DNA of 64,000 nt. Source: Candidatus Poseidoniaceae archaeon (GTDB lineage Archaea; Thermoplasmatota; Poseidoniia; Poseidoniales; Poseidoniaceae). Where the stretch lies: assembly GCA_030747785.1 (NCBI GenBank), contig JASLKC010000024.1, positions 6,235 through 70,234 on the forward strand. Direction: 5' to 3'. Below, piece after piece: positions 1 to 64,000 of the stretch (position 1 is the stretch's first letter; each line of letters opens with the position of its first letter). A model generated the notes under the pieces. The model was given only the letters and a program-made list of their open reading frames with translations. It did not search any database and was not told the DNA's origin. The translations under genes were made by a program, and so were the position numbers.

Positions 1-1319
1 TCGACACTAATCTCTTCAGTAGGAGTTCCTGTTACACTAGCCATTACTGCATAGCCTATGATTGGAGAACCGATATTCATTACAGGGCTGGTGAAACTAC
101 TATTGTCGGTTCCTGAAATTGAGTTAGATGTTGCAGTCCAAGTGCTGCCATTGGAGACCCAACCAGTAAAGGAGGGGTCGGTATGGAATCCATCGAAGAG
201 TTTTCCTCCGCCACTAATCTCAAAGAGGCGCGGCGAATCTCCATTTTGATTTGGAACGAAGGCGAGATGGAGTCTCAGAGAATCGTGTTTCTCCCAATCG
301 ATTCCTCCAAGATCGATTTTATGTGAATTACCTTCTACATATCCTGGAATTGCTACCCCGGTTAAACCATCGAGAATCGTCCAGTTTAGATGAGCACCCC
401 CCGGAATACTTGCATCGAGGAAAATAGGTGGGTAACGACCCTCTTCCATAGTTCCAATAGCGCCATTACCCCATCCAAATGCCGGAGTTGTGAGATTGCC
501 TATCGAAGCCCCGGCAATTTCGATATCATCGAAGAACCAGTAATCACAGCATGTCCCAGAACCCGCGGTTTGTCTTGCCCTAACTTGGAAATTAGAATGA
601 TATGCATTACTTGGTAAATTATAGGAAATCTGTGTTGAAGTACCACCTGCGGTTGAACCTTGGAATAACCGAACCGAAGTCCATGAATTTCCACTATTCC
701 TGTATTCCAAATAGAAATTCTCGTTGACATCAGGTTCTTCACCGCAACCGGCATTACCTTGTTTTACCCATGCGCCGAGAGCCATTCCTTGATGGCCAGA
801 AAGGTCGACAACTGGACTTGTTATAGTGACAGAGCCCCCTCTTGTCCAAAAGGATGCACCGCTGGTCCCATTACGGCCACATGACAGCGTTGAACGCTGA
901 CCAAACGACGAAGAGCTAGAGGACCAGCCATCAGTTCCTTTATCGAAATTCCAATCAACGCCCATGAAACCAAGTCCGAGGGAACCATCTGAGGATTCAC
1001 TCACGCCGTTCGAGATCATCCCTGGTCGAGTCCAATCGGTCCAATTGAATCCTGACCCTCTAGAATCAGCACCTGCACTGATAGTCAAATCGATTTCTTG
1101 GATCGCCTCATCGGCCGGAGATTCGAGGACAATTCCATTGGTCGTGGAGTCTGCGATGATATTTACTTGCGTCATTGCACCTGGAATGGTGTTGCGGACT
1201 ATGTCCGCATTCGCGAGGCTGTCTTCATTTGCATGGGTTAGAACCTGCGAAACAGGGCCACTGAGAAGCAGGACGAGCACAAGTACGATGGCCTGTGTCC
1301 CCTTTGTAGTTGCTGCCAT
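1..1319 (-). CDS. Secreted/surface protein with a reelin-repeat-like beta-sandwich domain; 5' part only, runs off the window
   Basis: Manual translation from ATG at 1319: MAATTKGTQAIVLVLVLLLSGPV (signal peptide-like) ... CGEEPDVNENFYLEYRNSGNSWT ... YNLPSNAYHSNFQVRARQTAGSGTCCDYWFFDDIEI. Open to base 1. Absent from the ORF track because there is no stop in the window. Confidence 0.8.
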   Translation of the reverse strand, partial: MAATTKGTQAIVLVLVLLLSGPVSQVLTHANEDSLANADIVRNTIPGAMTQVNIIADSTTNGIVLESPADEAIQEIDLTISAGADSRGSGFNWTDWTRPGMISNGVSESSDGSLGLGFMGVDWNFDKGTDGWSSSSSSFGQRSTLSCGRNGTSGASFWTRGGSVTITSPVVDLSGHQGMALGAWVKQGNAGCGEEPDVNENFYLEYRNSGNSWTSVRLFQGSTAGGTSTQISYNLPSNAYHSNFQVRARQTAGSGTCCDYWFFDDIEIAGASIGNLTTPAFGWGNGAIGTMEEGRYPPIFLDASIPGGAHLNWTILDGLTGVAIPGYVEGNSHKIDLGGIDWEKHDSLRLHLAFVPNQNGDSPRLFEISGGGKLFDGFHTDPSFTGWVSNGSTWTATSNSISGTDNSSFTSPVMNIGSPIIGYAVMASVTGTPTEEISV

Positions 1320-1405
1320 GCACTCGCTGGATATACTCGATGTAATTCAAAGGAACCCCTTCCGGCCGGATTTTTTGATTTAGTTTGCATCATATGGGCA
1401 GAGTA

Positions 1406-1420
1406 AGCCCCAAAGGGGCT
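1406..1420. promoter_or_regulatory. Triloop hairpin AGCCCC-AAA-GGGGCT upstream of ileS
   Basis: Perfect 6-bp inverted repeat directly 5' of the TTCAA element at 1424. Confidence 0.5.
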
Positions 1421-1453
1421 GGTTTCAAGTCATGTTCTCATCTGGCGGGGTTC

Positions 1454-4400
1454 ATGGTGGCACCCAAGCCAACCGATGAACTCGATTCAGTCGCTCTTGA
1501 GACTGGTCTCCTAAAGACCTGGTCCGAGGAGGAAGTTTTCGAGAATTCGGTGCAGAATAGAGCCGATGGCGAGCCATTCATTTTCCTTGAGGGACCACCT
1601 ACAGCAAATGGCAAACCGGGTATCCACCACGTTGTAGCTCGTACCTTCAAAGATCTAGTCTGTAGATGGAAAACAATGGAAGGCTATTTTGTTGAAAGAA
1701 AGGGTGGTTGGGATACCCACGGATTACCTGTTGAAATCGAAGTCCAAAAGCGATTGGATTTGATGAGTAATGAGGCGATTGAAGCCTTCGGGATGGAAGA
1801 ATTCAACAAGGAATGTCGAGATTCGGTTTGGACCTATGAGGCAGCATGGCGTGAAATGACCGAACGCATGGCCTATTGGTGTGACCTCGACGAACCATAT
1901 GTAACTCTACATGACAATTACATCGAATCCGGTTGGTGGGCTCTCAAACAGATGTTTGAGAAGGACTTACTCTATCGAGGATACAAGGTTCTGCCATATT
2001 GTCCACAAACTGGGACTTCATATTCCAGTCACGAAGTGGCTCTTGGATACAAAGAAGTCGAGGAGCCATCTGTTTACATCAAATTCAAACTCGAAGATAG
2101 TGATGCTTCAATCCTAGCTTGGACAACCACACCGTGGACTCTTCCGGGAAATGTCGGACTTGCGGTTGGCCCCGATGTCGAATACATCCGTGTTCGTGTT
2201 ACTTCCGAACCTGAAAATTGGGACGGGCATGGTGGAGCCGAAATCGGTGAAGAATTGATTCTCGCCAAGGACCTATTCAAGGAAGTAATTCGTCATCATT
2301 GTGAGGAAGTAGAAACACTACTTGGTAGCGATCTAGTTGGACGCTCGTATGAGCCACTCTTCCCGGGTGCAATCGAGCGTGGAGATTCCAAGACGGCATG
2401 GACTGTTATCGAAGCAGATTGGGTCACTACTACCGATGGAACAGGAGTTGTTCACACCGCGGTAATGTATGGTGAAGATGACTACAATCTAGGGATGGAG
2501 GTAGGGCTTCCTGCACAACATACAGTCGATATCAACGGTGCTTTCCTCAAAGGAACACACCCCGCCCTTGACGGGCGTTATGTGAAGGACTGCGATGCAA
2601 CAATAATCGAACTTCTACATGATACAGGATTACTTTATCGCGAAAAAATGTATACTCACGACTACCCACACTGTTGGAGAACCGGCCATCCTCTTCTCTA
2701 CTATGCAATGGACTCGTGGTTCGTTCGAATGACCGCTGTCAAAGACAGGCTTCTAGAATTCAATTCTCAAGTCGAATGGGCTCCTGATTGGGTAGGCGAA
2801 GGTAGATTTGGTGAATGGTTGCGTAATGTCAAGGATTGGGCAATTAGTCGAGAGAGATATTGGGGCACTCCTCTTCCTGTTTGGATTTGTACCAAATGCG
2901 AACACCAACACTGTGTCGGTTCAAGAGAGGAACTTGCAGCTATGGCAGCAGAAGGAAGCCCGGTTGCTGACGACCTCCATCGCCCATTTGTCGATGACAC
3001 AATTCTTTCATGCCCCGAATGTAATTCCGATATGAAACGCGAACCTTTCGTAATGGATTGTTGGTTTGATTCGGGGTGTGCCTCCTTTGCTCAATGGCAC
3101 CATCCATTTGGAGAGGAAGGAAAATTCGAAAATAATTTCCCGGTTGATTACATCTGTGAAGGTGTTGACCAGACCCGTGGATGGTTCTACACATTACTTG
3201 CAGTAAGCACTACTGTCTTCGATAGCATCTGTTACAAGCGCTGCCTTTCACTTGGCTTGATTCTTGATGCTGAAGGAAAGAAGATGAGCAAATCAAAGGG
3301 TAATATCGTTGACCCGTGGGACCACTTCAACCGGGAAGGTGCAGATGCAACACGCTGGTACATGGTAACTGCAGGAGCGCCTTGGAATCCACTGAAATTC
3401 GACCCCAATGGTGTAAGGGAAACTTATGGCAAGATGTTCCTAACCCTCTGGAATATCCACCGTTTCCATGCTGATTATGCAGCATTAGACGGATTTGATC
3501 CTGATACTTCACCAAAGGGTAAGGAAACTCCACTCGATAAGTGGATTCTTTCTCGTCTAAATCAGGTAATTGCTGCAACTCATGCACAATTCGAGTCCTG
3601 GGATTTCCATAAGGCATGCAGAGGAATTGAGGACTTCATTGTGAACGATGTATCAAATTGGTATGTTCGTAGGAGCCGTCGACGTCTTTGGGATGAAGCT
3701 GCGAGCGAAGATAAGTTATCTTGCCAACACACACTGCACAAGATTCTCGTAACCGTTAGTCGCCTAATAGCGCCGGTTTCACCGTTCATGGCCGATGTGA
3801 TTCACCGAAATCTCGAGGGCGAATCTGTTCACCTTGCTAACTGGCCAGAAGACGGGACTGTCGACGAGGGAATTATCGAAGCTATGGGCCTTGTTCGAGA
3901 ACTTGCCGAAACTGGACGTCGTATTCGTGTCGACAATGACCGTAGACAGCGACTGCCATGCTCAGAAGGATGGATAGTTAGTGGGCCCGACCTCTCTTCA
4001 TTCCACGATATTCTTGCCGAGGAACTCAATGTTGAAACCATATCTCTAGAGAAAGATCTTGACCGATTCCAATCCGAGGTAGTACATCCAAATCGTAGAA
4101 GTCTCGGCGCTAAATGCCGTCAAGACCTACCTGCAGTACTAGCCGGAATCGCCGATGGAGATTCGGAATCGATGCTTGCGAGTATCGAGGCGGGAAATCT
4201 GGTTATCGCTGGCTATGAAATCACGGCTGAGGACATAGAAATTCGCAGAGTTGAGAGAGTTGGATTCGCTGCTGAAACAATCCAGAGTTCGGATGGTTCT
4301 TCAGTATCCTTAGTTCTCGACATGAGCGATACTCCTGAATTGCTTTCCAAGGGACTAGCCCGAGATATTACACGACGTGTCCAAGCCGCACGCAAGGACC

Positions 4401-4594
4401 TCAACCTCGCAATTGAGGAGCAAATCAAACTCGAAGTTTGGACCAAAGATGCGCCCGAACTTTTCGAGTCTGACCTACAATGGATTATCGATGAAACAAG
4501 GGCTTCCAATGCTGAATTCCTAGTTGGTGAAGGTTCTGGTGAAAGTTTCGAAGTGGACGGTGCTACAGTGTGGTATTCGGTCTCTGCTTTGTGA
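1454..4594 (+). CDS. ileS: Isoleucine--tRNA ligase (IleRS2-type)
   Basis: EGPPTANGKPGIHH (HIGH region), GWDTHGLP, WTTTPWTLP, DWAISRERYWG, EGVDQTRGWF, KMSKS. Start moved to ATG 1454. Confidence 0.97.
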   Translation: MVAPKPTDELDSVALETGLLKTWSEEEVFENSVQNRADGEPFIFLEGPPTANGKPGIHHVVARTFKDLVCRWKTMEGYFVERKGGWDTHGLPVEIEVQKRLDLMSNEAIEAFGMEEFNKECRDSVWTYEAAWREMTERMAYWCDLDEPYVTLHDNYIESGWWALKQMFEKDLLYRGYKVLPYCPQTGTSYSSHEVALGYKEVEEPSVYIKFKLEDSDASILAWTTTPWTLPGNVGLAVGPDVEYIRVRVTSEPENWDGHGGAEIGEELILAKDLFKEVIRHHCEEVETLLGSDLVGRSYEPLFPGAIERGDSKTAWTVIEADWVTTTDGTGVVHTAVMYGEDDYNLGMEVGLPAQHTVDINGAFLKGTHPALDGRYVKDCDATIIELLHDTGLLYREKMYTHDYPHCWRTGHPLLYYAMDSWFVRMTAVKDRLLEFNSQVEWAPDWVGEGRFGEWLRNVKDWAISRERYWGTPLPVWICTKCEHQHCVGSREELAAMAAEGSPVADDLHRPFVDDTILSCPECNSDMKREPFVMDCWFDSGCASFAQWHHPFGEEGKFENNFPVDYICEGVDQTRGWFYTLLAVSTTVFDSICYKRCLSLGLILDAEGKKMSKSKGNIVDPWDHFNREGADATRWYMVTAGAPWNPLKFDPNGVRETYGKMFLTLWNIHRFHADYAALDGFDPDTSPKGKETPLDKWILSRLNQVIAATHAQFESWDFHKACRGIEDFIVNDVSNWYVRRSRRRLWDEAASEDKLSCQHTLHKILVTVSRLIAPVSPFMADVIHRNLEGESVHLANWPEDGTVDEGIIEAMGLVRELAETGRRIRVDNDRRQRLPCSEGWIVSGPDLSSFHDILAEELNVETISLEKDLDRFQSEVVHPNRRSLGAKCRQDLPAVLAGIADGDSESMLASIEAGNLVIAGYEITAEDIEIRRVERVGFAAETIQSSDGSSVSLVLDMSDTPELLSKGLARDITRRVQAARKDLNLAIEEQIKLEVWTKDAPELFESDLQWIIDETRASNAEFLVGEGSGESFEVDGATVWYSVSAL

Positions 4595-4619
4595 AAACCG
4601 AAACAGTCGGGTTGAAATC

Positions 4620-4636
4620 TGGCCACATAGTGGCCA
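4620..4636. promoter_or_regulatory. Triloop hairpin TGGCCAC-ATA-GTGGCCA
   Basis: Perfect 7-bp inverted repeat between TTGAA (4612) and the ATG at 4642. Confidence 0.55.
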
Positions 4637-4641
4637 TGCAC

Positions 4642-6051
4642 ATGCGAAGAGGACTCCTCGTCACTCTAATCGTTACCAGCACATTGCTTGCTGGATGCTT
4701 TGGAAACGGAGAGGAAATCATCTCAGAAGAAGAAGTTCGCCCGATATGGGAAGATTACTCCCTAATCGATCAGGCTGGCCACGAAGACTTGCGAGAATTC
4801 GTCACCATCGACCTTCGTACCAATCAATCAACCAACACAAGTTGGGCTGTATTCGACAAAACAAAGGGCGGAAATTGCTGTGAGCATTACCTCGCTACCA
4901 GTATCGAAGGCACCATTATGAATATCGGTGGTGAGTATCCGGTTTGGTCGAATGACCGTGGCCATGAATGGGACACATTTGTCCCAGGAATAATCCCCGC
5001 AAGCACCTGCCGAACTCCAGTTCCAACCAACCCGGGACAAGAAGGACTGGGAGAGGGGAGCATCGTTCAAGCAACCAATGGCGACATTATCTCGATGTCC
5101 TGGTTCCCTTACATCGGTGCCGATGGTAAAATCGACAAGTTCTACGCAATCATCTACGATGATGAAGCCATGGCGTGGAAGTGGTGTTACAATCGTATGA
5201 CTGAACCATTCTATGACCGGTCATGGCAAGTAGAAGTTGTTGGACCGATTTCAAGCAGTATCGGTAGTGGCGATTATGCTAGTCTCGTTGTGTCTAATTT
5301 CTGGCATCAAACACAAAACGCTGGTGGACAAATCAGTGTTGATGGACTAAATTACTACAATTTCCAATTTGCAGGACGAAGTGCAAATCCGCCAGTTGCA
5401 GAGGTTAACCTCAACTATACGGATGCAAATTTGGAGCCCTATTGGGATGTGAACAAGCCACACAAGGAAATGCGTTCGTTCGCTATACCAGAAGGCGGAC
5501 TATACTTCCCTCAGTACTTCAGTGATGGCAGTTCAGCATTCCTTGACACCAGCCTAAATTGGAATAAGCACGATGTGATGTTCCCTTCGGAATACTGCCA
5601 AATCGATTCGGCGGGGGCGATTCATTGTGTATCCCTTGCAGGAACCACTTTCACACACTACCTTTCATGGGATGGTGGACTCAACTGGAGCACTCAAAAT
5701 TACAGTGATGAGAACTGGGCGAGTATCGAAGAATGGGAATTCCAAGCAAATGGAGAACAGGACCTATTCATTCTCAATGTACGTTTCCAAGATGCTAGCG
5801 GCCCAGATGTCGATACTGTCTTCCATGTTCGAGGATATTCCGAGGACATGAGTCCAGATACTCTAACCTACATTGGTCAAGGAGACCTTGATTCGACTTC
5901 AGGTGCTGGTAATGATATCCGATTTGATTTCGCTTCTATTGCCATTCTACGGGATGGTGGAGCGATAATCGCCTTCCATGATTCTACTCACGAAGACCCA
6001 CTCTTTGCTGTTGAAGTTGAGATGCCGGTATACGGCCCAGAAGAAGAGTGA
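4642..6051 (+). CDS. Lipoprotein with Asp-box (BNR) motifs, probable beta-propeller
   Basis: MRRGLLVTLIVTSTLLAGC lipobox; Asp-box-like WSNDRGHEW and LSWDGGLNW. Confidence 0.7.
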   Translation: MRRGLLVTLIVTSTLLAGCFGNGEEIISEEEVRPIWEDYSLIDQAGHEDLREFVTIDLRTNQSTNTSWAVFDKTKGGNCCEHYLATSIEGTIMNIGGEYPVWSNDRGHEWDTFVPGIIPASTCRTPVPTNPGQEGLGEGSIVQATNGDIISMSWFPYIGADGKIDKFYAIIYDDEAMAWKWCYNRMTEPFYDRSWQVEVVGPISSSIGSGDYASLVVSNFWHQTQNAGGQISVDGLNYYNFQFAGRSANPPVAEVNLNYTDANLEPYWDVNKPHKEMRSFAIPEGGLYFPQYFSDGSSAFLDTSLNWNKHDVMFPSEYCQIDSAGAIHCVSLAGTTFTHYLSWDGGLNWSTQNYSDENWASIEEWEFQANGEQDLFILNVRFQDASGPDVDTVFHVRGYSEDMSPDTLTYIGQGDLDSTSGAGNDIRFDFASIAILRDGGAIIAFHDSTHEDPLFAVEVEMPVYGPEEE

Positions 6052-6053
6052 AA

Positions 6054-7853
6054 TCAGCACTGCCTTGCAGCTTCTTCACCATAGTCTTGCATTGGCACTT
6101 GGAATAGATCATCACATGTTCTATTCGCTAGAGGTAGGGTTAGTGTCCCCGTCTCCCAATTAATTGAGTAATCTCCTGCTGCTGCTGGACTTGGAACATA
6201 ATCCTCACCAGTCTGACTAAGGGTAAAGTGAATGCTTTCACCTGCAGCAAGGAATACATCTAGCGGTAAAAATTCAATCATTGCAGTAACCGGTGAAAAT
6301 GGTACTAAACTAGGGCTCCCATCTCTACCGCCTGCATGGAATCTCAGGTCCATTACAGCATGACCAAGATGCATTCCACTATCATCTGTCATCTCTATGA
6401 AAATGTGTCCTGAATTTGTGGTATGGGGAGCAACATCAACATGGAGAGTAGGCATTCCTGCAAGGTATGTATCCTCTGTGAATGGACCATAGGAGAATGT
6501 GATTGGGCCTCTTGCTGATCCCATTATTGCGCCTGTTGGGCTCAAGTCTACAACACTGATTGCAACATATTCTGTATCTACGGATGGCCATGTGGTCTCG
6601 AATCTCCAACCTCCACGGTTGTCTTGTATCTCGACGCCAAGAACTGGAGCTTCGCCCTCGCCCTTCAGATACCAATCGAACCAGTATAGCATCTCATCTG
6701 CCCAGTCCCAGCGTAATCCGTACGGGAATGCCTCTGCTCCACGGCCGGGGCTCTGTCCGGCATGACCCGATTCTCTATCGGGGTAATCATGAGCCCATTG
6801 ACCTGCTAATGTCTTGATCTCAATTCCTGCAGTCTCAGCGATTTGATGAGTTGGAAAAGCCATGTGTGGGTCTACATTCCAATCCTGCATGCCCTGAATA
6901 ATGTAAATTGAACCATTGTAATTCTCCACAACACGGTCAAGGAATGAGCGCTCTGTCCAGTAGTCATTACCTGCATAGTCAACCATTCCACCTGTAAGAT
7001 AAGCCGCAGGACCATTGTAGTATCCTTCCATATACCCTTCACACAAATTCTGTGAATCATCACTATCGCCATCAATACCAAAGGATCCATAGACACCATT
7101 GTGCATTATCATTCCACGTGCTTCCATGCTACCATTACGCCACATTAATTCATGAACACCAATCAGTCCACTCATTGGAACAATAGTTGCGAGATACGGA
7201 TTTCCAAAAGTTGCTGCCTGCCATGGAGTACTTCCATCGTATGATTTACCGATTATTCCGACTTTACCATTGGACCAGCCTTGTGAACCCATCCAGGTGA
7301 CCGCGGCATCGATTCCTCTCTGTTCATCCGTACCCATCAAATCCATGCAATGATTTGATTCACCTGTGCCAAAAACGCTAACCTGAGCAACGCCATAGCC
7401 GTGAGGAACATAATTCTCGATTAAGAAGCGGCCGAGTCTATCAGCTGGAGTGAGGGCGTCTACATCGCCATCGGAGTAGTATGGCCCGATTTCTGCAATT
7501 ACTGGAACCTGACATTCGGGAGTGAGTTCTTCTGCTTCCCAATCACATCCTTCGATTATTGGTAACCACAATCCCAGATGTACTTGGGCATCACCTGTCA
7601 GACCAGCCCCGCCATCGGCAGCAGTTATCGAATCGACATCAACAAAAACACTGCGCACAGCATCAATTCCAAATGAACCATTTACAGAAACGCGACTGAA
7701 AATATCAGTGTCTGCATAAATCAAATCTGCTCTTTCCCAAGGCTGGGGATAACCCGATTCTTCTTCGGGTAATGAGACTATTTCATCCTCTCCGAAACAA
7801 CCGGAAAACATGGCTGGCAACAGAATTACCAGCATAAATAGCGACTTACGCAT
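6054..7853 (-). CDS. CocE/NonD (S15, X-Pro dipeptidyl-peptidase-like) hydrolase lipoprotein
   Basis: FSGC lipobox; GTGES; nucleophile elbow GKSYDG; GMQDWNV (Asp); GQWAH (His); C-terminal jelly-roll-like region. Confidence 0.88.
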
Positions 7854-7866
7854 GCCCTACGGGCAT
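7852..7866. promoter_or_regulatory. Triloop hairpin ATGCCC-GTA-GGGCAT (minus-strand reading) overlapping the start codon
   Basis: Perfect 6-bp inverted repeat; its 3' arm contains the A and T of the CocE gene ATG. Confidence 0.55.
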
Positions 7867-7959
7867 CAGCCAATAGTATTGAGACTATCCATTAGAGGCT
7901 GTAAATTCCAAATTCGTCTAGTGGGTGGGTTCTTGTGCTGTAACCATTTGAGGGAAAAT

Positions 7960-10900
7960 ATGCGCCGAATTATTGTTGCTTTTGTTCTGATTTTTGCAAC
8001 GATTCCTGCTGGATTTGTAACTGCTGATGGAACACACGACGTTGGTTGGACCATCAATACTGAGGATTACAAAGGAGTGACAATTTCAGAAATTCTTGTT
8101 TCCCCTTCCGATGAAGCCCACGATGGAGTTGACTGGAATAGCGATGGAGTGATTGGGATACAAAGTGACCAATACATCGAATTAACCAATGATGGTAGTT
8201 CAATTGTAGACCTTTCAAATTGGACATTAGATGATGATACCAATGGTGGTAGTGCACCATGTCAAATTCTAAACATGAGTATTGCTGTAGGTGAATCTAT
8301 TACATTTTACCGAGCTACTACCAAAATCGCATTGGAATATTTCGATGCTGATTTTGCAGTATTGAAGGAGCCTGATGGTACCATTCAGAGCCAGTTCCAC
8401 TATCCCGGAGAAGATTCGGATTGGGATAAAGTGTATGCTAAGGGCAATAATGGATTGTTGATTAAAGAAGATCCCACTCCCTCTAGCGTTCAAGGCACTT
8501 GTATTGCAGGAAATGCCACCGGCGAACCCGGTGATTATTCAGATAGTGGAGAATGGACAATAAATGAGAATAATTACCTCGGAGTAATGATTTCAGAAAT
8601 ACTTGCATCAACATCTGATGCCGAGAACGGTGGCACTGACTTGGATGGTGATGGCGAACTTTATCGAAATAGTGAGCAATATATTCAATTGACTAATAAT
8701 GGTTCAAATGATGTCGATATTTCAGAATGGATTCTTGACGATAATCCAGCAGGTGGAAGTGCACCGTGCCAAATTGGTTGGGACACAACTATCGCAGTAG
8801 GTGAATCAATAGTGTTCTATCGTGCCAAAACTCACATCGAGTTTGACTATTTCGAGGAGGACTTTGCTGTATTGAAGGAGCCTAGCGGTACCGTGCAGAG
8901 TCAAATTCACTACCCCGCTGAAGATTCATTTTTTGACAAAGCATACACGGTTAATGCAAACGGCTCATTGACAAAAGAAGATCCAAGCCCTGCAAGTCGA
9001 CATGGTACTTGCTTCCCACTACCTGATAATTCAGAGGATACCTACATTTTGCAGGGCCGGGTTGTTACAATGTCTGGCGAAAATAACGTTATCGAAGATG
9101 GTAATGTAATGATAGAAGATGGGAAAATAGTTGCTGTTTGGGCTGATGATGAGATTCCTCCAATCAATACCGATGGAATCACAACCTATGATACTGAAGC
9201 CTCGATTTACCCTGGTTTAATCGATTTACACAATCATATGCATTACAATCACATTCCTCTTTGGGACTTTAATGTGCACTTGTCTGATTCTCAGAAATCT
9301 GATGAAGGCGGTTACGAAAATCGTTACCAATGGGGAAATAACTGGGACTATGGTCCAAGCATTACTTGGATGAAGAACAATGTTCAGGATTACAATCGCT
9401 GGGACATGTCTTCTGAGCAAATGAAGTACGCGGAAGTACAAGCTGTTGCTGGAGGAGTTACGGCTGTTCAAGGGTCACCCTCTAGCGGTACCGATCCATG
9501 GGATTCTATGCTATCTCGAAATGTAGAGTTATACAATTTCGGCCAAGATGGAATGTACACCTGCGCAGTATGTGGTCCAACTGAAGGTGATTACAATGCT
9601 GACTACATTATTGATAAGAATATATCCGGATCTCTAAATGCTTGGTTTGTACATCTTTCAGAAGGTGTAGATTCCAGTAGTAAATCTGAGTTTGATACCC
9701 TATACAATAAGGGATTAATCATGGATGAAACTGTAGTGATTCATGGTACTGCTCTGGACCAAAGCCAATTTGAAAAGATGGGAGATAAAGGGGCCGGGCT
9801 AGTATGGTCTCCAATCTCCAATCTACTTTTGTATGGAGATACAACTGATGTTGTCGCTGCAGATAACGCAGGTGTGACAATCTCTCTAGCACCAGATTGG
9901 GGCCCAAGTGGTTCAAAGAATAATCTTCATGAATTGAAAGTAGCTGACCTTTGGAACAAGGATGTTCTAGGCAATCATTTCAGCGACTATGAGTTAGCTG
10001 AAATGGTAACAAGTAATCCTGCTGAGATTAGTAATTGGCAAGGTTTCGTTGGTCAAATCAAACCGGGCATGTATGCTGATTTAATGGTAGTAGACTCATT
10101 CCATGAAAATCCATATCGCAATCTAATTGATGCAATTGACCCTGATATTCGTCTAACAATCGTACATGGAAAGGCTGTATTTGGGGACATAGACATCATG
10201 ACTGCAATGAACGGTGATGATTGGGAATACATCAATGGAAGTGGATTTGCCAAAGCAGTAGATGTTACCTCGCCTTCGGAAACCGAGGGAATGCAAACTT
10301 GGGTTGAGATTGAATCGGGTTTGTCCATGGCAATGCGCAATGAATTTGTGGACATTAAGGCAAACTGGAACGATGTATCGGGCATGACCGATTCAGAGAT
10401 TAATGATTGGCTCGATACAACCTTTGATGGAGATTACAAAGACAATGTTAATCATTTGAAAAATATGACATTAGACCCGATTTTTACAATACATGATGAG
10501 AGGTATTTCGACGTAATTAATCGTTCAGCCCACGCAAATTTCCACATTGACATGTCAAAACTCTACGACTACTATGACATTGCATATGATGCAAATTCGA
10601 ATCGCCCATACATCACAGATTCAGACTACTCCAACGATACAAATGTTGACCCCGGACCAGATCCAGACCCTGATCCAATGAAGGAGGGATGCATGGACTC
10701 GGATGCGACAAACTTCGACAGTCTAGCAGAGGTCGATGATGGTACATGTGTGTACCCACAGGCAGATTCTGATGGGCCGTGTGTAGGAATTTGTGGAACT
10801 GGTGATGATTCCACAGCAGGAGAAAATGGAGTTGGAACGAATACAATCTTGATTACTGTTGCATCGTTCATTCTTGCTATAATCTTCATTGGGGCATTGA

Positions 10901-11031
10901 TTATGAATGTCGCAAAGAAAGGCGATGAAGAATATGTTTCTGAATTGGAAGTTTCAAACGCAATAGCGGAAAATTCTGATGCAAGGGTTCCAGAATTACC
11001 CCCAGTAGGTCCACCTCCAGGTGGACTGTGA
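7960..11031 (+). CDS. Membrane-anchored extracellular amidohydrolase with two N-terminal lamin-tail (LTD) domains
   Basis: Signal peptide MRRIIVAFVLIF; two repeats ISEIL..QYI(E/Q)LTN.G...VD(L/I)S.W.LDD; PGLIDLHNH, VHLSEG, IHGT and APDW metal ligands; GCMD..ATNFD..A..DDGTC motif; C-terminal TM and Pro-rich tail. Confidence 0.85.
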   Translation: MRRIIVAFVLIFATIPAGFVTADGTHDVGWTINTEDYKGVTISEILVSPSDEAHDGVDWNSDGVIGIQSDQYIELTNDGSSIVDLSNWTLDDDTNGGSAPCQILNMSIAVGESITFYRATTKIALEYFDADFAVLKEPDGTIQSQFHYPGEDSDWDKVYAKGNNGLLIKEDPTPSSVQGTCIAGNATGEPGDYSDSGEWTINENNYLGVMISEILASTSDAENGGTDLDGDGELYRNSEQYIQLTNNGSNDVDISEWILDDNPAGGSAPCQIGWDTTIAVGESIVFYRAKTHIEFDYFEEDFAVLKEPSGTVQSQIHYPAEDSFFDKAYTVNANGSLTKEDPSPASRHGTCFPLPDNSEDTYILQGRVVTMSGENNVIEDGNVMIEDGKIVAVWADDEIPPINTDGITTYDTEASIYPGLIDLHNHMHYNHIPLWDFNVHLSDSQKSDEGGYENRYQWGNNWDYGPSITWMKNNVQDYNRWDMSSEQMKYAEVQAVAGGVTAVQGSPSSGTDPWDSMLSRNVELYNFGQDGMYTCAVCGPTEGDYNADYIIDKNISGSLNAWFVHLSEGVDSSSKSEFDTLYNKGLIMDETVVIHGTALDQSQFEKMGDKGAGLVWSPISNLLLYGDTTDVVAADNAGVTISLAPDWGPSGSKNNLHELKVADLWNKDVLGNHFSDYELAEMVTSNPAEISNWQGFVGQIKPGMYADLMVVDSFHENPYRNLIDAIDPDIRLTIVHGKAVFGDIDIMTAMNGDDWEYINGSGFAKAVDVTSPSETEGMQTWVEIESGLSMAMRNEFVDIKANWNDVSGMTDSEINDWLDTTFDGDYKDNVNHLKNMTLDPIFTIHDERYFDVINRSAHANFHIDMSKLYDYYDIAYDANSNRPYITDSDYSNDTNVDPGPDPDPDPMKEGCMDSDATNFDSLAEVDDGTCVYPQADSDGPCVGICGTGDDSTAGENGVGTNTILITVASFILAIIFIGALIMNVAKKGDEEYVSELEVSNAIAENSDARVPELPPVGPPPGGL

Positions 11032-12513
11032 TTAGTTAAGGTCCCAAGTTGGTCCTTCGGGAGTATCGGTAACAACAACACCCAACGCATTGAGTTCATC
11101 GCGTATTGCATCGGCAGAAGGCCAATCCTTCGCCTCTCTTGCTACAACTCTTCGTGCGAGAAGTGACTCTACTTGTTCGGCGATTTCTGCCTTTCTCGGG
11201 TCCTCTTCAGGCTCTAACATCACTTGCTCTCGTGAGGGGAGAACTCCCAAGACATCACCGGCGGTATCCTCGAGCCATTCGACAACATGTAAGGCGTATG
11301 CAGCTACATCATCTCCATCGAGTTCGGTTAACATGCGGCTCATTTCACGCAATGCACCAAGCACTTTTGCACATGCCTCTCGGGAATTGAAATCATCATC
11401 CATAGCCTTGGCGAATCCTTGGGCCATCTTCTCTAGGAGTCCAAGACTCTTGACAATTGGAACAGCACTGGCAATATCTCCCTCGGGTAAAGGAACCGGA
11501 TCTTCTCCCATTAATTCCAGAGCAGCTTTGTACACACTGATTAATCGCTCGTGATTCTTTGCTGCATCTTTGATGAGTTGTTCATTCATATCGATTGGTG
11601 AGCGATAATGAGCATTGATGAGTGAAAATCGTAATACAAGTGGGTCAACCTTGCCGAGTATGTCTTCAATCGTCCAGAAGTTACCCAATGACTTACTCAT
11701 CTTTTCTCCATCGATATTTACGAATCCATTGTGAAGCCAATGATGAACAACTGGTGAACACCCAGTATGGCACTCACCTTGGAAAATCTCTGCCTCATGA
11801 TGAGGGAATAACAAATCATGACCTCCACCGTGGATGTCGAATTGCTCTCCAAATGCATCCATGCTCATTGCAGTACATTCGATGTGCCAGCCCGGTCTAC
11901 CTGGCCCCCACGGTGAATCCCATGTCGGTTCACCGGGCTTCGCCGCTTTCCACAATGCGAAATCCTTGTGATCACGCTTGGTCGCACCAGTATCATCGAC
12001 TCTGCCCCCAGCACCTGAACGTACTGCATCGATATTCTGTCCTGTAAGGAGTCCATATTTTTCAGGAGCACTATCAACGCTGAAGTAGACTCCATCGTCT
12101 GCCGCATAGGCATTACCTTTCTCAATCAGGTCGGCAGTAATTGCAATCATCTCTTCCACATACTCTGTACATCGAGGGTACTGGTCTGCTCTCAGAATGT
12201 TAAGGGTATCCATATCGCGGAAATATGTGGCGATATTATCTTCGACAAGTTCTCTCCAATCGCTGCCGGTTTCATTGGCTCGATTGATGATTTTATCATC
12301 GATATCTGTGAAATTTTGTACATATTCTACATCATACCCTGACTTTTCAAGCCAACGATGAATCAAGTCGAATGCAAGATAGCATCTTGCATGACCAAGA
12401 TGGCAAAGGTCGTAGACAGTGACGCCGCAAATATACATCTTCACACGCCCAGGTTCCATAGTCGAGAAGTCGACCTTCTCACGGCGCCTAGTGTCGTGTA
12501 CACGTAGTGGCAT
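11032..12513 (-). CDS. cysS: Cysteine--tRNA ligase
   Basis: [50 protein letters not shown]. Start moved to ATG 12513. Confidence 0.97.
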
Positions 12514-12529
12514 CACCCCTTCGGGGTGA
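12513..12529. promoter_or_regulatory. Triloop hairpin TCACCCC-GAA-GGGGTGA (minus-strand reading) at the cysS start
   Basis: Perfect 7-bp inverted repeat ending on the A of the cysS ATG; TTGAA 30 nt upstream. Confidence 0.55.
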
Positions 12530-12586
12530 ATCGTCCTATTCAACGATGTGGGCATGGCTTGAAGACAAGAGGCCCAATGGGCACTC

Positions 12587-13549
12587 ATGGCAGGTCCAGT
12601 CGTTGTCACCGGCGTGAATGGCCACATTGGCAATAATCTTGCTAGAGACTTGCTTGCAAATGGTTACTCGGTGAGAGGGACTGTTCGCGATTTAAGCAAA
12701 ACCCCAGATCTCGATATCGAAGTTATGGTTGCAGATGTATTGTCCACCGATGGTTGGGCCCCAGTACTCGAAGGCGCTAGTGGTCTTTTTCATCTTGCTA
12801 CAATCTATGCTACTAGCGGTAATGGGCAATTGATTATCGATACTGCTAATCGCGGCACTGAGAACGTATTAAGGGCCGCTGCAGCTGCTGGAATCAAACG
12901 TGTTGTATACACTTCATCTGTTGCAGCAATTGGCTCGTTACCTCTTGGGGTAAAAGATGAATCCAACTGGAATGAGAATTTTTCATTACCCTATACAAGA
13001 GCAAAAACCGAATCTGAAAAACGGGCATGGGAATTGGCTGAAGAATTGGATTTGGACCTTCGTGTTATCAATCCAAGCGGCGTTCTTGGTGGCAGTTTCT
13101 CCAGACCTACTCCTTCAACAGATGTTATCGGTGATGCACTGAAAGGAAAATATCCCATAGTACCCAAAATACCTCTCGCATTCGTTCATGTAAACGATGT
13201 GGCAAAGGCACACCGGCTTGCATTTGAGAATGATGATGCTCACGGGAGATATATTCTCGCACCGCACCAAGACACAGATATTCACAAGTTATTGAAGAGG
13301 GGAAAGGAATTGTATCCAAAATCAAAACTTCCAAAAATCGGGCTTTCGCTTTGGCTACTGCCGGTTGTAGTATTCCAGGATTGGTTCCAAGGAATTTTCA
13401 CAGGGAAACGCATGCTTACGAGAAAAGCTGCGAAAGCTTTTGCCAGAGGAGATTCAAAATACAGTAGTGCAAAAGCCGAGAAAGAACTAGGAATGGAGTG
13501 GATGTCTATCGATGATTGCATCCGTGATACTGTGGAGGCTTACCTATGA
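12587..13549 (+). CDS. NAD-dependent epimerase/dehydratase (extended SDR, dihydroflavonol-reductase-like)
   Basis: VTGVNGHIG Rossmann motif, TSSVAA, YTRAK catalytic YxxxK, FVHVNDVA. Confidence 0.9.
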   Translation: MAGPVVVTGVNGHIGNNLARDLLANGYSVRGTVRDLSKTPDLDIEVMVADVLSTDGWAPVLEGASGLFHLATIYATSGNGQLIIDTANRGTENVLRAAAAAGIKRVVYTSSVAAIGSLPLGVKDESNWNENFSLPYTRAKTESEKRAWELAEELDLDLRVINPSGVLGGSFSRPTPSTDVIGDALKGKYPIVPKIPLAFVHVNDVAKAHRLAFENDDAHGRYILAPHQDTDIHKLLKRGKELYPKSKLPKIGLSLWLLPVVVFQDWFQGIFTGKRMLTRKAAKAFARGDSKYSSAKAEKELGMEWMSIDDCIRDTVEAYL

Positions 13550-14205
13550 TTGAAGACAAACTAGCAGCACGTCTGGGGTGGTCAATCCCTGCTGCCACAA
13601 TTACTCTCTCCACACTTGTTCATGCAATTTCAGGTAATGCTCGTGCCATTCCTTTCTTCATTAGCGAAGGTGACCATCCTGGACTTGAGCGATGGATTTT
13701 CACCGCTGGTCTTGCTTTTTCCGGCCTAGTATTGATGTGGGTCTCATGGAGATTATTCCAAGTAAAACGCGAAGGTTCACGCTGGTATTGGATTCACCTT
13801 TCCCTCCTCGCTGGACTTTGGGTTGGTGGAAATCTCACAATAATGTCATTCATGGATATGTATGACCATCCAGAAATGCATGTCATAACCGCACTGAATG
13901 TATTCCATTTCGGCCTTGTATGGGGCGTACTTGCACATCTTGCGATAAAAGACGGAAATCTCGCAGGCAAAAAACTCAGAATGGCTTCGATTATACTCGC
14001 TTTCACATCGTTTTGGATAATGACTTGGACTATGGGTGAGGCTTTCGCGGAAAACCCTGAAGCGCTCACGCCCCCACTTGCGCTTAGCGAAGTACAAGGC
14101 TGGATAGACTATGCTGCACCAGCCGAATATCTCTTGGCTGTAGGATTAATTTTGACTCTAGCATCATTTGAGAAAGATTTCGATTCCAATGAGGAAGAGG
14201 AGTGA
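13546..14205 (+). CDS. Multi-pass membrane protein, Frag1/DRAM/Sfk1-like
   Basis: About 6 hydrophobic segments; PFFISE..HPGLERWIF and C-terminal EY resemble the family pattern. Confidence 0.6.
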   Translation: MIEDKLAARLGWSIPAATITLSTLVHAISGNARAIPFFISEGDHPGLERWIFTAGLAFSGLVLMWVSWRLFQVKREGSRWYWIHLSLLAGLWVGGNLTIMSFMDMYDHPEMHVITALNVFHFGLVWGVLAHLAIKDGNLAGKKLRMASIILAFTSFWIMTWTMGEAFAENPEALTPPLALSEVQGWIDYAAPAEYLLAVGLILTLASFEKDFDSNEEEE

Positions 14206-14206
14206 A

Positions 14207-14848
14207 ATGCCAACATTACTCATCGTAGATCTTCTTGCCGAACGCGAGGCTTTCGGAGAGCATGGTACTGGTGAAATTGTGCGGCATTTTCCCGGCTATG
14301 AAGTTCTACTTTGGGCACCTCATACTGAAAATCCCAGAGAGTATCCTTTCGGGGAAAGAATCGAATCTCCTGTTGAACACGATGTATTATTCATCACAGG
14401 TAGTAGACGCAATGTTTCGATGTGGGAGCCTTGGATGGACGAAGTCGCAGAACTGATTCGCTCGAGTGAGGCCCCCATCTATGGAATCTGTTTTGGCCAT
14501 CAGATAATTTGCAGTGCTTTGGGTGGCAAAGTAATACGAGAAGAAGTTGGGAGCCATTTTGTCGCACCAGTTCACTATCTCGATGGCCGAGTAGTAGACC
14601 AATTATTCACACATCAAGATCATGTGGTTGATGCTGGCGAAATGGAAGTAATCGCATCTTCTGAACACTGCGAAATCGTTGCATGCAAGCACCCTACCAG
14701 GGAAATAAGCACAGTGCAATTCCATCCTGAATCAGTCCAGTCCGTGCTAGAACATTCACTGATATGTGGCGATATGACTATCGAAGAAAGGATGGCTTTT
14801 GGCGAGGGTATTCAAACCCTCGATGTGGCACAATCACTCTTCCTCTGA
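14207..14848 (+). CDS. Class I glutamine amidotransferase-like protein
   Basis: ITGS, GICFGHQ (Cys nucleophile), HQD, QFHPE. Confidence 0.9.
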   Translation: MPTLLIVDLLAEREAFGEHGTGEIVRHFPGYEVLLWAPHTENPREYPFGERIESPVEHDVLFITGSRRNVSMWEPWMDEVAELIRSSEAPIYGICFGHQIICSALGGKVIREEVGSHFVAPVHYLDGRVVDQLFTHQDHVVDAGEMEVIASSEHCEIVACKHPTREISTVQFHPESVQSVLEHSLICGDMTIEERMAFGEGIQTLDVAQSLFL

Positions 14849-16864
14849 TTTCAAAGCAGTGATTTTTTCATCATTTGCTTTGATCTGTTGCCATACGATT
14901 TCGGCAATATCCTTGACTTCGATATCCGAGCCTATTGAAGAGAGTCCATCTGTAACCATTGTCGAACAGAATGGGCAACCTACTGCTACTGTATTAGCAC
15001 CAGTTGAGGCCAACTCCTTAGCACGAATTATATTCACGCGGTCGTGGTCATCGTCCACATGTTCTTCCATCCACATTTGCGCACCTCCTGCTCCACAGCA
15101 GAAAGAGTTCCTACCATGGTTTTCAGTCTCGATATCAACTCCGCCAATCGCATCTCGAGGAGCGTCGATTTCTCCACCGATTCTACCGAGATAACACGGG
15201 TCGTGGTAAGTGATGTTTCCATCGTGGCCAGGTTCCGGTAATTTTCCTTCACCCTGAAGATGATTGATTAACTGAGAGTGGTGCATGACCTCGATATCTT
15301 CACCGCCGAAGTCCTTGTATTCTGTTCCAAGAGTATGGAAACAATGAGGGCAGGACGCTACGATTTTCTTTACTCCAATCTCCTCAAAGGTAGCAAGATT
15401 TGTCTCAGCGAGCATTTGGAATAGATACTCATTTCCTGCACGTCGTGCTGCATCACCGCTACAACCTTCTTGCATTCCGAGGATTCCAACATCTAGACCT
15501 GCCTCTTTCATAATGGAAATAGTGTCACGTGCAACCTTCTTGTTGCGCTCATCGAATGAAGCTGCACAACCTGCGAAGTAAATGTACTCTGCAGCCTCTC
15601 CAACTTTAACATCGAGATCATTTGCCCAGTCACCACGCTCATGCATTGGAATTCCATAGGGGTTGGAATCGCTTTCGAGATTCTCGATAGTGGACATTAG
15701 TGGCATAACGGTCTCTTCGACCTTCTCATCAAACTCCATGCGTTCCATCATCAAGTGACGACGAGCATCGGTCAATTTTGGTACATGCTCGATATTTACC
15801 GGGCAAACATCGACACATGCATTGCAAGTTGTACAAGCCCAAATCGCTTCTTCACCAAAACGAGTGATAATGTCCTCCTCGGGTTGTTCTCCCTTGAGAA
15901 GTAATTGAGCATGGTCGTTTGCATATCCTCTGACATCGTGAATAATCTGCATAGGGTTGAGGGCTTTTCCACTAGCATATGCGGGACAAACATCTTGACA
16001 TCGCGCACAGGAAGTACAAGCCCAACCATCAATCAAACTGCGCCAGGTTAGTTGTGTATACTGAGAGGCCCCAAATGTCTCTATGTCGAGATCATCGAGA
16101 GGAACCGCTGTTCCATTTTCATCCATTTGGAGAGGACGCATCTTACCAACAGGCTGGGTATCGAAAAAGAAAACATTTGGTAATGCCATTACTAAGTGCA
16201 TATGTTTGGATAATGGTATTAGGAAAAGGAAGGTACAAATCGCCACCATATGTGCCCAGTATGCGATATTTACAGTGCTTTGACTAGGCGAATATGTATC
16301 GGCAACCCATGCACCAATCATTTCCCAAGTCTTGTGAGGACCCTCTCCTGCTTCAACCACGAAAGCAGTAGTACAGATTGTCATTATCAATAATAGAATG
16401 ACATTACCTTCGAGTTGGCTCTTGCCCTTCAATTTCTCAGGAGTGAAAAGCACCCTGCGATTTAGTGCGAGGAAACAACCGATTAAGGCGCTGGTATATC
16501 CAAGTTCAACCATCGCATTCCAAGCAGGGTTAAGCAAATCTGGCAATAGATATTCAGAGAACCTATTTCCCGATGCAAGGTCGAACATGTCCGTGGAAAG
16601 CATGAGGAATCCCCAGAACATGAGAACGTGCATTCCTCCCGCTACAGGGTCTTCCAATACCTTGCGTTGGCCAAGCCAAACAGATGCTGTTTCTTTGAGG
16701 CGCTTACCCCATGAATCGAAGCGATTATCTTTTGCGCCGAGCCTAACAAGCCGTGTTGCTTTGATGACTTGGTAAGAAAAGAAACCAATTGAAACTACAC
16801 CGAGAACCAGAAGGATGTACCAACCGGATATACCCGAATAGCTGACATCGAGTGGGTGCTGCAT
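14834..16864 (-). CDS. Membrane-bound Fe-S oxidoreductase (FadF/HdrD-like, CCG domains)
   Basis: N-terminal TM region; two CxxCxxCxxxCP ferredoxin motifs; SCPHC, YHDPCYLGR, CCGAGG, GCPFC. Confidence 0.9.
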   Translation of the reverse strand: MQHPLDVSYSGISGWYILLVLGVVSIGFFSYQVIKATRLVRLGAKDNRFDSWGKRLKETASVWLGQRKVLEDPVAGGMHVLMFWGFLMLSTDMFDLASGNRFSEYLLPDLLNPAWNAMVELGYTSALIGCFLALNRRVLFTPEKLKGKSQLEGNVILLLIMTICTTAFVVEAGEGPHKTWEMIGAWVADTYSPSQSTVNIAYWAHMVAICTFLFLIPLSKHMHLVMALPNVFFFDTQPVGKMRPLQMDENGTAVPLDDLDIETFGASQYTQLTWRSLIDGWACTSCARCQDVCPAYASGKALNPMQIIHDVRGYANDHAQLLLKGEQPEEDIITRFGEEAIWACTTCNACVDVCPVNIEHVPKLTDARRHLMMERMEFDEKVEETVMPLMSTIENLESDSNPYGIPMHERGDWANDLDVKVGEAAEYIYFAGCAASFDERNKKVARDTISIMKEAGLDVGILGMQEGCSGDAARRAGNEYLFQMLAETNLATFEEIGVKKIVASCPHCFHTLGTEYKDFGGEDIEVMHHSQLINHLQGEGKLPEPGHDGNITYHDPCYLGRIGGEIDAPRDAIGGVDIETENHGRNSFCCGAGGAQMWMEEHVDDDHDRVNIIRAKELASTGANTVAVGCPFCSTMVTDGLSSIGSDIEVKDIAEIVWQQIKANDEKITALKSEEE

Positions 16865-16866
16865 TA

Positions 16867-16883
16867 AGCCCACGAAGTGGGCT
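16867..16883. promoter_or_regulatory. Triloop hairpin AGCCCAC-GAA-GTGGGCT
   Basis: Perfect 7-bp inverted repeat 2 nt from the ATG at 16864, in the divergent gap with mvk. Confidence 0.55.
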
Positions 16884-16924
16884 CACGACTTCAACCCAAC
16901 GGAGAAGTACCGGGGACGCAACGC

Positions 16925-18028
16925 ATGAACATGGTGCAGGCGAGCGCGCCCGGCAAGTGCATCCTCTTCGGAGAGCATGCGGTAGTTTACGGGCAACCTG
17001 CGGTTGCTGTAGCCATCGATCAACGAATGGCAGTAAACATCGAAGTCAGTGAGGACTGGAAGATTGACGGCTTGCGTTTCTCTCCACATAAGCATCCACA
17101 TGTCGAGGCACTAAAACAGCGACTATGGGCTAATGGACCTTCACTTTCAATAAAGGTCATAGGAACGATTCCTGCTGCTTCAGGACTTGGTTCATCTGCG
17201 GCCTTATCTGTTGCTGCTTCCGCTGCACTAAGGTGTGCTCGAGGCCGTCAAATCAAGGATGACGACTGGTCGGAAGGCTGGACTGCATCAAGGCCAAATG
17301 GAGTTTACGAAGGTCCATGGTCTGCTGACAAAGGAGATGAAATCTACAACGGGGCCAAAGCGGTCGATGAGGATGAATGTGCAATTCTCGCCCATGCTGT
17401 TGAGGCTGCGGCCCAAGGTGGCAAGGCATCACCAATCGATTCTAGCACATGTGCTCACGGTGGTTGTATCGTACTTTCTAACAAAATAGAAAAGGATCTG
17501 AATTGGCTATATTCAAGAAATTTAAATGATGTTTCTTGGGAAGTTCATTCGGTAGAACTACCAGAGAGCATGGAGGATGTTTGGCTTGTAATTGGCAATA
17601 CTGGTATTCGTGCCCCTACCGCTGAACAAGTAGCAATTGTTGCAAGAACATTGGAATCTGAACCCGAGAGAATGTTGGAGATTGAGACGATTGGAATTAT
17701 CGCTCGAAGAGGAATATCTGCACTGATGAATGGGGATATGGAAGGTGTTGGTAGAGCAATGAGTGAAAATCATCTCCTCTTGAGAAATCTTGGAGTCTCT
17801 TGTCCTGAATTAGAGAATCTAATCGCGGCAGCTGCACCTTCTTCCCTTGGAGTGAAATTAACTGGTGCTGGAGGTGGTGGTTGTATGATTGCTCTAACCC
17901 GAGATGCAAGAGCAACAAGTGAGGCAATTGAGCTTGCTGGAGGGCGCACCTTGATTTCTAGGCTCGGAGCGCACGGTTTAGAGGTAGACAGCGAGGCTGA
18001 TTCACCACTTTGGAACCCCTTTGAATGA
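16925..18028 (+). CDS. mvk: Mevalonate kinase
   Basis: APGKCILFGEHAVVYG, PAASGLGSSAA (GHMP motif), KLTGAGGGG. Confidence 0.92.
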   Translation: MNMVQASAPGKCILFGEHAVVYGQPAVAVAIDQRMAVNIEVSEDWKIDGLRFSPHKHPHVEALKQRLWANGPSLSIKVIGTIPAASGLGSSAALSVAASAALRCARGRQIKDDDWSEGWTASRPNGVYEGPWSADKGDEIYNGAKAVDEDECAILAHAVEAAAQGGKASPIDSSTCAHGGCIVLSNKIEKDLNWLYSRNLNDVSWEVHSVELPESMEDVWLVIGNTGIRAPTAEQVAIVARTLESEPERMLEIETIGIIARRGISALMNGDMEGVGRAMSENHLLLRNLGVSCPELENLIAAAAPSSLGVKLTGAGGGGCMIALTRDARATSEAIELAGGRTLISRLGAHGLEVDSEADSPLWNPFE

Positions 18029-18038
18029 CGGATTTGCC

Positions 18039-18046
18039 TTATATAG
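18039..18046 (+). promoter_or_regulatory. Canonical TATA box of tbp (TTATATAG)
   Basis: Starts 29 nt upstream of the tbp ATG, consistent with a leaderless archaeal transcript. Confidence 0.65.
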
Positions 18047-18067
18047 GGGTATATAATCCGCCGTCAC

Positions 18068-18697
18068 ATGAACGATGAGGACCGTCTTACTGTTGTCAAT
18101 GTTGTCGCCAGCACCCGCGTTGCGGAAGAATTAGACCTGCCGGATATCGCAATTCAGTTGAATTGTGAATATGAACCCGAGCAGTTTCCTGGTGTTGTCT
18201 ACCGTGTAACTGAACCAAAACTCGCAATCCTAATGTTCCGCTCCGGCCGTGCAGTATGCACTGGTGGAAAGAATGAGGATAACATCCACACAGGTATTGA
18301 GCGAATGATCGATGATTTGCGCTCAGCAGGAATTACCACATGGGATTTGAAGGACGTCGAAATCGAAGTCCAGAATATGGTTGCAACATATGCACTTCAC
18401 TACCCTGAAGACTACGATGGACTTCAGAGAATGGATACTCAAGAGATGAAGAAAGGAGACCCACTTGCTGGACTACCTCGAAAGTTGAACTTGAACAACC
18501 TAACCTTCCACCTTCCATTCGACAAGGTCGAATATGAGCCAGAGCAGTTCCCGGGACTGATTTACCGCCTTGACTACCCTAAGGTTGTCTGTCTTATTTT
18601 CGGATCCGGAAAGATGGTAATCACTGGTGCACGCCACAAGGACGAGATTCTTGAAGCGGTACAGATTATCCAGGACGAGCTGGCAGACCTGCTCTGA
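18068..18697 (+). CDS. tbp: TATA-box-binding protein with an insertion in repeat 2
   Basis: Two repeats: NVVAS..YEPEQFPG..MFRSG..CTG and NMVAT..YEPEQFPG..IFGSGKMVITG. Confidence 0.97.
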   Translation: MNDEDRLTVVNVVASTRVAEELDLPDIAIQLNCEYEPEQFPGVVYRVTEPKLAILMFRSGRAVCTGGKNEDNIHTGIERMIDDLRSAGITTWDLKDVEIEVQNMVATYALHYPEDYDGLQRMDTQEMKKGDPLAGLPRKLNLNNLTFHLPFDKVEYEPEQFPGLIYRLDYPKVVCLIFGSGKMVITGARHKDEILEAVQIIQDELADLL

Positions 18698-18703
18698 TTG
18701 ACC

Positions 18704-19741
18704 ATGATTGGTTGGATTACAACCTGGGATATCAGGTGCGGTATCGCCACATACTCCGCATTCCTATCGCGTGAGTTTGACGAGGAAGTAACGATTCTTT
18801 GTCAAAAAGGCGAAGGTGAAAAGGGAAGCAAAGACGTCATCCCGTGTTGGGAAAGAGACACCAATGATTTTTCTGGAATCCTATCGCAGATTTCGATTCT
18901 TGGAATTGAAAAAATCATTATCCAACACCAACCAGGATTGTTGAGATTTTCATATCTAAACGAATTATTGTTGACCCTTTCTAGAATGGAGATTAAGGTC
19001 ATTATTACAATGCATAATACGAGAGACCGTTCTCTTGTTTTCCCTTCAAAGCGCATCGAAAAAGCAATTGAAGGACTCCGAACTGTTTCTACTGTAATGG
19101 TACATTCAAATGCTGATGTCGAGAACCTCTCAGCACTTGGGATTAAAGCAAATGTCACAATGATACCTCATGGGATTTATCCTCCTCCTTCAGAAGATAC
19201 TGAAGGATTGGAACTCAGTGGAAAGACAATTGCAACTTTTGGATTCCTCTTACCCCACAAAGGTCAAGTCGAATTGATCGAGGCCTTTGCAAGATTGGAG
19301 GGTTGGGATTCTCTTCTGCTATTATGTGCGGTTCGAGAAGGAACTGGAAAAACTTTGGACAAGTGCAAACGCCTTATTACAAAACATGGTCTGGAAAATA
19401 GAGTGCAAATCATTACCGAATTTTTGGATGATGAAGTTGCAGTCAAGACTCTTGCAGGTTGTGACCTTCTAGTATTCCCATATCAAAACACAAAGGAAAG
19501 CGCATCCGGAGCGGTTCGAATGGGGGTTGCATCTGGAGCCCCCCTTGCCGTCACTCCCATCCCAATTTTCGATGATATCGAAGGTGCAATTAGACTTCCT
19601 GGAACTTCAGTCGACGATATTGTCAAGGGAATTCAAGCCATTGATGAATCACAGATGGATGCTTCCAAAAAAGCCATTGTCAAACTAAGAGATTCCTTAC
19701 AATGGAGTGAAGTCGCAAATAGACTTCAAGCATTATTTTGA
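18704..19741 (+). CDS. Glycosyltransferase family 4 (GT-B)
   Basis: CGIATYS, IPHG, FGFLLPHKG, LVFPY..ESASGA motifs. Confidence 0.88.
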   Translation: MIGWITTWDIRCGIATYSAFLSREFDEEVTILCQKGEGEKGSKDVIPCWERDTNDFSGILSQISILGIEKIIIQHQPGLLRFSYLNELLLTLSRMEIKVIITMHNTRDRSLVFPSKRIEKAIEGLRTVSTVMVHSNADVENLSALGIKANVTMIPHGIYPPPSEDTEGLELSGKTIATFGFLLPHKGQVELIEAFARLEGWDSLLLLCAVREGTGKTLDKCKRLITKHGLENRVQIITEFLDDEVAVKTLAGCDLLVFPYQNTKESASGAVRMGVASGAPLAVTPIPIFDDIEGAIRLPGTSVDDIVKGIQAIDESQMDASKKAIVKLRDSLQWSEVANRLQALF

Positions 19742-21621
19742 ATGTGTTCGATGATAGCATCGGCTGCTTCTTCGGCACTCATTTCAGTAGTGTCGATTCG
19801 GATTTCGGGATTCACGGGCTCCTCATAAGGGCTCGAAATTCCAGTGAAATTAGGCAACTCTCCGGCGCGGGCTTTTGCGTATAACCCCTTGACATCACGC
19901 TGTTCACACACCTCGAGAGGAGTATCGATGAATACCTCGATGAACTCTCCTTCTTGGACCAGTGACCTCGCCATATCTCGCTCGCTTGCAAATGGCGAAA
20001 TAAATGATGTAATGCAGATTAGTCCTGCATCGAGCATCAATTTACCCACTTCGCCGATGCGACGAATATTTTCAACTCTATCCGCAGGAGTGAATCCTAA
20101 ATCTTGATTGAGACCGTGCCTTACATTATCACCGTCAAGCGTTATTGTATGACGGCCAAGTGCATGGAGTTTCTTTTCCAGAATATTTGCAATGCTTGAT
20201 TTCCCAGAACCGGAAAGCCCGGTTAACCAGAGCATCATCGCTTTCTGCCCTTTTGACTCTGACCGACTTTCCTTGCTGACATCCATTGCTTGCCAATGGA
20301 TATTATCGGCCCTTCGAAGAGCGAAGTCAATGAGGCCCATCCCCACAGTTTCATTGGTTAAGCGATCCATGATGATGAAGCCACCCATGGTTGCATCCTC
20401 ATCATATGGATCGAATGCAATCCTCTCATGTAGAGAAATATTACAGATTCCAATCTCGTTGAGGTCAAGCACTTTAGCAGGAAGTTCAACAAGTGTATTA
20501 ACATCAATTCTATGCTTCAGTCTAGTGAGGTTCATTCCTGTTATTTGCGTACTGGATTTGAACAAATACTGACGCCCGGGCATCATTGCAGATTCGTGCA
20601 TCCATAGAACTCGGGCTTGAAATTGGTCAGCCAACGAACAGGGGTGTTCAGCAGTAGTGATGATATCACCCCGGGAAACATCGACCTCTTCTGTGAGTGT
20701 AATAGTGATTGACCGACCAGCTCCTGCAAGCGGTAAGTCTCCTTCCCAAGTGACGATTTTGTCGATAGTAGATTCAGTGCCACTTGGTAGAATCCTAACC
20801 TTGTCTCCAGGTGAAACTGTGCCACTTGCAACTAAACCAGAGAACCCACGGAAATCGAGATTCGGGCGATTGACCCACTGTACTGGCATGCGGAATGGGC
20901 GCATTTGTGCCGCAGATTCAACCTCAACACTCTCGAGATATCCCATCACAGTTTGTCCGTCATACCAAGGGGTATTCTCGCTATTGTCAACGATATTATC
21001 TCCCTTCAGTGCTGAAATTGGAATCGAAGTTATTTCTTCAAGTTCGAGTGCTTCAGATGCAAATTTCTTGTATTCTGAAACTATGGAGTCATAGACTTCT
21101 TGTGAATAATCTACGAGGTCGAGTTTGTTTACTGCTAACAGGACCTTCTTCACGCCAACCATGCTGACGATGAAACTGTGCCTCCTAGTTTGAGTAAGTA
21201 CGCCTTGTCTTGCATCGATTAAGATAATTGCAACATCTGCTGTTGAGGCTCCAGTTGCCATGTTACGAGTATATTCTTCATGGCCGGGGGTATCGGCTAC
21301 GATGTATTTGCGCTTCTCGGTCGAAAAGAATCGATATGCTACATCGATTGTGATGCCTTGTTCCCTTTCAGCAGCTAAACCATCTACAAGTAAAGCGAAA
21401 TCGATTTCTCCATCCTGCGTCCCAACCCTCTTGGAATCAGCCTCGAGAGCAGTGAGATGATCGTCGAATAACATGTGTGATTCGTACAACATCCGTCCTA
21501 TCAAAGTGGATTTACCGTCATCGACTGAGCCACATGTAATGAATCTAAGGAGGCCTTTTTGCTCATGGGTAGCAAGGTAGGACTCGATGTCCGTTGCGAT
21601 AAGGTCACTGACGTGCGCCAT
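19726..21621 (-). CDS. cysNC: Bifunctional sulfate adenylyltransferase large subunit / APS kinase (CysNC/NodQ-type)
   Basis: GSVDDGKST, EREQGITID, DTPGH, NKLD GTPase motifs; C-terminal GLSGSGKS, LDGDNVR, RDVKGLY, FTGISSPYE. Confidence 0.96.
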   Translation of the reverse strand: MAHVSDLIATDIESYLATHEQKGLLRFITCGSVDDGKSTLIGRMLYESHMLFDDHLTALEADSKRVGTQDGEIDFALLVDGLAAEREQGITIDVAYRFFSTEKRKYIVADTPGHEEYTRNMATGASTADVAIILIDARQGVLTQTRRHSFIVSMVGVKKVLLAVNKLDLVDYSQEVYDSIVSEYKKFASEALELEEITSIPISALKGDNIVDNSENTPWYDGQTVMGYLESVEVESAAQMRPFRMPVQWVNRPNLDFRGFSGLVASGTVSPGDKVRILPSGTESTIDKIVTWEGDLPLAGAGRSITITLTEEVDVSRGDIITTAEHPCSLADQFQARVLWMHESAMMPGRQYLFKSSTQITGMNLTRLKHRIDVNTLVELPAKVLDLNEIGICNISLHERIAFDPYDEDATMGGFIIMDRLTNETVGMGLIDFALRRADNIHWQAMDVSKESRSESKGQKAMMLWLTGLSGSGKSSIANILEKKLHALGRHTITLDGDNVRHGLNQDLGFTPADRVENIRRIGEVGKLMLDAGLICITSFISPFASERDMARSLVQEGEFIEVFIDTPLEVCEQRDVKGLYAKARAGELPNFTGISSPYEEPVNPEIRIDTTEMSAEEAADAIIEHIQNNA

Positions 21622-22532
21622 CAGAAATACCCCTCTTTCTTCTTCTTCTCCATCGAGGCTGAACTATCGAAGTCAATCACTCGACCTTGCCTCTCTGAAG
21701 TGGTGGTAAGTAGCATCTCTTGGATGACTTGCGGGAGAGTGGTGGCTTCAGATTCGACTGCGCCGGTTAATGGATAACAACCAAGGGTCCGAAATCGGAC
21801 CATTTTCATCATTGGTTCTTCGCCTTCTTCAAGGGGAATTCTCTCGTCGTCGACAAGAACAAGCACGCCGTCTCTCTCGACAACTGGCCTTTCTTTTGAG
21901 AGATAGAGTGGTACGATTGGAATATTCTCCAAATGGATATATTGCCAAATATCAAGTTCAGTCCAATTTGATAAAGGGAAAACACGAATCGATTCGCCCT
22001 GTGCTTTTCGTGAATTGAATACGTTCCATAATTCAGGTCGTTGCCGCTTTGGGTCCCAGCGATGGTCGCTAGTTCTGAAAGAGAATATGCGTTCTTTTGC
22101 ACGGCTCTTCTCTTCATCTCGTCGTGCACCGCCAAAGGCCACATCAAATCCATGGGCGTCTAGTGCCTGTTTCAGACCTTGAGTTTTCATCACATCAGTA
22201 TGTACGGCTGAGCCGTGAACAAATGGATTCATTCCCATTTCTTGGCCTTCAGGATTGATGTGTACAATGAGATCTAGGCCAAGGTCAGATGCCATTTTAT
22301 CTCTAAATTCAATCATCTCTGAAAATTTCCACATCGTATCGATATGCATTATCGGAAATGGTGGCTTAGAAGGGTGAAACGCCTTCATTGCCAAATGTAA
22401 CATCACCGAAGAATCCTTGCCAACCGAATAGAGCATTACTGGATTTTCTGCTTCGGCAACAACCTCTCGCATGATGTGAATGGCCTCGGCTTCAAGTCGC
22501 TGAAGGTGAGTCATCCTATCCTGCATAAGCAC
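21621..22532 (-). CDS. cysD: Sulfate adenylyltransferase small subunit
   Basis: YSVGKDS PP-loop, [29 protein letters not shown]-terminus. Confidence 0.97.
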
Positions 22533-22541
22533 ACCTCAGTA

Positions 22542-23408
22542 TTACCTTCGGGTACTTATCTCATTCATCAAGGCTGGTATCTCTCCCTTCGGGAGAGTAT
22601 CGATGCCGCCTGCCGTTTCTCTACCGCCTCCACCAAACTTGGCACAGAGTTCACCAATACCATTCTCGCCCCTGACTGAAATTTGCAATGTTTCCCCTCT
22701 ATCGATTGCGATTACATGGGGTCCACCTCCTCCTCGATTCAAGCGATGAGCATAGACTCCAACCACTCTGCGAGCCCATGGCTCATCGGGTAACATGTGA
22801 ATTCCATCCACGATTTCAATACTATCACAATGGGCAATATCTTCTGCAAATCCGGACCTTAAGCGAAAGAATGTCTCGCTTTGCATGAATACCTCTGGAC
22901 TTCCCGCTTCAAGGCACGCTACCATCAATTCATCAGGATGAAAATGAAGGTCGGCTAGACTGAAACCATATCCATTGTAATTGAGAAGTTCGCCCAATTC
23001 TGCAAGGTCATCTCTGCTGGAGTGTGCTCCTAGTCCATCTCCATGCAAGGCAACCATCGCCCAATCCTCGCCACTGCCTAATACTCGACTCACGAGTAGT
23101 GCGGTACACACATTTGCTGAGGTGTCTATGTGTGAGGTTATTTCGGGAATTGGCTCACCTTGTAAATGGTGATCAAACCATGTTATTGAAGCGCCTGAAT
23201 CCGCAAGATGTTTTGCTCTATCATGGTTTCGTGCCAATGAAATATCCATCACAATTACCTCGTCGCCTGGCTTTGCATCAACTCTCTCTAGAAGTTCGAT
23301 ATCACGCTTGACTCCGGTAACTCGCTCTCCTTCGATGCCATGGACTAATCCGCGGATAACCATGGAACATATTCCATCAGCATCACCATTGTAGGCGAAC
23401 CAGCGCAT
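22542..23408 (-). CDS. DHH-family phosphoesterase (possible PAP phosphatase)
   Basis: NGDADG, MDIS, FDHH, C-terminal GGGGRETAGG (DHHA1-like); co-oriented with cysD and cysNC. Confidence 0.8.
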   Translation of the reverse strand: MRWFAYNGDADGICSMVIRGLVHGIEGERVTGVKRDIELLERVDAKPGDEVIVMDISLARNHDRAKHLADSGASITWFDHHLQGEPIPEITSHIDTSANVCTALLVSRVLGSGEDWAMVALHGDGLGAHSSRDDLAELGELLNYNGYGFSLADLHFHPDELMVACLEAGSPEVFMQSETFFRLRSGFAEDIAHCDSIEIVDGIHMLPDEPWARRVVGVYAHRLNRGGGGPHVIAIDRGETLQISVRGENGIGELCAKFGGGGRETAGGIDTLPKGEIPALMNEISTRR

Positions 23409-23467
23409 GATGTTGCGAGACCGCTGGTGGACAAGAGTCTATTGCTGGCCTTCTTCCACACAAATTC

Positions 23468-23803
23468 ATGGGTCGCATCGCGGGGGGAGTCGTTTGGTTC
23501 ATTCACCTTATCGTATTCCTTTTCGGCACTATTGGCTGGGCGGTTCCGGAACCATGGTATTTCGGGCACATCCCTTTGATCGTTTTAGTCAAACTAAATT
23601 GGGTAATATGGGACTGTTGCGTTCTAACCGAGCTGGAAATGAAAGTGCGAAATGATGGTGTTGAGCGCTTATTCACAATGGACCTGTTCAGGTCACTAGG
23701 CTGGAAAAGCCTCACTCCTGAACTCACCCATTTCATTCTAAATCGTGTATTTTGGGTAATTCTACTCCTCTCATTGACTAGAGCCGCCCTCATCTTCTTG
23801 TAA
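23468..23803 (+). CDS. Small membrane protein (DUF2784-like)
   Basis: Three hydrophobic segments; H..., CVLTELE motif. Confidence 0.55.
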   Translation: MGRIAGGVVWFIHLIVFLFGTIGWAVPEPWYFGHIPLIVLVKLNWVIWDCCVLTELEMKVRNDGVERLFTMDLFRSLGWKSLTPELTHFILNRVFWVILLLSLTRAALIFL

Positions 23804-23812
23804 TGAAAGGAG

Positions 23813-23829
23813 GCATGGCACAGCCATGC
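23813..23829. promoter_or_regulatory. Triloop hairpin GCATGGC-ACA-GCCATGC containing the start codon
   Basis: Perfect 7-bp inverted repeat; ATG 23826 lies in the 3' arm. Confidence 0.55.
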
Positions 23830-26800
23830 GCCGCGAAGTTGCGATGGTTTTCATCATCCTGTTCTCCGCGCTGATTATCCCTCCCGAAGTAGAAGCAGGG
23901 GCTTTTGGAAGCGTGGATCCTGGGGTCAGTGATGTGCCTGATTGGAGAGTTGGTGACAAGTGGATTTACGCTGGCGCATTCGATCCTACTACCCTAGTTC
24001 AAGATGCAGGGGTTGATGCTACAGTAGGCAAAATCAACGGTGATGCTACTACTACCGTTAATTCCATAGAAGAGCGTATTATTGACAATCTTTCGACGAT
24101 GGTTTATCTCACTTCATCAACAGCTGATTTCGACAAAGGCGGGGTTCAATTAGATGGATATACTGGAAATCTCTACATCAAATACCAAGTTGATGAAGTA
24201 GTCAGAGTTAGTGACCTTGCTACAATTAATACAGCTCTCTCCTTAGATGTAGAATATGTACCATATGGCATCTCATCGTTAACACAACAGATTGCCGATA
24301 TTACAATTTCAACCTCTCGCGAACCGGCTAAAGATGACTATGATTTTCCTTTACGGGATGGAGAGAATTGGAATACAACATACACCTCATCGACATCGTG
24401 GAGTGGCTCTTCGGATTACATCACACCATTCCCTGCTCCAACAAGTGGAGTAAACCACACTAATTGGGAAGTAACCGATATTGGAAAGCCGATTAATGGA
24501 CTTGGTGAACAGATTGGATATGGCGGTTGTAATGCTTCCTATGAACTAAAATCATACGATGATAATGGTACAGAAACTTCCTTCAAATGGTATTGCCCAG
24601 AAGTTCGTAATTATGCTTGGTCACATACCGAGGAAGATATTGGTTTGGTAATTGATTTTAGACTCAAGCAATACATTCCAGTTGATTCTGATTCTGTCGA
24701 ATCAAATCAAAACCCTGGAACACGTCGAAATATAATTTCAGTGGAAAGTGCGAGTACAATCACTGCCCTTAACTCCCCGATGGAAGTTTGGGCGAATCTC
24801 ACTGATGCTTCTGGCTCTCCCGTTTCAGGGGCTGATGTGGAAATTCGATTTGAAAGTACATCCTTTGCTACCACAGTAACTACTGGCGCAAATGGTACTG
24901 CTTGGGCGAGTTTCAATGTCGGACAAGAACTGGATTCTTCGTGGACTAGTTTCGATTGGGCAAGTCATGGCCTCGTCGCAATTTCTGGTTCGATGATTGG
25001 TACCTCTACAATAACTCTCGATGAGAATATCGTTGGCCTTGATTTGGTCGCCGCTCTTGAAAGAGCGAGTATTCTACGCAATCGAAGTGGTGAACTCACT
25101 ACACTCAACTATATTTCTGGATTCAATGTTCTACCGGGTGATCAACTCTTAATCGAGTTACCAGTCTACAACCGAGGAATTACAACCTCAACTCCAACCG
25201 CTGTTCATATCACATACCCTGATGGAATGGAAATAAGTTCAAATCTACCTGCTCTACAATTGTACGAGGAATTTACATTTACCATTCAATGGAATATCGA
25301 TGAGAATGCGTCAATAAATAATCTGACAATAGATTGGGAAGTAGACCGCGCTGGCCTAAATTTGAACGATGCTAATTTCAACAATGATTTAGCAACTCTA
25401 CCACTATTCATTGGTAGTGCTCCCACCTCGGTGATTTCTAATCTCAGTGGATTGACAAATGAAATTTTACAAATTAATGCCACGAATTCATTTGATGCTG
25501 ATGGTGGAGAGATTTGGTGTGAATTCATCATCCCATACGATGATGGAAGCCGCTCAATTGCATGGGAAAGCATTACTCGAAATAATTGCTGGATAAATTG
25601 GTCTTGGATAGATGATGGAATCTATCAGGTGATTGTAATCATTTACGATGAAGAAGGAGATTCTACTACAGATTATCTCGATGTAGCCGTCGATAATCGT
25701 TTACCTAATGTGGAGATTTTCTCGCAGCGTTCTGAAGTAAAGGTAGAGCATCCAGTCACTTTGTACGTATTTGCAAATGACTCTGATTCGGAGGACTCAT
25801 GGCCTGGACTTGTTGATGTTCACTGGCCAAGCGCAACCTGTGAAGAGGGGTATTACACCAGAACTTGCACTACTACATCTTGGAGTGAAGGCCTCACGAC
25901 ATTCACTGCTGTTGGAACCGATGATGATGGAGAATCAACCTATGCGACAATAGATATCGTGTTCACAAATATCGCCCCTCACGATGTTGCTGTTTCTATG
26001 CAAGACGATATGGGTGAGATAATCAAATCTGAAGACCAGATGACTTGGCGTGTCGAAGAAGACCAAGAAGTAATTCTAATTGCGCGTGCTGAAGATTCTG
26101 AAGATGATTTGGAGAGTCTATCTTACGAATGGGATTTCGGAATGAAAACCGATGGAAGAGAATCATCAGTTCCTGCAGTTTGGCATAATGAAGGTCTCAA
26201 AACTATACGGGTAAAAGCAATCGATTCTGAAGATGTTGAAAGTGGTTGGATTGAAAGATGGATCGATGTAGTAAATGTCCCGCCTCTCGTTGAAGACCTG
26301 CCAGAAATGATGGCGATTGCAGAAGGTCAAACCATCGCTATGACTGGAGTTGCATATGATACTCCCTCGGATAGAGAGAGTCTTGTTATCTGCTGGGATA
26401 TGGACCCTGGAGAAGATAGTGATCTAACAGGTTCTGCAGACGATGACTGTGACGTCATTGGTGAGAATATGAGTTGGTCTTGGCAAAATGCTGGAGACCA
26501 TACAGTAGTATTCCATGTTACAGATAATGACGGAGCTAGGAGTTTTTCAACACAGACAATCACTGTCATAAACATGCCACCGATTGTTAGAATCAAGGAA
26601 TTGAATGGAGTTATTGCTGGAGAACAAGTAGTCCTCGATGCATCTACTACTATCGATTCACAAATCGACCGTGAAGGCTTAATGATCATCTGGGATGTCG
26701 ACTGCACGAGGGATTCAGATGGTGATGGTATCAAAGATAATGATGCTGATGCGGTGGGTATTATTTCCACTCATACTTTCACACACGCAGGTACATGGAC

Positions 26801-27218
26801 AATCAAGGCAATAGCATGGGATGAAGATGTAATGAATCCGGCATCAAAGACAATGATTGTCGTGGTTGAAGACCCTGACAGAACTGCATTTGAGGAAGTA
26901 ATGGAATCTTTGATGGGGGATGAGGCAAGCCCATTCGCCCAATTATTAGCGGTTACACTGATTATGACATGTATTCTTTTGGCATTAAGGCGCATGAAAA
27001 AGAAGCCGGAATCAGTGTGGGAAAACGATGCTCCAAGCGTTGAAAAACCATTGGAGGCGCCTTCGTTTGATGATTTCCAAAGTGATGAGGAGATTGTTGG
27101 ACCTCCTCTGCCTGAAGGGGGTCTACCCGAAGGTTGGACCATGGAGCAGTGGCAACATTATGGCGAACAATTCCTAGTTACTAGTGATAACTCACTAAAT
27201 GAACAACATCAAGACTAA
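23826..27218 (+). CDS. Large surface protein with CARDB- and PKD-like Ig domains, C-terminal TM and GWTMEQW tail (paralog 1)
   Basis: Signal peptide; PDWRVGDKWIY; repeated WDF/W...G.HTV..VTDNDG PKD patterns; TM followed by RRMKKK; GPPLPEGGLPEGWTMEQWQHYG. Confidence 0.85.
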   Translation: MRREVAMVFIILFSALIIPPEVEAGAFGSVDPGVSDVPDWRVGDKWIYAGAFDPTTLVQDAGVDATVGKINGDATTTVNSIEERIIDNLSTMVYLTSSTADFDKGGVQLDGYTGNLYIKYQVDEVVRVSDLATINTALSLDVEYVPYGISSLTQQIADITISTSREPAKDDYDFPLRDGENWNTTYTSSTSWSGSSDYITPFPAPTSGVNHTNWEVTDIGKPINGLGEQIGYGGCNASYELKSYDDNGTETSFKWYCPEVRNYAWSHTEEDIGLVIDFRLKQYIPVDSDSVESNQNPGTRRNIISVESASTITALNSPMEVWANLTDASGSPVSGADVEIRFESTSFATTVTTGANGTAWASFNVGQELDSSWTSFDWASHGLVAISGSMIGTSTITLDENIVGLDLVAALERASILRNRSGELTTLNYISGFNVLPGDQLLIELPVYNRGITTSTPTAVHITYPDGMEISSNLPALQLYEEFTFTIQWNIDENASINNLTIDWEVDRAGLNLNDANFNNDLATLPLFIGSAPTSVISNLSGLTNEILQINATNSFDADGGEIWCEFIIPYDDGSRSIAWESITRNNCWINWSWIDDGIYQVIVIIYDEEGDSTTDYLDVAVDNRLPNVEIFSQRSEVKVEHPVTLYVFANDSDSEDSWPGLVDVHWPSATCEEGYYTRTCTTTSWSEGLTTFTAVGTDDDGESTYATIDIVFTNIAPHDVAVSMQDDMGEIIKSEDQMTWRVEEDQEVILIARAEDSEDDLESLSYEWDFGMKTDGRESSVPAVWHNEGLKTIRVKAIDSEDVESGWIERWIDVVNVPPLVEDLPEMMAIAEGQTIAMTGVAYDTPSDRESLVICWDMDPGEDSDLTGSADDDCDVIGENMSWSWQNAGDHTVVFHVTDNDGARSFSTQTITVINMPPIVRIKELNGVIAGEQVVLDASTTIDSQIDREGLMIIWDVDCTRDSDGDGIKDNDADAVGIISTHTFTHAGTWTIKAIAWDEDVMNPASKTMIVVVEDPDRTAFEEVMESLMGDEASPFAQLLAVTLIMTCILLALRRMKKKPESVWENDAPSVEKPLEAPSFDDFQSDEEIVGPPLPEGGLPEGWTMEQWQHYGEQFLVTSDNSLNEQHQD

Positions 27219-27236
27219 GAGTGTGTACGAGATAAT

Positions 27237-30200
27237 ATGCGCAGAGGTATTCTCAGCCTTGTTGTTCTCGTCCTGATGCTATCAGCACCATTGGCAAATA
27301 TCAATTTCGAATTGGAAGATGAAAATATTATTTTCAACACTTCAGAAACTAAAGATGAAGTTGATGTTCACGATGTTCCCACTTGGAGAATCGGTGACGA
27401 ATGGACATATGAAACTCAGTTCGACGTAGCAGGTCTAATCCAATCAGCAAATGTTACCGCTTCGATTAATACCCTTACTGGGGATACGACTATGGAAGTA
27501 AAGGACATTAGGTTTGAGATGATTCAAGGCACTCAAACCTTGGTATATGAAATGGAAATCAGTGGTGATTTTACCTCTGGTAATAGTGGTGCATCGCTGG
27601 AAGGAACCAGTGGAAGACTTGACATCGAATATGATGGCATAGATATTTTGAGAGTAAGAGATTTGGCTGTATGGACTAGTGAGTTTTCTTTGAAGGTTGA
27701 GTTCGCTCCCTACAATCTAGGATTCTTATCGTTAGAACTAGCTGACTTGACTTTTGCAACGGTGTATGAGCCGCCGCGGGAGAAATACGACTTCCCACTA
27801 AGGACTGGTGACCAGTGGGTCACTACTTATGATTCAGCAACAAATGTAACTGGTACTTCAGATTATTTTGACCCAAGTACCTTCAGCACACCATATGTCG
27901 AAGACAATACCACTTACCAAGTTACTACAGATGGCACACCAACTGAAGATGGAAATTCGCCTCAGTATTCCGGATGCTCAGATTCGCACAAGGTGAATTC
28001 TTGGAACGATACTGGAACTCCAAACGGTTTTGAATGGTATTGTGATGAAATTAGATATTTTGCGTGGCAAAGAATTGTAAATTCTGCAGGATTTACAATA
28101 GATTGGATTCTCAAGCAATACCAACCTACTGATTCATCAGGAGGTCAAGCTGGCTCGTCTCCGGGAATACGCAATAGTATAATCGAAGTTACACCAGAAT
28201 TCCTAGCAATTCTTCCAAATGCAACTGAAGAGGTATTGGGGCACTACTATGTAGGACAATCAGACCAAACTTCAACAAATTTGCAACTGAGATACGAAAT
28301 TGATGGCACTATAATGAGTCTTACAACTGATCATAATGGCAATGTGATGCCTGACCTTGATGTGGGATACTCACAAGATGAGTCTCCATCTTCTGATGAT
28401 TGGACTAGTAATGGTGTAATTATTTGGGACCCTGTTCAGAAAGTAGTTGGCGCTGCTACTATTGTAATGGATCTATCCGTAGTAGGAGTTGATTTGGTCG
28501 CAAAGGCCGACTCGATGATAGTTACGAGACTTCGTGGCAATGACTCTGTCACGCTTTCACAAGCTACAGGGTACAATGCACTACCTGGAGATACGCTCCA
28601 CTTCTCAGTACCAGCACAAAACCGCGGTGTACTAACATCTCCTGCAACAGAAATGGAAATCGTAACCCCTGATGGCACAACTATTCGTGGTAATTTACCT
28701 GCTCTCGGCCCATATGCCGAAGCAAGAGTAGATGTGAATTGGACTGTTTCAACCGATGCCCCTATTGGTACTCAGACCCTGACTTTTGAAGTAGATCCTG
28801 ACCAAACTGTTACCGCAGATGCAAACCGTAGCAATAACGATGCTAACCTCGATATCTTCATTGGTAGAATGCCAGAAGCATCGATGATAATCAACGATGG
28901 ACTCTATACATTTGAAAATATTTCTTTCGATGCAAGTGCATCTACTGACCTCGATGGAGGAAATGTCGAATGTTTCTTTGAAATCGAAGATGGAATCCGA
29001 ATTCAAAACATAGACGCTCCTGACTGTTTAGCTAACTGGAGTTGGGCCGATGACGGTATGTGGAACGTCACCGTTAGAGTGGTCGATGATGAATTGGATG
29101 AAGTTACCCTCACAATGCAAGCTGAAGTTCTAAATCGAGATCCATATGTCAACCTCAGTGCTGTATCCATAGTGGTAGATGCTGGTGGAGCAATCACATT
29201 TGATGCAAGCGATAGTGGCGATACCGACACAATTTCTCCTGAAGGTCAGCACGTAGTAATCACTTGGCCCGATAGTGTATGCGATGAGGGATTGTACGGG
29301 CCATTTTGTACAATACGACCTGAAGTTGAAGGTATGCAGACAATCACAGTAGTAGTTACCGATGATGATAATGCAATTGTTACCGACAGTATCGACTTTG
29401 AGGTACTCAATGTGGACCCAACAATTGGAGAGATTTCATTCAGTATTGATGGAATCCCCTATCTGCCTGCAGATGATGGAACATGGAGTATTGATGAAGG
29501 TATATTCGCTACAATGTATGTCGAAGGTGATGATACCCTTTCGGACCGTGAAGAATTGACTGTCACTTGGACACCATCTGACATGGACAGCAATCACACC
29601 GAAACTACATTTGGCCCTGCATCATCAATCGAATACGCATGGGATGAACCTGGAATTCACATGATTCTTGCATATGTTACAGATAATGATGGTGCAACGA
29701 GTTCGACTGTTCAAGGATTCGTACGAGTAAACAATATCGCACCTGTAATGAATGGCCTGCCTACACAACAAGCTCTGTTTGAAGATGAGATTTTAATTCT
29801 AAATGCATCAGCAATCGATTTTGCTGACCAAGACAAACTCAAATTCTGTTGGGACCTATTGTCGTCTGTTGATTCAGATGAAGATGGAAACATGACAAAT
29901 GACTGTGATGTGGAAGATGCAAACTTAGTGCATACATGGTCCACGCCAGGCTTGAGGATGATCACAGCCAATGTATGGGACGATAATGATGCTCACGATA
30001 GTAAGACCGTTCAGGTCACAATCGTAAATCGTCCACCAATCGCAAAAATCTCTGAGCCTGAAGAAGGATTTACCATCACTCAAGGTGAATCGCTAACTTT
30101 CAGCGCGAGCGAAAGTATCGATACAGAAACTGATCGGACCACTCTCGTATTCCGTTGGGATGACCCCAATACTAAGGGCAGTTTCGAAGATGGTTCTGGA

Positions 30201-30791
30201 GAAAATATCACCATCGAATTCCCTACATCTGGTAGTTTCATTGTCAACTTAACAGTCTTCGATAATGATGGCATGGAGTCAACTGCAAGTGTGATTGTTA
30301 CTGTTAATGAAAAGCCGACTGAAGGCCTATTTGGTATTTCAACGGCCACTTCAGTAACAGCGGCTCTTGCAATAGTAATCGTCGCTCTTATCTCAGTACT
30401 ACTTTTGCGTGGACGAAATCAAGATTCGATTGTATACGAAACTAAAAAACAACCTGCAATGATGGATTCTTGGCCAGAAGCAGCACCAGTAACTGCTCCA
30501 GTAACTGCTCCACAACCAGCACCAGATAATCTCTCAGGGCCACCACTACCGGTTGGCGGCCTTCCTGAGGGATGGACAATGGAACAATGGGCATATTATG
30601 GAGAGCAATTCCTAGAATCTCAAAATGCAACCGCAATTGCGGAACCTGCGTATGTTGAACCAACTCCGGTTTCTCAGCCCGTGTATCAAGAACCGGTTCA
30701 AACTCCGGACATCACCCCGATGGTTCAAGAACCAGCACCAACTCCTGCCTCACAGGCATTGGCCGACCTTCTAGGCGACCTTGACCTGTGA
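27237..30791 (+). CDS. Large surface protein with CARDB- and PKD-like Ig domains, C-terminal TM and GWTMEQW tail (paralog 2)
   Basis: Collinear with the preceding gene (PTWRIGDEWTY, YDFPLR.G, GVDLVA, NRG..TS); GPPLPVGGLPEGWTMEQWAYYG. Confidence 0.85.
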   Translation: MRRGILSLVVLVLMLSAPLANINFELEDENIIFNTSETKDEVDVHDVPTWRIGDEWTYETQFDVAGLIQSANVTASINTLTGDTTMEVKDIRFEMIQGTQTLVYEMEISGDFTSGNSGASLEGTSGRLDIEYDGIDILRVRDLAVWTSEFSLKVEFAPYNLGFLSLELADLTFATVYEPPREKYDFPLRTGDQWVTTYDSATNVTGTSDYFDPSTFSTPYVEDNTTYQVTTDGTPTEDGNSPQYSGCSDSHKVNSWNDTGTPNGFEWYCDEIRYFAWQRIVNSAGFTIDWILKQYQPTDSSGGQAGSSPGIRNSIIEVTPEFLAILPNATEEVLGHYYVGQSDQTSTNLQLRYEIDGTIMSLTTDHNGNVMPDLDVGYSQDESPSSDDWTSNGVIIWDPVQKVVGAATIVMDLSVVGVDLVAKADSMIVTRLRGNDSVTLSQATGYNALPGDTLHFSVPAQNRGVLTSPATEMEIVTPDGTTIRGNLPALGPYAEARVDVNWTVSTDAPIGTQTLTFEVDPDQTVTADANRSNNDANLDIFIGRMPEASMIINDGLYTFENISFDASASTDLDGGNVECFFEIEDGIRIQNIDAPDCLANWSWADDGMWNVTVRVVDDELDEVTLTMQAEVLNRDPYVNLSAVSIVVDAGGAITFDASDSGDTDTISPEGQHVVITWPDSVCDEGLYGPFCTIRPEVEGMQTITVVVTDDDNAIVTDSIDFEVLNVDPTIGEISFSIDGIPYLPADDGTWSIDEGIFATMYVEGDDTLSDREELTVTWTPSDMDSNHTETTFGPASSIEYAWDEPGIHMILAYVTDNDGATSSTVQGFVRVNNIAPVMNGLPTQQALFEDEILILNASAIDFADQDKLKFCWDLLSSVDSDEDGNMTNDCDVEDANLVHTWSTPGLRMITANVWDDNDAHDSKTVQVTIVNRPPIAKISEPEEGFTITQGESLTFSASESIDTETDRTTLVFRWDDPNTKGSFEDGSGENITIEFPTSGSFIVNLTVFDNDGMESTASVIVTVNEKPTEGLFGISTATSVTAALAIVIVALISVLLLRGRNQDSIVYETKKQPAMMDSWPEAAPVTAPVTAPQPAPDNLSGPPLPVGGLPEGWTMEQWAYYGEQFLESQNATAIAEPAYVEPTPVSQPVYQEPVQTPDITPMVQEPAPTPASQALADLLGDLDL

Positions 30792-30804
30792 AGTGGGTGA
30801 TTCG

Positions 30805-31395
30805 ATGGGAAATTTGTGGCAGTTCTTTGGACTACCTGATCCTGAAGCACCAGCTGTTCAGCGTACTCGCCGAAGGTCATCAAAACCAAAAAGTTCCGAA
30901 GATGATACTACCGTTCAATCAAATATCATCGATGTACCAGACGCAATAATTGTAACTGAAGAAAGCACTCCTGAAGCGCCAATTTCGATTCCAAAACCCA
31001 TCACTAAGAAGGCGAATATTCCTAAAGGATGGAATGGGCCATTAACGCCAGATGGTGACCCATTTCATGACCTAGCACACCATACAGGTGGTTTTTCCGG
31101 ACATCCGGATAGAGCGTTAAGATATGTATCTCCAGACAAAATGCATCGCTTACCACTCAATGAGATTACATCGCGAATTCATAGTGGAGATACTATCATT
31201 GTAGACCTCAGGTCTTTGATACACATGGATACTCAAAGCAATGCTTGCCGCAGACAGTTAAGGGCGGTAGGAGATGAAATGAATGTCGCAGTTTTCTCGC
31301 TTGATTCTAGCGATAAACTCCTCTTATTACCCGGTGGAGATGTAACTGTTGATGTCGCACGTCATGAGTTAGGACTTGCCCCCATATTGATGTGA
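30805..31395 (+). CDS. sepF: Cell division protein SepF (archaeal type)
   Basis: N-terminal amphipathic MGNLWQFFG, long linker, C-terminal SGDTIIVDL...LLLLPG domain. Confidence 0.7.
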   Translation: MGNLWQFFGLPDPEAPAVQRTRRRSSKPKSSEDDTTVQSNIIDVPDAIIVTEESTPEAPISIPKPITKKANIPKGWNGPLTPDGDPFHDLAHHTGGFSGHPDRALRYVSPDKMHRLPLNEITSRIHSGDTIIVDLRSLIHMDTQSNACRRQLRAVGDEMNVAVFSLDSSDKLLLLPGGDVTVDVARHELGLAPILM

Positions 31396-31468
31396 TTTCA
31401 CTTCAATTATAAGTTCGAAATATCCTAACATCCTGAACTTGGTTTAGAGAGTCGCTTGAATGAAATTT

Positions 31469-32020
31469 TCATTCAATTAATCGTATAGCTGAAGGTGCAA
31501 AGCCCAATACAGTCAACTCATTTCCTTCAACCAATTTTGCATTTTTCCCCATAGCGCCAGCCAAATCATATGCGCCTGCTTTTCCGACCCATGATTCTGA
31601 TTCAAGCAATTCTCCAAGTGTATCATCGGATAATGAGTCCATCTCTACAATTGCCGATTCAACGAAAAAAGTCCAATCGCCACAAATCTGGATACCTGTG
31701 GCAGACCAGACTTGATGTCGACGTCCAGATAAGTGCTTTAGCATCGATAATGCATGTGCTGAATCTGCCGGTTTACCCATTGCGGCATGAGCATCATCTG
31801 GGTCACCGACCATAGTGTCCGCCACCACTACAACGGAAAATCCATGACCGTCTGGAACGGCTGCGGCCTTCCTTCGGCAAATTGTCAACACTTGGTCCTT
31901 AACTAAGCCACTCGGCGGGGTCTCATCAACACCAGGAAGTGCCTCTTGGTGTAGCGGTTGGCACCTTTTTCCTAGAAGTTCCGCTCGACGCTCAGATGCA
32001 CTGGCTAACCAAACTCCCAT
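31469..32020 (-). CDS. maf: Maf-family nucleoside triphosphate pyrophosphatase
   Basis: LASASERRAELL, DET, ADTMV, GKP, LSGRRHQV, GKAGAY. Confidence 0.9.
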   Translation of the reverse strand: MGVWLASASERRAELLGKRCQPLHQEALPGVDETPPSGLVKDQVLTICRRKAAAVPDGHGFSVVVVADTMVGDPDDAHAAMGKPADSAHALSMLKHLSGRRHQVWSATGIQICGDWTFFVESAIVEMDSLSDDTLGELLESESWVGKAGAYDLAGAMGKNAKLVEGNELTVLGFAPSAIRLIE

Positions 32021-32084
32021 ACAAGGCCATGCGTAGTCATATTGAAGAGAACATCGCCTTTACCCGTACCGGTGGCACCCCCCT

Positions 32085-32804
32085 ATGAGTGAAATTGAGC
32101 GAATTCCAACCTACATTTCTGGGCTTGATGAAAACATGCAAGGCGGTATTCCACAAGGACATATTTGCATCGTCGCTGGACAATCTGGAGCAATGAAATC
32201 CTCCGTAACTTTCTCTCTCCTTTACAATGCAGTTCTATATGGTGAAACTAGTGGAATCTATGTCACATTGGAACAAGGAAAGGATTCCTTACGCTCACAT
32301 ATGTCAAACATGGGCATGAATGTCGACGACCCCCGGGTTCGCAACCGCATCGCTATTATCGACCTAGCAGATCTTCGAGTCCAACTCGATGAGCAAGGAA
32401 TGAGTAACCGGATTGATTGGATGGGTCAACTGATTAAGCAACTCACATCTTACCGTCAGTCAATTGGTTTTGAACTTCTAGTGTTTGATTCTCTTGGTGC
32501 ATTCTTTACTCTCACCAAGATGGAAAACCCTCGTGACGAAATTTTCCGTCTCTTTGAAGCATGCCGACGCCTCGAATTGACCTCATTCTTCATCTGTGAA
32601 ATGACTGGAGAGGATCACAAGCAATTCGGAGAGTATGGTGTAGAAGACTATCTTTCTGATGGAGTTATGCACCTCACTATGGAAAGAATTGGTGATGATA
32701 TTACTCGTAAACTTGGAGTAATAAAAATGCGTCATACTCACCACATGCTGGGATACAAGCCAATATTGTGGAATGCAGAAGACCAAAAATTCACCATTCA
32801 GTGA
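32085..32804 (+). CDS. KaiC/RAD55-family single-domain ATPase
   Basis: RIPTYISGLD..MQGGIP, AGQSGAMKS, YVTLEQ, VFDSL, IKMRHT. Confidence 0.9.
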   Translation: MSEIERIPTYISGLDENMQGGIPQGHICIVAGQSGAMKSSVTFSLLYNAVLYGETSGIYVTLEQGKDSLRSHMSNMGMNVDDPRVRNRIAIIDLADLRVQLDEQGMSNRIDWMGQLIKQLTSYRQSIGFELLVFDSLGAFFTLTKMENPRDEIFRLFEACRRLELTSFFICEMTGEDHKQFGEYGVEDYLSDGVMHLTMERIGDDITRKLGVIKMRHTHHMLGYKPILWNAEDQKFTIQ

Positions 32805-32852
32805 CCCGATGTTTGAAGGATTACCTTCGCAGGGTGACTAGGTCAAAGGCGA

Positions 32853-34673
32853 TTATTCAACTGTAACAGACTTGGCTAAATTACGTGGCCTGTCAACATC
32901 ACAGCCAAGAGCAAGTCCAGCATGGTAAGCGATTAACTGTGTGGGGATTACTGTTAACAAAGGTGTGAGCAATGGGTCACAACGAGGAACTGCGATTGAA
33001 ATATCGCCTTCCGAAGCAATCTCATCACCTTCTGCATGAATTAGAATGATGCGCGCACCTCGTGCTCGGCATTCATGAATTGAAGCTACGGTTTTCTCTT
33101 TCATTTCGTCATCGGGAGCGATGACGACCACAGGTGACCCTTCTTCGAGAAGAGCGATAGGGCCATGTTTCATTTCTCCTGCTGGATATGATAAGCATGG
33201 AATGTATGCAACTTCCATTAGTTTTAGAGCGCCCTCGCTTGCAACTGGTGAAGAGAGTCCTCGGCCAAGGAATAGAACTGATTTGGCATTCTTTACTGCA
33301 TCAACTGCTTCCATAATTGGACCTGGGTCTTCAAGATATTTTTCGAGACGGTCTGGCATCTTTTTGAATTCGTCAATGATTTTCCTCCCCTTGGCCCGAG
33401 AGAATGACCTTGTTCGACCTAGTCTTAATGCAAAAATGAGTAATGAAGCAACCATATTTGTGAATGCCTTAGTTGAAGCAACTGCTTGCTCGGGGCCACT
33501 GTGAATGTATACGCCACGTCCACATAATCTCGCAATTGTTGAACCTACGACATTTATTATTCCAAATACTAACCCGCCCTTGAGTTTGATTTCCTTTATC
33601 GCGGATAGAGTATCGGCAGTCTCTCCCGACTGGGAAACTGCAAAATGAAGTCCAAGTTGATCTACAACTGGATCATTGTATCGAAATTCACTAGCAACAT
33701 GGGCCATCGCTGGAACTCTAGCCAATTTTTCAATCGCTAATCTTCCAACTTTGCATGCATTTAATGCAGTTCCGCATCCAATCAAGCGAACATGTGGAGT
33801 GGCACGAAGGGTAGCAGAATCTAATCTCAACCCTCCCAACTTTCCATTACCATTAGCATAGTCGAGTCGCCCCGATATGCAACGGCGTAATGCCTCGGGT
33901 TGTTCGTGTATCTCCTTGATCATATAATGAGGGTAATCGCCCAAATCCGCTTCGCCCCATTCCTCTTCAAGAATTGTTATTCCTGTTGAGGATGAGCCTC
34001 CTTCTAACCTACTAATCTTGAATCCTCCTCGTCTTATTATAGCAATATCACCATCTTCGAGGAAGGATACACTCTGTGTATGTGGTGTAAGTGCGTGGGG
34101 GTCAGATGCAACAAATGATTCTCCATCTCCTTGTCCGAGAATTAGTGGCGAGCCATTTGCAGCACAGATAATCATATCATGTTCTTTGAACATAACACAA
34201 AGACCCCATGTGCCAACAACTTTCCTTAGGGTCTGACGTACAGCCTCAATTGGTTCCTGTCCGGAATCAAGACCTATTGAAATCATGTGGGCAAGAACTT
34301 CGGAATCGGTTTCCGAAACGAGTTCTATTCCTTTTGACTCCAATTTTTTACGCAATAATCGGACGTTGTCAATAATTCCATTGTGGACTATTGCAAGAGA
34401 AGATGTTTCATTCAGATGAGGATGGGCATTTTCATCGGTAACGCCACCATGAGTTGCCCAACGAGTATGAGAAATTCCACAATTACCCTTGATTACTTTG
34501 GGTAATATTTTCTTGAGATCATTTACTTTACCCACTTTCTTGTGAACTTGAATTTCTCCATTTAGAACAGCAATACCAGTGGAATCATATCCGCGATATT
34601 CCATTCTTCGAAGTCCTTCAACCAGTAATGGAGCGGCACTTTTTACCCCGATATAGCCAAAGATGCCGCACAT
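32853..34673 (-). CDS. glmS: Glutamine--fructose-6-phosphate transaminase
   Basis: MCGIFG, EYRGYDS, HTRWATHG, SQSGETAD, KHGPIAL, PRNLAKSVTVE. Confidence 0.97.
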   Translation of the reverse strand: MCGIFGYIGVKSAAPLLVEGLRRMEYRGYDSTGIAVLNGEIQVHKKVGKVNDLKKILPKVIKGNCGISHTRWATHGGVTDENAHPHLNETSSLAIVHNGIIDNVRLLRKKLESKGIELVSETDSEVLAHMISIGLDSGQEPIEAVRQTLRKVVGTWGLCVMFKEHDMIICAANGSPLILGQGDGESFVASDPHALTPHTQSVSFLEDGDIAIIRRGGFKISRLEGGSSSTGITILEEEWGEADLGDYPHYMIKEIHEQPEALRRCISGRLDYANGNGKLGGLRLDSATLRATPHVRLIGCGTALNACKVGRLAIEKLARVPAMAHVASEFRYNDPVVDQLGLHFAVSQSGETADTLSAIKEIKLKGGLVFGIINVVGSTIARLCGRGVYIHSGPEQAVASTKAFTNMVASLLIFALRLGRTRSFSRAKGRKIIDEFKKMPDRLEKYLEDPGPIMEAVDAVKNAKSVLFLGRGLSSPVASEGALKLMEVAYIPCLSYPAGEMKHGPIALLEEGSPVVVIAPDDEMKEKTVASIHECRARGARIILIHAEGDEIASEGDISIAVPRCDPLLTPLLTVIPTQLIAYHAGLALGCDVDRPRNLAKSVTVE

Positions 34674-34683
34674 AATTACCACT

Positions 34684-37600
34684 TCACATGTTAATAGTCG
34701 CAGAACAAATAGGACAATCCATACTTCTGAGAGTCATATCCTTGACCGTGGTTGTTGCACTACATTCACCACAACTAACTTCCCGTGTAGGGGCGGGCAT
34801 TGGTGGCAATGGCATCATCCCAGGAGCAGGCGGCATTGGCAGTGGAAGTTCACCCGGGGCAGGTGGTGGAGGCAAATTCGGTAGACTTGGTAATTCTCCA
34901 AGACTTGGTAATTCCCCGGGTAAAGGAATAGGCGGTAGCTCAGAAATCATCTTGTCAAATGCTTCCTTAGATTCTCTCTGTTCCTTGCGCTTCATTCGGC
35001 GCTCAAGACGCTTTGATGCTGTACCTGCCTCAACCTTAGCTTCCAATTCAGTCGCGAGATCTCTCTCAACCACTTCTTCTTCGACGATTTCCACCAATAC
35101 TCTCGTACCTGTAGATATGACTAGTTCGTTATTTCCATCTGCATCAATAGCTACCAGTGGCGTGTCTTCTTCGGGTTCAACGAGTAATTCGATATCCCCT
35201 GTTCCTGTTGAAACCTCGAGTTCGAGTTCCTCCTCGTGTGTTTTCCTTAACACTATGACAACACAAGCAAGTAGTGTGAATAAGCCAATGGTAATTCCAA
35301 CGAGAATCATCATTTTTTGTTCCTCGGTCTCTCCGGGAAGAGGTTCCAGCAACATGTCGAGAATGAAGTTTCCATCGTCAACATCAACGACAGGATTAAT
35401 CAGTGCCATTTTTCTGACATTTACTTCACCAGAAGGTGATATTGAAGCAATTATTCCATCCTTACCAATATCACCTGCACCGACAATATAGCCTTCTCCA
35501 ACAAGATTTGAATGCCCGACCACTGGTTCATTCGCAAGTCGTAAACCATAGCGAACAACTGGGCCGTAGATTCCAATTTCGTCATGTAGCACTCTAATGC
35601 CATCGCCTATTTTCAAAATTACTACCTTTGTCGCACCTGGTGCTGAGGTGATGGTTGGATTATCAAGAGACCAAATCGAATCGGTTACTGCGGTGTTAAT
35701 CGTTGCAGAGCGCCCAGTTTGTTCTACCCATCCTGCAATCAATACATCCTTGTCATTTTCTTCGATAACCATTAGTTCAGGCATTGCCGCGTTATCGCCT
35801 ACTGCAGATTGGAATGACCACGGCGTAATATGCGCCTCACCATGAGCATAGAATAGACCTACTCGATCTTGTCCAGTTACATCATCCCTCATTGCTTGGT
35901 AGAGAATATGAACATACTTTTTCCCGATTCCTACAGCAATAGAATTACCGAATTGTGGATTGATATCAACATCGGTAATCACATTGTTACGTGTGAACCA
36001 GCCTTGACTAGAATCGCCATCCTCTCCAACAATTAAGAAAATATTTGTCACATCTAACCATGACCCACCGGTGGAAATATCACGATGATATCCCGCTAAC
36101 ACAATTCTGCCGTCCTTTTCAGCGAGGTCAAGACCCCAGTATTCGCCTTCGGATTGCTTAATTGGAGTCATGTGTGACATCACATTCATCAAATCTCCAG
36201 ATGCACCAATGCTAGCCGTTCTTACTTCATAGAGAGTGTAGCCTGTACCATCTTGGAACCTTCGAGTCCAAGCGATTTGTGCCCTTCCATCTTCTCTAAC
36301 AATGAATGCAAATTCACCAGTCCAATCGGATTCAATCAACGTATCTCCAGGCATTCCAAAGGTAGGGGTAAGAGTTCGAGCATGTAATTCTCCACCTGTG
36401 GTAGTGAACAATAATCCACCACCATCAATTCCGACAAAACCGATTGCAGCTTCGCCTTCAGAGAGTGTTAATCTCGTTGGGCTACTAACTTCAAATCCAT
36501 CCACAATCACATTGAATCGCAATTCAGAATGCTCTACAGAAACACCGTCGCCTTCCAGAATAACCCTATGTTGAATGGTGCCGCTTTCCTGAGCACTATG
36601 GGTGAAACTTGCTTTTGAATGGCCTGTACCACTGGTTGAACCTCCAATTACTGCAATTATTTGACGGTCTCCAGAATAAGTTTGCCAACCCGTTTCTTCC
36701 CAAGTATAGAGGGTCATGATAATCGAAGTTGCATCAGTTTGACCTAAATTATCCACTCTGACATTGATTTTGTAGGATACAGGATTATCCGGATTGGCTG
36801 GCGGTGAAGGGACAGAAGGAGTTGTTGTCACTGCAGAAGTTAAGAATCTCAGAGTAGGTTCAATTGGTCGCTCTTCGACAAGGAATTGGAATGAATAAGA
36901 ATTGTCTGAAATATCGATTTCGTTCTGAAGACCGTTTGGATCAATATTGAGAGTCACTGTATGGTCTCCCGCCTCTGTTGCCCACCACCAAAGAATCACT
37001 GAACGCGTTTCTCCCTGTGCAAGAGTGATTTTGCCCTCACTAGGATAGGTGTTGGAATCAGAACCTGGAGCATCTAGAGAAAGATGTAGATCCGATGCAG
37101 TAGCATCGCCAGTATTCACTACACTGAAGTGGATTTCCAAAACAGTACCAGCGACAGCAGAAGTTGCTGGAAGAAGATCTTGGTCGAGAATTTCAACTGA
37201 ACTTTGGAATTTTAGTGCCGGCGCTGCTGGCTGATTATCTACAGTGAATGTTCTACGTACTACATCGGTTTCGAGGCCACTAAGGTTTACCATTTTGATA
37301 GAAATTCTATGCGAGCCATCGTCAACTTCAGTTGAATCCCAAGTGAAGGACCAATCCTGAAGTTCATTATCTGTAGAATCAAAGGAATGTGCTACTGACC
37401 ACTCTTCTGAGCCAACACGGTAGTGCAATTCATCTGCTTCAATTCCTTGAGCAGAGCCTGAGAAGGTAACTGTATCACTAATGCTTGCTCCTGAGGAAGG
37501 AGAACCAAATGAGACCATCATTCGGCTAATTCGTCCCCATCTCGCATCAGATGCAGATGCATCGGTAGAATTCACCGCTCTTGCCTCGATGACAACATAT

Positions 37601-39516
37601 GTTTCAGTCTCACTAACCCAATCCTCTTTGATTAGTACATCGAGATACCACGATGATGTTTGTCCGCCAGCAGCGGTCCAATCCATCAAAACGACTTCAC
37701 TAAAGTCCTCGTGATGTTGTGTGAGTTTTACCTCCATAGAGTCCCATGGCTCGTCACCTGTTTCCTCGCCACCAGAGATTCTCATCATATCCCCTACAAG
37801 CATCCAAGTGCCGTTATTGGGTGAAGTGATTAGCGCACCAAGTTCAGAATCATTATTCGGAGGTGGATCGATGATGACGCTCCCGCCACCTCCATCAAGA
37901 GGTGTACAAGCACGCTGTAATGCGGTGTCAACCGCACATGATGCATCGACTAAGCCAAATCCCCAATCCGCATTCCAACGATCTGATACTCCCGGCTCAT
38001 CAGGGTCTCCACGTTGCTCACTGGAATTACGTAGGATATCCTTGACCTCTTCGGGTGAGAGAGATGATTCGGCTTGGAGCATCAAGGCAACGATACCTGA
38101 TACTAGTGGAGTTGCCATTGAGGTTCCATCCTTTTCCTCATACCCATTATCTGCCATTGGCCGCGGTGAGCCTGGGAATGAAGTACCTGTAGCTGCAGAT
38201 GCGGACATCATGTCGCTACCATAGGCGCTAATGTCAGGCTTCAACTCATCCCAATCATCACCATCATTATCAGAATTACGAGGTCCTGAATTGGAATAGG
38301 ATGCCATGTTATCATCGGTGCGGTTTATCGTACCGCGGTCCTCAGCAGAGCCGATTGTAATGGCACCATCTGCACTCGCCGGTGAAGGAATTCTACGCTT
38401 ACCGTCATTTCCAGCAGCGACAACACACGAAATTCCATTGACAGTTGCATTGTTTACCAATCTGGCTTCAGCACCCGTTCCATTATCTCCGTCATCATTT
38501 GGATCGAGTTGATTTCCTATCGAGCCGAATGACATTTGAGCGATATGTATGCCAATTGCACCATTACCCCAATTAGTATCCTTATTGTTGATTACCCATT
38601 GAATGCCATTGATTGAATTCTGTGAATTAGTACCACCGCTATCTGTTAGAACCTTGACATCGACAAGGTATGCACCTGGTGCAGTTCCCATATCGATTCC
38701 TCTTGAATCCCCGGTCCCAAGGGCAATACCTGCGACGTGCGTACCATGGCCTTGGCCATCATCTGGATCCTGGCTACCATCAGGATTGGATGCTTGAGAT
38801 GTTGCATCATATCCCGCAACCCACTTCTGGTCGTCATAGGAATTTGCATCTAAATCAGGATCGTCGTCTTGGTCATCAAAATCATTGAGAGAGCGATGCT
38901 CATTATCGACTCCACTGTCGAGTACTGCGATTACAATTCCTTCGCCGGTATATCCACGGTCGTACAGAGTTCCGCCATATACATCTGAAGGTCTAACCCT
39001 CGAAGCAGGACTTGCTGTTGAAAGGAATGAAGTCATCACATTTTGCATTTCAACGACGACTACCGATTCCAATGCGTGTATCTCGAGGATTGCACTCACG
39101 GGAACATGGTCGACTACAATGGAATCGATTGAATCCATAACTTGGAACCACGAGCTTTCTGATTCCCAACCATGATTCTCCAAGATTTCTACCAACTGCT
39201 CAATCTCAATTTCGGTAGGATGCCATGCAAAGTCGACGATTATCGCAACGGTACTGTATCCGTCTTCTGCAATAATCGAAGTTGGGGAAGGTGATTCTTT
39301 GCCAGCGATGACATCTTCTAATCGGTCATCGAGTCCATCGAAATCTGAATCTGGCCCATATGCAAACCACCAACCATATTCCTCACTCGCAGCCTTGTCG
39401 CCACGATGGGGCATCCGGTCCTCCGCGACTTCCTCAACATCGAATGCTGAAGCGAATGCTGAGAGGTCGGCCATGACAAAGACCAGTACCAAAAGGAGTG
39501 CTCTGATGTTCAACAT
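34684..39516 (-). CDS. Large membrane-anchored subtilisin-like (S8) serine peptidase with CARDB domains and cytoplasmic Pro-rich/Zn-ribbon tail
   Basis: IAVLDSGVD, GHGTHVAG, AAGN, GTSMATP catalytic motifs; CARDB-like VVNTG..EIDISDNS; TM; CGEC...CPIC. Confidence 0.92.
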   Translation of the reverse strand: MLNIRALLLVLVFVMADLSAFASAFDVEEVAEDRMPHRGDKAASEEYGWWFAYGPDSDFDGLDDRLEDVIAGKESPSPTSIIAEDGYSTVAIIVDFAWHPTEIEIEQLVEILENHGWESESSWFQVMDSIDSIVVDHVPVSAILEIHALESVVVVEMQNVMTSFLSTASPASRVRPSDVYGGTLYDRGYTGEGIVIAVLDSGVDNEHRSLNDFDDQDDDPDLDANSYDDQKWVAGYDATSQASNPDGSQDPDDGQGHGTHVAGIALGTGDSRGIDMGTAPGAYLVDVKVLTDSGGTNSQNSINGIQWVINNKDTNWGNGAIGIHIAQMSFGSIGNQLDPNDDGDNGTGAEARLVNNATVNGISCVVAAGNDGKRRIPSPASADGAITIGSAEDRGTINRTDDNMASYSNSGPRNSDNDGDDWDELKPDISAYGSDMMSASAATGTSFPGSPRPMADNGYEEKDGTSMATPLVSGIVALMLQAESSLSPEEVKDILRNSSEQRGDPDEPGVSDRWNADWGFGLVDASCAVDTALQRACTPLDGGGGSVIIDPPPNNDSELGALITSPNNGTWMLVGDMMRISGGEETGDEPWDSMEVKLTQHHEDFSEVVLMDWTAAGGQTSSWYLDVLIKEDWVSETETYVVIEARAVNSTDASASDARWGRISRMMVSFGSPSSGASISDTVTFSGSAQGIEADELHYRVGSEEWSVAHSFDSTDNELQDWSFTWDSTEVDDGSHRISIKMVNLSGLETDVVRRTFTVDNQPAAPALKFQSSVEILDQDLLPATSAVAGTVLEIHFSVVNTGDATASDLHLSLDAPGSDSNTYPSEGKITLAQGETRSVILWWWATEAGDHTVTLNIDPNGLQNEIDISDNSYSFQFLVEERPIEPTLRFLTSAVTTTPSVPSPPANPDNPVSYKINVRVDNLGQTDATSIIMTLYTWEETGWQTYSGDRQIIAVIGGSTSGTGHSKASFTHSAQESGTIQHRVILEGDGVSVEHSELRFNVIVDGFEVSSPTRLTLSEGEAAIGFVGIDGGGLLFTTTGGELHARTLTPTFGMPGDTLIESDWTGEFAFIVREDGRAQIAWTRRFQDGTGYTLYEVRTASIGASGDLMNVMSHMTPIKQSEGEYWGLDLAEKDGRIVLAGYHRDISTGGSWLDVTNIFLIVGEDGDSSQGWFTRNNVITDVDINPQFGNSIAVGIGKKYVHILYQAMRDDVTGQDRVGLFYAHGEAHITPWSFQSAVGDNAAMPELMVIEENDKDVLIAGWVEQTGRSATINTAVTDSIWSLDNPTITSAPGATKVVILKIGDGIRVLHDEIGIYGPVVRYGLRLANEPVVGHSNLVGEGYIVGAGDIGKDGIIASISPSGEVNVRKMALINPVVDVDDGNFILDMLLEPLPGETEEQKMMILVGITIGLFTLLACVVIVLRKTHEEELELEVSTGTGDIELLVEPEEDTPLVAIDADGNNELVISTGTRVLVEIVEEEVVERDLATELEAKVEAGTASKRLERRMKRKEQRESKEAFDKMISELPPIPLPGELPSLGELPSLPNLPPPPAPGELPLPMPPAPGMMPLPPMPAPTREVSCGECSATTTVKDMTLRSMDCPICSATINM

Positions 39517-39524
39517 ACGGCCAT

Positions 39525-39542
39525 CCCGCCCTTACGGGCGGG
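39525..39542. promoter_or_regulatory. Hairpin CCCGCCC-GTAA-GGGCGGG (minus-strand reading) upstream of the S8 peptidase start
   Basis: Perfect 7-bp inverted repeat with 4-nt GNRA-type loop, 8 nt upstream of the ATG. Confidence 0.5.
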
Positions 39543-39572
39543 CTCTGGCCCCAATGAACCTTCCCGCCATCC

Positions 39573-39589
39573 GAGCCCCGTAGGGGCTC
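39573..39589. promoter_or_regulatory. Triloop hairpin GAGCCCC-GTA-GGGGCTC
   Basis: Perfect 7-bp inverted repeat overlapping the rhomboid stop codon, in the gap before the S8 gene. Confidence 0.5.
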
Positions 39590-40484
39590 ATGGCCATGTG
39601 AGATGCGACTTGTCCGCAATACACCGAATTCTCATCCTATGCACCTCCATTTTGCCCTCACAAACCGGACATTTGGCTTTCTCGGAAATTTCTTCCATCC
39701 AAGCCTGTCTAGTTTCTTTCTCATCACCCTCTTCTCGAAGGCGTTTTACAAGGTCATCTAAACCAACAAATGGATGCTCTAACGGAAGTTCTTCTATCTC
39801 GGCTTCCCCTTCCCAAACAATACCTTTTCTGATGAGTGGTAGCATGGCATATGCAAGTACAAAACCGCCAAGATGGGCCATGTGGGCAACATCAGACATT
39901 TCGTTCATCTCATATGTTTGCCAAGTTCTGAAAACTTCGAGGGCAAAATAAACCAGAGCGATGAAGTGTACAGGCCATTTTCTAATTAGAATAAATGGAA
40001 AGAATACCTCATCTCGTGGCCATCCCATCAGATAAGCACCTAGGATTCCAAAGGCAGCACCAGATGCTCCTAGTACTGGTGTAGTTGAGCCAGGATTTGC
40101 TAAGACCCATGCGATTGATCCGCCCAATAATCCAACTAGGTATGAGATGCACCATCTACCTCTGCCTAATCTCTCTTCGAGAGGAATCCCCACAAGGGCG
40201 ATGATAATTATGTTTGAAAGTACATGTAAAGGGTTTCCGGGACTGTGAACAAAACCAGAGGTAATCACTGTCCATAAACTTCCACCTGATTCAACAAAAG
40301 AGGGCCTCATCCAAAGATAGTCAACAAGGTCCCAGTGCCCCGCCCAAAACCAAATCAATTGAACGATGTAACCGAATAATAGCGAGAGGGTTAGAGCCAT
40401 AGCAATCGAGGCTTTTTCCTTCCAAGCCCAAAGTAGAGGAGCAACTATCGCCGCCACCCAAATACTGAGCAAAAACCCCTCCAT
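39588..40484 (-). CDS. Rhomboid-family intramembrane serine protease with C-terminal Cys/His (Zn-ribbon-like) extension
   Basis: SGFVH..LHVLSN, GASG (Ser), AHLGG (His); tail CPVC...C....H. Start moved to ATG 40484. Confidence 0.92.
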   Translation of the reverse strand: MEGFLLSIWVAAIVAPLLWAWKEKASIAMALTLSLLFGYIVQLIWFWAGHWDLVDYLWMRPSFVESGGSLWTVITSGFVHSPGNPLHVLSNIIIIALVGIPLEERLGRGRWCISYLVGLLGGSIAWVLANPGSTTPVLGASGAAFGILGAYLMGWPRDEVFFPFILIRKWPVHFIALVYFALEVFRTWQTYEMNEMSDVAHMAHLGGFVLAYAMLPLIRKGIVWEGEAEIEELPLEHPFVGLDDLVKRLREEGDEKETRQAWMEEISEKAKCPVCEGKMEVHRMRIRCIADKSHLTWP

Positions 40485-40536
40485 GTTGTTAGCGGAGGAG
40501 GCGGCGCCTTGAAGCCACTGCGGTTGTTCGAGGTAA

Positions 40537-41715
40537 ATGATGGGAATCATCGAACTGTCCGGACTTCGTCTGCGCAGAGGGCGCGGATTGGTGCTTGATG
40601 ATTGGAATCTCACTGTAGAATCGGGAGAAGTCGTAGTTCTCTCGGGTGAGAATGGTTGTGGGAAATCCACGGTAATTGAAGCTGCTGCGGGCCTCTTGGC
40701 ACTCGATGCGGGCTCCTCAACGATTTCTGGGCAATTAATTCGCGACCATCAGGGCCGAAGAGGAAGAACACATTTCGGACTGTGTCTACAAGATGACTGT
40801 ATCATGGGTGACGAATTGGTTGAGGAAAGGCTGCTTGACGTAGCGGGACATTCCTTCGATGTGAAATCGCTATTGCGCGAATGGGGTATTGACCATCGTG
40901 CTAACGACCGAGTTGCCATGCTATCAGGTGGACAAAGAAGGAGAATCGCTGTCCTCTCAGGGTTATTACCGGCGATGTTGTCATCCGAACCAGTCGCAAT
41001 TCTACTCGATGAACCGGATTCAGGTTTGGACGATGCCTCGGTCGAGAGACTCGCAATATTGCTTCGTGACTTAGCTGCAGGTGGACATTCAATCCTTGTC
41101 GCTTCACACAATGAGAGAATAAAAGGAGCGGCTGACCGACTGATCTCATTCCCATACGAAGAAGAGAAATTCTCTCGCCCTGTTGGAGAATTTTCTCAAA
41201 TCAAATTCTCCTCACAACGAAATTCATTCATCGGCTTGAGGATGACTACTCGAACGATGGCAGGTTTTGCCAATAATGGAATTGCAGGAATTCTCGTATT
41301 GGGAGCGATGTTAGCATTAATCGATTCTTCAATACTTGAAGGGAATCTCAAGACGGCATACATACTCGCACCATCGCTTGCTGCTGGACTTTGTGGCGAC
41401 CCCATGTTCAGGCTGCTCCAAGAAAATAGGTCACATGCATGGTGGAGAGCGATGAAAGCGATTCCACCAAGTGGTCTTTCAGCAGTATTTGTAGGTACAA
41501 TTATTCTCACAATATTTGCATCGGCGAGTATCAATCACTTCGATATGACAATAATTGTTGCAGGGGGAATACTCGGGGTATTCACCGCTGGTTGCGTCGG
41601 GCTCCTTTCTCATGCAACACTGAGTTTATCGCGTCCAAATGCAGTGATGATTCGCCTGTTGACTCCACTACTAATCCTACCTTGGTCACTTGTTGTAGAC
41701 CGTTTATCACAGTGA
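40537..41715 (+). CDS. ABC ATPase fused to a membrane domain (probable CcmA-CcmB fusion)
   Basis: GENGCGKS, LSGGQ, LLDEP, ASH in the first ~205 aa; about 5 TM segments after; directly upstream of ccmC. Confidence 0.7.
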   Translation: MMGIIELSGLRLRRGRGLVLDDWNLTVESGEVVVLSGENGCGKSTVIEAAAGLLALDAGSSTISGQLIRDHQGRRGRTHFGLCLQDDCIMGDELVEERLLDVAGHSFDVKSLLREWGIDHRANDRVAMLSGGQRRRIAVLSGLLPAMLSSEPVAILLDEPDSGLDDASVERLAILLRDLAAGGHSILVASHNERIKGAADRLISFPYEEEKFSRPVGEFSQIKFSSQRNSFIGLRMTTRTMAGFANNGIAGILVLGAMLALIDSSILEGNLKTAYILAPSLAAGLCGDPMFRLLQENRSHAWWRAMKAIPPSGLSAVFVGTIILTIFASASINHFDMTIIVAGGILGVFTAGCVGLLSHATLSLSRPNAVMIRLLTPLLILPWSLVVDRLSQ

Positions 41716-41727
41716 GGTTCAAGGATG

Positions 41728-41742
41728 AGGCCCTACGGGCCT
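41728..41742. promoter_or_regulatory. Triloop hairpin AGGCCC-TAC-GGGCCT (GTA loop on the minus strand)
   Basis: Perfect 6-bp inverted repeat between TTCAA (41718) and the ccmC ATG (41750). Confidence 0.55.
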
Positions 41743-41749
41743 AAGACTG

Positions 41750-42448
41750 ATGTCCCGACTCTCCGAGGTGCTCACCATGACCGGCCTTTCCGGTTGTGCG
41801 CTCACTTTGTGGCTTGGATTCACTTGGGTTCCTTCTGTTTCAATCGCCGCCTTTGAAGCTCCTGCAGCACAGAGAATCTTCTACTGGCATGTCCCAAGTG
41901 CATGGGCTGCAATGCTATCCTTCGCTATGCTCTTTGTCGGTTCTGCCGCTTGGTTCTTCAAGCGTCGAGAATGGGGTTGGAGGCTTCAGGTCGCCGCTTC
42001 AGAAGCAGGTCTTGCCACGGGTTTGATGGCTGTTCTTTCAGGATGTATTTGGGGGGCTGCAGAATGGGGAGTTCCTTGGGATTGGACAGATGTCCGGCTC
42101 AACACATTCGGAATTCTTACCCTCCTCGCACTTTTCTTAGTACTCGGAAGGCGTTCTCAGCCCGACGGAATTGAAACCAGAGATACCTTCTCCTCATTCG
42201 GTCTTTTCGGATTTGTACTTGTTCCCCTAACCTATGTTGCAACGAGGCTGTGGCAGGTGCGCCATCCTGGTCCAGTAATAGGAACCGACGAAGGAACACT
42301 TGCAACCGACATGGGGTATGTTCTCCTTTTAGGGGCTATCTCGATGACGATTCTAGTATTGGGTCATGTAATCGCAGGTATGAGACTTGCACGCCTCGAA
42401 CTATTGCTCGAGGAACTTCAAAACAAGCACGAGGAGGCTTCTAGATGA
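41750..42448 (+). CDS. ccmC: Heme exporter protein C (cytochrome c maturation)
   Basis: RIFYWHVPSAW, Trp-rich WGAAEWGVPWDWTDVRL (WWD domain), RHP. Confidence 0.92.
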   Translation: MSRLSEVLTMTGLSGCALTLWLGFTWVPSVSIAAFEAPAAQRIFYWHVPSAWAAMLSFAMLFVGSAAWFFKRREWGWRLQVAASEAGLATGLMAVLSGCIWGAAEWGVPWDWTDVRLNTFGILTLLALFLVLGRRSQPDGIETRDTFSSFGLFGFVLVPLTYVATRLWQVRHPGPVIGTDEGTLATDMGYVLLLGAISMTILVLGHVIAGMRLARLELLLEELQNKHEEASR

Positions 42449-42591
42449 ATGGAATGACACACTTAGCAATTGCATATATTGGCATGATTACCGCCCTTGG
42501 AATTTGGACTTGGACAGTACTTACTCGAAGTCGAGACCTCGAAGCGAGAATAAATGCTCTAGAACTAGCCCTTTCCGCAGGTGAAGAATAG
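42445..42591 (+). CDS. CcmD-like small membrane protein (48 aa)
   Basis: MNGMTHLAIAYIGMITALGIWTWTVLTRSRDLEARINALELALSAGEE; ATGA overlap with the ccmC stop; AY motif, one TM, charged tail. Below the ORF-track size cutoff. Confidence 0.72.
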   Translation: MNGMTHLAIAYIGMITALGIWTWTVLTRSRDLEARINALELALSAGEE

Positions 42592-42634
42592 AATCATTCA
42601 ACAGCGGCATTGATTGAAACAAGGATGAGATAGC

Positions 42635-43690
42635 ATGGATCTTGGTGGTGAGTTTTGTCTTGTGTGCGGGGCTGCACCACCTCTCTACAGTGGCCGCATG
42701 TGTGAAAAATGTACTCGCGAACGGGTGAAACTTGCAGAGGTTCCCAAGAATGTTCCATGGACACGGTGTGCACGGTGTGGAAGAATTGATTTTCAAGGAA
42801 AATGGTGCGAAGTCGAAGAGGATGAATTATGGAATGAATTAGTTCAACGAAATGTTGAATTCCACGTCGAGGTCGAAGATCTTGAATTGGGAATACTTGC
42901 ACAAGAAGTTGATGGAAGACATACCTTGGTCCACCTCCAAATTGAGGGCATAATCGATGATCTACTCTACACTGACGAAAAGACGATGCGGGCTAGAATG
43001 TCAAATGGAGTCTGCTTAACATGTACTCGCCAAGCAGGTAATTACTTCGAAGCAACAGTACAGATTCGTTCAAGTGCACGACGTCTTTCTGAAGAAGAAT
43101 TTCTTGTCTTAAGAGCCACTCTTAACACACTACTCGAGGAGATGCCTGATGACCCGATGTTTTTCATCACATCAGAAGGACCGGTCACCGGAGGATACGA
43201 TGTTGTTCTTGGCTCTAAGGCACTAGCTAGAGCATGGGGCCGCCACCTCGTTAGCAATCATGGTGGACAAATTGCAGCTACTACTTCGATCGTTGGAAGA
43301 AAGGATGGAGCGGACCTTACGAGGCTAACACTTCTCTATCGTAAACCAGGATATGACTTAGGTGATATCATCCGCTGGCGAGGAGAATTATGGCGACCAT
43401 CAAATTGGTCGGGAGAAGGTGCGGTTCTCGAAAAAATCGAGCGCCGTGAAAGGACTGGCGCATCTTGGCGTGATTTGGAAGCCGCAACAGTAATCCTTCG
43501 TCAAAATGAACTACATTACATCGAGATTGTCAGCGAGGATTCATCAGTGGCGGAATTCCTCGACCCAAATACGTGGAAGATGGAAGCGGTTCGACTGCCC
43601 TACGAACATGTGACTGGAAGAAAACTTCTTCTTGCTCGCATCGATGGGGAATGGTTGAGTCTACCATACATGGGAATGGACGGTGAGTAA
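42635..43690 (+). CDS. NMD3-family ribosome biogenesis protein
   Basis: CLVCG..MCEKC, CARCG, CLTCTRQAGNYFEATVQIR. Confidence 0.9.
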   Translation: MDLGGEFCLVCGAAPPLYSGRMCEKCTRERVKLAEVPKNVPWTRCARCGRIDFQGKWCEVEEDELWNELVQRNVEFHVEVEDLELGILAQEVDGRHTLVHLQIEGIIDDLLYTDEKTMRARMSNGVCLTCTRQAGNYFEATVQIRSSARRLSEEEFLVLRATLNTLLEEMPDDPMFFITSEGPVTGGYDVVLGSKALARAWGRHLVSNHGGQIAATTSIVGRKDGADLTRLTLLYRKPGYDLGDIIRWRGELWRPSNWSGEGAVLEKIERRERTGASWRDLEAATVILRQNELHYIEIVSEDSSVAEFLDPNTWKMEAVRLPYEHVTGRKLLLARIDGEWLSLPYMGMDGE

Positions 43691-44761
43691 ATGGAAGAAG
43701 GAATCATTCGCTTAGCAACTGCACTCGATTCTGAAAACATGATTGGTTATACCCGTAAATTTGCGGATGACATTGAAGATGGTCAAGAATGCGTACGGGA
43801 GGAATTACTTCCGTGGCTTAGTACGATTCGTCAGAACTGGTCAGGAGTCCTATTCCTTGGAATGGGTGGTTCTGCTGCCGGGGGGGACTTCATCTCTACA
43901 ATAGCAGACCGCCTTGGGAAGAAACCCGTTCGGACACATAGAGGATATGAATTACCAGAATGGTGGGATTCTTCATGGCTAGTTGTCGCCACATCATATT
44001 CTGGAAATACCGAAGAAACCCTTTCCGCAACCGAAGCCGCTGCTGCAAGTGGAACTGTTGTCGTGATTTCTAGTGGAGGAGTTCTTGCAGGAATGTGTGA
44101 ACTCCATGAGAATATGCATCTAATTTCATGTCCTTCTGGACAACCACCGCGTTCTGCCTTCGGGCACTTATTCAGCCGCCAACTTGCATTGATGGTACAT
44201 GCAGGAATTCTACCACACACTCTTGGTTCCGAGGCTTTGATGAGATTGAAATTAGCCGTGGGTGATTGTGATATCTTAGCTGACCCCGAGGGTGATATTT
44301 GCTTACTTGCTGCTGAATTAATCGAGGCACCGATTTCAATTCTTGGACCTTCTGAACTCTTGCCCGCCCTGAATAGATTCAAGAATCAACTCAATGAAAA
44401 CTCAGCACGATTTGCTCGAATTGATTCATTTCCCGAAATGAATCACAATGAGATAGTCGCATGGGGAGGAGTTGGTCCCGACCAAGACCCTCAATCTGAA
44501 AATCAGGCTGTACTTCTAGTGAATTGGGATGGAATGCATCGAAGAGTGCATCAGCGGATGGACTGGTTTGTTTCACATTGTCCAAGTGAAAAAGCATGGA
44601 GGATTCAAGGTGAAGGTGCTAGTTTGGTTGAAGCATTGCTCCATCTTTGTATAACGATGGACTGGCTATCAATTGCATTAGCGCTTTTGCATGGAAAAGA
44701 CCCTTCTGCAATTGATCCTATCTCTTCCTTGAAGCAACACCTTTCCGAAATAAATCAGTAA
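43691..44761 (+). CDS. Bifunctional phosphoglucose/phosphomannose isomerase (SIS)
   Basis: GMGGSA, SYSGNTEET, QPPR, RFKNQLNENS, PEMNHNEI. Confidence 0.9.
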   Translation: MEEGIIRLATALDSENMIGYTRKFADDIEDGQECVREELLPWLSTIRQNWSGVLFLGMGGSAAGGDFISTIADRLGKKPVRTHRGYELPEWWDSSWLVVATSYSGNTEETLSATEAAAASGTVVVISSGGVLAGMCELHENMHLISCPSGQPPRSAFGHLFSRQLALMVHAGILPHTLGSEALMRLKLAVGDCDILADPEGDICLLAAELIEAPISILGPSELLPALNRFKNQLNENSARFARIDSFPEMNHNEIVAWGGVGPDQDPQSENQAVLLVNWDGMHRRVHQRMDWFVSHCPSEKAWRIQGEGASLVEALLHLCITMDWLSIALALLHGKDPSAIDPISSLKQHLSEINQ

Positions 44762-45318
44762 ATTGGGCCGAGTACAAGTCTTGGATCTGGAAATCGTTCG
44801 AGTGCCCATTCACGTTCTGAAACTGCAACTACTCCAGGCATGTCATTGTCGTCAGGTTCTTCCCAGGACAACTGGAAATGGAGATGCGGAGGCCATCCTC
44901 CATTTACTCCTTCATCTCCTATTGTGGCGAGTAGATGACCTTCACTCACGCTTTGACCAACTTTTACCATCTCTAAACTTTCAACAGAAAGATGGCCATG
45001 TAATGCCCAAATATCTCTGCCATCGAGTGAATGCTTTGTGATTATTGTCGGCCCGTAAGAGCCATCTTCGCTATTGGTCCCCATCGAATGAACAACACCA
45101 TCTGAGAATGCGAAGACCGGTTCACCGACTGGAGCTCCGATATCTATTCCCACATGAAGTTCTCTTTTCCCCTCGAAAAGCTCCTGTGTATACATACCCG
45201 GCCTAACCTCATCATATCTACCGATTTGATAGGCAAAAGGACATTGAAAATCAGGATCAATTCCCCTTGTATAATCGAAAACCCAGTATTCATCAGGTAG
45301 TTGGATGACTGGGTGCAT
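44755..45318 (-). CDS. M23-family metallopeptidase
   Basis: HVGID (HxxxD), YG, HGHL, HLHFQ (HxH). No signal peptide. Start probably ATG 45318. Confidence 0.88.
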   Translation of the reverse strand: MHPVIQLPDEYWVFDYTRGIDPDFQCPFAYQIGRYDEVRPGMYTQELFEGKRELHVGIDIGAPVGEPVFAFSDGVVHSMGTNSEDGSYGPTIITKHSLDGRDIWALHGHLSVESLEMVKVGQSVSEGHLLATIGDEGVNGGWPPHLHFQLSWEEPDDNDMPGVVAVSEREWALERFPDPRLVLGPIY

Positions 45319-45374
45319 GATAGGCGGAAAACGCCTTGCCTCTTCAAACGACCTGCGATGAGATGAAGTGCTCA

Positions 45375-45393
45375 CAATCACCGAAGGTGATTG
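45375..45393. promoter_or_regulatory. Triloop hairpin CAATCACC-GAA-GGTGATTG abutting a start codon
   Basis: Perfect 8-bp inverted repeat immediately followed by ATG 45394. Confidence 0.6.
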
Positions 45394-47532
45394 ATGTCAT
45401 GGCTTGTCTTGGCTGTATCGCTCCTTCCAGGGCTAGCAATTGCTAGGGAGATCGATGCTACTTCCGATTGGTTACGTAGGTTCTTTCTCGCCCCATCGCT
45501 TGGCCTATTATTGCTCTTTACACTTGCTGGTATCAATTACCTTGCTGGAGCGAGTATGCTAACATTGCATCTCCTAATTTTCATTGCAAATGCTCTCGCA
45601 ATCTATGTTCTGTCTCGCAATAGAGAAGAGACATGGAGTCAACGACAATTTTTCTTTATCGAAAATCGTTCTAGGGCAATGTTTCCTGCAATTATTGTAG
45701 TTACATTAGTCTGTATGCTCCCCTTAATTTTCCTAGACCGCCCCATGGGAGTAGATTGGATTGGTTTCTCAGCGATTAGTGATTCTATTCTGAGAACTGG
45801 CACAATGGAACTACCTTCTCCTTCCCAGGGATGGTGGACTTATCCCCCGGCATTACCAACCCTTGCGGCTTGGAATTCATCAGTTACCGGAGTTACAACT
45901 GCAGATTCGGTATTCTCCATTGGACAACTTAGCCTACTCGCATTATTATTTGGCATCATGGGAGCGATGGATCGGCACGGTGCTGGAATACAATCGATGC
46001 TTGCTATGGGCTTAGCTGCAGGACTATTTGCCAAGGGATTTGATTCTGGATATCCTACTGTTGCTAGCCATTTAGGTTTGGTAGTGGGCCTACTAATTGT
46101 TCTAGAAGTGGATAGGAGAAAATCAGATGAATTCTTTTTGATTTTTGCTTTACTAGCCTCAGCACTTCTCCATCCATCAGGGGCAATAATGCTCGGGCTT
46201 CTGATTATCTCTGAACAATTGCTGACCAAAGGAGGTGAATCTCTCAATCGAATACTGGTCATCTGTTCTTTTGCATTAGGTGCAGTAGCAGTAATTGGAC
46301 TTGTAGTAATCTCTCCGAGTTTACTAGAGCACGCTATTTTCGCTGAACATGGCTGGCAGGGAGGGCGCCCGTTACTGATGTACAATGGGATTTTGCTAAT
46401 TGTTGGTGGTTTCGCCGCCCAGAGAATTCACAATACAATTGAGGGTCGAATTCTGATTGCTTGGGTCACTTTGATTTGGATATTAACAGGAATTCACCTC
46501 TTTCCATCGCTTGAAGAAGTTTGGGTTTTCAAGGTGGTTTCCGCTTCTCTCTATTCGATGGGGATGTATGCCTTCCACATTCCTCTCGCGGTAATTGTGG
46601 GACTTTGGTGGTCTGCTAGTACCGACCTTGGTTCAACAGGTGAAGCGGAAAACCTACTGATGTATGGCCGTGATGAGCATCCTACATCCAAAGTAGTTAA
46701 AGCGCTGACAATTTCTTCAATTCTAATCCTTAGTACTGCTTGCGGAATAATTGTTGAACTCTCAAACCACGAAGAACTCCAAGCATATACCGATGGTGAT
46801 GAAGCGATTCATGACATGCTGTCAGATTTACCCGATGGGTCAATTGTCTACAATGAAAATATGCATTGGGGTCATTCATGGAATCTGCCCGAAAGTGTCG
46901 GAGTTACGGCAGTGCCAACACTTGGATTACTCCATCAAACTTATTCTATCCAGAATGCCGCTACTACTGCAATCGGAAATGATGATGTTTCACGAATCCA
47001 GACCCTCGGTATCACACATGCAGTCACATCTCCAATGGGTTCGATGGTTTGGACTATTGCCTCTTCAGAATATTGGCAAATAATGGCCGACCAAGACGGG
47101 GCTCGACTCTGGCGCTTTGTTCCAGAAGGTGGACAACCAGTTTCAAATTTCTATGCTATCGAGGGCGATGAAATGAGGCCTGACCCTTGGAAGGATCATA
47201 GATTCCGTGACCCTTTCGATTTAGGTGATGAACGCGCGTTTATTTCTGATGATAGTCAAACGATTTCCCTTCCTATTTTATCTGAAGTCCAAGTGTGTTT
47301 AGTGGCTGAAAAGGTAGGCGATATTGATGCGAGTTTCAATGGAATTGAAATTAAGGGAGAAGGATGGACTCAAACCTGTATGGTTAGTTCAAACCAGACG
47401 CAGATCATCGAAGCAGGTGGTGGAAGTTCATGGATTAATCCAATCGGACTTTCTGGGCGTGGAGACCGTATTTTCGATGAAACTGGGCTTAGATTACATT
47501 GGATTGAGCTTCGTTCTGTGAATTTAGAATAA
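45394..47532 (+). CDS. Polytopic membrane protein, possible GT-C-fold glycosyltransferase
   Basis: About 13 TM segments; external loop PMGVDW..., YPP, HP motifs; soluble C-terminal domain; adjacent to a GT2 gene. Confidence 0.55.
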   Translation: MSWLVLAVSLLPGLAIAREIDATSDWLRRFFLAPSLGLLLLFTLAGINYLAGASMLTLHLLIFIANALAIYVLSRNREETWSQRQFFFIENRSRAMFPAIIVVTLVCMLPLIFLDRPMGVDWIGFSAISDSILRTGTMELPSPSQGWWTYPPALPTLAAWNSSVTGVTTADSVFSIGQLSLLALLFGIMGAMDRHGAGIQSMLAMGLAAGLFAKGFDSGYPTVASHLGLVVGLLIVLEVDRRKSDEFFLIFALLASALLHPSGAIMLGLLIISEQLLTKGGESLNRILVICSFALGAVAVIGLVVISPSLLEHAIFAEHGWQGGRPLLMYNGILLIVGGFAAQRIHNTIEGRILIAWVTLIWILTGIHLFPSLEEVWVFKVVSASLYSMGMYAFHIPLAVIVGLWWSASTDLGSTGEAENLLMYGRDEHPTSKVVKALTISSILILSTACGIIVELSNHEELQAYTDGDEAIHDMLSDLPDGSIVYNENMHWGHSWNLPESVGVTAVPTLGLLHQTYSIQNAATTAIGNDDVSRIQTLGITHAVTSPMGSMVWTIASSEYWQIMADQDGARLWRFVPEGGQPVSNFYAIEGDEMRPDPWKDHRFRDPFDLGDERAFISDDSQTISLPILSEVQVCLVAEKVGDIDASFNGIEIKGEGWTQTCMVSSNQTQIIEAGGGSSWINPIGLSGRGDRIFDETGLRLHWIELRSVNLE

Positions 47533-47569
47533 GGGAAAGACTTGACATTGACGCCATACAGGCCAAATC

Positions 47570-48280
47570 GTGCCAGGCCTTTTCATCATGTTGCCAGCCC
47601 TCGACGAGGCGGATGCATTGCCCAAAGTTGTCGGAGCTATTCCTGTAGATGAATTGAAAGCGGCGGGATGGCAACCTCGAATCGTTGTAGTCGATGGCGG
47701 AAGCACTGATAAAACCGTAAAGGTAGCACATGAACTTGGATGTATTGTCTACCATCAAAAAGGGCGTGGAAAAGGGTCAGGAATGCGCCAAGCTTTCAAT
47801 GCATTTCTCAATAGTGAAAATGATGCCTTGGTAATGTTAGATGCAGATGGCACATACGACCCAAAAGAGATTCCACTTTTACTCAGTAAACTCGAAGAAA
47901 ATTGCGTTGTAATCGGAGATAGGCTGCGCGGACATTTGAACCGCAATGCAATGACTACTGTCAATTGGTTGGGAAACCACATGCTAACATGGCTCGCAGT
48001 TGCCTTATTTGGCAAGGCAATAAATGACCTATGCTCGGGGTATTGGGCTTTTTCTAAGTCCGCATTATCGAAGATGGAACTCAATAGTTTGAGATTTGAA
48101 ATCGAAGCGGAGATGTACACCTCTTGTGCGTATAGAGATATCCGAATACGTCATGTGCCAATCAGTTATTCTGAACGAATTGGCGATGCGAAACTCGGTT
48201 CGCTGAGAGATGGCGGTTCCATTGCCCGTAAACTCATCATCAGACGGATATTCCCCCGACCATATGAGGCCTCGAAATGA
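47570..48280 (+). CDS. GT2 polyprenol-phosphate glycosyltransferase (DPM1-like)
   Basis: LPALDE, VVDGGSTDKT, GKG, LDADGTY, GDR, FEIEAE, RIGDAKL. Confidence 0.9.
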   Translation: MPGLFIMLPALDEADALPKVVGAIPVDELKAAGWQPRIVVVDGGSTDKTVKVAHELGCIVYHQKGRGKGSGMRQAFNAFLNSENDALVMLDADGTYDPKEIPLLLSKLEENCVVIGDRLRGHLNRNAMTTVNWLGNHMLTWLAVALFGKAINDLCSGYWAFSKSALSKMELNSLRFEIEAEMYTSCAYRDIRIRHVPISYSERIGDAKLGSLRDGGSIARKLIIRRIFPRPYEASK

Positions 48281-49251
48281 ATAGGCTAAATGCTGTAATT
48301 CTAGGGGCATCTGGATTGGTTGGACAAAGACTCCAACAGAGGCTTGTAGACCATCCTTGGTTTGAGGTTGTGGCGATTGCAGGTTCTCCTAAGACCGCGG
48401 GATTACACCACAGCCAAGTGGAATGGAGGCTTGATGGAAAAAGGCCGACATTTGATTTATCCATTTGTTCTATGGATTCAATACCTAATGCTGATATTGC
48501 CTTTTCAGCACTGCCTTCTGATATTGCGCTACAAGTAGAACCAGCCTTAGTGAAACGAGGTATTTCGGTATTCTCCAATGCCTCAGCATTTAGACGGATT
48601 AGTGGTATTCCATTAGTCATCCCCGAAGTAAATCCTTCCGAACTTGAGAAATTCAATGGGCATGTTTGTGCAACAAATTGTACTGTTGTGCCTGTAATAT
48701 TACCACTGGTTGGTCTGAGAAATCACTTGGAATCAGTGGAAATTAGTACAAGTCAGGCATTATCTGGAGCGGGTTGGGAATTATTATTCGATGAAGTTGC
48801 TTTGGCTGGAGAAGTAGATCCATTCATTCCTGATGAAGAAGAAAAGTTGATTGCAGAATTTAAACATCTTTTCGATATAGAAATTCCAGTTATAGCAAAC
48901 TGCAATAGAGTTGCTCACAAAGATGGGCATCTTGTGCATGTAAAAGCAATACTCGATGCAAATTTTTCAGTTGAAGAAATCAAAGAAAAAATGATCGTAG
49001 AACGCCTTAATCTTCCCTCTGCACCTGAAAATGTCATTATCATCACAGATGAGTGCCCTACTCGCAAAAAACACCTCTGGGCAGGAGGAGAGGGGCTTGG
49101 CGCTGGAATGTCTACAGTAGTAGGGGATATTCATGTTGAAGGTAAAATGTTGTCATTTTCTGCTCTATCACACAATACTGTACGCGGAGCCGCTGGTGGA
49201 GTGATTCTCCTAGCAGAATTCGCGCACGCCCAAGGGTACATTTCCAAATAG
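48277..49251 (+). CDS. asd: Aspartate-semialdehyde dehydrogenase
   Basis: LGASGLVGQ, SNASAFR, PEVN, NCT, QALSGAG, HNTVRGAAGG. Confidence 0.9.
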   Translation: MNRLNAVILGASGLVGQRLQQRLVDHPWFEVVAIAGSPKTAGLHHSQVEWRLDGKRPTFDLSICSMDSIPNADIAFSALPSDIALQVEPALVKRGISVFSNASAFRRISGIPLVIPEVNPSELEKFNGHVCATNCTVVPVILPLVGLRNHLESVEISTSQALSGAGWELLFDEVALAGEVDPFIPDEEEKLIAEFKHLFDIEIPVIANCNRVAHKDGHLVHVKAILDANFSVEEIKEKMIVERLNLPSAPENVIIITDECPTRKKHLWAGGEGLGAGMSTVVGDIHVEGKMLSFSALSHNTVRGAAGGVILLAEFAHAQGYISK

Positions 49252-49282
49252 GGAATCGGTTCTGGCTCTATTCGGTGGTTGC

Positions 49283-50227
49283 ATGGGTATCACAGCAATG
49301 ATTCCGAATATGACCTTCAAACAATTGCAAGATGAAGCGAATAGTCGCTGGGGTGAAATTTGGGATTCTGGTGCTGACCGCATCCGAGTTCTACTCCTAA
49401 TTCCACGCACTCAAAGGAAATTGCTCGAACTTCATGGTGATATGATTGAACATGGACAACCTGTGATGGCGATTTTCCATAGACCTCGCGTAGAGGCACA
49501 TCTCCTTGAGGAAGTGGGATTCGACCCACGCTTAGCTTCATTCCAATTTCTCGACATAGCAAGTGCCGATTTGGGCCCGTGGATGCAGCAATTAGTAACT
49601 CAAGAAGGATGGTTGCGAAGTATTGTTGAAATTGCCCCTGTACCATTTGTTGTCGACATACCTAATCAAAGGACCTTTGAGCGACACAATATCCTCTGTT
49701 TCAGACACGCTGATCTTCCCTCACTTTCGAATTATCACCTTCCATATCCAATTGATGCTCTGGTCGGTAAGGCCTTCGTTTCGCTTCCACGCCGACAAGC
49801 CGCAGAACTTGCAAAGCAACAGGCGGAAATACTCGGTGTTGGACTTGCAAAACCTGAACCAGTAAAGGCCGAAGTCCCAGTTGTAACTGATACACCTGAG
49901 CCTGTAGTTCCAAACCCTGTGCCTGAAATGGAGGTTGCATTTGTTACTGAAATGGTGCCTGAGCCAATGGGTGAAGCATCCGTTCCACTCCCTGGTGCAC
50001 CTCAGCCAGAGGTGGAAGAAAGTGTTCCACTCCCCAGTAAGGCAGTTGAAGTGGTAAATGATATGCCTGAAATCGAAATCGAATTCCGTGGCATAGTGCA
50101 AACATTGCTAGATGAAGGAGTGGACCCCTCAGAAATGATGAGTGACCCTCGACTTGAAGATGTTCAGGAAAGAGCAATGGCAATCGACTTTGAGACTTGG
50201 CCGGTTTTCATGCAAATGGTAACTTGA
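49283..50227 (+). CDS. Hypothetical protein with Pro/Glu-rich linker
   Basis: 314-aa ORF filling the gap, co-oriented with its neighbours; no recognised motif. Confidence 0.7.
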   Translation: MGITAMIPNMTFKQLQDEANSRWGEIWDSGADRIRVLLLIPRTQRKLLELHGDMIEHGQPVMAIFHRPRVEAHLLEEVGFDPRLASFQFLDIASADLGPWMQQLVTQEGWLRSIVEIAPVPFVVDIPNQRTFERHNILCFRHADLPSLSNYHLPYPIDALVGKAFVSLPRRQAAELAKQQAEILGVGLAKPEPVKAEVPVVTDTPEPVVPNPVPEMEVAFVTEMVPEPMGEASVPLPGAPQPEVEESVPLPSKAVEVVNDMPEIEIEFRGIVQTLLDEGVDPSEMMSDPRLEDVQERAMAIDFETWPVFMQMVT

Positions 50228-50267
50228 ACATCGGTGGGTTGAAGGACATCACCGCTCTGGGAGTGAC

Positions 50268-50462
50268 ATGGCATTCTGTATCTCATGTGGACAGATGCAA
50301 ACCGATGGCACCCGTTTCTGTCGTTTTTGTGGCGGGCAGCAGCCTAGTGACCAATTAGTAGCTCGCCTTCGAATGGAGGCTGAAGCGATTCGTTACCAAA
50401 TTCAACAATTGCAGCAACAACAGATGCAGCAGATGGGACATGGCCAGCAGCGCCGTTGGTGA
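50268..50462 (+). CDS. Small zinc-ribbon protein with Gln-rich tail
   Basis: FCISCG...RFCRFCG; own TTGAA element 29 nt upstream. Confidence 0.75.
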   Translation: MAFCISCGQMQTDGTRFCRFCGGQQPSDQLVARLRMEAEAIRYQIQQLQQQQMQQMGHGQQRRW

Positions 50463-51016
50463 TGCCTTTGCGACTTCGCCACTTGGCGATGGCTCTGTCT
50501 AAATTGCCAAGGCATCCTTGTAATGCAGTTGAACTTGAACAATATCAGACCGAAGGAGACCTCGCAGCAAATTGGTTGATGAGAATTGATGCTATCGATT
50601 CCTTAGCCGGGAAAAAGGTCCTTGACCTCGGGGCTGGAAATGGAATTCTTGGCCACGGTGCATCATTGCTTGGTGCAGATGTTATCTTTGTCGAATGTGA
50701 TAGCAATGCAGCAACTCTGTGTCGTGATTTGGGTGAAACGATAGAGGGCCGGGTTGGTGAGGTCGAACTTCCGGATGTTGATATCGTAATCACCAATCCT
50801 CCATGGGGAGTTCAGACCCATGGTGCTGACAGAATATTCATTGATTCTGCACTAGGAGTTGCACCGATATTACACATAATGCACAGTGCTCAAGCTAGTC
50901 ATCTACCAGAAGGGGACCTCATCATGGAAGCCGAATTCCGAATGCCGGCCACTTATGCTCATCACACAAGTAAAACCGGCTCGACAAACGTAGCATGTTG
51001 GCGTATCACTCGATGA
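50462..51016 (+). CDS. METTL5/COG2263-family N6-adenine RNA methyltransferase
   Basis: LEQYQT, VLDLGAGNGILG, NPPWG. Confidence 0.88.
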   Translation: MPLRLRHLAMALSKLPRHPCNAVELEQYQTEGDLAANWLMRIDAIDSLAGKKVLDLGAGNGILGHGASLLGADVIFVECDSNAATLCRDLGETIEGRVGEVELPDVDIVITNPPWGVQTHGADRIFIDSALGVAPILHIMHSAQASHLPEGDLIMEAEFRMPATYAHHTSKTGSTNVACWRITR

Positions 51017-51060
51017 TGGGGGTTGAAAAGGGGAGAGCCCCCGCCTCGGAGTGTATTCCC

Positions 51061-51077
51061 GTAGCCCGTAGGGCTAC
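51061..51077. promoter_or_regulatory. Triloop hairpin GTAGCCC-GTA-GGGCTAC upstream of csl4
   Basis: Perfect 7-bp inverted repeat 27 nt before the ATG at 51105. Confidence 0.55.
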
Positions 51078-51104
51078 TCCCCCCAACAAAATGAGCGTGA
51101 TAAT

Positions 51105-52520
51105 ATGGCGAGCATCGTCACCCCCGGTACCGTAATTGGTACAACAGATAGCAACACTCCTGGTGAAGGAGTAATTGAAAGAGATGGCAACTTAGTTGCC
51201 TTATTGACAGGAACTCCAGTTGAAAATGACAATGTCATTTCAATCGAAGCTGGAACAGAACTACTCCGTATCGAAGCCGGAGACTACATCATCGGTGAGG
51301 TCGTCAAACTCAACGAAAAAGCAGGTGAAGTAATGGTTAAATCTGTAATTGGAAAACCAGATCGTTCAATCATGGCTGACCAATTGTACGCACAATTCCA
51401 TGTTACAAGAATTTGTGATCGTTTTCTACACAATACCGCTGACGGATTACGTCGTCGGGATTTGATTAGAGCAAAGGTTACCGAAGCAAAAAATGTCATT
51501 CGTATCGACATGCGTGAAGATCCAACATGTGGAGTTCTTTGGGCGCTTTGCCCCCCATGTGGTGATACATTCGTAGCCGAGCAAAATGGAGATTGGAATG
51601 TGGTTTGCCCAACTTGTGACAACCGTGCTTTCCGTGCTCTTGCTGATGATTACGGTGGCGAGGCAGGTAAGGCTGCCCTCAATGGCTCGGGTAAGCGCTG
51701 GGGCAAAGAAGCAGAGTCACTATTCGCCAAAGGTAGCGCAGGACGTGCTACTTTCATCGCTGAAGATGTGCGTGAAGATGGACGTGCTCGTGAATACTTC
51801 CGATTCGAAGGCGATGGTGGCCGTGGTGGCGGTGGACAACGCCGTCCAAGAAATGACCCCGGTTGCAGACTATTCATCGGTGGCTTGTCACGTGATGTAT
51901 CCGAAGATGAACTCAAGTCCAAATTCAAGGACCATGGAAAGGTCACAGACTTCGCATTGATGACTGATGATACCGGCACTAGCCGTGGATTCGCATTCTG
52001 TACTTTCGAAAAGAAGGAAATGGCAGATGCAGCGATTAAGGCACTCGATGGGCTTCGCCTAAAGGGTCGTAAAATCGGTGTGCGCGATGCTGATGCACCC
52101 AAGGAAGAGAAGCCGAGACGAAAGCGCCCTGAAGGTGCTCGAATCTATGTTGGAAATCTGCCGTTCAAGGCTAGTGAAGATGAACTAGCGGCATTGTTCA
52201 AAGATCACTGCGATAGTGTCCACGCCGAGTGGGCAACAGACCGAAATGGCCGGCGCAAGGCATTCGCATTCGTGACCATCAAACCTGAGTCAAAGGGAGA
52301 TGAAGTGGCGAAGAAACTCAACGGAGTCGAATTATCTGGCCGTACTCTAAAGGTGGAATTATCCAAACCACGAGAGGGTGGAAACCGCAGAAATGATAAC
52401 CGCTCAAATCGCGGTGGTAAGCCTAGTGAAAATGGCGGTAAATCATCTCGAGAACTTCGTGCTCTACAAGAAGAAGAGCAAGATGCAAAGAAGAAGCCCC
52501 GTAGGCCGAAAAAGGACTGA
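51105..52520 (+). CDS. csl4: Exosome cap subunit Csl4 fused to two RRM domains
   Basis: IVTPGTVIG..PGEGV N-domain, S1-like domain (GDYIIGEV..DLIRAKV), GV..ALCPPCG..CPTC Zn ribbon; RRM1 LFIGGL/RGFAFCTF; RRM2 IYVGNL/KAFAFVTI. Confidence 0.85.
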   Translation: MASIVTPGTVIGTTDSNTPGEGVIERDGNLVALLTGTPVENDNVISIEAGTELLRIEAGDYIIGEVVKLNEKAGEVMVKSVIGKPDRSIMADQLYAQFHVTRICDRFLHNTADGLRRRDLIRAKVTEAKNVIRIDMREDPTCGVLWALCPPCGDTFVAEQNGDWNVVCPTCDNRAFRALADDYGGEAGKAALNGSGKRWGKEAESLFAKGSAGRATFIAEDVREDGRAREYFRFEGDGGRGGGGQRRPRNDPGCRLFIGGLSRDVSEDELKSKFKDHGKVTDFALMTDDTGTSRGFAFCTFEKKEMADAAIKALDGLRLKGRKIGVRDADAPKEEKPRRKRPEGARIYVGNLPFKASEDELAALFKDHCDSVHAEWATDRNGRRKAFAFVTIKPESKGDEVAKKLNGVELSGRTLKVELSKPREGGNRRNDNRSNRGGKPSENGGKSSRELRALQEEEQDAKKKPRRPKKD

Positions 52521-52528
52521 GTGTTAGT

Positions 52529-54259
52529 ATGGTTGAGTCGGGAGAGCCCTCCTGGCTAGTCATCGATGGCTATGAAGACGAGCCTGCTGCATTCGGAGTT
52601 CCTCCTTATGTTGGATTTCATGTCAGATACATTTGTGGAGTATTAGAAGAGGCTGGGATCTCATATGAATACCAAACTATTGACCAATACCGTATCGAAG
52701 GTGCATCGCTCGAAAATAGGCTTGGAATTGTGGTATTAGCAGGAGCAATTGTCCCAGGGAAATATCTCAGGGGAACTCCTATTTCTCTGAAGGAAACTAG
52801 AACAATCATCTCTGGAGTCTCTGGAGGAATACCAATTCTTTGCGGTGGATGGGCGATTAGAGGATGGCGCCAACAAGGTTGGAACCCTCTACGAATGAAT
52901 CTCTTCCTTGCAGTTCAAGACACAGATGCAACCCTCTCTCATTACTTGAGAAATGAAGAATGGAAGCACCAGCGGAGAAATTCGGATGAATGGACTCGGT
53001 GGGCACATGCTGGAGCTCGCTCAAAGGCCGTTAAAGATAATCCTGATCTAAATGGCCCACTGACCTATGAAGTCGAAGTATACCAAGGATGTGTGCGCTA
53101 CAAGCGTGGATGCAAATTTTGCATTGAGCCAAAGAAGGGAGTTCCTATTTGGCGCAGTCCAGAGGACATCATCACAGAGGTAGGAATCGCTCATGATATG
53201 GGTGTTGAACATGTTAGACTTGGAGGAATGACTGACACCTATACCTACATGGCAGAAGGGGTTGTTGAGATGGAATACCCTCGGCCAAATCCTGAACCAA
53301 TCGCTAACCTTCTCCATGGACTTCGAGAGGATGAGCGCCTTGGAATTCTCCACACCGACAATGCTAATCCATCCATAATTGCAGAACATCTTGAGGAGTC
53401 CGAGGAAATTACTCGCACTCTCATCGATACACTATCCGACGGTGCTGTACTCTCATTTGGACTTGAGAGTGCGGACCCAACTGTCCATGAAGCAAACTGG
53501 CTCAATTGTAATAGCGACCAATTGAAATCAGCAATTTCACTCATCAACAAATACGGTAGAGGGCGCGGTGAAAGGGGGCTTCCAAAGCTATTACCGGGCC
53601 TCAATTTCATTGCTGGCCTCACTGGGGAAACCGCCCAAACCTACAACCTAAACCGGGAACTTCTTCATGAACTAAAAAATGAAGGCCACATGATTAGAAG
53701 AGTAAATATCCGCCAGGTCGAGGGAGATGGTTTTCAAGAAATAGACGAAAAAGAATTTCATTCTTTCAAAAAAACAGTGAGGGAGGAATTCGATGGCCCT
53801 CTGCTTGAGGAGATGCTGCCTACTGGTACAATATTACGAGACGTATGGTGGGAATCCCACGAGGGAAGAACAAGATTACCTCGCCACCTAGAGGCGGCGG
53901 CTAGAGATACTAAGATACACGGAAAGGCGGGAATTACCTTTGGTCGGCAAATCGGAGCATATCCAATTCTCATTGGAATGAATTATCTCGCACCACTAGA
54001 ATCAACTTCCAACATTCTTGTCACCGGACATGGTGCAAGATCTATCACCGGAGTCGAATGTGGACTCAAGATGAATCAAATCACAGAGAAACAACTCGCA
54101 GCAATCCCAGGTATTGGTACGAAAAGTGCTTGGAACTTGGTCAGTGAAAGAGCAAAAGCGATCTCAAAGGGGCGAGATTTTGAAAATCTAGATGATTGGT
54201 TCAACTCGATTGATACACAATTGCCAGAACTGGCAAAGCAAATCATCGACAATCCTTGA
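52529..54259 (+). CDS. Radical SAM protein with C-terminal helix-hairpin-helix (COG1031-like)
   Basis: IDGYEDEPAAFGVPPY, GCVRYKRGCKFCIEP, GLES, FGRQIGAYP, LAAIPGIG. Confidence 0.88.
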   Translation: MVESGEPSWLVIDGYEDEPAAFGVPPYVGFHVRYICGVLEEAGISYEYQTIDQYRIEGASLENRLGIVVLAGAIVPGKYLRGTPISLKETRTIISGVSGGIPILCGGWAIRGWRQQGWNPLRMNLFLAVQDTDATLSHYLRNEEWKHQRRNSDEWTRWAHAGARSKAVKDNPDLNGPLTYEVEVYQGCVRYKRGCKFCIEPKKGVPIWRSPEDIITEVGIAHDMGVEHVRLGGMTDTYTYMAEGVVEMEYPRPNPEPIANLLHGLREDERLGILHTDNANPSIIAEHLEESEEITRTLIDTLSDGAVLSFGLESADPTVHEANWLNCNSDQLKSAISLINKYGRGRGERGLPKLLPGLNFIAGLTGETAQTYNLNRELLHELKNEGHMIRRVNIRQVEGDGFQEIDEKEFHSFKKTVREEFDGPLLEEMLPTGTILRDVWWESHEGRTRLPRHLEAAARDTKIHGKAGITFGRQIGAYPILIGMNYLAPLESTSNILVTGHGARSITGVECGLKMNQITEKQLAAIPGIGTKSAWNLVSERAKAISKGRDFENLDDWFNSIDTQLPELAKQIIDNP

Positions 54260-54264
54260 TGGAA

Positions 54265-55827
54265 TCACTCACTGACCCAGGAATAGGTACGCATACCTTC
54301 CTCTGTTCCTTCTGAACCTACATCGACAAGTGCGAATTCACCTTTTGGAGTGATTACCGACTTAGTTGCCAATCCCTTGTGCAAAGCCTCGTAAGTTTCT
54401 CGATCTATTGCCATTCGCCCTTCTAATCTCTCAAAGAGATTCCAACGTGATGCAATTTCGCGCCATGTCGGTTGGATTTCTGCCTCGAAAACCTTGGCCT
54501 TTGCGCCTGAGCCATAACCACACAGGCCCATCATCTGATAGTCAAGATTTGCATTCTCTTCATAATCCGCTTCAAAGGTCGACATCAATGCGAGGAAAAT
54601 CGAACCGGTGTATTGGTTGCCAATTAACGAAGATGCCCTCTGCCCTTTCTCAATTCGGTCTTCGATGAATTGCTTGAAGGACTCGGTCTTGGAGATGGCA
54701 CGGCGGTGTGAATCCATTTCAATCTCCCATTCTTGAATAGTTCCAAAATCGGATTCAAGTGGTTCTTCTCCAATTAGTTTCTCGATTTCTTTCCATTCCG
54801 GAAGATGCTCACGGTCGTATCGGAAAACATCAGGGAACATTCGCTTGGCTTGGAATGCATATGGTAAATGCATAATGATGCGTGCCCACTGTTCTGTCAG
54901 AACCTCATCCAACTCTGGGTCATAACGTCCTTGTGAGATTGCCTTATCTCTGAAATGTGTAAATGCCTGTTTGACAGCATCTCGATAACAACGATTAGAA
55001 AATTGGCCATCAAATAATGGTTCATCCCTGTGAACTTTGATACTATCTTCACCGTGTGCGAATATCCCTAGGCGACGAACTGTGGATTCTGGAAGATGCT
55101 TTACCATCGATTCCGCCAAGCCCTCTTTGAGAGTAGCGCCAGTTTCTCTAGCTAATTGGAGAACATGCGTAATTACGCTGGAGATAGAAACTTCACGTCT
55201 TGGCTTGAAGAAATCATGGACGGGAGTGGTAGATACCCCCCAGCGATCTGGAATTACGACTAATCGTGGATTATGGCGAACTAGCAAAGCGCCTCCGCCG
55301 GCTCCCTGAGTATATTCACCAGTTGACTCTAAGTCGTATTTTGCATTATCAGAGAATACTACTATTCCGAGTCTGTCATCATCTTCTCCTCCGCGAGCAA
55401 CCCAATCCAGAGTATTGTGTAGAGCATCTACTGCACCGATGCATGCGAAGGTCATGTCTACTACATCGCAACCGCGGAAACAGTCGTTGCCAAATCGTTC
55501 GCTATATCTCGAATGAAGCATGTCAAGAATGTAGGTCGCAGTTGGTTTTGCACCATCTAACGCAGATTCGGTTCCAAGATAAATTCGTCCGATTGAACTA
55601 GGAATGATGCCGTTGCGGTCGATTAATCTGCAAACTGCATTAGCGCCCATGGTAGCAGTGTCCTCATGGACATCGGGAATTGCCATCGCTGCAAGACCAA
55701 GTCCCTTGTTCAATTTACCGAAATCGGCACCACGCATTTCTGCAAAATCTTCCATATCCATATACAGACGAGGAAAATGCAATGCCATGTCGTCAATACC
55801 GACATTCGATGCCATGCTCGGTGCCAT
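54265..55827 (-). CDS. Hydroxymethylglutaryl-CoA synthase (bacterial-type)
   Basis: EDTATMGANA, GTESALD, FACIG (catalytic Cys), EYTQGAG, DFFKP, HLPY, GNQYTGS, GYGSG. Start may be 55815. Confidence 0.92.
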   Translation of the reverse strand: MAPSMASNVGIDDMALHFPRLYMDMEDFAEMRGADFGKLNKGLGLAAMAIPDVHEDTATMGANAVCRLIDRNGIIPSSIGRIYLGTESALDGAKPTATYILDMLHSRYSERFGNDCFRGCDVVDMTFACIGAVDALHNTLDWVARGGEDDDRLGIVVFSDNAKYDLESTGEYTQGAGGGALLVRHNPRLVVIPDRWGVSTTPVHDFFKPRREVSISSVITHVLQLARETGATLKEGLAESMVKHLPESTVRRLGIFAHGEDSIKVHRDEPLFDGQFSNRCYRDAVKQAFTHFRDKAISQGRYDPELDEVLTEQWARIIMHLPYAFQAKRMFPDVFRYDREHLPEWKEIEKLIGEEPLESDFGTIQEWEIEMDSHRRAISKTESFKQFIEDRIEKGQRASSLIGNQYTGSIFLALMSTFEADYEENANLDYQMMGLCGYGSGAKAKVFEAEIQPTWREIASRWNLFERLEGRMAIDRETYEALHKGLATKSVITPKGEFALVDVGSEGTEEGMRTYSWVSE

Positions 55828-55934
55828 GTAGATTTACCTTTAACGGCTCCGCCGGTCAATACTCGACAAGTCGTTGTTGTCTACAACATCGTTTACGCCA
55901 AGCGTTTTTTGACTGAATACATACACGGAGTGAT

Positions 55935-56660
55935 ATGGGCATAATTGAGGCTGCAAAGTCACTCTCCCAAAGATGCAATTCTATCCGGGAGGATTTGATT
56001 GCACAAACAATTGTTGCTCACGTCACAAATCCTCTTGATTATGCATGGGAATACCATGAGTCATACCTCAGACAATACTCAAAACTCGGAGCAAAAACCC
56101 TGCTACTTGGGATGAATCCAGGGCCGTATGGAATGGCACAATGCAGCGTGCCTTTTGGGGCAACTGAAATAGCGCGAGATTTTTTATTGGTTACTGGAGA
56201 TATTAGCGACCCTATTGGTCGCCATCCTAAACGACCAATAGAGGGATTGAATTTTGCTCGTCAAGAGGTTAGTGGAACCAGATTGTGGGGGTTATTACGC
56301 GATATCTGGAATGACCCTATTACTATTCATCAAAATGTATTCTTGGTCAATCATTGCCCTTTGCTCCTACTCGGGGAGTCCGGAAAGAACATCACTCCCG
56401 ACAATATTTCTGGTAAAGCAGTGAATTCTCTGTTAGAAGAGTGTGATAATCATCTGCGAGAAGTCGTGAAAATTATGGGAATCGAACGAGTAATTGGCGT
56501 TGGGAAATATGCCCAAAAGCGGGCGCTGAAAGCATTAGCAGGTTTGGATGTCGATATAACGACATGTTGGCACCCTTCACCGGCTTCACCTCTTGCTAAT
56601 CGTAATGATGGAGCAGATTGGCGGGATAATGTGAGGGCGGTTCTGCTGGGAGAGGATTGA
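55935..56660 (+). CDS. SMUG1-family (family 3) uracil-DNA glycosylase
   Basis: NPLDYA, LGMNPGPYGMAQ..VPFG, EVSGTRLW, NHCPL, HPSPASP. Confidence 0.9.
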   Translation: MGIIEAAKSLSQRCNSIREDLIAQTIVAHVTNPLDYAWEYHESYLRQYSKLGAKTLLLGMNPGPYGMAQCSVPFGATEIARDFLLVTGDISDPIGRHPKRPIEGLNFARQEVSGTRLWGLLRDIWNDPITIHQNVFLVNHCPLLLLGESGKNITPDNISGKAVNSLLEECDNHLREVVKIMGIERVIGVGKYAQKRALKALAGLDVDITTCWHPSPASPLANRNDGADWRDNVRAVLLGED

Positions 56661-56667
56661 TAGGTAG

Positions 56668-58587
56668 ATGTGCTCTATCATGTTCATGCCTCCCCGAGAA
56701 ATGGCTTGGCCCAAACAATCAGATGACCGCCAATGGGTAAAACCCGAAGGTGATGATCCTCGAACTCTATACCAAATGCTGATGGTAAGTACTAGCAGAT
56801 TTGGCGATGAACCATGCTTTGGATTCATCCCTGCCCCGGGTATGGGACGAATTCACTTGACCTACAATGAATTTGGTGAACTTACAACCTCTGTTGCAAA
56901 GAGACTACGCGACCTTGGGGTAGAAAAAGCCGACCGAATTGCACTGATTCTTGACAACTCAGTTGAGTGGGCAGCATGTGCATATGGTGGAAGTGCTATT
57001 GGCGCAGCGTATACTGCTATGTACACTCACCAACATGGCAAAGATTGGGCATTTATTCTCGAAGATTCTACACCAAAAATAGTCGTGGTTCAAAATACCG
57101 AAGTTCTCGACAAACTCTGTACTAGTCTTCCTGACGATGGATGGCCTCCATGTGGAGTCATTCTTCTTGGAGATGATGAAGCGAATGAACTACCGCCTGA
57201 GGGCGTTACCGTCCACCGATGGGCGGAATTCGTTGCGGCCGGCAGATCTGCTGAAGACCTCACAGAAATTGCAGATGACCCATTTGCATTGTCCACACTC
57301 ATCTACACCTCTGGAACAACAGGCAGTCCAAAGGGTGTCATGCTCACCAACTGGAACACACTTTCCAACGTACTTTGTGTACAAGGTGTATTCGAATTAT
57401 ATCCTGGTGATAAGAATGCAGCATTCTTGCCTTGGGCTCACTCCTTTGGTTCGACATTCGATTTACATTGGATGATCCGAATGGGAGTTCACATCAATCT
57501 GATTTCAGACCTAACAAAGATTGCTGATGAGTGTATCGAAATTAAGCCGGCTGCTCTTCTTGCTGTACCACGTGTATGGAACAAATTCTACGATAAGGTA
57601 AACAGTCAATTCGAAAGTGCGACTGGTTTGAAAAAGATGTTTATTGGCAAGGCTCAGAAATCCGCCGAAAAGAGAATCGCAGAGGCTGGTGTCGAATGTG
57701 ACGCTGTTCCACCAAGCGGCTTCTTTGACAAACTCTGGGATAAATTGGTTTGGAGCAAGGTACGTGCCCGATTCGGCGGCAACATTCGTTTCTGCATGTC
57801 TGGTGCTGCAGCTCTTTCGCCCGATGTTGCAGGCTTTGTCCAAAAGGTCGGATTCAGTTGCTACGAAGGATACGGACTCACTGAAACTAGCCCACTTGTT
57901 TCGGCAAATGGCTGGATGGGGAATGGAAAAAGTAGACTACGCACCGTTGGAATGCCAGCAAATGGCGTTACTGTCAAAATTGACCTCGATGCATGGGATG
58001 ACCCCGACCGAGCAGATGAGGGCGAGATTGTTGTTTATGGCCCCAATGTAATGGGCGGATACTGGAATCTTCCTGAAGCTACTGCTGAAGTAATGACTGA
58101 CGACGGTGGGTTCCGAACTGGGGACCTAGGAAAGATGGTCGATGGCTATCTCTCTATCACCGGACGTGTCAAGAGCCAATTCAAGTTAGAAAATGGAAAG
58201 TATGTATCACCGGCTCCACTTGAGGAGAATCTCAAACTGAGTCCGCTTGTCGAGCAATGTGTTCTCGACGGACGAAATATGAGGAATACTTACCTGATTG
58301 TTCATCCAGCGATTAAGCCTCTATGCGAAGCTCTTACTGCTGCGGGAATTACTCCTCCTAAGGATAAAACCGACATTTGCAACAGTTCTGAAGTCAAAGC
58401 TTGGCTACTCAAGCATCTTTCGGAAAACAACATGCAAGAGCCAACATGGAAAGGATATGAAAAGGCGCGTAATATCATTCTAGATCCAGAAGAGTGGTCA
58501 GTAGACAATGACTTGATGACTCCATCTCTAAAGGTCAAACTACGCAACCTATTGGACCGTCACGACGAGGCAATCAAAGCCCTTTGA
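56668..58587 (+). CDS. Long-chain fatty acid--CoA ligase
   Basis: YTSGTTGSPKGV, EGYGLTETSP, FRTGDLG, GRVK..NGKYV, TPSLKVK. Start may be 56680 or 56686. Confidence 0.92.
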   Translation: MCSIMFMPPREMAWPKQSDDRQWVKPEGDDPRTLYQMLMVSTSRFGDEPCFGFIPAPGMGRIHLTYNEFGELTTSVAKRLRDLGVEKADRIALILDNSVEWAACAYGGSAIGAAYTAMYTHQHGKDWAFILEDSTPKIVVVQNTEVLDKLCTSLPDDGWPPCGVILLGDDEANELPPEGVTVHRWAEFVAAGRSAEDLTEIADDPFALSTLIYTSGTTGSPKGVMLTNWNTLSNVLCVQGVFELYPGDKNAAFLPWAHSFGSTFDLHWMIRMGVHINLISDLTKIADECIEIKPAALLAVPRVWNKFYDKVNSQFESATGLKKMFIGKAQKSAEKRIAEAGVECDAVPPSGFFDKLWDKLVWSKVRARFGGNIRFCMSGAAALSPDVAGFVQKVGFSCYEGYGLTETSPLVSANGWMGNGKSRLRTVGMPANGVTVKIDLDAWDDPDRADEGEIVVYGPNVMGGYWNLPEATAEVMTDDGGFRTGDLGKMVDGYLSITGRVKSQFKLENGKYVSPAPLEENLKLSPLVEQCVLDGRNMRNTYLIVHPAIKPLCEALTAAGITPPKDKTDICNSSEVKAWLLKHLSENNMQEPTWKGYEKARNIILDPEEWSVDNDLMTPSLKVKLRNLLDRHDEAIKAL

Positions 58588-58887
58588 TTACTCGAATGCT
58601 GTGAAGGCACTTGCCACTCTGGCTTTGCGTGATAATTCAGCCTTGCGCGACGCCTCAGCAGTTCTTCGGGCTTTCAGTTCAGTCTTCATTCCTGGGCATG
58701 CAACAAGGCATACTACAATTCCAAGGACTGCACCTGTGAGAAGGGAAAGCCAAAGGGTGAATCCAAGCACAAGGCTATTTGCAACTCCTGCTGCTAACCC
58801 TATCGCCAACCCTATGCCCAAGGGCTTCTCAACTACCTTGAGAAGAGTGGCGCTACCATGGATGACTTCACGCAGTGGCTTTGTCAT
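58588..58887 (-). CDS. Small two-TM membrane protein
   Basis: Two hydrophobic segments and a basic tail; TTTAT element 31 nt upstream. Confidence 0.6.
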   Translation of the reverse strand: MTKPLREVIHGSATLLKVVEKPLGIGLAIGLAAGVANSLVLGFTLWLSLLTGAVLGIVVCLVACPGMKTELKARRTAEASRKAELSRKARVASAFTAFE

Positions 58888-59059
58888 TTAACGACCAGTT
58901 CTAAAGACGGTAGATAAACAACACCCCGTCGCGCATCTCAGCAGAATACTTTCAATTTATTACCGGAAAGAGGCGGATTGCCGATTTTCAGGTGTAGGCG
59001 CTGAACATATTGCAGTGTTGACCGGTTGGTTGATGAAGGGCAGGGCATCGCCACGAATT

Positions 59060-60736
59060 ATGTCCCGGGAACTCATTCGCGTGGAAGGCGTCGACCGCGC
59101 CTTCGGTCCTGTTACCGTTCTGGAGGACATCAACCTCATTGTGAACGAGGGTGACCGTATTGGAATCGTTGGACATAACGGCTCTGGAAAAACAACTCTA
59201 CTCAACACTATTTCTGAGCAAAAGCAAGATGTTGGAGACATAGAATTTGCTTCGGGAATAAGAATTGCATATCTAACTCAAATTCGAGATATTGAAGAAG
59301 ATTCCACTATCGAAGAAGAATTGGGGCGCAGGGGGCGTCAATTCCAAGAATTGGAAGAAGAAATATCTTCGATTGAAACTCAAATGATTGAACCTTCATT
59401 CTATGAAGGTAATTGGCAACCAGTGATGGAAAGATATTCTGAACTTCAACAAATGCTTGGTGAATCTGGTGGAGCAAATGTCGCGGGGATCGCTAAAGCC
59501 ATCCTTGAGAAACTTGGTCTCGACCAACATCCAATGGATATGAAAGTCAATAAATTAAGTGGAGGAGAGCGTGCTAAACTTGCTCTTGCAAGGCAACTAG
59601 TCGGGCTTGCAGGTGTAGATGTTATCTTCCTCGACGAGCCTACTAACCACCTTGATATTCAGACTACTGAATGGCTAGAGAGTTTCATCAATGAATTCGT
59701 AGGAGCACAGTTAATCGTTTCACACGATCGCTATTTCCTCGACCAAGTCTGTACACGAATTGTAGAAATTGACAATCTCAGAAACTGGAACTATAATGGA
59801 AACTACACCCATTTCCTCAAACAAAAAGGAAATTTCCTTGCGGCTCTTGATGATAAAATCAAGAATACCGAGAAGAAAATCGCCCATACAATGGCAGCTC
59901 TACGTTCGATGAAGAGCGCTAATAAATTCGATAAATCAATTTCTGCAAAACACAAGATGATAGAGAGAATGCAACAGGAACTCAAGGCATTGAAGGGTCG
60001 TAAACCAAAGCAGCGCAAAGGATTGCGTTTCAGCCTTGAAGCAGCAGATAAATCTAGTAATGACATCATTCAGTTCTTGGGTGCATCAAAGCGCTTCGAA
60101 GGAATGGTTCGACCAATTCTCGATTCGCAAGATATGGAGATTAGTAAGGGTGATAGAATCGGAATTGTAGGTGGAAACGGCCAAGGGAAAACCACTCTAC
60201 TCAAGTTGATTACTGGAGATGAGAAAATCGATGAAGGTTCTCGTGATTTAGCACCTGGTGCAATCATTGGATACTATCACCAAGACCATCGAACTCTAGA
60301 CTTCAAACTCAATCCTGTCGAACAAGTTGAGGCTCTTCGCCCCGACATGCAATACGGTGATATCCGTGCCGCACTGGGGAGATTCCAATTCTCCAGTGAC
60401 CAAGTCAAGACCCCTCTCGGCAAATTGAGCGGTGGAGAGCGAGCGAGAATTGCTCTTCTCAAACTCCTACTCGAAGAGAATAATATGCTTCTTCTCGATG
60501 AGCCAACCAATCATCTGGATATGGATGCAAAAGAAACTCTCGAAGAAGCATTGTCCGAATATGATGGTGCGGTTGTTACCGTTAGTCACGACCGATGGTT
60601 CCTCGATCAAATCGTAACTCAAATCTGGGAATTACAAGATGGGATTGTTACCAAGTACTACGGTAATTACACCGACTATATTCGCAAAAAGAAGGGTCTA
60701 CCTGCATTGGTAGACGGCGAAGAACCAGTCATGTGA
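59060..60736 (+). CDS. ABC-F family ATPase
   Basis: Two ABC domains (GHNGSGKT, GGNGQGKT; LSGGE twice; LDEPTNHLD twice; SHDR twice), no TM segments. Confidence 0.93.
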   Translation: MSRELIRVEGVDRAFGPVTVLEDINLIVNEGDRIGIVGHNGSGKTTLLNTISEQKQDVGDIEFASGIRIAYLTQIRDIEEDSTIEEELGRRGRQFQELEEEISSIETQMIEPSFYEGNWQPVMERYSELQQMLGESGGANVAGIAKAILEKLGLDQHPMDMKVNKLSGGERAKLALARQLVGLAGVDVIFLDEPTNHLDIQTTEWLESFINEFVGAQLIVSHDRYFLDQVCTRIVEIDNLRNWNYNGNYTHFLKQKGNFLAALDDKIKNTEKKIAHTMAALRSMKSANKFDKSISAKHKMIERMQQELKALKGRKPKQRKGLRFSLEAADKSSNDIIQFLGASKRFEGMVRPILDSQDMEISKGDRIGIVGGNGQGKTTLLKLITGDEKIDEGSRDLAPGAIIGYYHQDHRTLDFKLNPVEQVEALRPDMQYGDIRAALGRFQFSSDQVKTPLGKLSGGERARIALLKLLLEENNMLLLDEPTNHLDMDAKETLEEALSEYDGAVVTVSHDRWFLDQIVTQIWELQDGIVTKYYGNYTDYIRKKKGLPALVDGEEPVM

Positions 60737-62123
60737 GCGCTTTGGAAAGATAAGGTGGCAAATCCTCAGCTACCATTCCGGGGCCTAATTCTTCACCGGC
60801 ATTTTCACCAGCAACCCGCATCAAATAGACTCCAAGTCTACTTGCAGCCCACGGAGAAAGTCCCAGTCCTAACAGACCACCAATACAGCCTGCGAGTAAG
60901 TCGCCAGTTCCGCCCATTGCCATACGCGGATTTCCACCACTCGCAATTCCTCCGCGCCCGGCTGCTCCGACTATGATGTCCTTTGCACCAGTCCGAACCA
61001 CGACACGGGTCTCACCCCCTCCGAGCAATAGAGATGGTATCGAATCGATATCGCCAATCCAATTCTCTAACTCAACCTGATGGGGTGTTACAACTCCAAC
61101 CAATTGCTCAGGCCAGCCCTCAAGTGCCCTAATTGCATCAGCATCGATAACCTTTGGAATCGAAGGAGTGGCTTCGATAATCATCTTCACAGCCTCAAGA
61201 CTCACGGGGTCATGCCCCATCCCTGGTCCAATCACAAGTGCTTGCACTCCCCTTCCGGTTAGGCAGCGTTTGACAATCGAGGAAGGGTCTGAGATTATGT
61301 CGGCATCACTCATCTGTTCTGGAATCAATTCGCTTGGCCATTTTGCCCGTGCACTTGCATTACTCGGCATGGCCACATGTACTAGGTCAACGCCCATTCG
61401 GGCTGCAGCCATTCCTGCTAGAATTGGAGCTCCATGAAACGGTCCTCCTCCAACGATTAGAACGCGGCCACGATCGCCTTTGACTTGCCCGGGTTTGGGC
61501 ATTGGGTAACGTAGTAAATCCCCCGGCCCAGGGTCTAGTGTCTCTTCAGGCCAACCAAGGGGAGCAATGAATAGGTCTCCGACCTCAGGTAATAAGCGAC
61601 TTTCTGAATCGACCATATTGGATTTTGGTGCTTCGAAAGTCACCGTACGGAATGCATTGAATGATACTCCGGAGCCGCACCCTGTTGGCATATCGCATGC
61701 TAGTACCATTGGACGTCCGGGTAATGCTTCCATCAAACGAAGGACCTCGCCTCTTGGCTTACCTGATGCTCCCGCTCCAAGTAAGCAATCTACAATCACA
61801 GCAGGCGCTTGTTCTGGAAAAGAATCTACTGTGTGGATTTCTCTTTTGCAATCCTCTCTAGCACGCTGTGCGAGTTGGGTTTTTTGTTTGGCATGAGTAG
61901 CAATAACTGCGCAGTCTTCGAGCATTTCAGCAAGGCGAAAACCGTCCCCTCCATTATTGCCCGGACCGCAAAGAATCCAGATTGGAGTTGGGGCTCCTTC
62001 GAGCGCTTCTGCTAAATGAGTGGCTGCGGATAACATCAACTCATCCATGTCAACTCCGAGTGCTTCGGCATTGGCATCGAGCACGGCGACCTCGTCTGGA
62101 GTGAGAATCCAACGGGGGCGCAT
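60729..62123 (-). CDS. nnr: Bifunctional NAD(P)H-hydrate epimerase/dehydratase (YjeF)
   Basis: CGPGNNGGDG, DCLLGAG, DMPTG, KGDRG, GPGMG, IDADA, TPH..E, GGTGDLLAG. Confidence 0.92.
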   Translation of the reverse strand: MRPRWILTPDEVAVLDANAEALGVDMDELMLSAATHLAEALEGAPTPIWILCGPGNNGGDGFRLAEMLEDCAVIATHAKQKTQLAQRAREDCKREIHTVDSFPEQAPAVIVDCLLGAGASGKPRGEVLRLMEALPGRPMVLACDMPTGCGSGVSFNAFRTVTFEAPKSNMVDSESRLLPEVGDLFIAPLGWPEETLDPGPGDLLRYPMPKPGQVKGDRGRVLIVGGGPFHGAPILAGMAAARMGVDLVHVAMPSNASARAKWPSELIPEQMSDADIISDPSSIVKRCLTGRGVQALVIGPGMGHDPVSLEAVKMIIEATPSIPKVIDADAIRALEGWPEQLVGVVTPHQVELENWIGDIDSIPSLLLGGGETRVVVRTGAKDIIVGAAGRGGIASGGNPRMAMGGTGDLLAGCIGGLLGLGLSPWAASRLGVYLMRVAGENAGEELGPGMVAEDLPPYLSKALT

Positions 62124-62180
62124 GAAGGTGGCACTGCCATCAAAGCCTTTCATTGAAGCGGTATGGTGATGAATGTCCCT

Positions 62181-62197
62181 ATGCTCCGTAGGAGCAT
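62181..62197. promoter_or_regulatory. Triloop hairpin ATGCTCC-GTA-GGAGCAT overlapping the icmF start
   Basis: Perfect 7-bp inverted repeat; its 3' arm contains the A and T of ATG 62196. Confidence 0.55.
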
Positions 62198-64000
62198 GTC
62201 CGATGAGGCACCGGTGTTTGAAACAACCACCGGTCCGGTACGTGTTATTACTGCTGCAAGCCTATTCGATGGCCATGATGCTGCAATCAATGTAATGCGC
62301 CGATTAATTCAGACCAGTGGTGCGGAAGTAATCCACCTCGGTCACGACCGCTCAGCCAAAGATGTAGTCGATTGTGCAGTCCAAGAAGATGCTCATGCTG
62401 TAGCACTTACCAGTTATCAAGGCGGGCACATGGAGTACTTCACCTACATTCGAGAACTCCTCGATGAAGCAGGCTGCGAGCATGTTCGTATATTCGGGGG
62501 TGGCGGTGGCACAATCACTCCTCCTGAAATTCGTGATCTGCATGCAAGCGGAATTTCTCGTATCTATTCACCCGATGATGGGCGCTCCATGGGTCTCATG
62601 GGAATGATTCACGACCTAATGGGAACTGCATCCGAAGTTGATTTGATTGCAGAGCAAAGAATGTCTAGTCTAGATGGTCCCATCTCTGCCGATGAGATGG
62701 CAAAGGTGGGATTGTTGCTCACACTTTCAGAATGTTCTTCCAAGGAAGAATTCTCCTCTACACTCGATAGGTGTAGGTCGAGCGATTCCGATGCCCCAGT
62801 CATCGGATTTACCGGCACTGGTGGTGCTGGAAAAAGCAGTTTGCTCGACGAATTGATGTTGAGGGTTCTTCGTGATAATCCGGACAAGAAAATTTGCTTG
62901 CTATGTGTAGACCCAACTCGAAAGCGAACTGGTGGCGCTCTTCTTGGTGACAGAATTAGAATGAATTCTCTTTCGAATAACAACCTCTACATGCGCTCGA
63001 TTGCAAGTCGTGGTAGTGGTTCTGAAATAAGTGCAAACTTAGACCGAGCAATCGAAGTTGCAAAAGCGGTTGGTTTCGACCTCATATTCTGTGAAACTAG
63101 TGGAATCGGCCAAGGTAGCGATGCGATTACCAGCGTCGCTGACCGCTCGCTATACGTAATGACCGCCGAGTTTGGCGCTCATACTCAGCTAGAGAAAATC
63201 GAGATGTTAGATGTCGCAGACCTCATCGTTCTCAACAAGTATGAGAAGAGAGGAAGTGAAGATGCACTTCGTGCGATTCGCAAGCAGGTTAGACGTAATC
63301 GCAACATGTTTGAAGGCGAAGATGAGGCCCTACCTGTAGTTGCGACAATCGCTAGTCAATTCGCTGACCCTGGAGTAGATGTTCTTTGGAAGAAACTGTC
63401 AGCCATGGTAGGATTCAATGCTAGTGAACCACTTGGTTCGATAGGAGAACGCAAAGGTGTAATCCCACCTGAGCGGGTCCACTATCTCTCAGAGATTGCC
63501 TCTACAATTCGTGACTATCATTCATCGAGTGAAGAAGTCGCTGCGAAGTTGCGGTTGGTTCAGCATCTCGAAACTGCTTCTCGTGAAGTTCCTTCGACCG
63601 CTGGAGATTTGGCAGATCAAATCAAAACAATCCTTGGAGAAGTCGACAGTGCACGCAAATCTGTAGAAGAATTCCGAACTCTGGCTGAACAATATGCCAG
63701 TGGAGAATACACTTACCATGTAAGAGGAAAGCCATTCAAGGTCGATACCAAGACCGAGAGTTTGTCACACCAAATGATTCCAAGGGTGGCTCTTCCAACA
63801 ATGAATGACGATGGCGCGCTCTACTCATGGATTTGCCGAGAAAATGCACCTGGTTACTTTCCCTTCACCGCTGGCGTATTTCCATTCAAACGTACTGATG
63901 AACTCAGTGCCAGAATGTTTGCCGGAGAAGGCGAAGGGGAGAGAACAAACCGCAGATTCCATCTCTTGAGCCATGGCCAAGATTACGTTCGACTTTCTAC
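62196..64000 (+). CDS. icmF: Fused isobutyryl-CoA mutase / MeaB-like GTPase (IcmF), 5' part only
   Basis: Manual translation: TAASLFDGHDAAINVMRR (B12-binding DxHxx), TGTGGAGKSS, DPT..GGALLGDRIRM, ETSGIGQ, NK, PGYFPFTAGVFPFKR..RMFAGEG. Runs off the window and is absent from the ORF track. Confidence 0.93.
   Translation, partial: MSDEAPVFETTTGPVRVITAASLFDGHDAAINVMRRLIQTSGAEVIHLGHDRSAKDVVDCAVQEDAHAVALTSYQGGHMEYFTYIRELLDEAGCEHVRIFGGGGGTITPPEIRDLHASGISRIYSPDDGRSMGLMGMIHDLMGTASEVDLIAEQRMSSLDGPISADEMAKVGLLLTLSECSSKEEFSSTLDRCRSSDSDAPVIGFTGTGGAGKSSLLDELMLRVLRDNPDKKICLLCVDPTRKRTGGALLGDRIRMNSLSNNNLYMRSIASRGSGSEISANLDRAIEVAKAVGFDLIFCETSGIGQGSDAITSVADRSLYVMTAEFGAHTQLEKIEMLDVADLIVLNKYEKRGSEDALRAIRKQVRRNRNMFEGEDEALPVVATIASQFADPGVDVLWKKLSAMVGFNASEPLGSIGERKGVIPPERVHYLSEIASTIRDYHSSSEEVAAKLRLVQHLETASREVPSTAGDLADQIKTILGEVDSARKSVEEFRTLAEQYASGEYTYHVRGKPFKVDTKTESLSHQMIPRVALPTMNDDGALYSWICRENAPGYFPFTAGVFPFKRTDELSARMFAGEGEGERTNRRFHLLSHGQDYVRLS

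Follow-up and report, generated by a model that had tools for sequence, protein, structure and literature searches.

The window analysed here, a 64,000-nucleotide stretch of a Candidatus Poseidoniaceae contig, contains twelve short palindromes at or near the borders of genes that include those of an isoleucyl-tRNA synthetase, a lipoprotein-like protein, a PKD-domain giant protein and a subtilase-like protein. Eleven of them have a three-nucleotide loop and one has a GTAA tetraloop. All twelve were found where a sequence-only reading had located them and, as it had stated, all have perfect stems of 6-8 bp and a C-G closing pair. Genes are crude ORF calls and all start codons are predicted. The sites are listed below with their context and counterparts in related genomes (G-numbers), of which G008 is the closest.

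1406..1420, no strand: 6-bp stem, AAA loop; divergent promoters lie on either side, and that of the isoleucyl-tRNA synthetase gene (conserved ATG near 1453) has its TATA-like TTTCAAG (1423-1429) 2 nt downstream of the palindrome; same stem with a GTA loop in G008, different stems or none in other relatives.
4620..4636, no strand: 7-bp stem, ATA loop, identical in G008; between TTGAA (4612-4616) and the ATGs at 4636 and 4642 of the lipoprotein-like gene, 26 nt past the upstream stop.
7852..7866, no strand: 6-bp stem, TAC loop; shares 2 nt with the start codon (7853, minus strand) of gene 6054-7853; stem identical in G008, G009 and G020, loop ATA in G009, no hairpin in G011.
12513..12529, no strand: 7-bp stem, TTC loop; the palindrome's first base doubles as the A of a minus-strand start codon, with TTGAA (12539-12543) 30 nt upstream on the minus strand; stem identical in G008 and G009 (loop TAT in G009), left arm missing in G011 and G021.
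16867..16883, no strand: 7-bp stem, GAA loop; 2 nt from a minus-strand start codon (16864), with TTGAA (16890-16894) 30 nt upstream of that start; perfect only in its own genome and G008, a 5-bp version in G020, only partial complementarity in the others.
23813..23829, no strand: 7-bp stem, ACA loop, with the ATG (23826) of the PKD-domain giant protein inside; preceded by a GGAGG-like run; the least certain member of the family, because its loop is rare and its second pair is G-C.
39525..39542, loop read on the minus strand: 7-bp stem, GTAA tetraloop; 8 nt upstream of the minus-strand start (39516) of the subtilase-like gene.
39573..39589, no strand: 7-bp stem, GTA loop; near a stop rather than a start, since it overlaps the stop codon of minus-strand gene 39588-40670 and the next start is 57 nt downstream.
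41728..41742, no strand: 6-bp stem, TAC loop; between TTCAAG (41718-41723, at -32; TATA score 7.5) and ATG 41750, 13 nt past the upstream stop.
45375..45393, no strand: 8-bp stem, GAA loop; occupies the 10-nt gap between two divergent ORF starts; the 3' arm is a Shine-Dalgarno-like GGTGA on both strands.
51061..51077, no strand: 7-bp stem, GTA loop; tandem spacer, with ATG 51105 following 28 nt downstream.
62181..62197, no strand: 7-bp stem, GTA loop; at a divergent junction and the 5' end of a plus-strand gene with in-frame ATGs at 62163, 62181 and 62196; stem and loop identical in G124 despite differing flanks.

Proximity to start codons had been claimed for eight sites. In our gene calls, nine of the twelve lie within 8 nt of a candidate start (4620, 7852, 12513, 16867, 23813, 39525, 41728, 45375 and 62181). 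Among the other three, 39573 abuts a stop codon, and a start follows about 30 nt downstream of both 1406 and 51061. Folded as single-stranded DNA, each site gave the expected single hairpin (-4.8 to -9.2 kcal/mol). We compared the window with 100 dinucleotide-preserving shuffles. Perfect inverted repeats with a loop of 3 and a stem of at least 6 bp numbered 52, versus 19.2±4.3 in the shuffles, and the C-G-closed subset numbered 22 versus 4.2±2.2. When the loop was also R-N-A (or T-N-Y), 17 remained versus 1.16±1.07, with a shuffle maximum of 5. These 17 include the eleven triloops listed above; the other six (1193, 5149, 16993, 22581, 34067 and 34179) lie within or border long ORFs, and at least some of them look like chance occurrences. 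An Rfam search of the window at gathering thresholds returned no covariance-model match.

The twelve sites belong to a family of some 120-170 short, GC-rich mini-hairpin palindromes, perfectly Watson-Crick-paired, found across a lineage, Candidatus Poseidoniales (marine group II archaea). Its pattern is a 6-8 bp stem whose 5' arm is rich in C and whose 3' arm is rich in G, a C-G closing pair and an A/T-rich loop of three, sometimes four, nucleotides, mostly GTA/TAC. A genome-wide scan bore out the family proposed from the window: the intergenic spacers of the 1.83 Mb genome (86% complete, coding fraction about 96% by crude ORF calls) contain 119 C-G-closed triloop palindromes versus 8.35 in shuffled sequence. 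Intergenic tetraloop palindromes number 49 versus 8.0 in shuffled sequence. Stems of the 119 triloops measure 6 bp (46), 7 (50), 8 (18), 9 (4) and 10 (1). Counts of C-GTA-G motifs by exact stem length from 1 to 10 bp were 1326, 363, 94, 33, 23, 31, 34, 4, 0 and 1, a bimodal distribution in which a geometric decay is followed by a separate peak at 5-7 bp. The 5' closing base of intergenic triloops was C in 119, G in 12, A in 16 and T in 22.

Loops of the 119 are GTA/TAC in 52 cases and G-N-A (GTA, GAA, GGA or GCA) in 67. The proposed rule that every loop reads purine-N-A describes 99 of them and is a strong preference, not an absolute rule, because TAA/TTA recurs (7). GCA (1) and GGA (3) are rare, and ATA (19), AAA (7) and TAA (7), together 33, are common. 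The stems contain 77 distinct inner-6 arms, the most frequent of which occurs six times, and pairing extends to the variable outer positions; the family is thus defined by structure, as the sequence-only reading had argued, with no fixed operator sequence. Among 7-bp stems, 12 had a single internal non-Watson-Crick pair (GT/TG in 3) where about 7 were expected, compared to 54 perfect ones. Wobble pairs are not tolerated in the stems.

We determined how the hairpins evolve by comparison with related genomes. Against G008 (89% nucleotide identity), 42 family triloops showed 0/570 stem differences, while their flanks differed at 157/2100 positions (7.5%) and their loops at 17/126 (13.5%). As a control, 125 chance hairpins in coding DNA differed from G008 at 10.3% in stems and 11.4% in flanks. 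Chance is excluded as the source of the family. In G124, where flank identity is 66.5%, a perfect hairpin was retained at 43 of 57 sites and at 19 of 406 control positions. Compensatory stem change in orthologues was found: 19 of the 43 retained hairpins have a different, still paired stem, and one compensatory T-A to C-G change occurred among nine group IIb loci. Between close relatives, loops were also inverted to their reverse complement with stems unchanged. The hairpins are real and non-random, their structures are conserved with compensatory changes, and the loop is free to vary; in Candidatus Poseidoniales, strong purifying selection maintains intrastrand pairing, the property that defines them. 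Hairpin abundance is uneven among genera and species. The congener G015 has very few hairpins in the 400 kb sampled, and the element is therefore dispensable.

This patchiness is one of three features that fit a non-functional by-product, in which palindromes arise by template switching or fold-back repair and are tolerated in spacers, or are transposed REP-like repeats. The others are that copies are perfect, with decaying ones scarce, and that loops invert. Bacterial REP/BIME elements, which are associated with RAYT transposases, occur as hundreds of small extragenic palindromes per genome with a patchy distribution among relatives, as do the palindromes described here. REP copies, however, share a consensus, pair imperfectly and lie mostly at 3' ends. 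Here each copy has its own stem, pairing is perfect and the spacers hold gene starts; with 77 distinct inner-6 arms, the commonest found six times, no sequence is common to the copies and we rejected REP/BIME-RAYT repeats. No Y1 (IS200/IS605-type) transposase (PF01797) was found in the 86%-complete genome, while control genomes responded to the search. Furthermore, the stems fall about 40 differences short of the flank rate, and arm-to-arm self-correction predicts a near-neutral rate of compensatory change, of which there was none at 89% identity. A by-product is therefore highly improbable.

Equally improbable are operators, be they sites of many factors or of a single one that binds a fixed CCC-N3-GGG core. 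The inner pairs do show a bias, as C occupies position 2 of the 5' arm in 91 and position 3 in 74 of the 119 copies, and archaeal operators are located on either side of the TATA box (available part of PMC4158304). Against this, pairing continues 3-5 bp past the core into variable sequence and forms the separate peak at 6-7 bp, and a dimer that reads the core has no need of complementary outer positions. An operator palindrome was also rejected for want of a conserved half-site: inner arms are diverse, and the outer positions are variable, paired and covarying, changing by compensation in G124.

The tie to gene starts held beyond the window. The family was found in tandem and divergent spacers, which hold gene starts, and no triloop was found in convergent spacers. 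Of 70 C-GTA-G hairpins, 22 were in divergent junctions, 34 in tandem ones, 0 in convergent ones and 14 distant from any junction. Per kb of spacer, hairpin density reached 1.81 in tandem junctions, against 1.17 in divergent ones and 0.43 in convergent ones. Convergent spacers contained three hairpins, all of them tetraloops; this depletion has limited power, because there are only 42-50 such spacers, many occupied by tRNA genes. Among 120 GTA/ATA/GAA hairpins, 64 were intergenic, 31 lay within 100 nt of a longest-ORF start and 22 were deeper in ORFs, several of these near a gene end. According to the accessible part of a survey (PMC13155455), perfect inverted repeats are concentrated between genes and ahead of transcription start sites across life. 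The survey counted only arms of at least 10 bp, so elements of 6-8 bp are beyond its scope, and its accessible part describes no loop or lineage-specific family.

Intrinsic terminators share several properties with the hairpins, namely a conserved structure of free sequence, a GC-rich stem with a C-rich 5' arm, and compensatory evolution. Unlike terminators, the hairpins lack a T-run and wobble pairs, and no triloop lies in a convergent spacer. Of 238 flanks, 6 (2.5%) had TTTT in the first 12 nt past the hairpin, compared to an intergenic background of 3.2%, and none of the 70 C-GTA-G hairpins was at a convergent junction. Intrinsic (hairpin plus U-tract) terminators were rejected on both counts. 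Classic terminators with TTCG tetraloops exist in this genome as a separate set.

Looking at promoters, we found TATA-like TTSAW boxes at leaderless distance from the ATG in 103 of 285 upstream regions. The placement suggested earlier, between the TATA-equivalent and the start, applies to a subset of genes with leaderless geometry (TTSAW box, hairpin, ATG); about half of the hairpins lie upstream of the box or just after an upstream stop. Some hairpins fill the box-to-ATG spacer or hold the ATG in their loop or 3' arm, and an RNA beginning at that ATG cannot contain both arms. TATA-like hits whose predicted start falls 13-26 nt past the hairpin's 5' edge numbered 88 versus 53 expected, with a broad distribution. 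No fixed distance from hairpin to TATA-like box or start codon was found genome-wide. As had been noticed in the window, loop orientation is indifferent to gene direction (36 versus 29 overall; GTA 19 versus TAC 16).

We considered whether the hairpins act in RNA. In this case they would be general stable stem-loops in transcripts that cross the spacers (read-through, polycistronic, 5' leader, upstream or antisense RNAs), where they would guard RNA ends, serve to punctuate or process transcripts, keep read-through from entering the next promoter, or mask start codons or Shine-Dalgarno sequences. Compensatory evolution and free loops suit RNA and DNA equally. Hairpins in tandem spacers often abut the upstream stop (8 of 16 TAC-sense loops lie within 15 nt of one), some 3' arms are Shine-Dalgarno-like, and in two examples the hairpin immediately precedes a Shine-Dalgarno sequence, while a TATA-like box precedes the hairpin's own 5' edge by about 25 nt. 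Two convergent spacers contain classic hairpin plus T-run terminators with TTCG loops and compensatory evolution; the organism therefore does use RNA hairpins. Conversely, G-U-compatible variants are not in excess and no stem change of any kind separates the hairpins from G008. Orientation bias is absent despite the strong loop preference, triloops are missing where 3' ends meet, and T-runs are not enriched. About 30 hairpins lie in divergent spacers, where read-through from an upstream gene is impossible, and at least five of these have a well-placed TATA-like box on one side and, on the other, the ATG of a gene whose geometry is leaderless. Boxes that place the RNA 5' end at the hairpin's edge are not enriched. 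Considering both sides, we regard a role in RNA as possible but somewhat unlikely.

The hairpins could instead be structure-specific DNA sites for chromosome organisation, independent of promoters. They would form on single-stranded DNA during replication or repair, or be bound as palindromes by a topoisomerase, an SMC-like or a junction-binding protein, and would be intergenic only because coding sequence has no room for them. Their positions within spacers look unconstrained, they are symmetric and strictly Watson-Crick-paired, and there is roughly one per occupied spacer irrespective of whether it has one or two promoters (76 of 364 tandem and 32 of 163 divergent spacers carry a hairpin). 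Bacterial REP/BIME elements, which bind gyrase, offer a precedent. No partner protein was identified, however, convergent spacers are without triloops (with the limited power mentioned above), and TATA-like boxes are modestly enriched directly upstream. We consider this explanation quite unlikely.

The explanation we prefer, to which we give a probability of roughly 0.4, is a putative DNA-level hairpin in the promoter region that would tune or insulate initiation at the adjacent promoter or promoters. As the palindrome is perfect, both strands would be able to fold when the promoter region unwinds, either as the open complex forms or through negative supercoiling behind a polymerase engaged in transcription. 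Once folded, the element may, by itself or in complex with a structure-specific protein, tune or insulate initiation nearby. On this view it would be neither a structure in the mRNA of the gene downstream nor a terminator, an operator for a transcription factor or a transposed repeat. Several observations point to DNA over RNA: wobble pairs are not tolerated; the loop shows a strong preference in sequence and none in orientation relative to the gene; a loop can be reverse-complemented from one close relative to the next; TATA-like boxes are found at leaderless distance, with the hairpin filling the box-to-ATG spacer in a subset; and boxes that place the predicted start 13-26 nt past the 5' edge are in excess. 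The presence of a GyrA-like gene also makes negative supercoiling plausible. The lack of fixed box or start geometry argues against a precise role inside the initiation complex.

Small hairpins between chloroplast genes are likewise short and intergenic, with loops that undergo flip-flop inversion between close relatives while stems stay constant. They are mostly 3'-UTR elements of RNA stability and have longer, AT-rich stems. A closer parallel is offered by the promoters of the phage N4 virion RNA polymerase, in which a DNA hairpin with a 5-7 bp stem and a 3-nt loop lies just upstream of the transcription start, structure outweighs stem sequence and negative supercoiling is required. The hairpins reported here agree in stem and loop size (stems mostly 6-8 bp, range 6-10, and a loop of 3 in all 119). 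N4 has few promoters, at a fixed start distance, with conserved flanking bases and a phage single-subunit polymerase, whereas here more than 100 sites occur in a cellular genome with a TBP/TFB-type TATA-like box and no fixed spacing to that box or the start codon. We know of no hairpin-reading single-subunit polymerase in this archaeal system. C-G closure also matches d(cGNAg), a stable DNA mini-hairpin motif with a C-G closure and a G-N-A loop (available part of PMC3201870), as does the loop in 67 of the 119 copies, and this is a further pointer to DNA. However, d(cGNAg) is a thermodynamic motif and no genomic element, and in the family GTA far exceeds GAA, GCA is nearly absent and ATA, AAA and TAA are common.

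Other observations count against a role in DNA. The loop spectrum just described departs from the G-N-A rule, about half of the hairpins sit ahead of the box or immediately behind a stop codon, and all transcription starts are predicted positions. Stems of 6-8 bp with G/C beside the loop are poor cruciform formers. Some stems have a Shine-Dalgarno-like 3' arm or lie just upstream of such a sequence, which fits roles in RNA, and read-through RNA in tandem spacers would carry the hairpin. The scarcity of hairpins in the sampled 400 kb of G015 indicates a dispensable element.

We found no description of such a hairpin family in the literature. A bolder and more doubtful proposal is that Poseidoniales use DNA mini-hairpins in or beside the core promoter as a widespread element, often filling the spacer between the TATA-like box and a leaderless start, and that folding on both strands sets promoter output or shields neighbouring promoters. 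If true, the phage N4 hairpin promoters would have their first counterpart in a cellular organism, and the first in an archaeon. The hairpins would possibly be read by a putative structure-specific protein, and promoter shielding would operate in a genome in which crude ORF calls leave little but coding sequence.

All 12 mini-hairpin palindromes of the sequence-only reading, comprising 11 triloops and a GTAA tetraloop version at 39525-39542, were found where it had placed them, with perfect stems of 6-8 bp and a C-G closing pair (sites are named here by their first window coordinate). Folding each site computationally as single-stranded DNA yielded one hairpin of -4.8 to -9.2 kcal/mol. We compared counts in the window with those in 100 dinucleotide-preserving shuffles. 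Perfect inverted repeats with a 3-nt spacer and arms of at least 6 numbered 52 versus 19.2±4.3 in the shuffles, and their C-G-closed subset 22 versus 4.2±2.2. The combination of C-G closure and a purine-N-A loop on one strand, by which the family had been recognized, occurred 17 times versus 1.16±1.07 (shuffle maximum 5). Scans of the window for tRNA genes and Rfam families returned zero matches. Six more C-G-closed triloop palindromes, absent from the original list, lie within or border long ORFs:

Window 1193-1209: extra palindrome, 119 nt inside a longest-ORF start; stem kept in G008 (the closest relative), loop changed
Window 5149-5163: extra palindrome; pairing lost in G008
Window 16993-17007: extra palindrome; same in G008, but within conserved coding sequence
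Window 22581-22597: extra palindrome
Window 34067-34081: extra palindrome
Window 34179-34193: extra palindrome

The window is one part of a source genome of 1.83 Mb in 59 contigs. The public records of its relatives carry the names Candidatus Poseidoniales, Poseidoniaceae or Thalassarchaeaceae, which denote marine group II. Among the genes of the window are those for the giant PKD, LTD, CARDB and subtilase proteins that typify this group. Marine group II archaea are uncultured and among the most abundant archaea of the surface ocean, and to our knowledge their gene regulation is essentially unknown. Every statement on starts and spacers below builds on our own crude ORF calls (1476 genes, 95.8% of the genome). 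By these calls the genome is extremely compact, at ~96% coding. Convergent genes abut or overlap (median gap 0 nt), tandem genes are separated by a median of 9 nt, and the start codons of several divergent genes lie just 10-40 nt from each other, so neighbouring promoters must interleave. C26:85063-86068, on a contig outside the window, is a stretch of 1005 nt without an ORF between convergent genes; it contains internal repeated words (such as CCATTGGA and GTTTCC...GGAAA) and may be an unannotated RNA gene or repeat array.

Among perfect triloop repeats with arms of at least 6 across the whole genome, C-G closure was the commonest (316 versus 172-243 for the other closing pairs). The loops within this class were GTA/TAC in 70 cases, ATA in 29, GAA in 21 and AAA in 19, with at most 14 for each of the others. 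C-GTA-G centres with exact stem lengths of 1 to 10 were found 1326, 363, 94, 33, 23, 31, 34, 4, 0 and 1 times genome-wide, which is a chance decay plus a separate class peaking at 6-7 bp. The 160 kb of junction regions, defined as spacers plus 60 nt into gene 5' ends, contained 119 C-G-closed triloops versus 8.35 in shuffles and 49 C-G-closed tetraloops versus 8.0, while other hairpin classes were enriched only 2-3-fold. The window and genome counts against shuffles exclude a chance origin. Stems of the 119 triloops measured 6 bp (46), 7 bp (50), 8 bp (18), 9 bp (4) or 10 bp (1), and their loops were GTA (52), ATA (19), GAA (11), AAA (7), TAA (7) or rarer ones (18). The 5' arm is C-rich at all positions, which makes the 3' arm G-rich on both strands. 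With 77 distinct inner arms among the 119, the copies have their own stem sequences and a common hairpin shape; the family is thus defined by structure, not by a repeated sequence. REP-like repeats were rejected, as no sequence is common to the copies and a search of the 86%-complete genome yielded no PF01797.

We then compared the hairpins with those of G008 over 735 kb (89% nucleotide identity over window positions 1-20000). Differences at 70 intergenic C-G-closed hairpins amounted to 1.4% in the stem, 12.9% in the loop and 8.2% in the flank, versus 10.3%, 14.3% and 11.4% at 125 chance hairpins in coding DNA. The 42 triloops with family loops had changed at 0 of 570 stem, 17 of 126 loop and 157 of 2100 flank positions. 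About 40 stem changes would be expected at the flank rate and none was seen, which rules out a neutral mutational by-product or arm-to-arm self-correction; the latter is further excluded by zero compensatory changes at 89% identity. Eleven loops had changed over unchanged stems; in two, the change was an exact inversion (ATA to TAT and GTA to TAC).

Compensatory change did appear in G124, a more distant congener compared over 798 kb at 66.5% flank identity. A perfect hairpin of at least 5 bp is retained at 43 of the 57 alignable sites and missing from the other 14; at control positions taken 60-150 nt away within these alignments, a hairpin was present in 19 of 406 cases. The stem is the same in 24 of the 43 and differs yet remains fully paired in 19, a few of which are doubtful or duplicates of overlapping calls. 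The covariation of stems anticipated from the window is thereby borne out, with these examples:

C14:51816: outer pair changed from G-C to T-A
C7:28080: C-G changed to G-C
C59:9425: T-A changed to C-G
C8:13663 and C7:49805: symmetric one-pair insertions or deletions

A single reader of a fixed CCC-N3-GGG core, posed at the outset as the explanation opposed to a structural one, is excluded because the outer pairs are variable, selected and covarying. Further afield, 14 of 30 displayed loci had a C-G-closed triloop in the spacer upstream of the isoleucyl-tRNA synthetase gene, with five unrelated stems; one of these stems is common to three genera of another family and carries four different loops. 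In group IIb records, a membrane-protein gene takes its ATG from the loop of a 9-bp hairpin that lies 30 nt past a TTGAATA box. The hairpin is kept in eight loci, and the ninth has a compensatory T-A to C-G change, although this nine-locus alignment alone is weak because its one compensatory pair gives a score that 56 of 500 shuffles reach. Hairpins also turn over: 16867 is perfect only in its own genome and G008.

The hairpins are concentrated near gene starts. Among 120 with GTA, ATA or GAA loops, 64 were intergenic by the longest-ORF definition, 31 lay within 100 nt of a longest-ORF start, 3 lay within 30 nt of a stop, and 22 were deeper in ORFs, several of them near the gene end. The 70 C-GTA-G hairpins were distributed over divergent (22), tandem (34) and convergent (0) junctions, of which the crude calls give 245, 931 and 241, respectively, genome-wide; the remaining 14 were remote from any junction. 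Densities of C-G-closed hairpins per kb of strict spacer were 1.81 (tandem), 1.17 (divergent) and 0.43 (convergent). Among spacers of at least 30 nt, a C-G-closed tri- or tetraloop was present in 76 of the 364 tandem, 32 of the 163 divergent and 4 of the 42 convergent ones. Hairpins mark roughly one in five spacers holding a gene start. The depletion of triloops in convergent spacers is real but of limited power, given a small sample in which many spacers have tRNA genes. All three convergent-spacer hairpins counted by density were tetraloops, two of them classic terminators with a TTCG loop followed by a T-run. These two, C30:4220-4239 and C7:4968-4987, lie outside the window, have extended G/C stems and are kept in G124 with compensatory pairs; they form a class separate from the triloop family. 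The family itself does not consist of terminators, as it lacks a T-run (6 of 238 flanks versus a 3.2% background) and its triloops are absent from convergent spacers. Many Poseidoniales records have, close to the GHMP-kinase gene, a recurring palindrome of 6-7 bp with a TTCGAC arm and a loop of AAA or AAG (loci L073, L075, L081, L084, L085, L087, L094, L099, L121 and L145); it is probably inside a conserved coding region and outside the mini-hairpin family.

The commonest upstream hexamers were Shine-Dalgarno words of the GGAGGTGA family, and among genes with a spacer roughly one in four has a sequence of the GGAGGTGA type. From 285 upstream regions that lack such words, an EM search recovered the motif nTT[C/G]A[A/T]; in 103 of these regions its core lies ~30 nt upstream of the ATG, implying many leaderless mRNAs. 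This spacing matches that of a TATA box on leaderless mRNAs, in agreement with the "TATA-equivalent" suggested earlier, and the motif, the putative TTSAW box (S = C/G, W = A/T), appears to be the TATA-box equivalent of the lineage. Examples in the window are:

1423-1429: TATA-like box
4612-4616: TATA-like box
41718-41723: TATA-like box
12539-12543, minus strand: TATA-like box
16890-16894, minus strand: TATA-like box

At sites 12513, 16867, 41728 and 4620, the hairpin falls between the start and a TTSAA 30-32 nt upstream of that start. The proposal that hairpins sit between box and start held for about half of 88 hairpin-gene pairs, where the 3' arm ends at -11 to +4 and the ATG is in some cases within the stem or made by the loop and closing G. 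It did not hold for the other half, which lie upstream of the box, often directly after the upstream stop codon. TATA-like matches were enriched on both sides of hairpins without a sharp peak. The sole geometry above background was a predicted start 13-26 nt past the hairpin 5' edge (88 versus 53 expected); at offset 0, which would place the hairpin at the RNA 5' end, predicted starts showed no excess. Stem-edge offsets revealed a mild ATG excess at the 3' edge, and a search for a sharp fixed-offset pile-up of ATG or stop codons there found none. A structure-specific DNA site acting independently of the promoter would be a quite improbable reading of the family. Between the HdrD-like and GHMP-kinase genes, at window 16884-16903, a motif of 14-15 nt, CCTTCAACCCAACGG, shows almost no variation among Poseidoniales (loci L071-L139). 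CCTTCAACCCAACGG is kept even in L084, where the own-genome ORF frame through it has a stop codon, and it probably includes the BRE/TATA for the gene on the minus strand, or else a shared regulatory site.

From sequence comparison, we tentatively favour a DNA-level hairpin in the promoter region, with a probability of about 40%. Near-perfect variants are not enriched: 7-bp stems with one internal non-Watson-Crick pair numbered 12 (3 of them G-T) versus about 7 expected, beside 54 perfect ones. This points to DNA, or at least to a strand-symmetric function. So does a strong loop sequence preference without orientation preference, with flips between relatives. As first noted in the window, the loop strand relative to the downstream gene is mixed (36 purine-first versus 29 T-first); TNY-sense loops are slightly closer to the upstream stop (Mann-Whitney p=0.03, 29 versus 36 cases), which is too weak to build on. 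In the subset with leaderless geometry, which includes at least five hairpins in divergent spacers, an RNA starting at the ATG could not hold both arms, again pointing to DNA. The genome's GyrA-like gene was counted on the same side, as was C-G closure with a G-N-A loop, described as a stable DNA mini-hairpin motif (PMC3201870).

A hairpin formed in the RNA is a possible though rather unlikely alternative. Copies directly beside stop codons or ahead of Shine-Dalgarno sequences are numerous, some 3' arms resemble a Shine-Dalgarno sequence, the loops depart from the G-N-A spectrum of DNA, and hairpin positions relative to the promoter are loose. Palindromes so short, with G/C next to the loop, form cruciforms poorly, which also counts toward RNA. 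Shine-Dalgarno mimicry as a general cause was rejected: the 3' arm consensus is GGGG, and of 119 copies only 18 have the A and 12 the T that GGAGG or GGTG would require at position 3. Hairpin-bearing genes have a Shine-Dalgarno frequency roughly equal to the genome rate. A slipped UNCG tetraloop was likewise rejected for the TAC and TTC loops, as it needs C-runs of at least 3 and cannot accommodate the ATA, AAA and TAA loops.

The family is present in G008 and G124, both of the same genus, and in G039, a genome of another family. In the congener G015 it is about five times rarer (400 kb sampled). Using the 9-mer CCCGTAGGG against its reversed control as an abundance proxy, we found enrichment in 10 of 10 own-genus genomes searched and in one genus of another family. 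Across the order (151 genomes), many other genera gave a weak proxy signal or none, and 49 genomes from the rest of the phylum showed no enrichment. Families whose stems are poorer in C escape the proxy, such as that of G039, which has the hairpins. Our literature search found no description of such a mini-hairpin family. The main text of a Red Sea start-site study of group II archaea (PMC5069720) contains neither a promoter motif nor a hairpin, and a broad 2026 survey of perfect inverted repeats (PMC13155455), which required arms of at least 10 bp, is blind to the family for that reason.

The known kind to which the family belongs is that of structure-defined intergenic hairpins, and it may prove more unusual. 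These results document a strongly selected class of non-coding elements, together with a TTSAW box at leaderless distance, that annotation pipelines and inverted-repeat surveys with long-arm cut-offs have overlooked. Under either reading, the hairpins offer concrete sites for metatranscriptomic end-mapping and in vitro transcription. If they act in RNA, they would reveal a system that punctuates or stabilizes transcripts in a very compact genome. If they act at the DNA level, hairpin-dependent promoter function would extend from one phage to cellular archaeal transcription.
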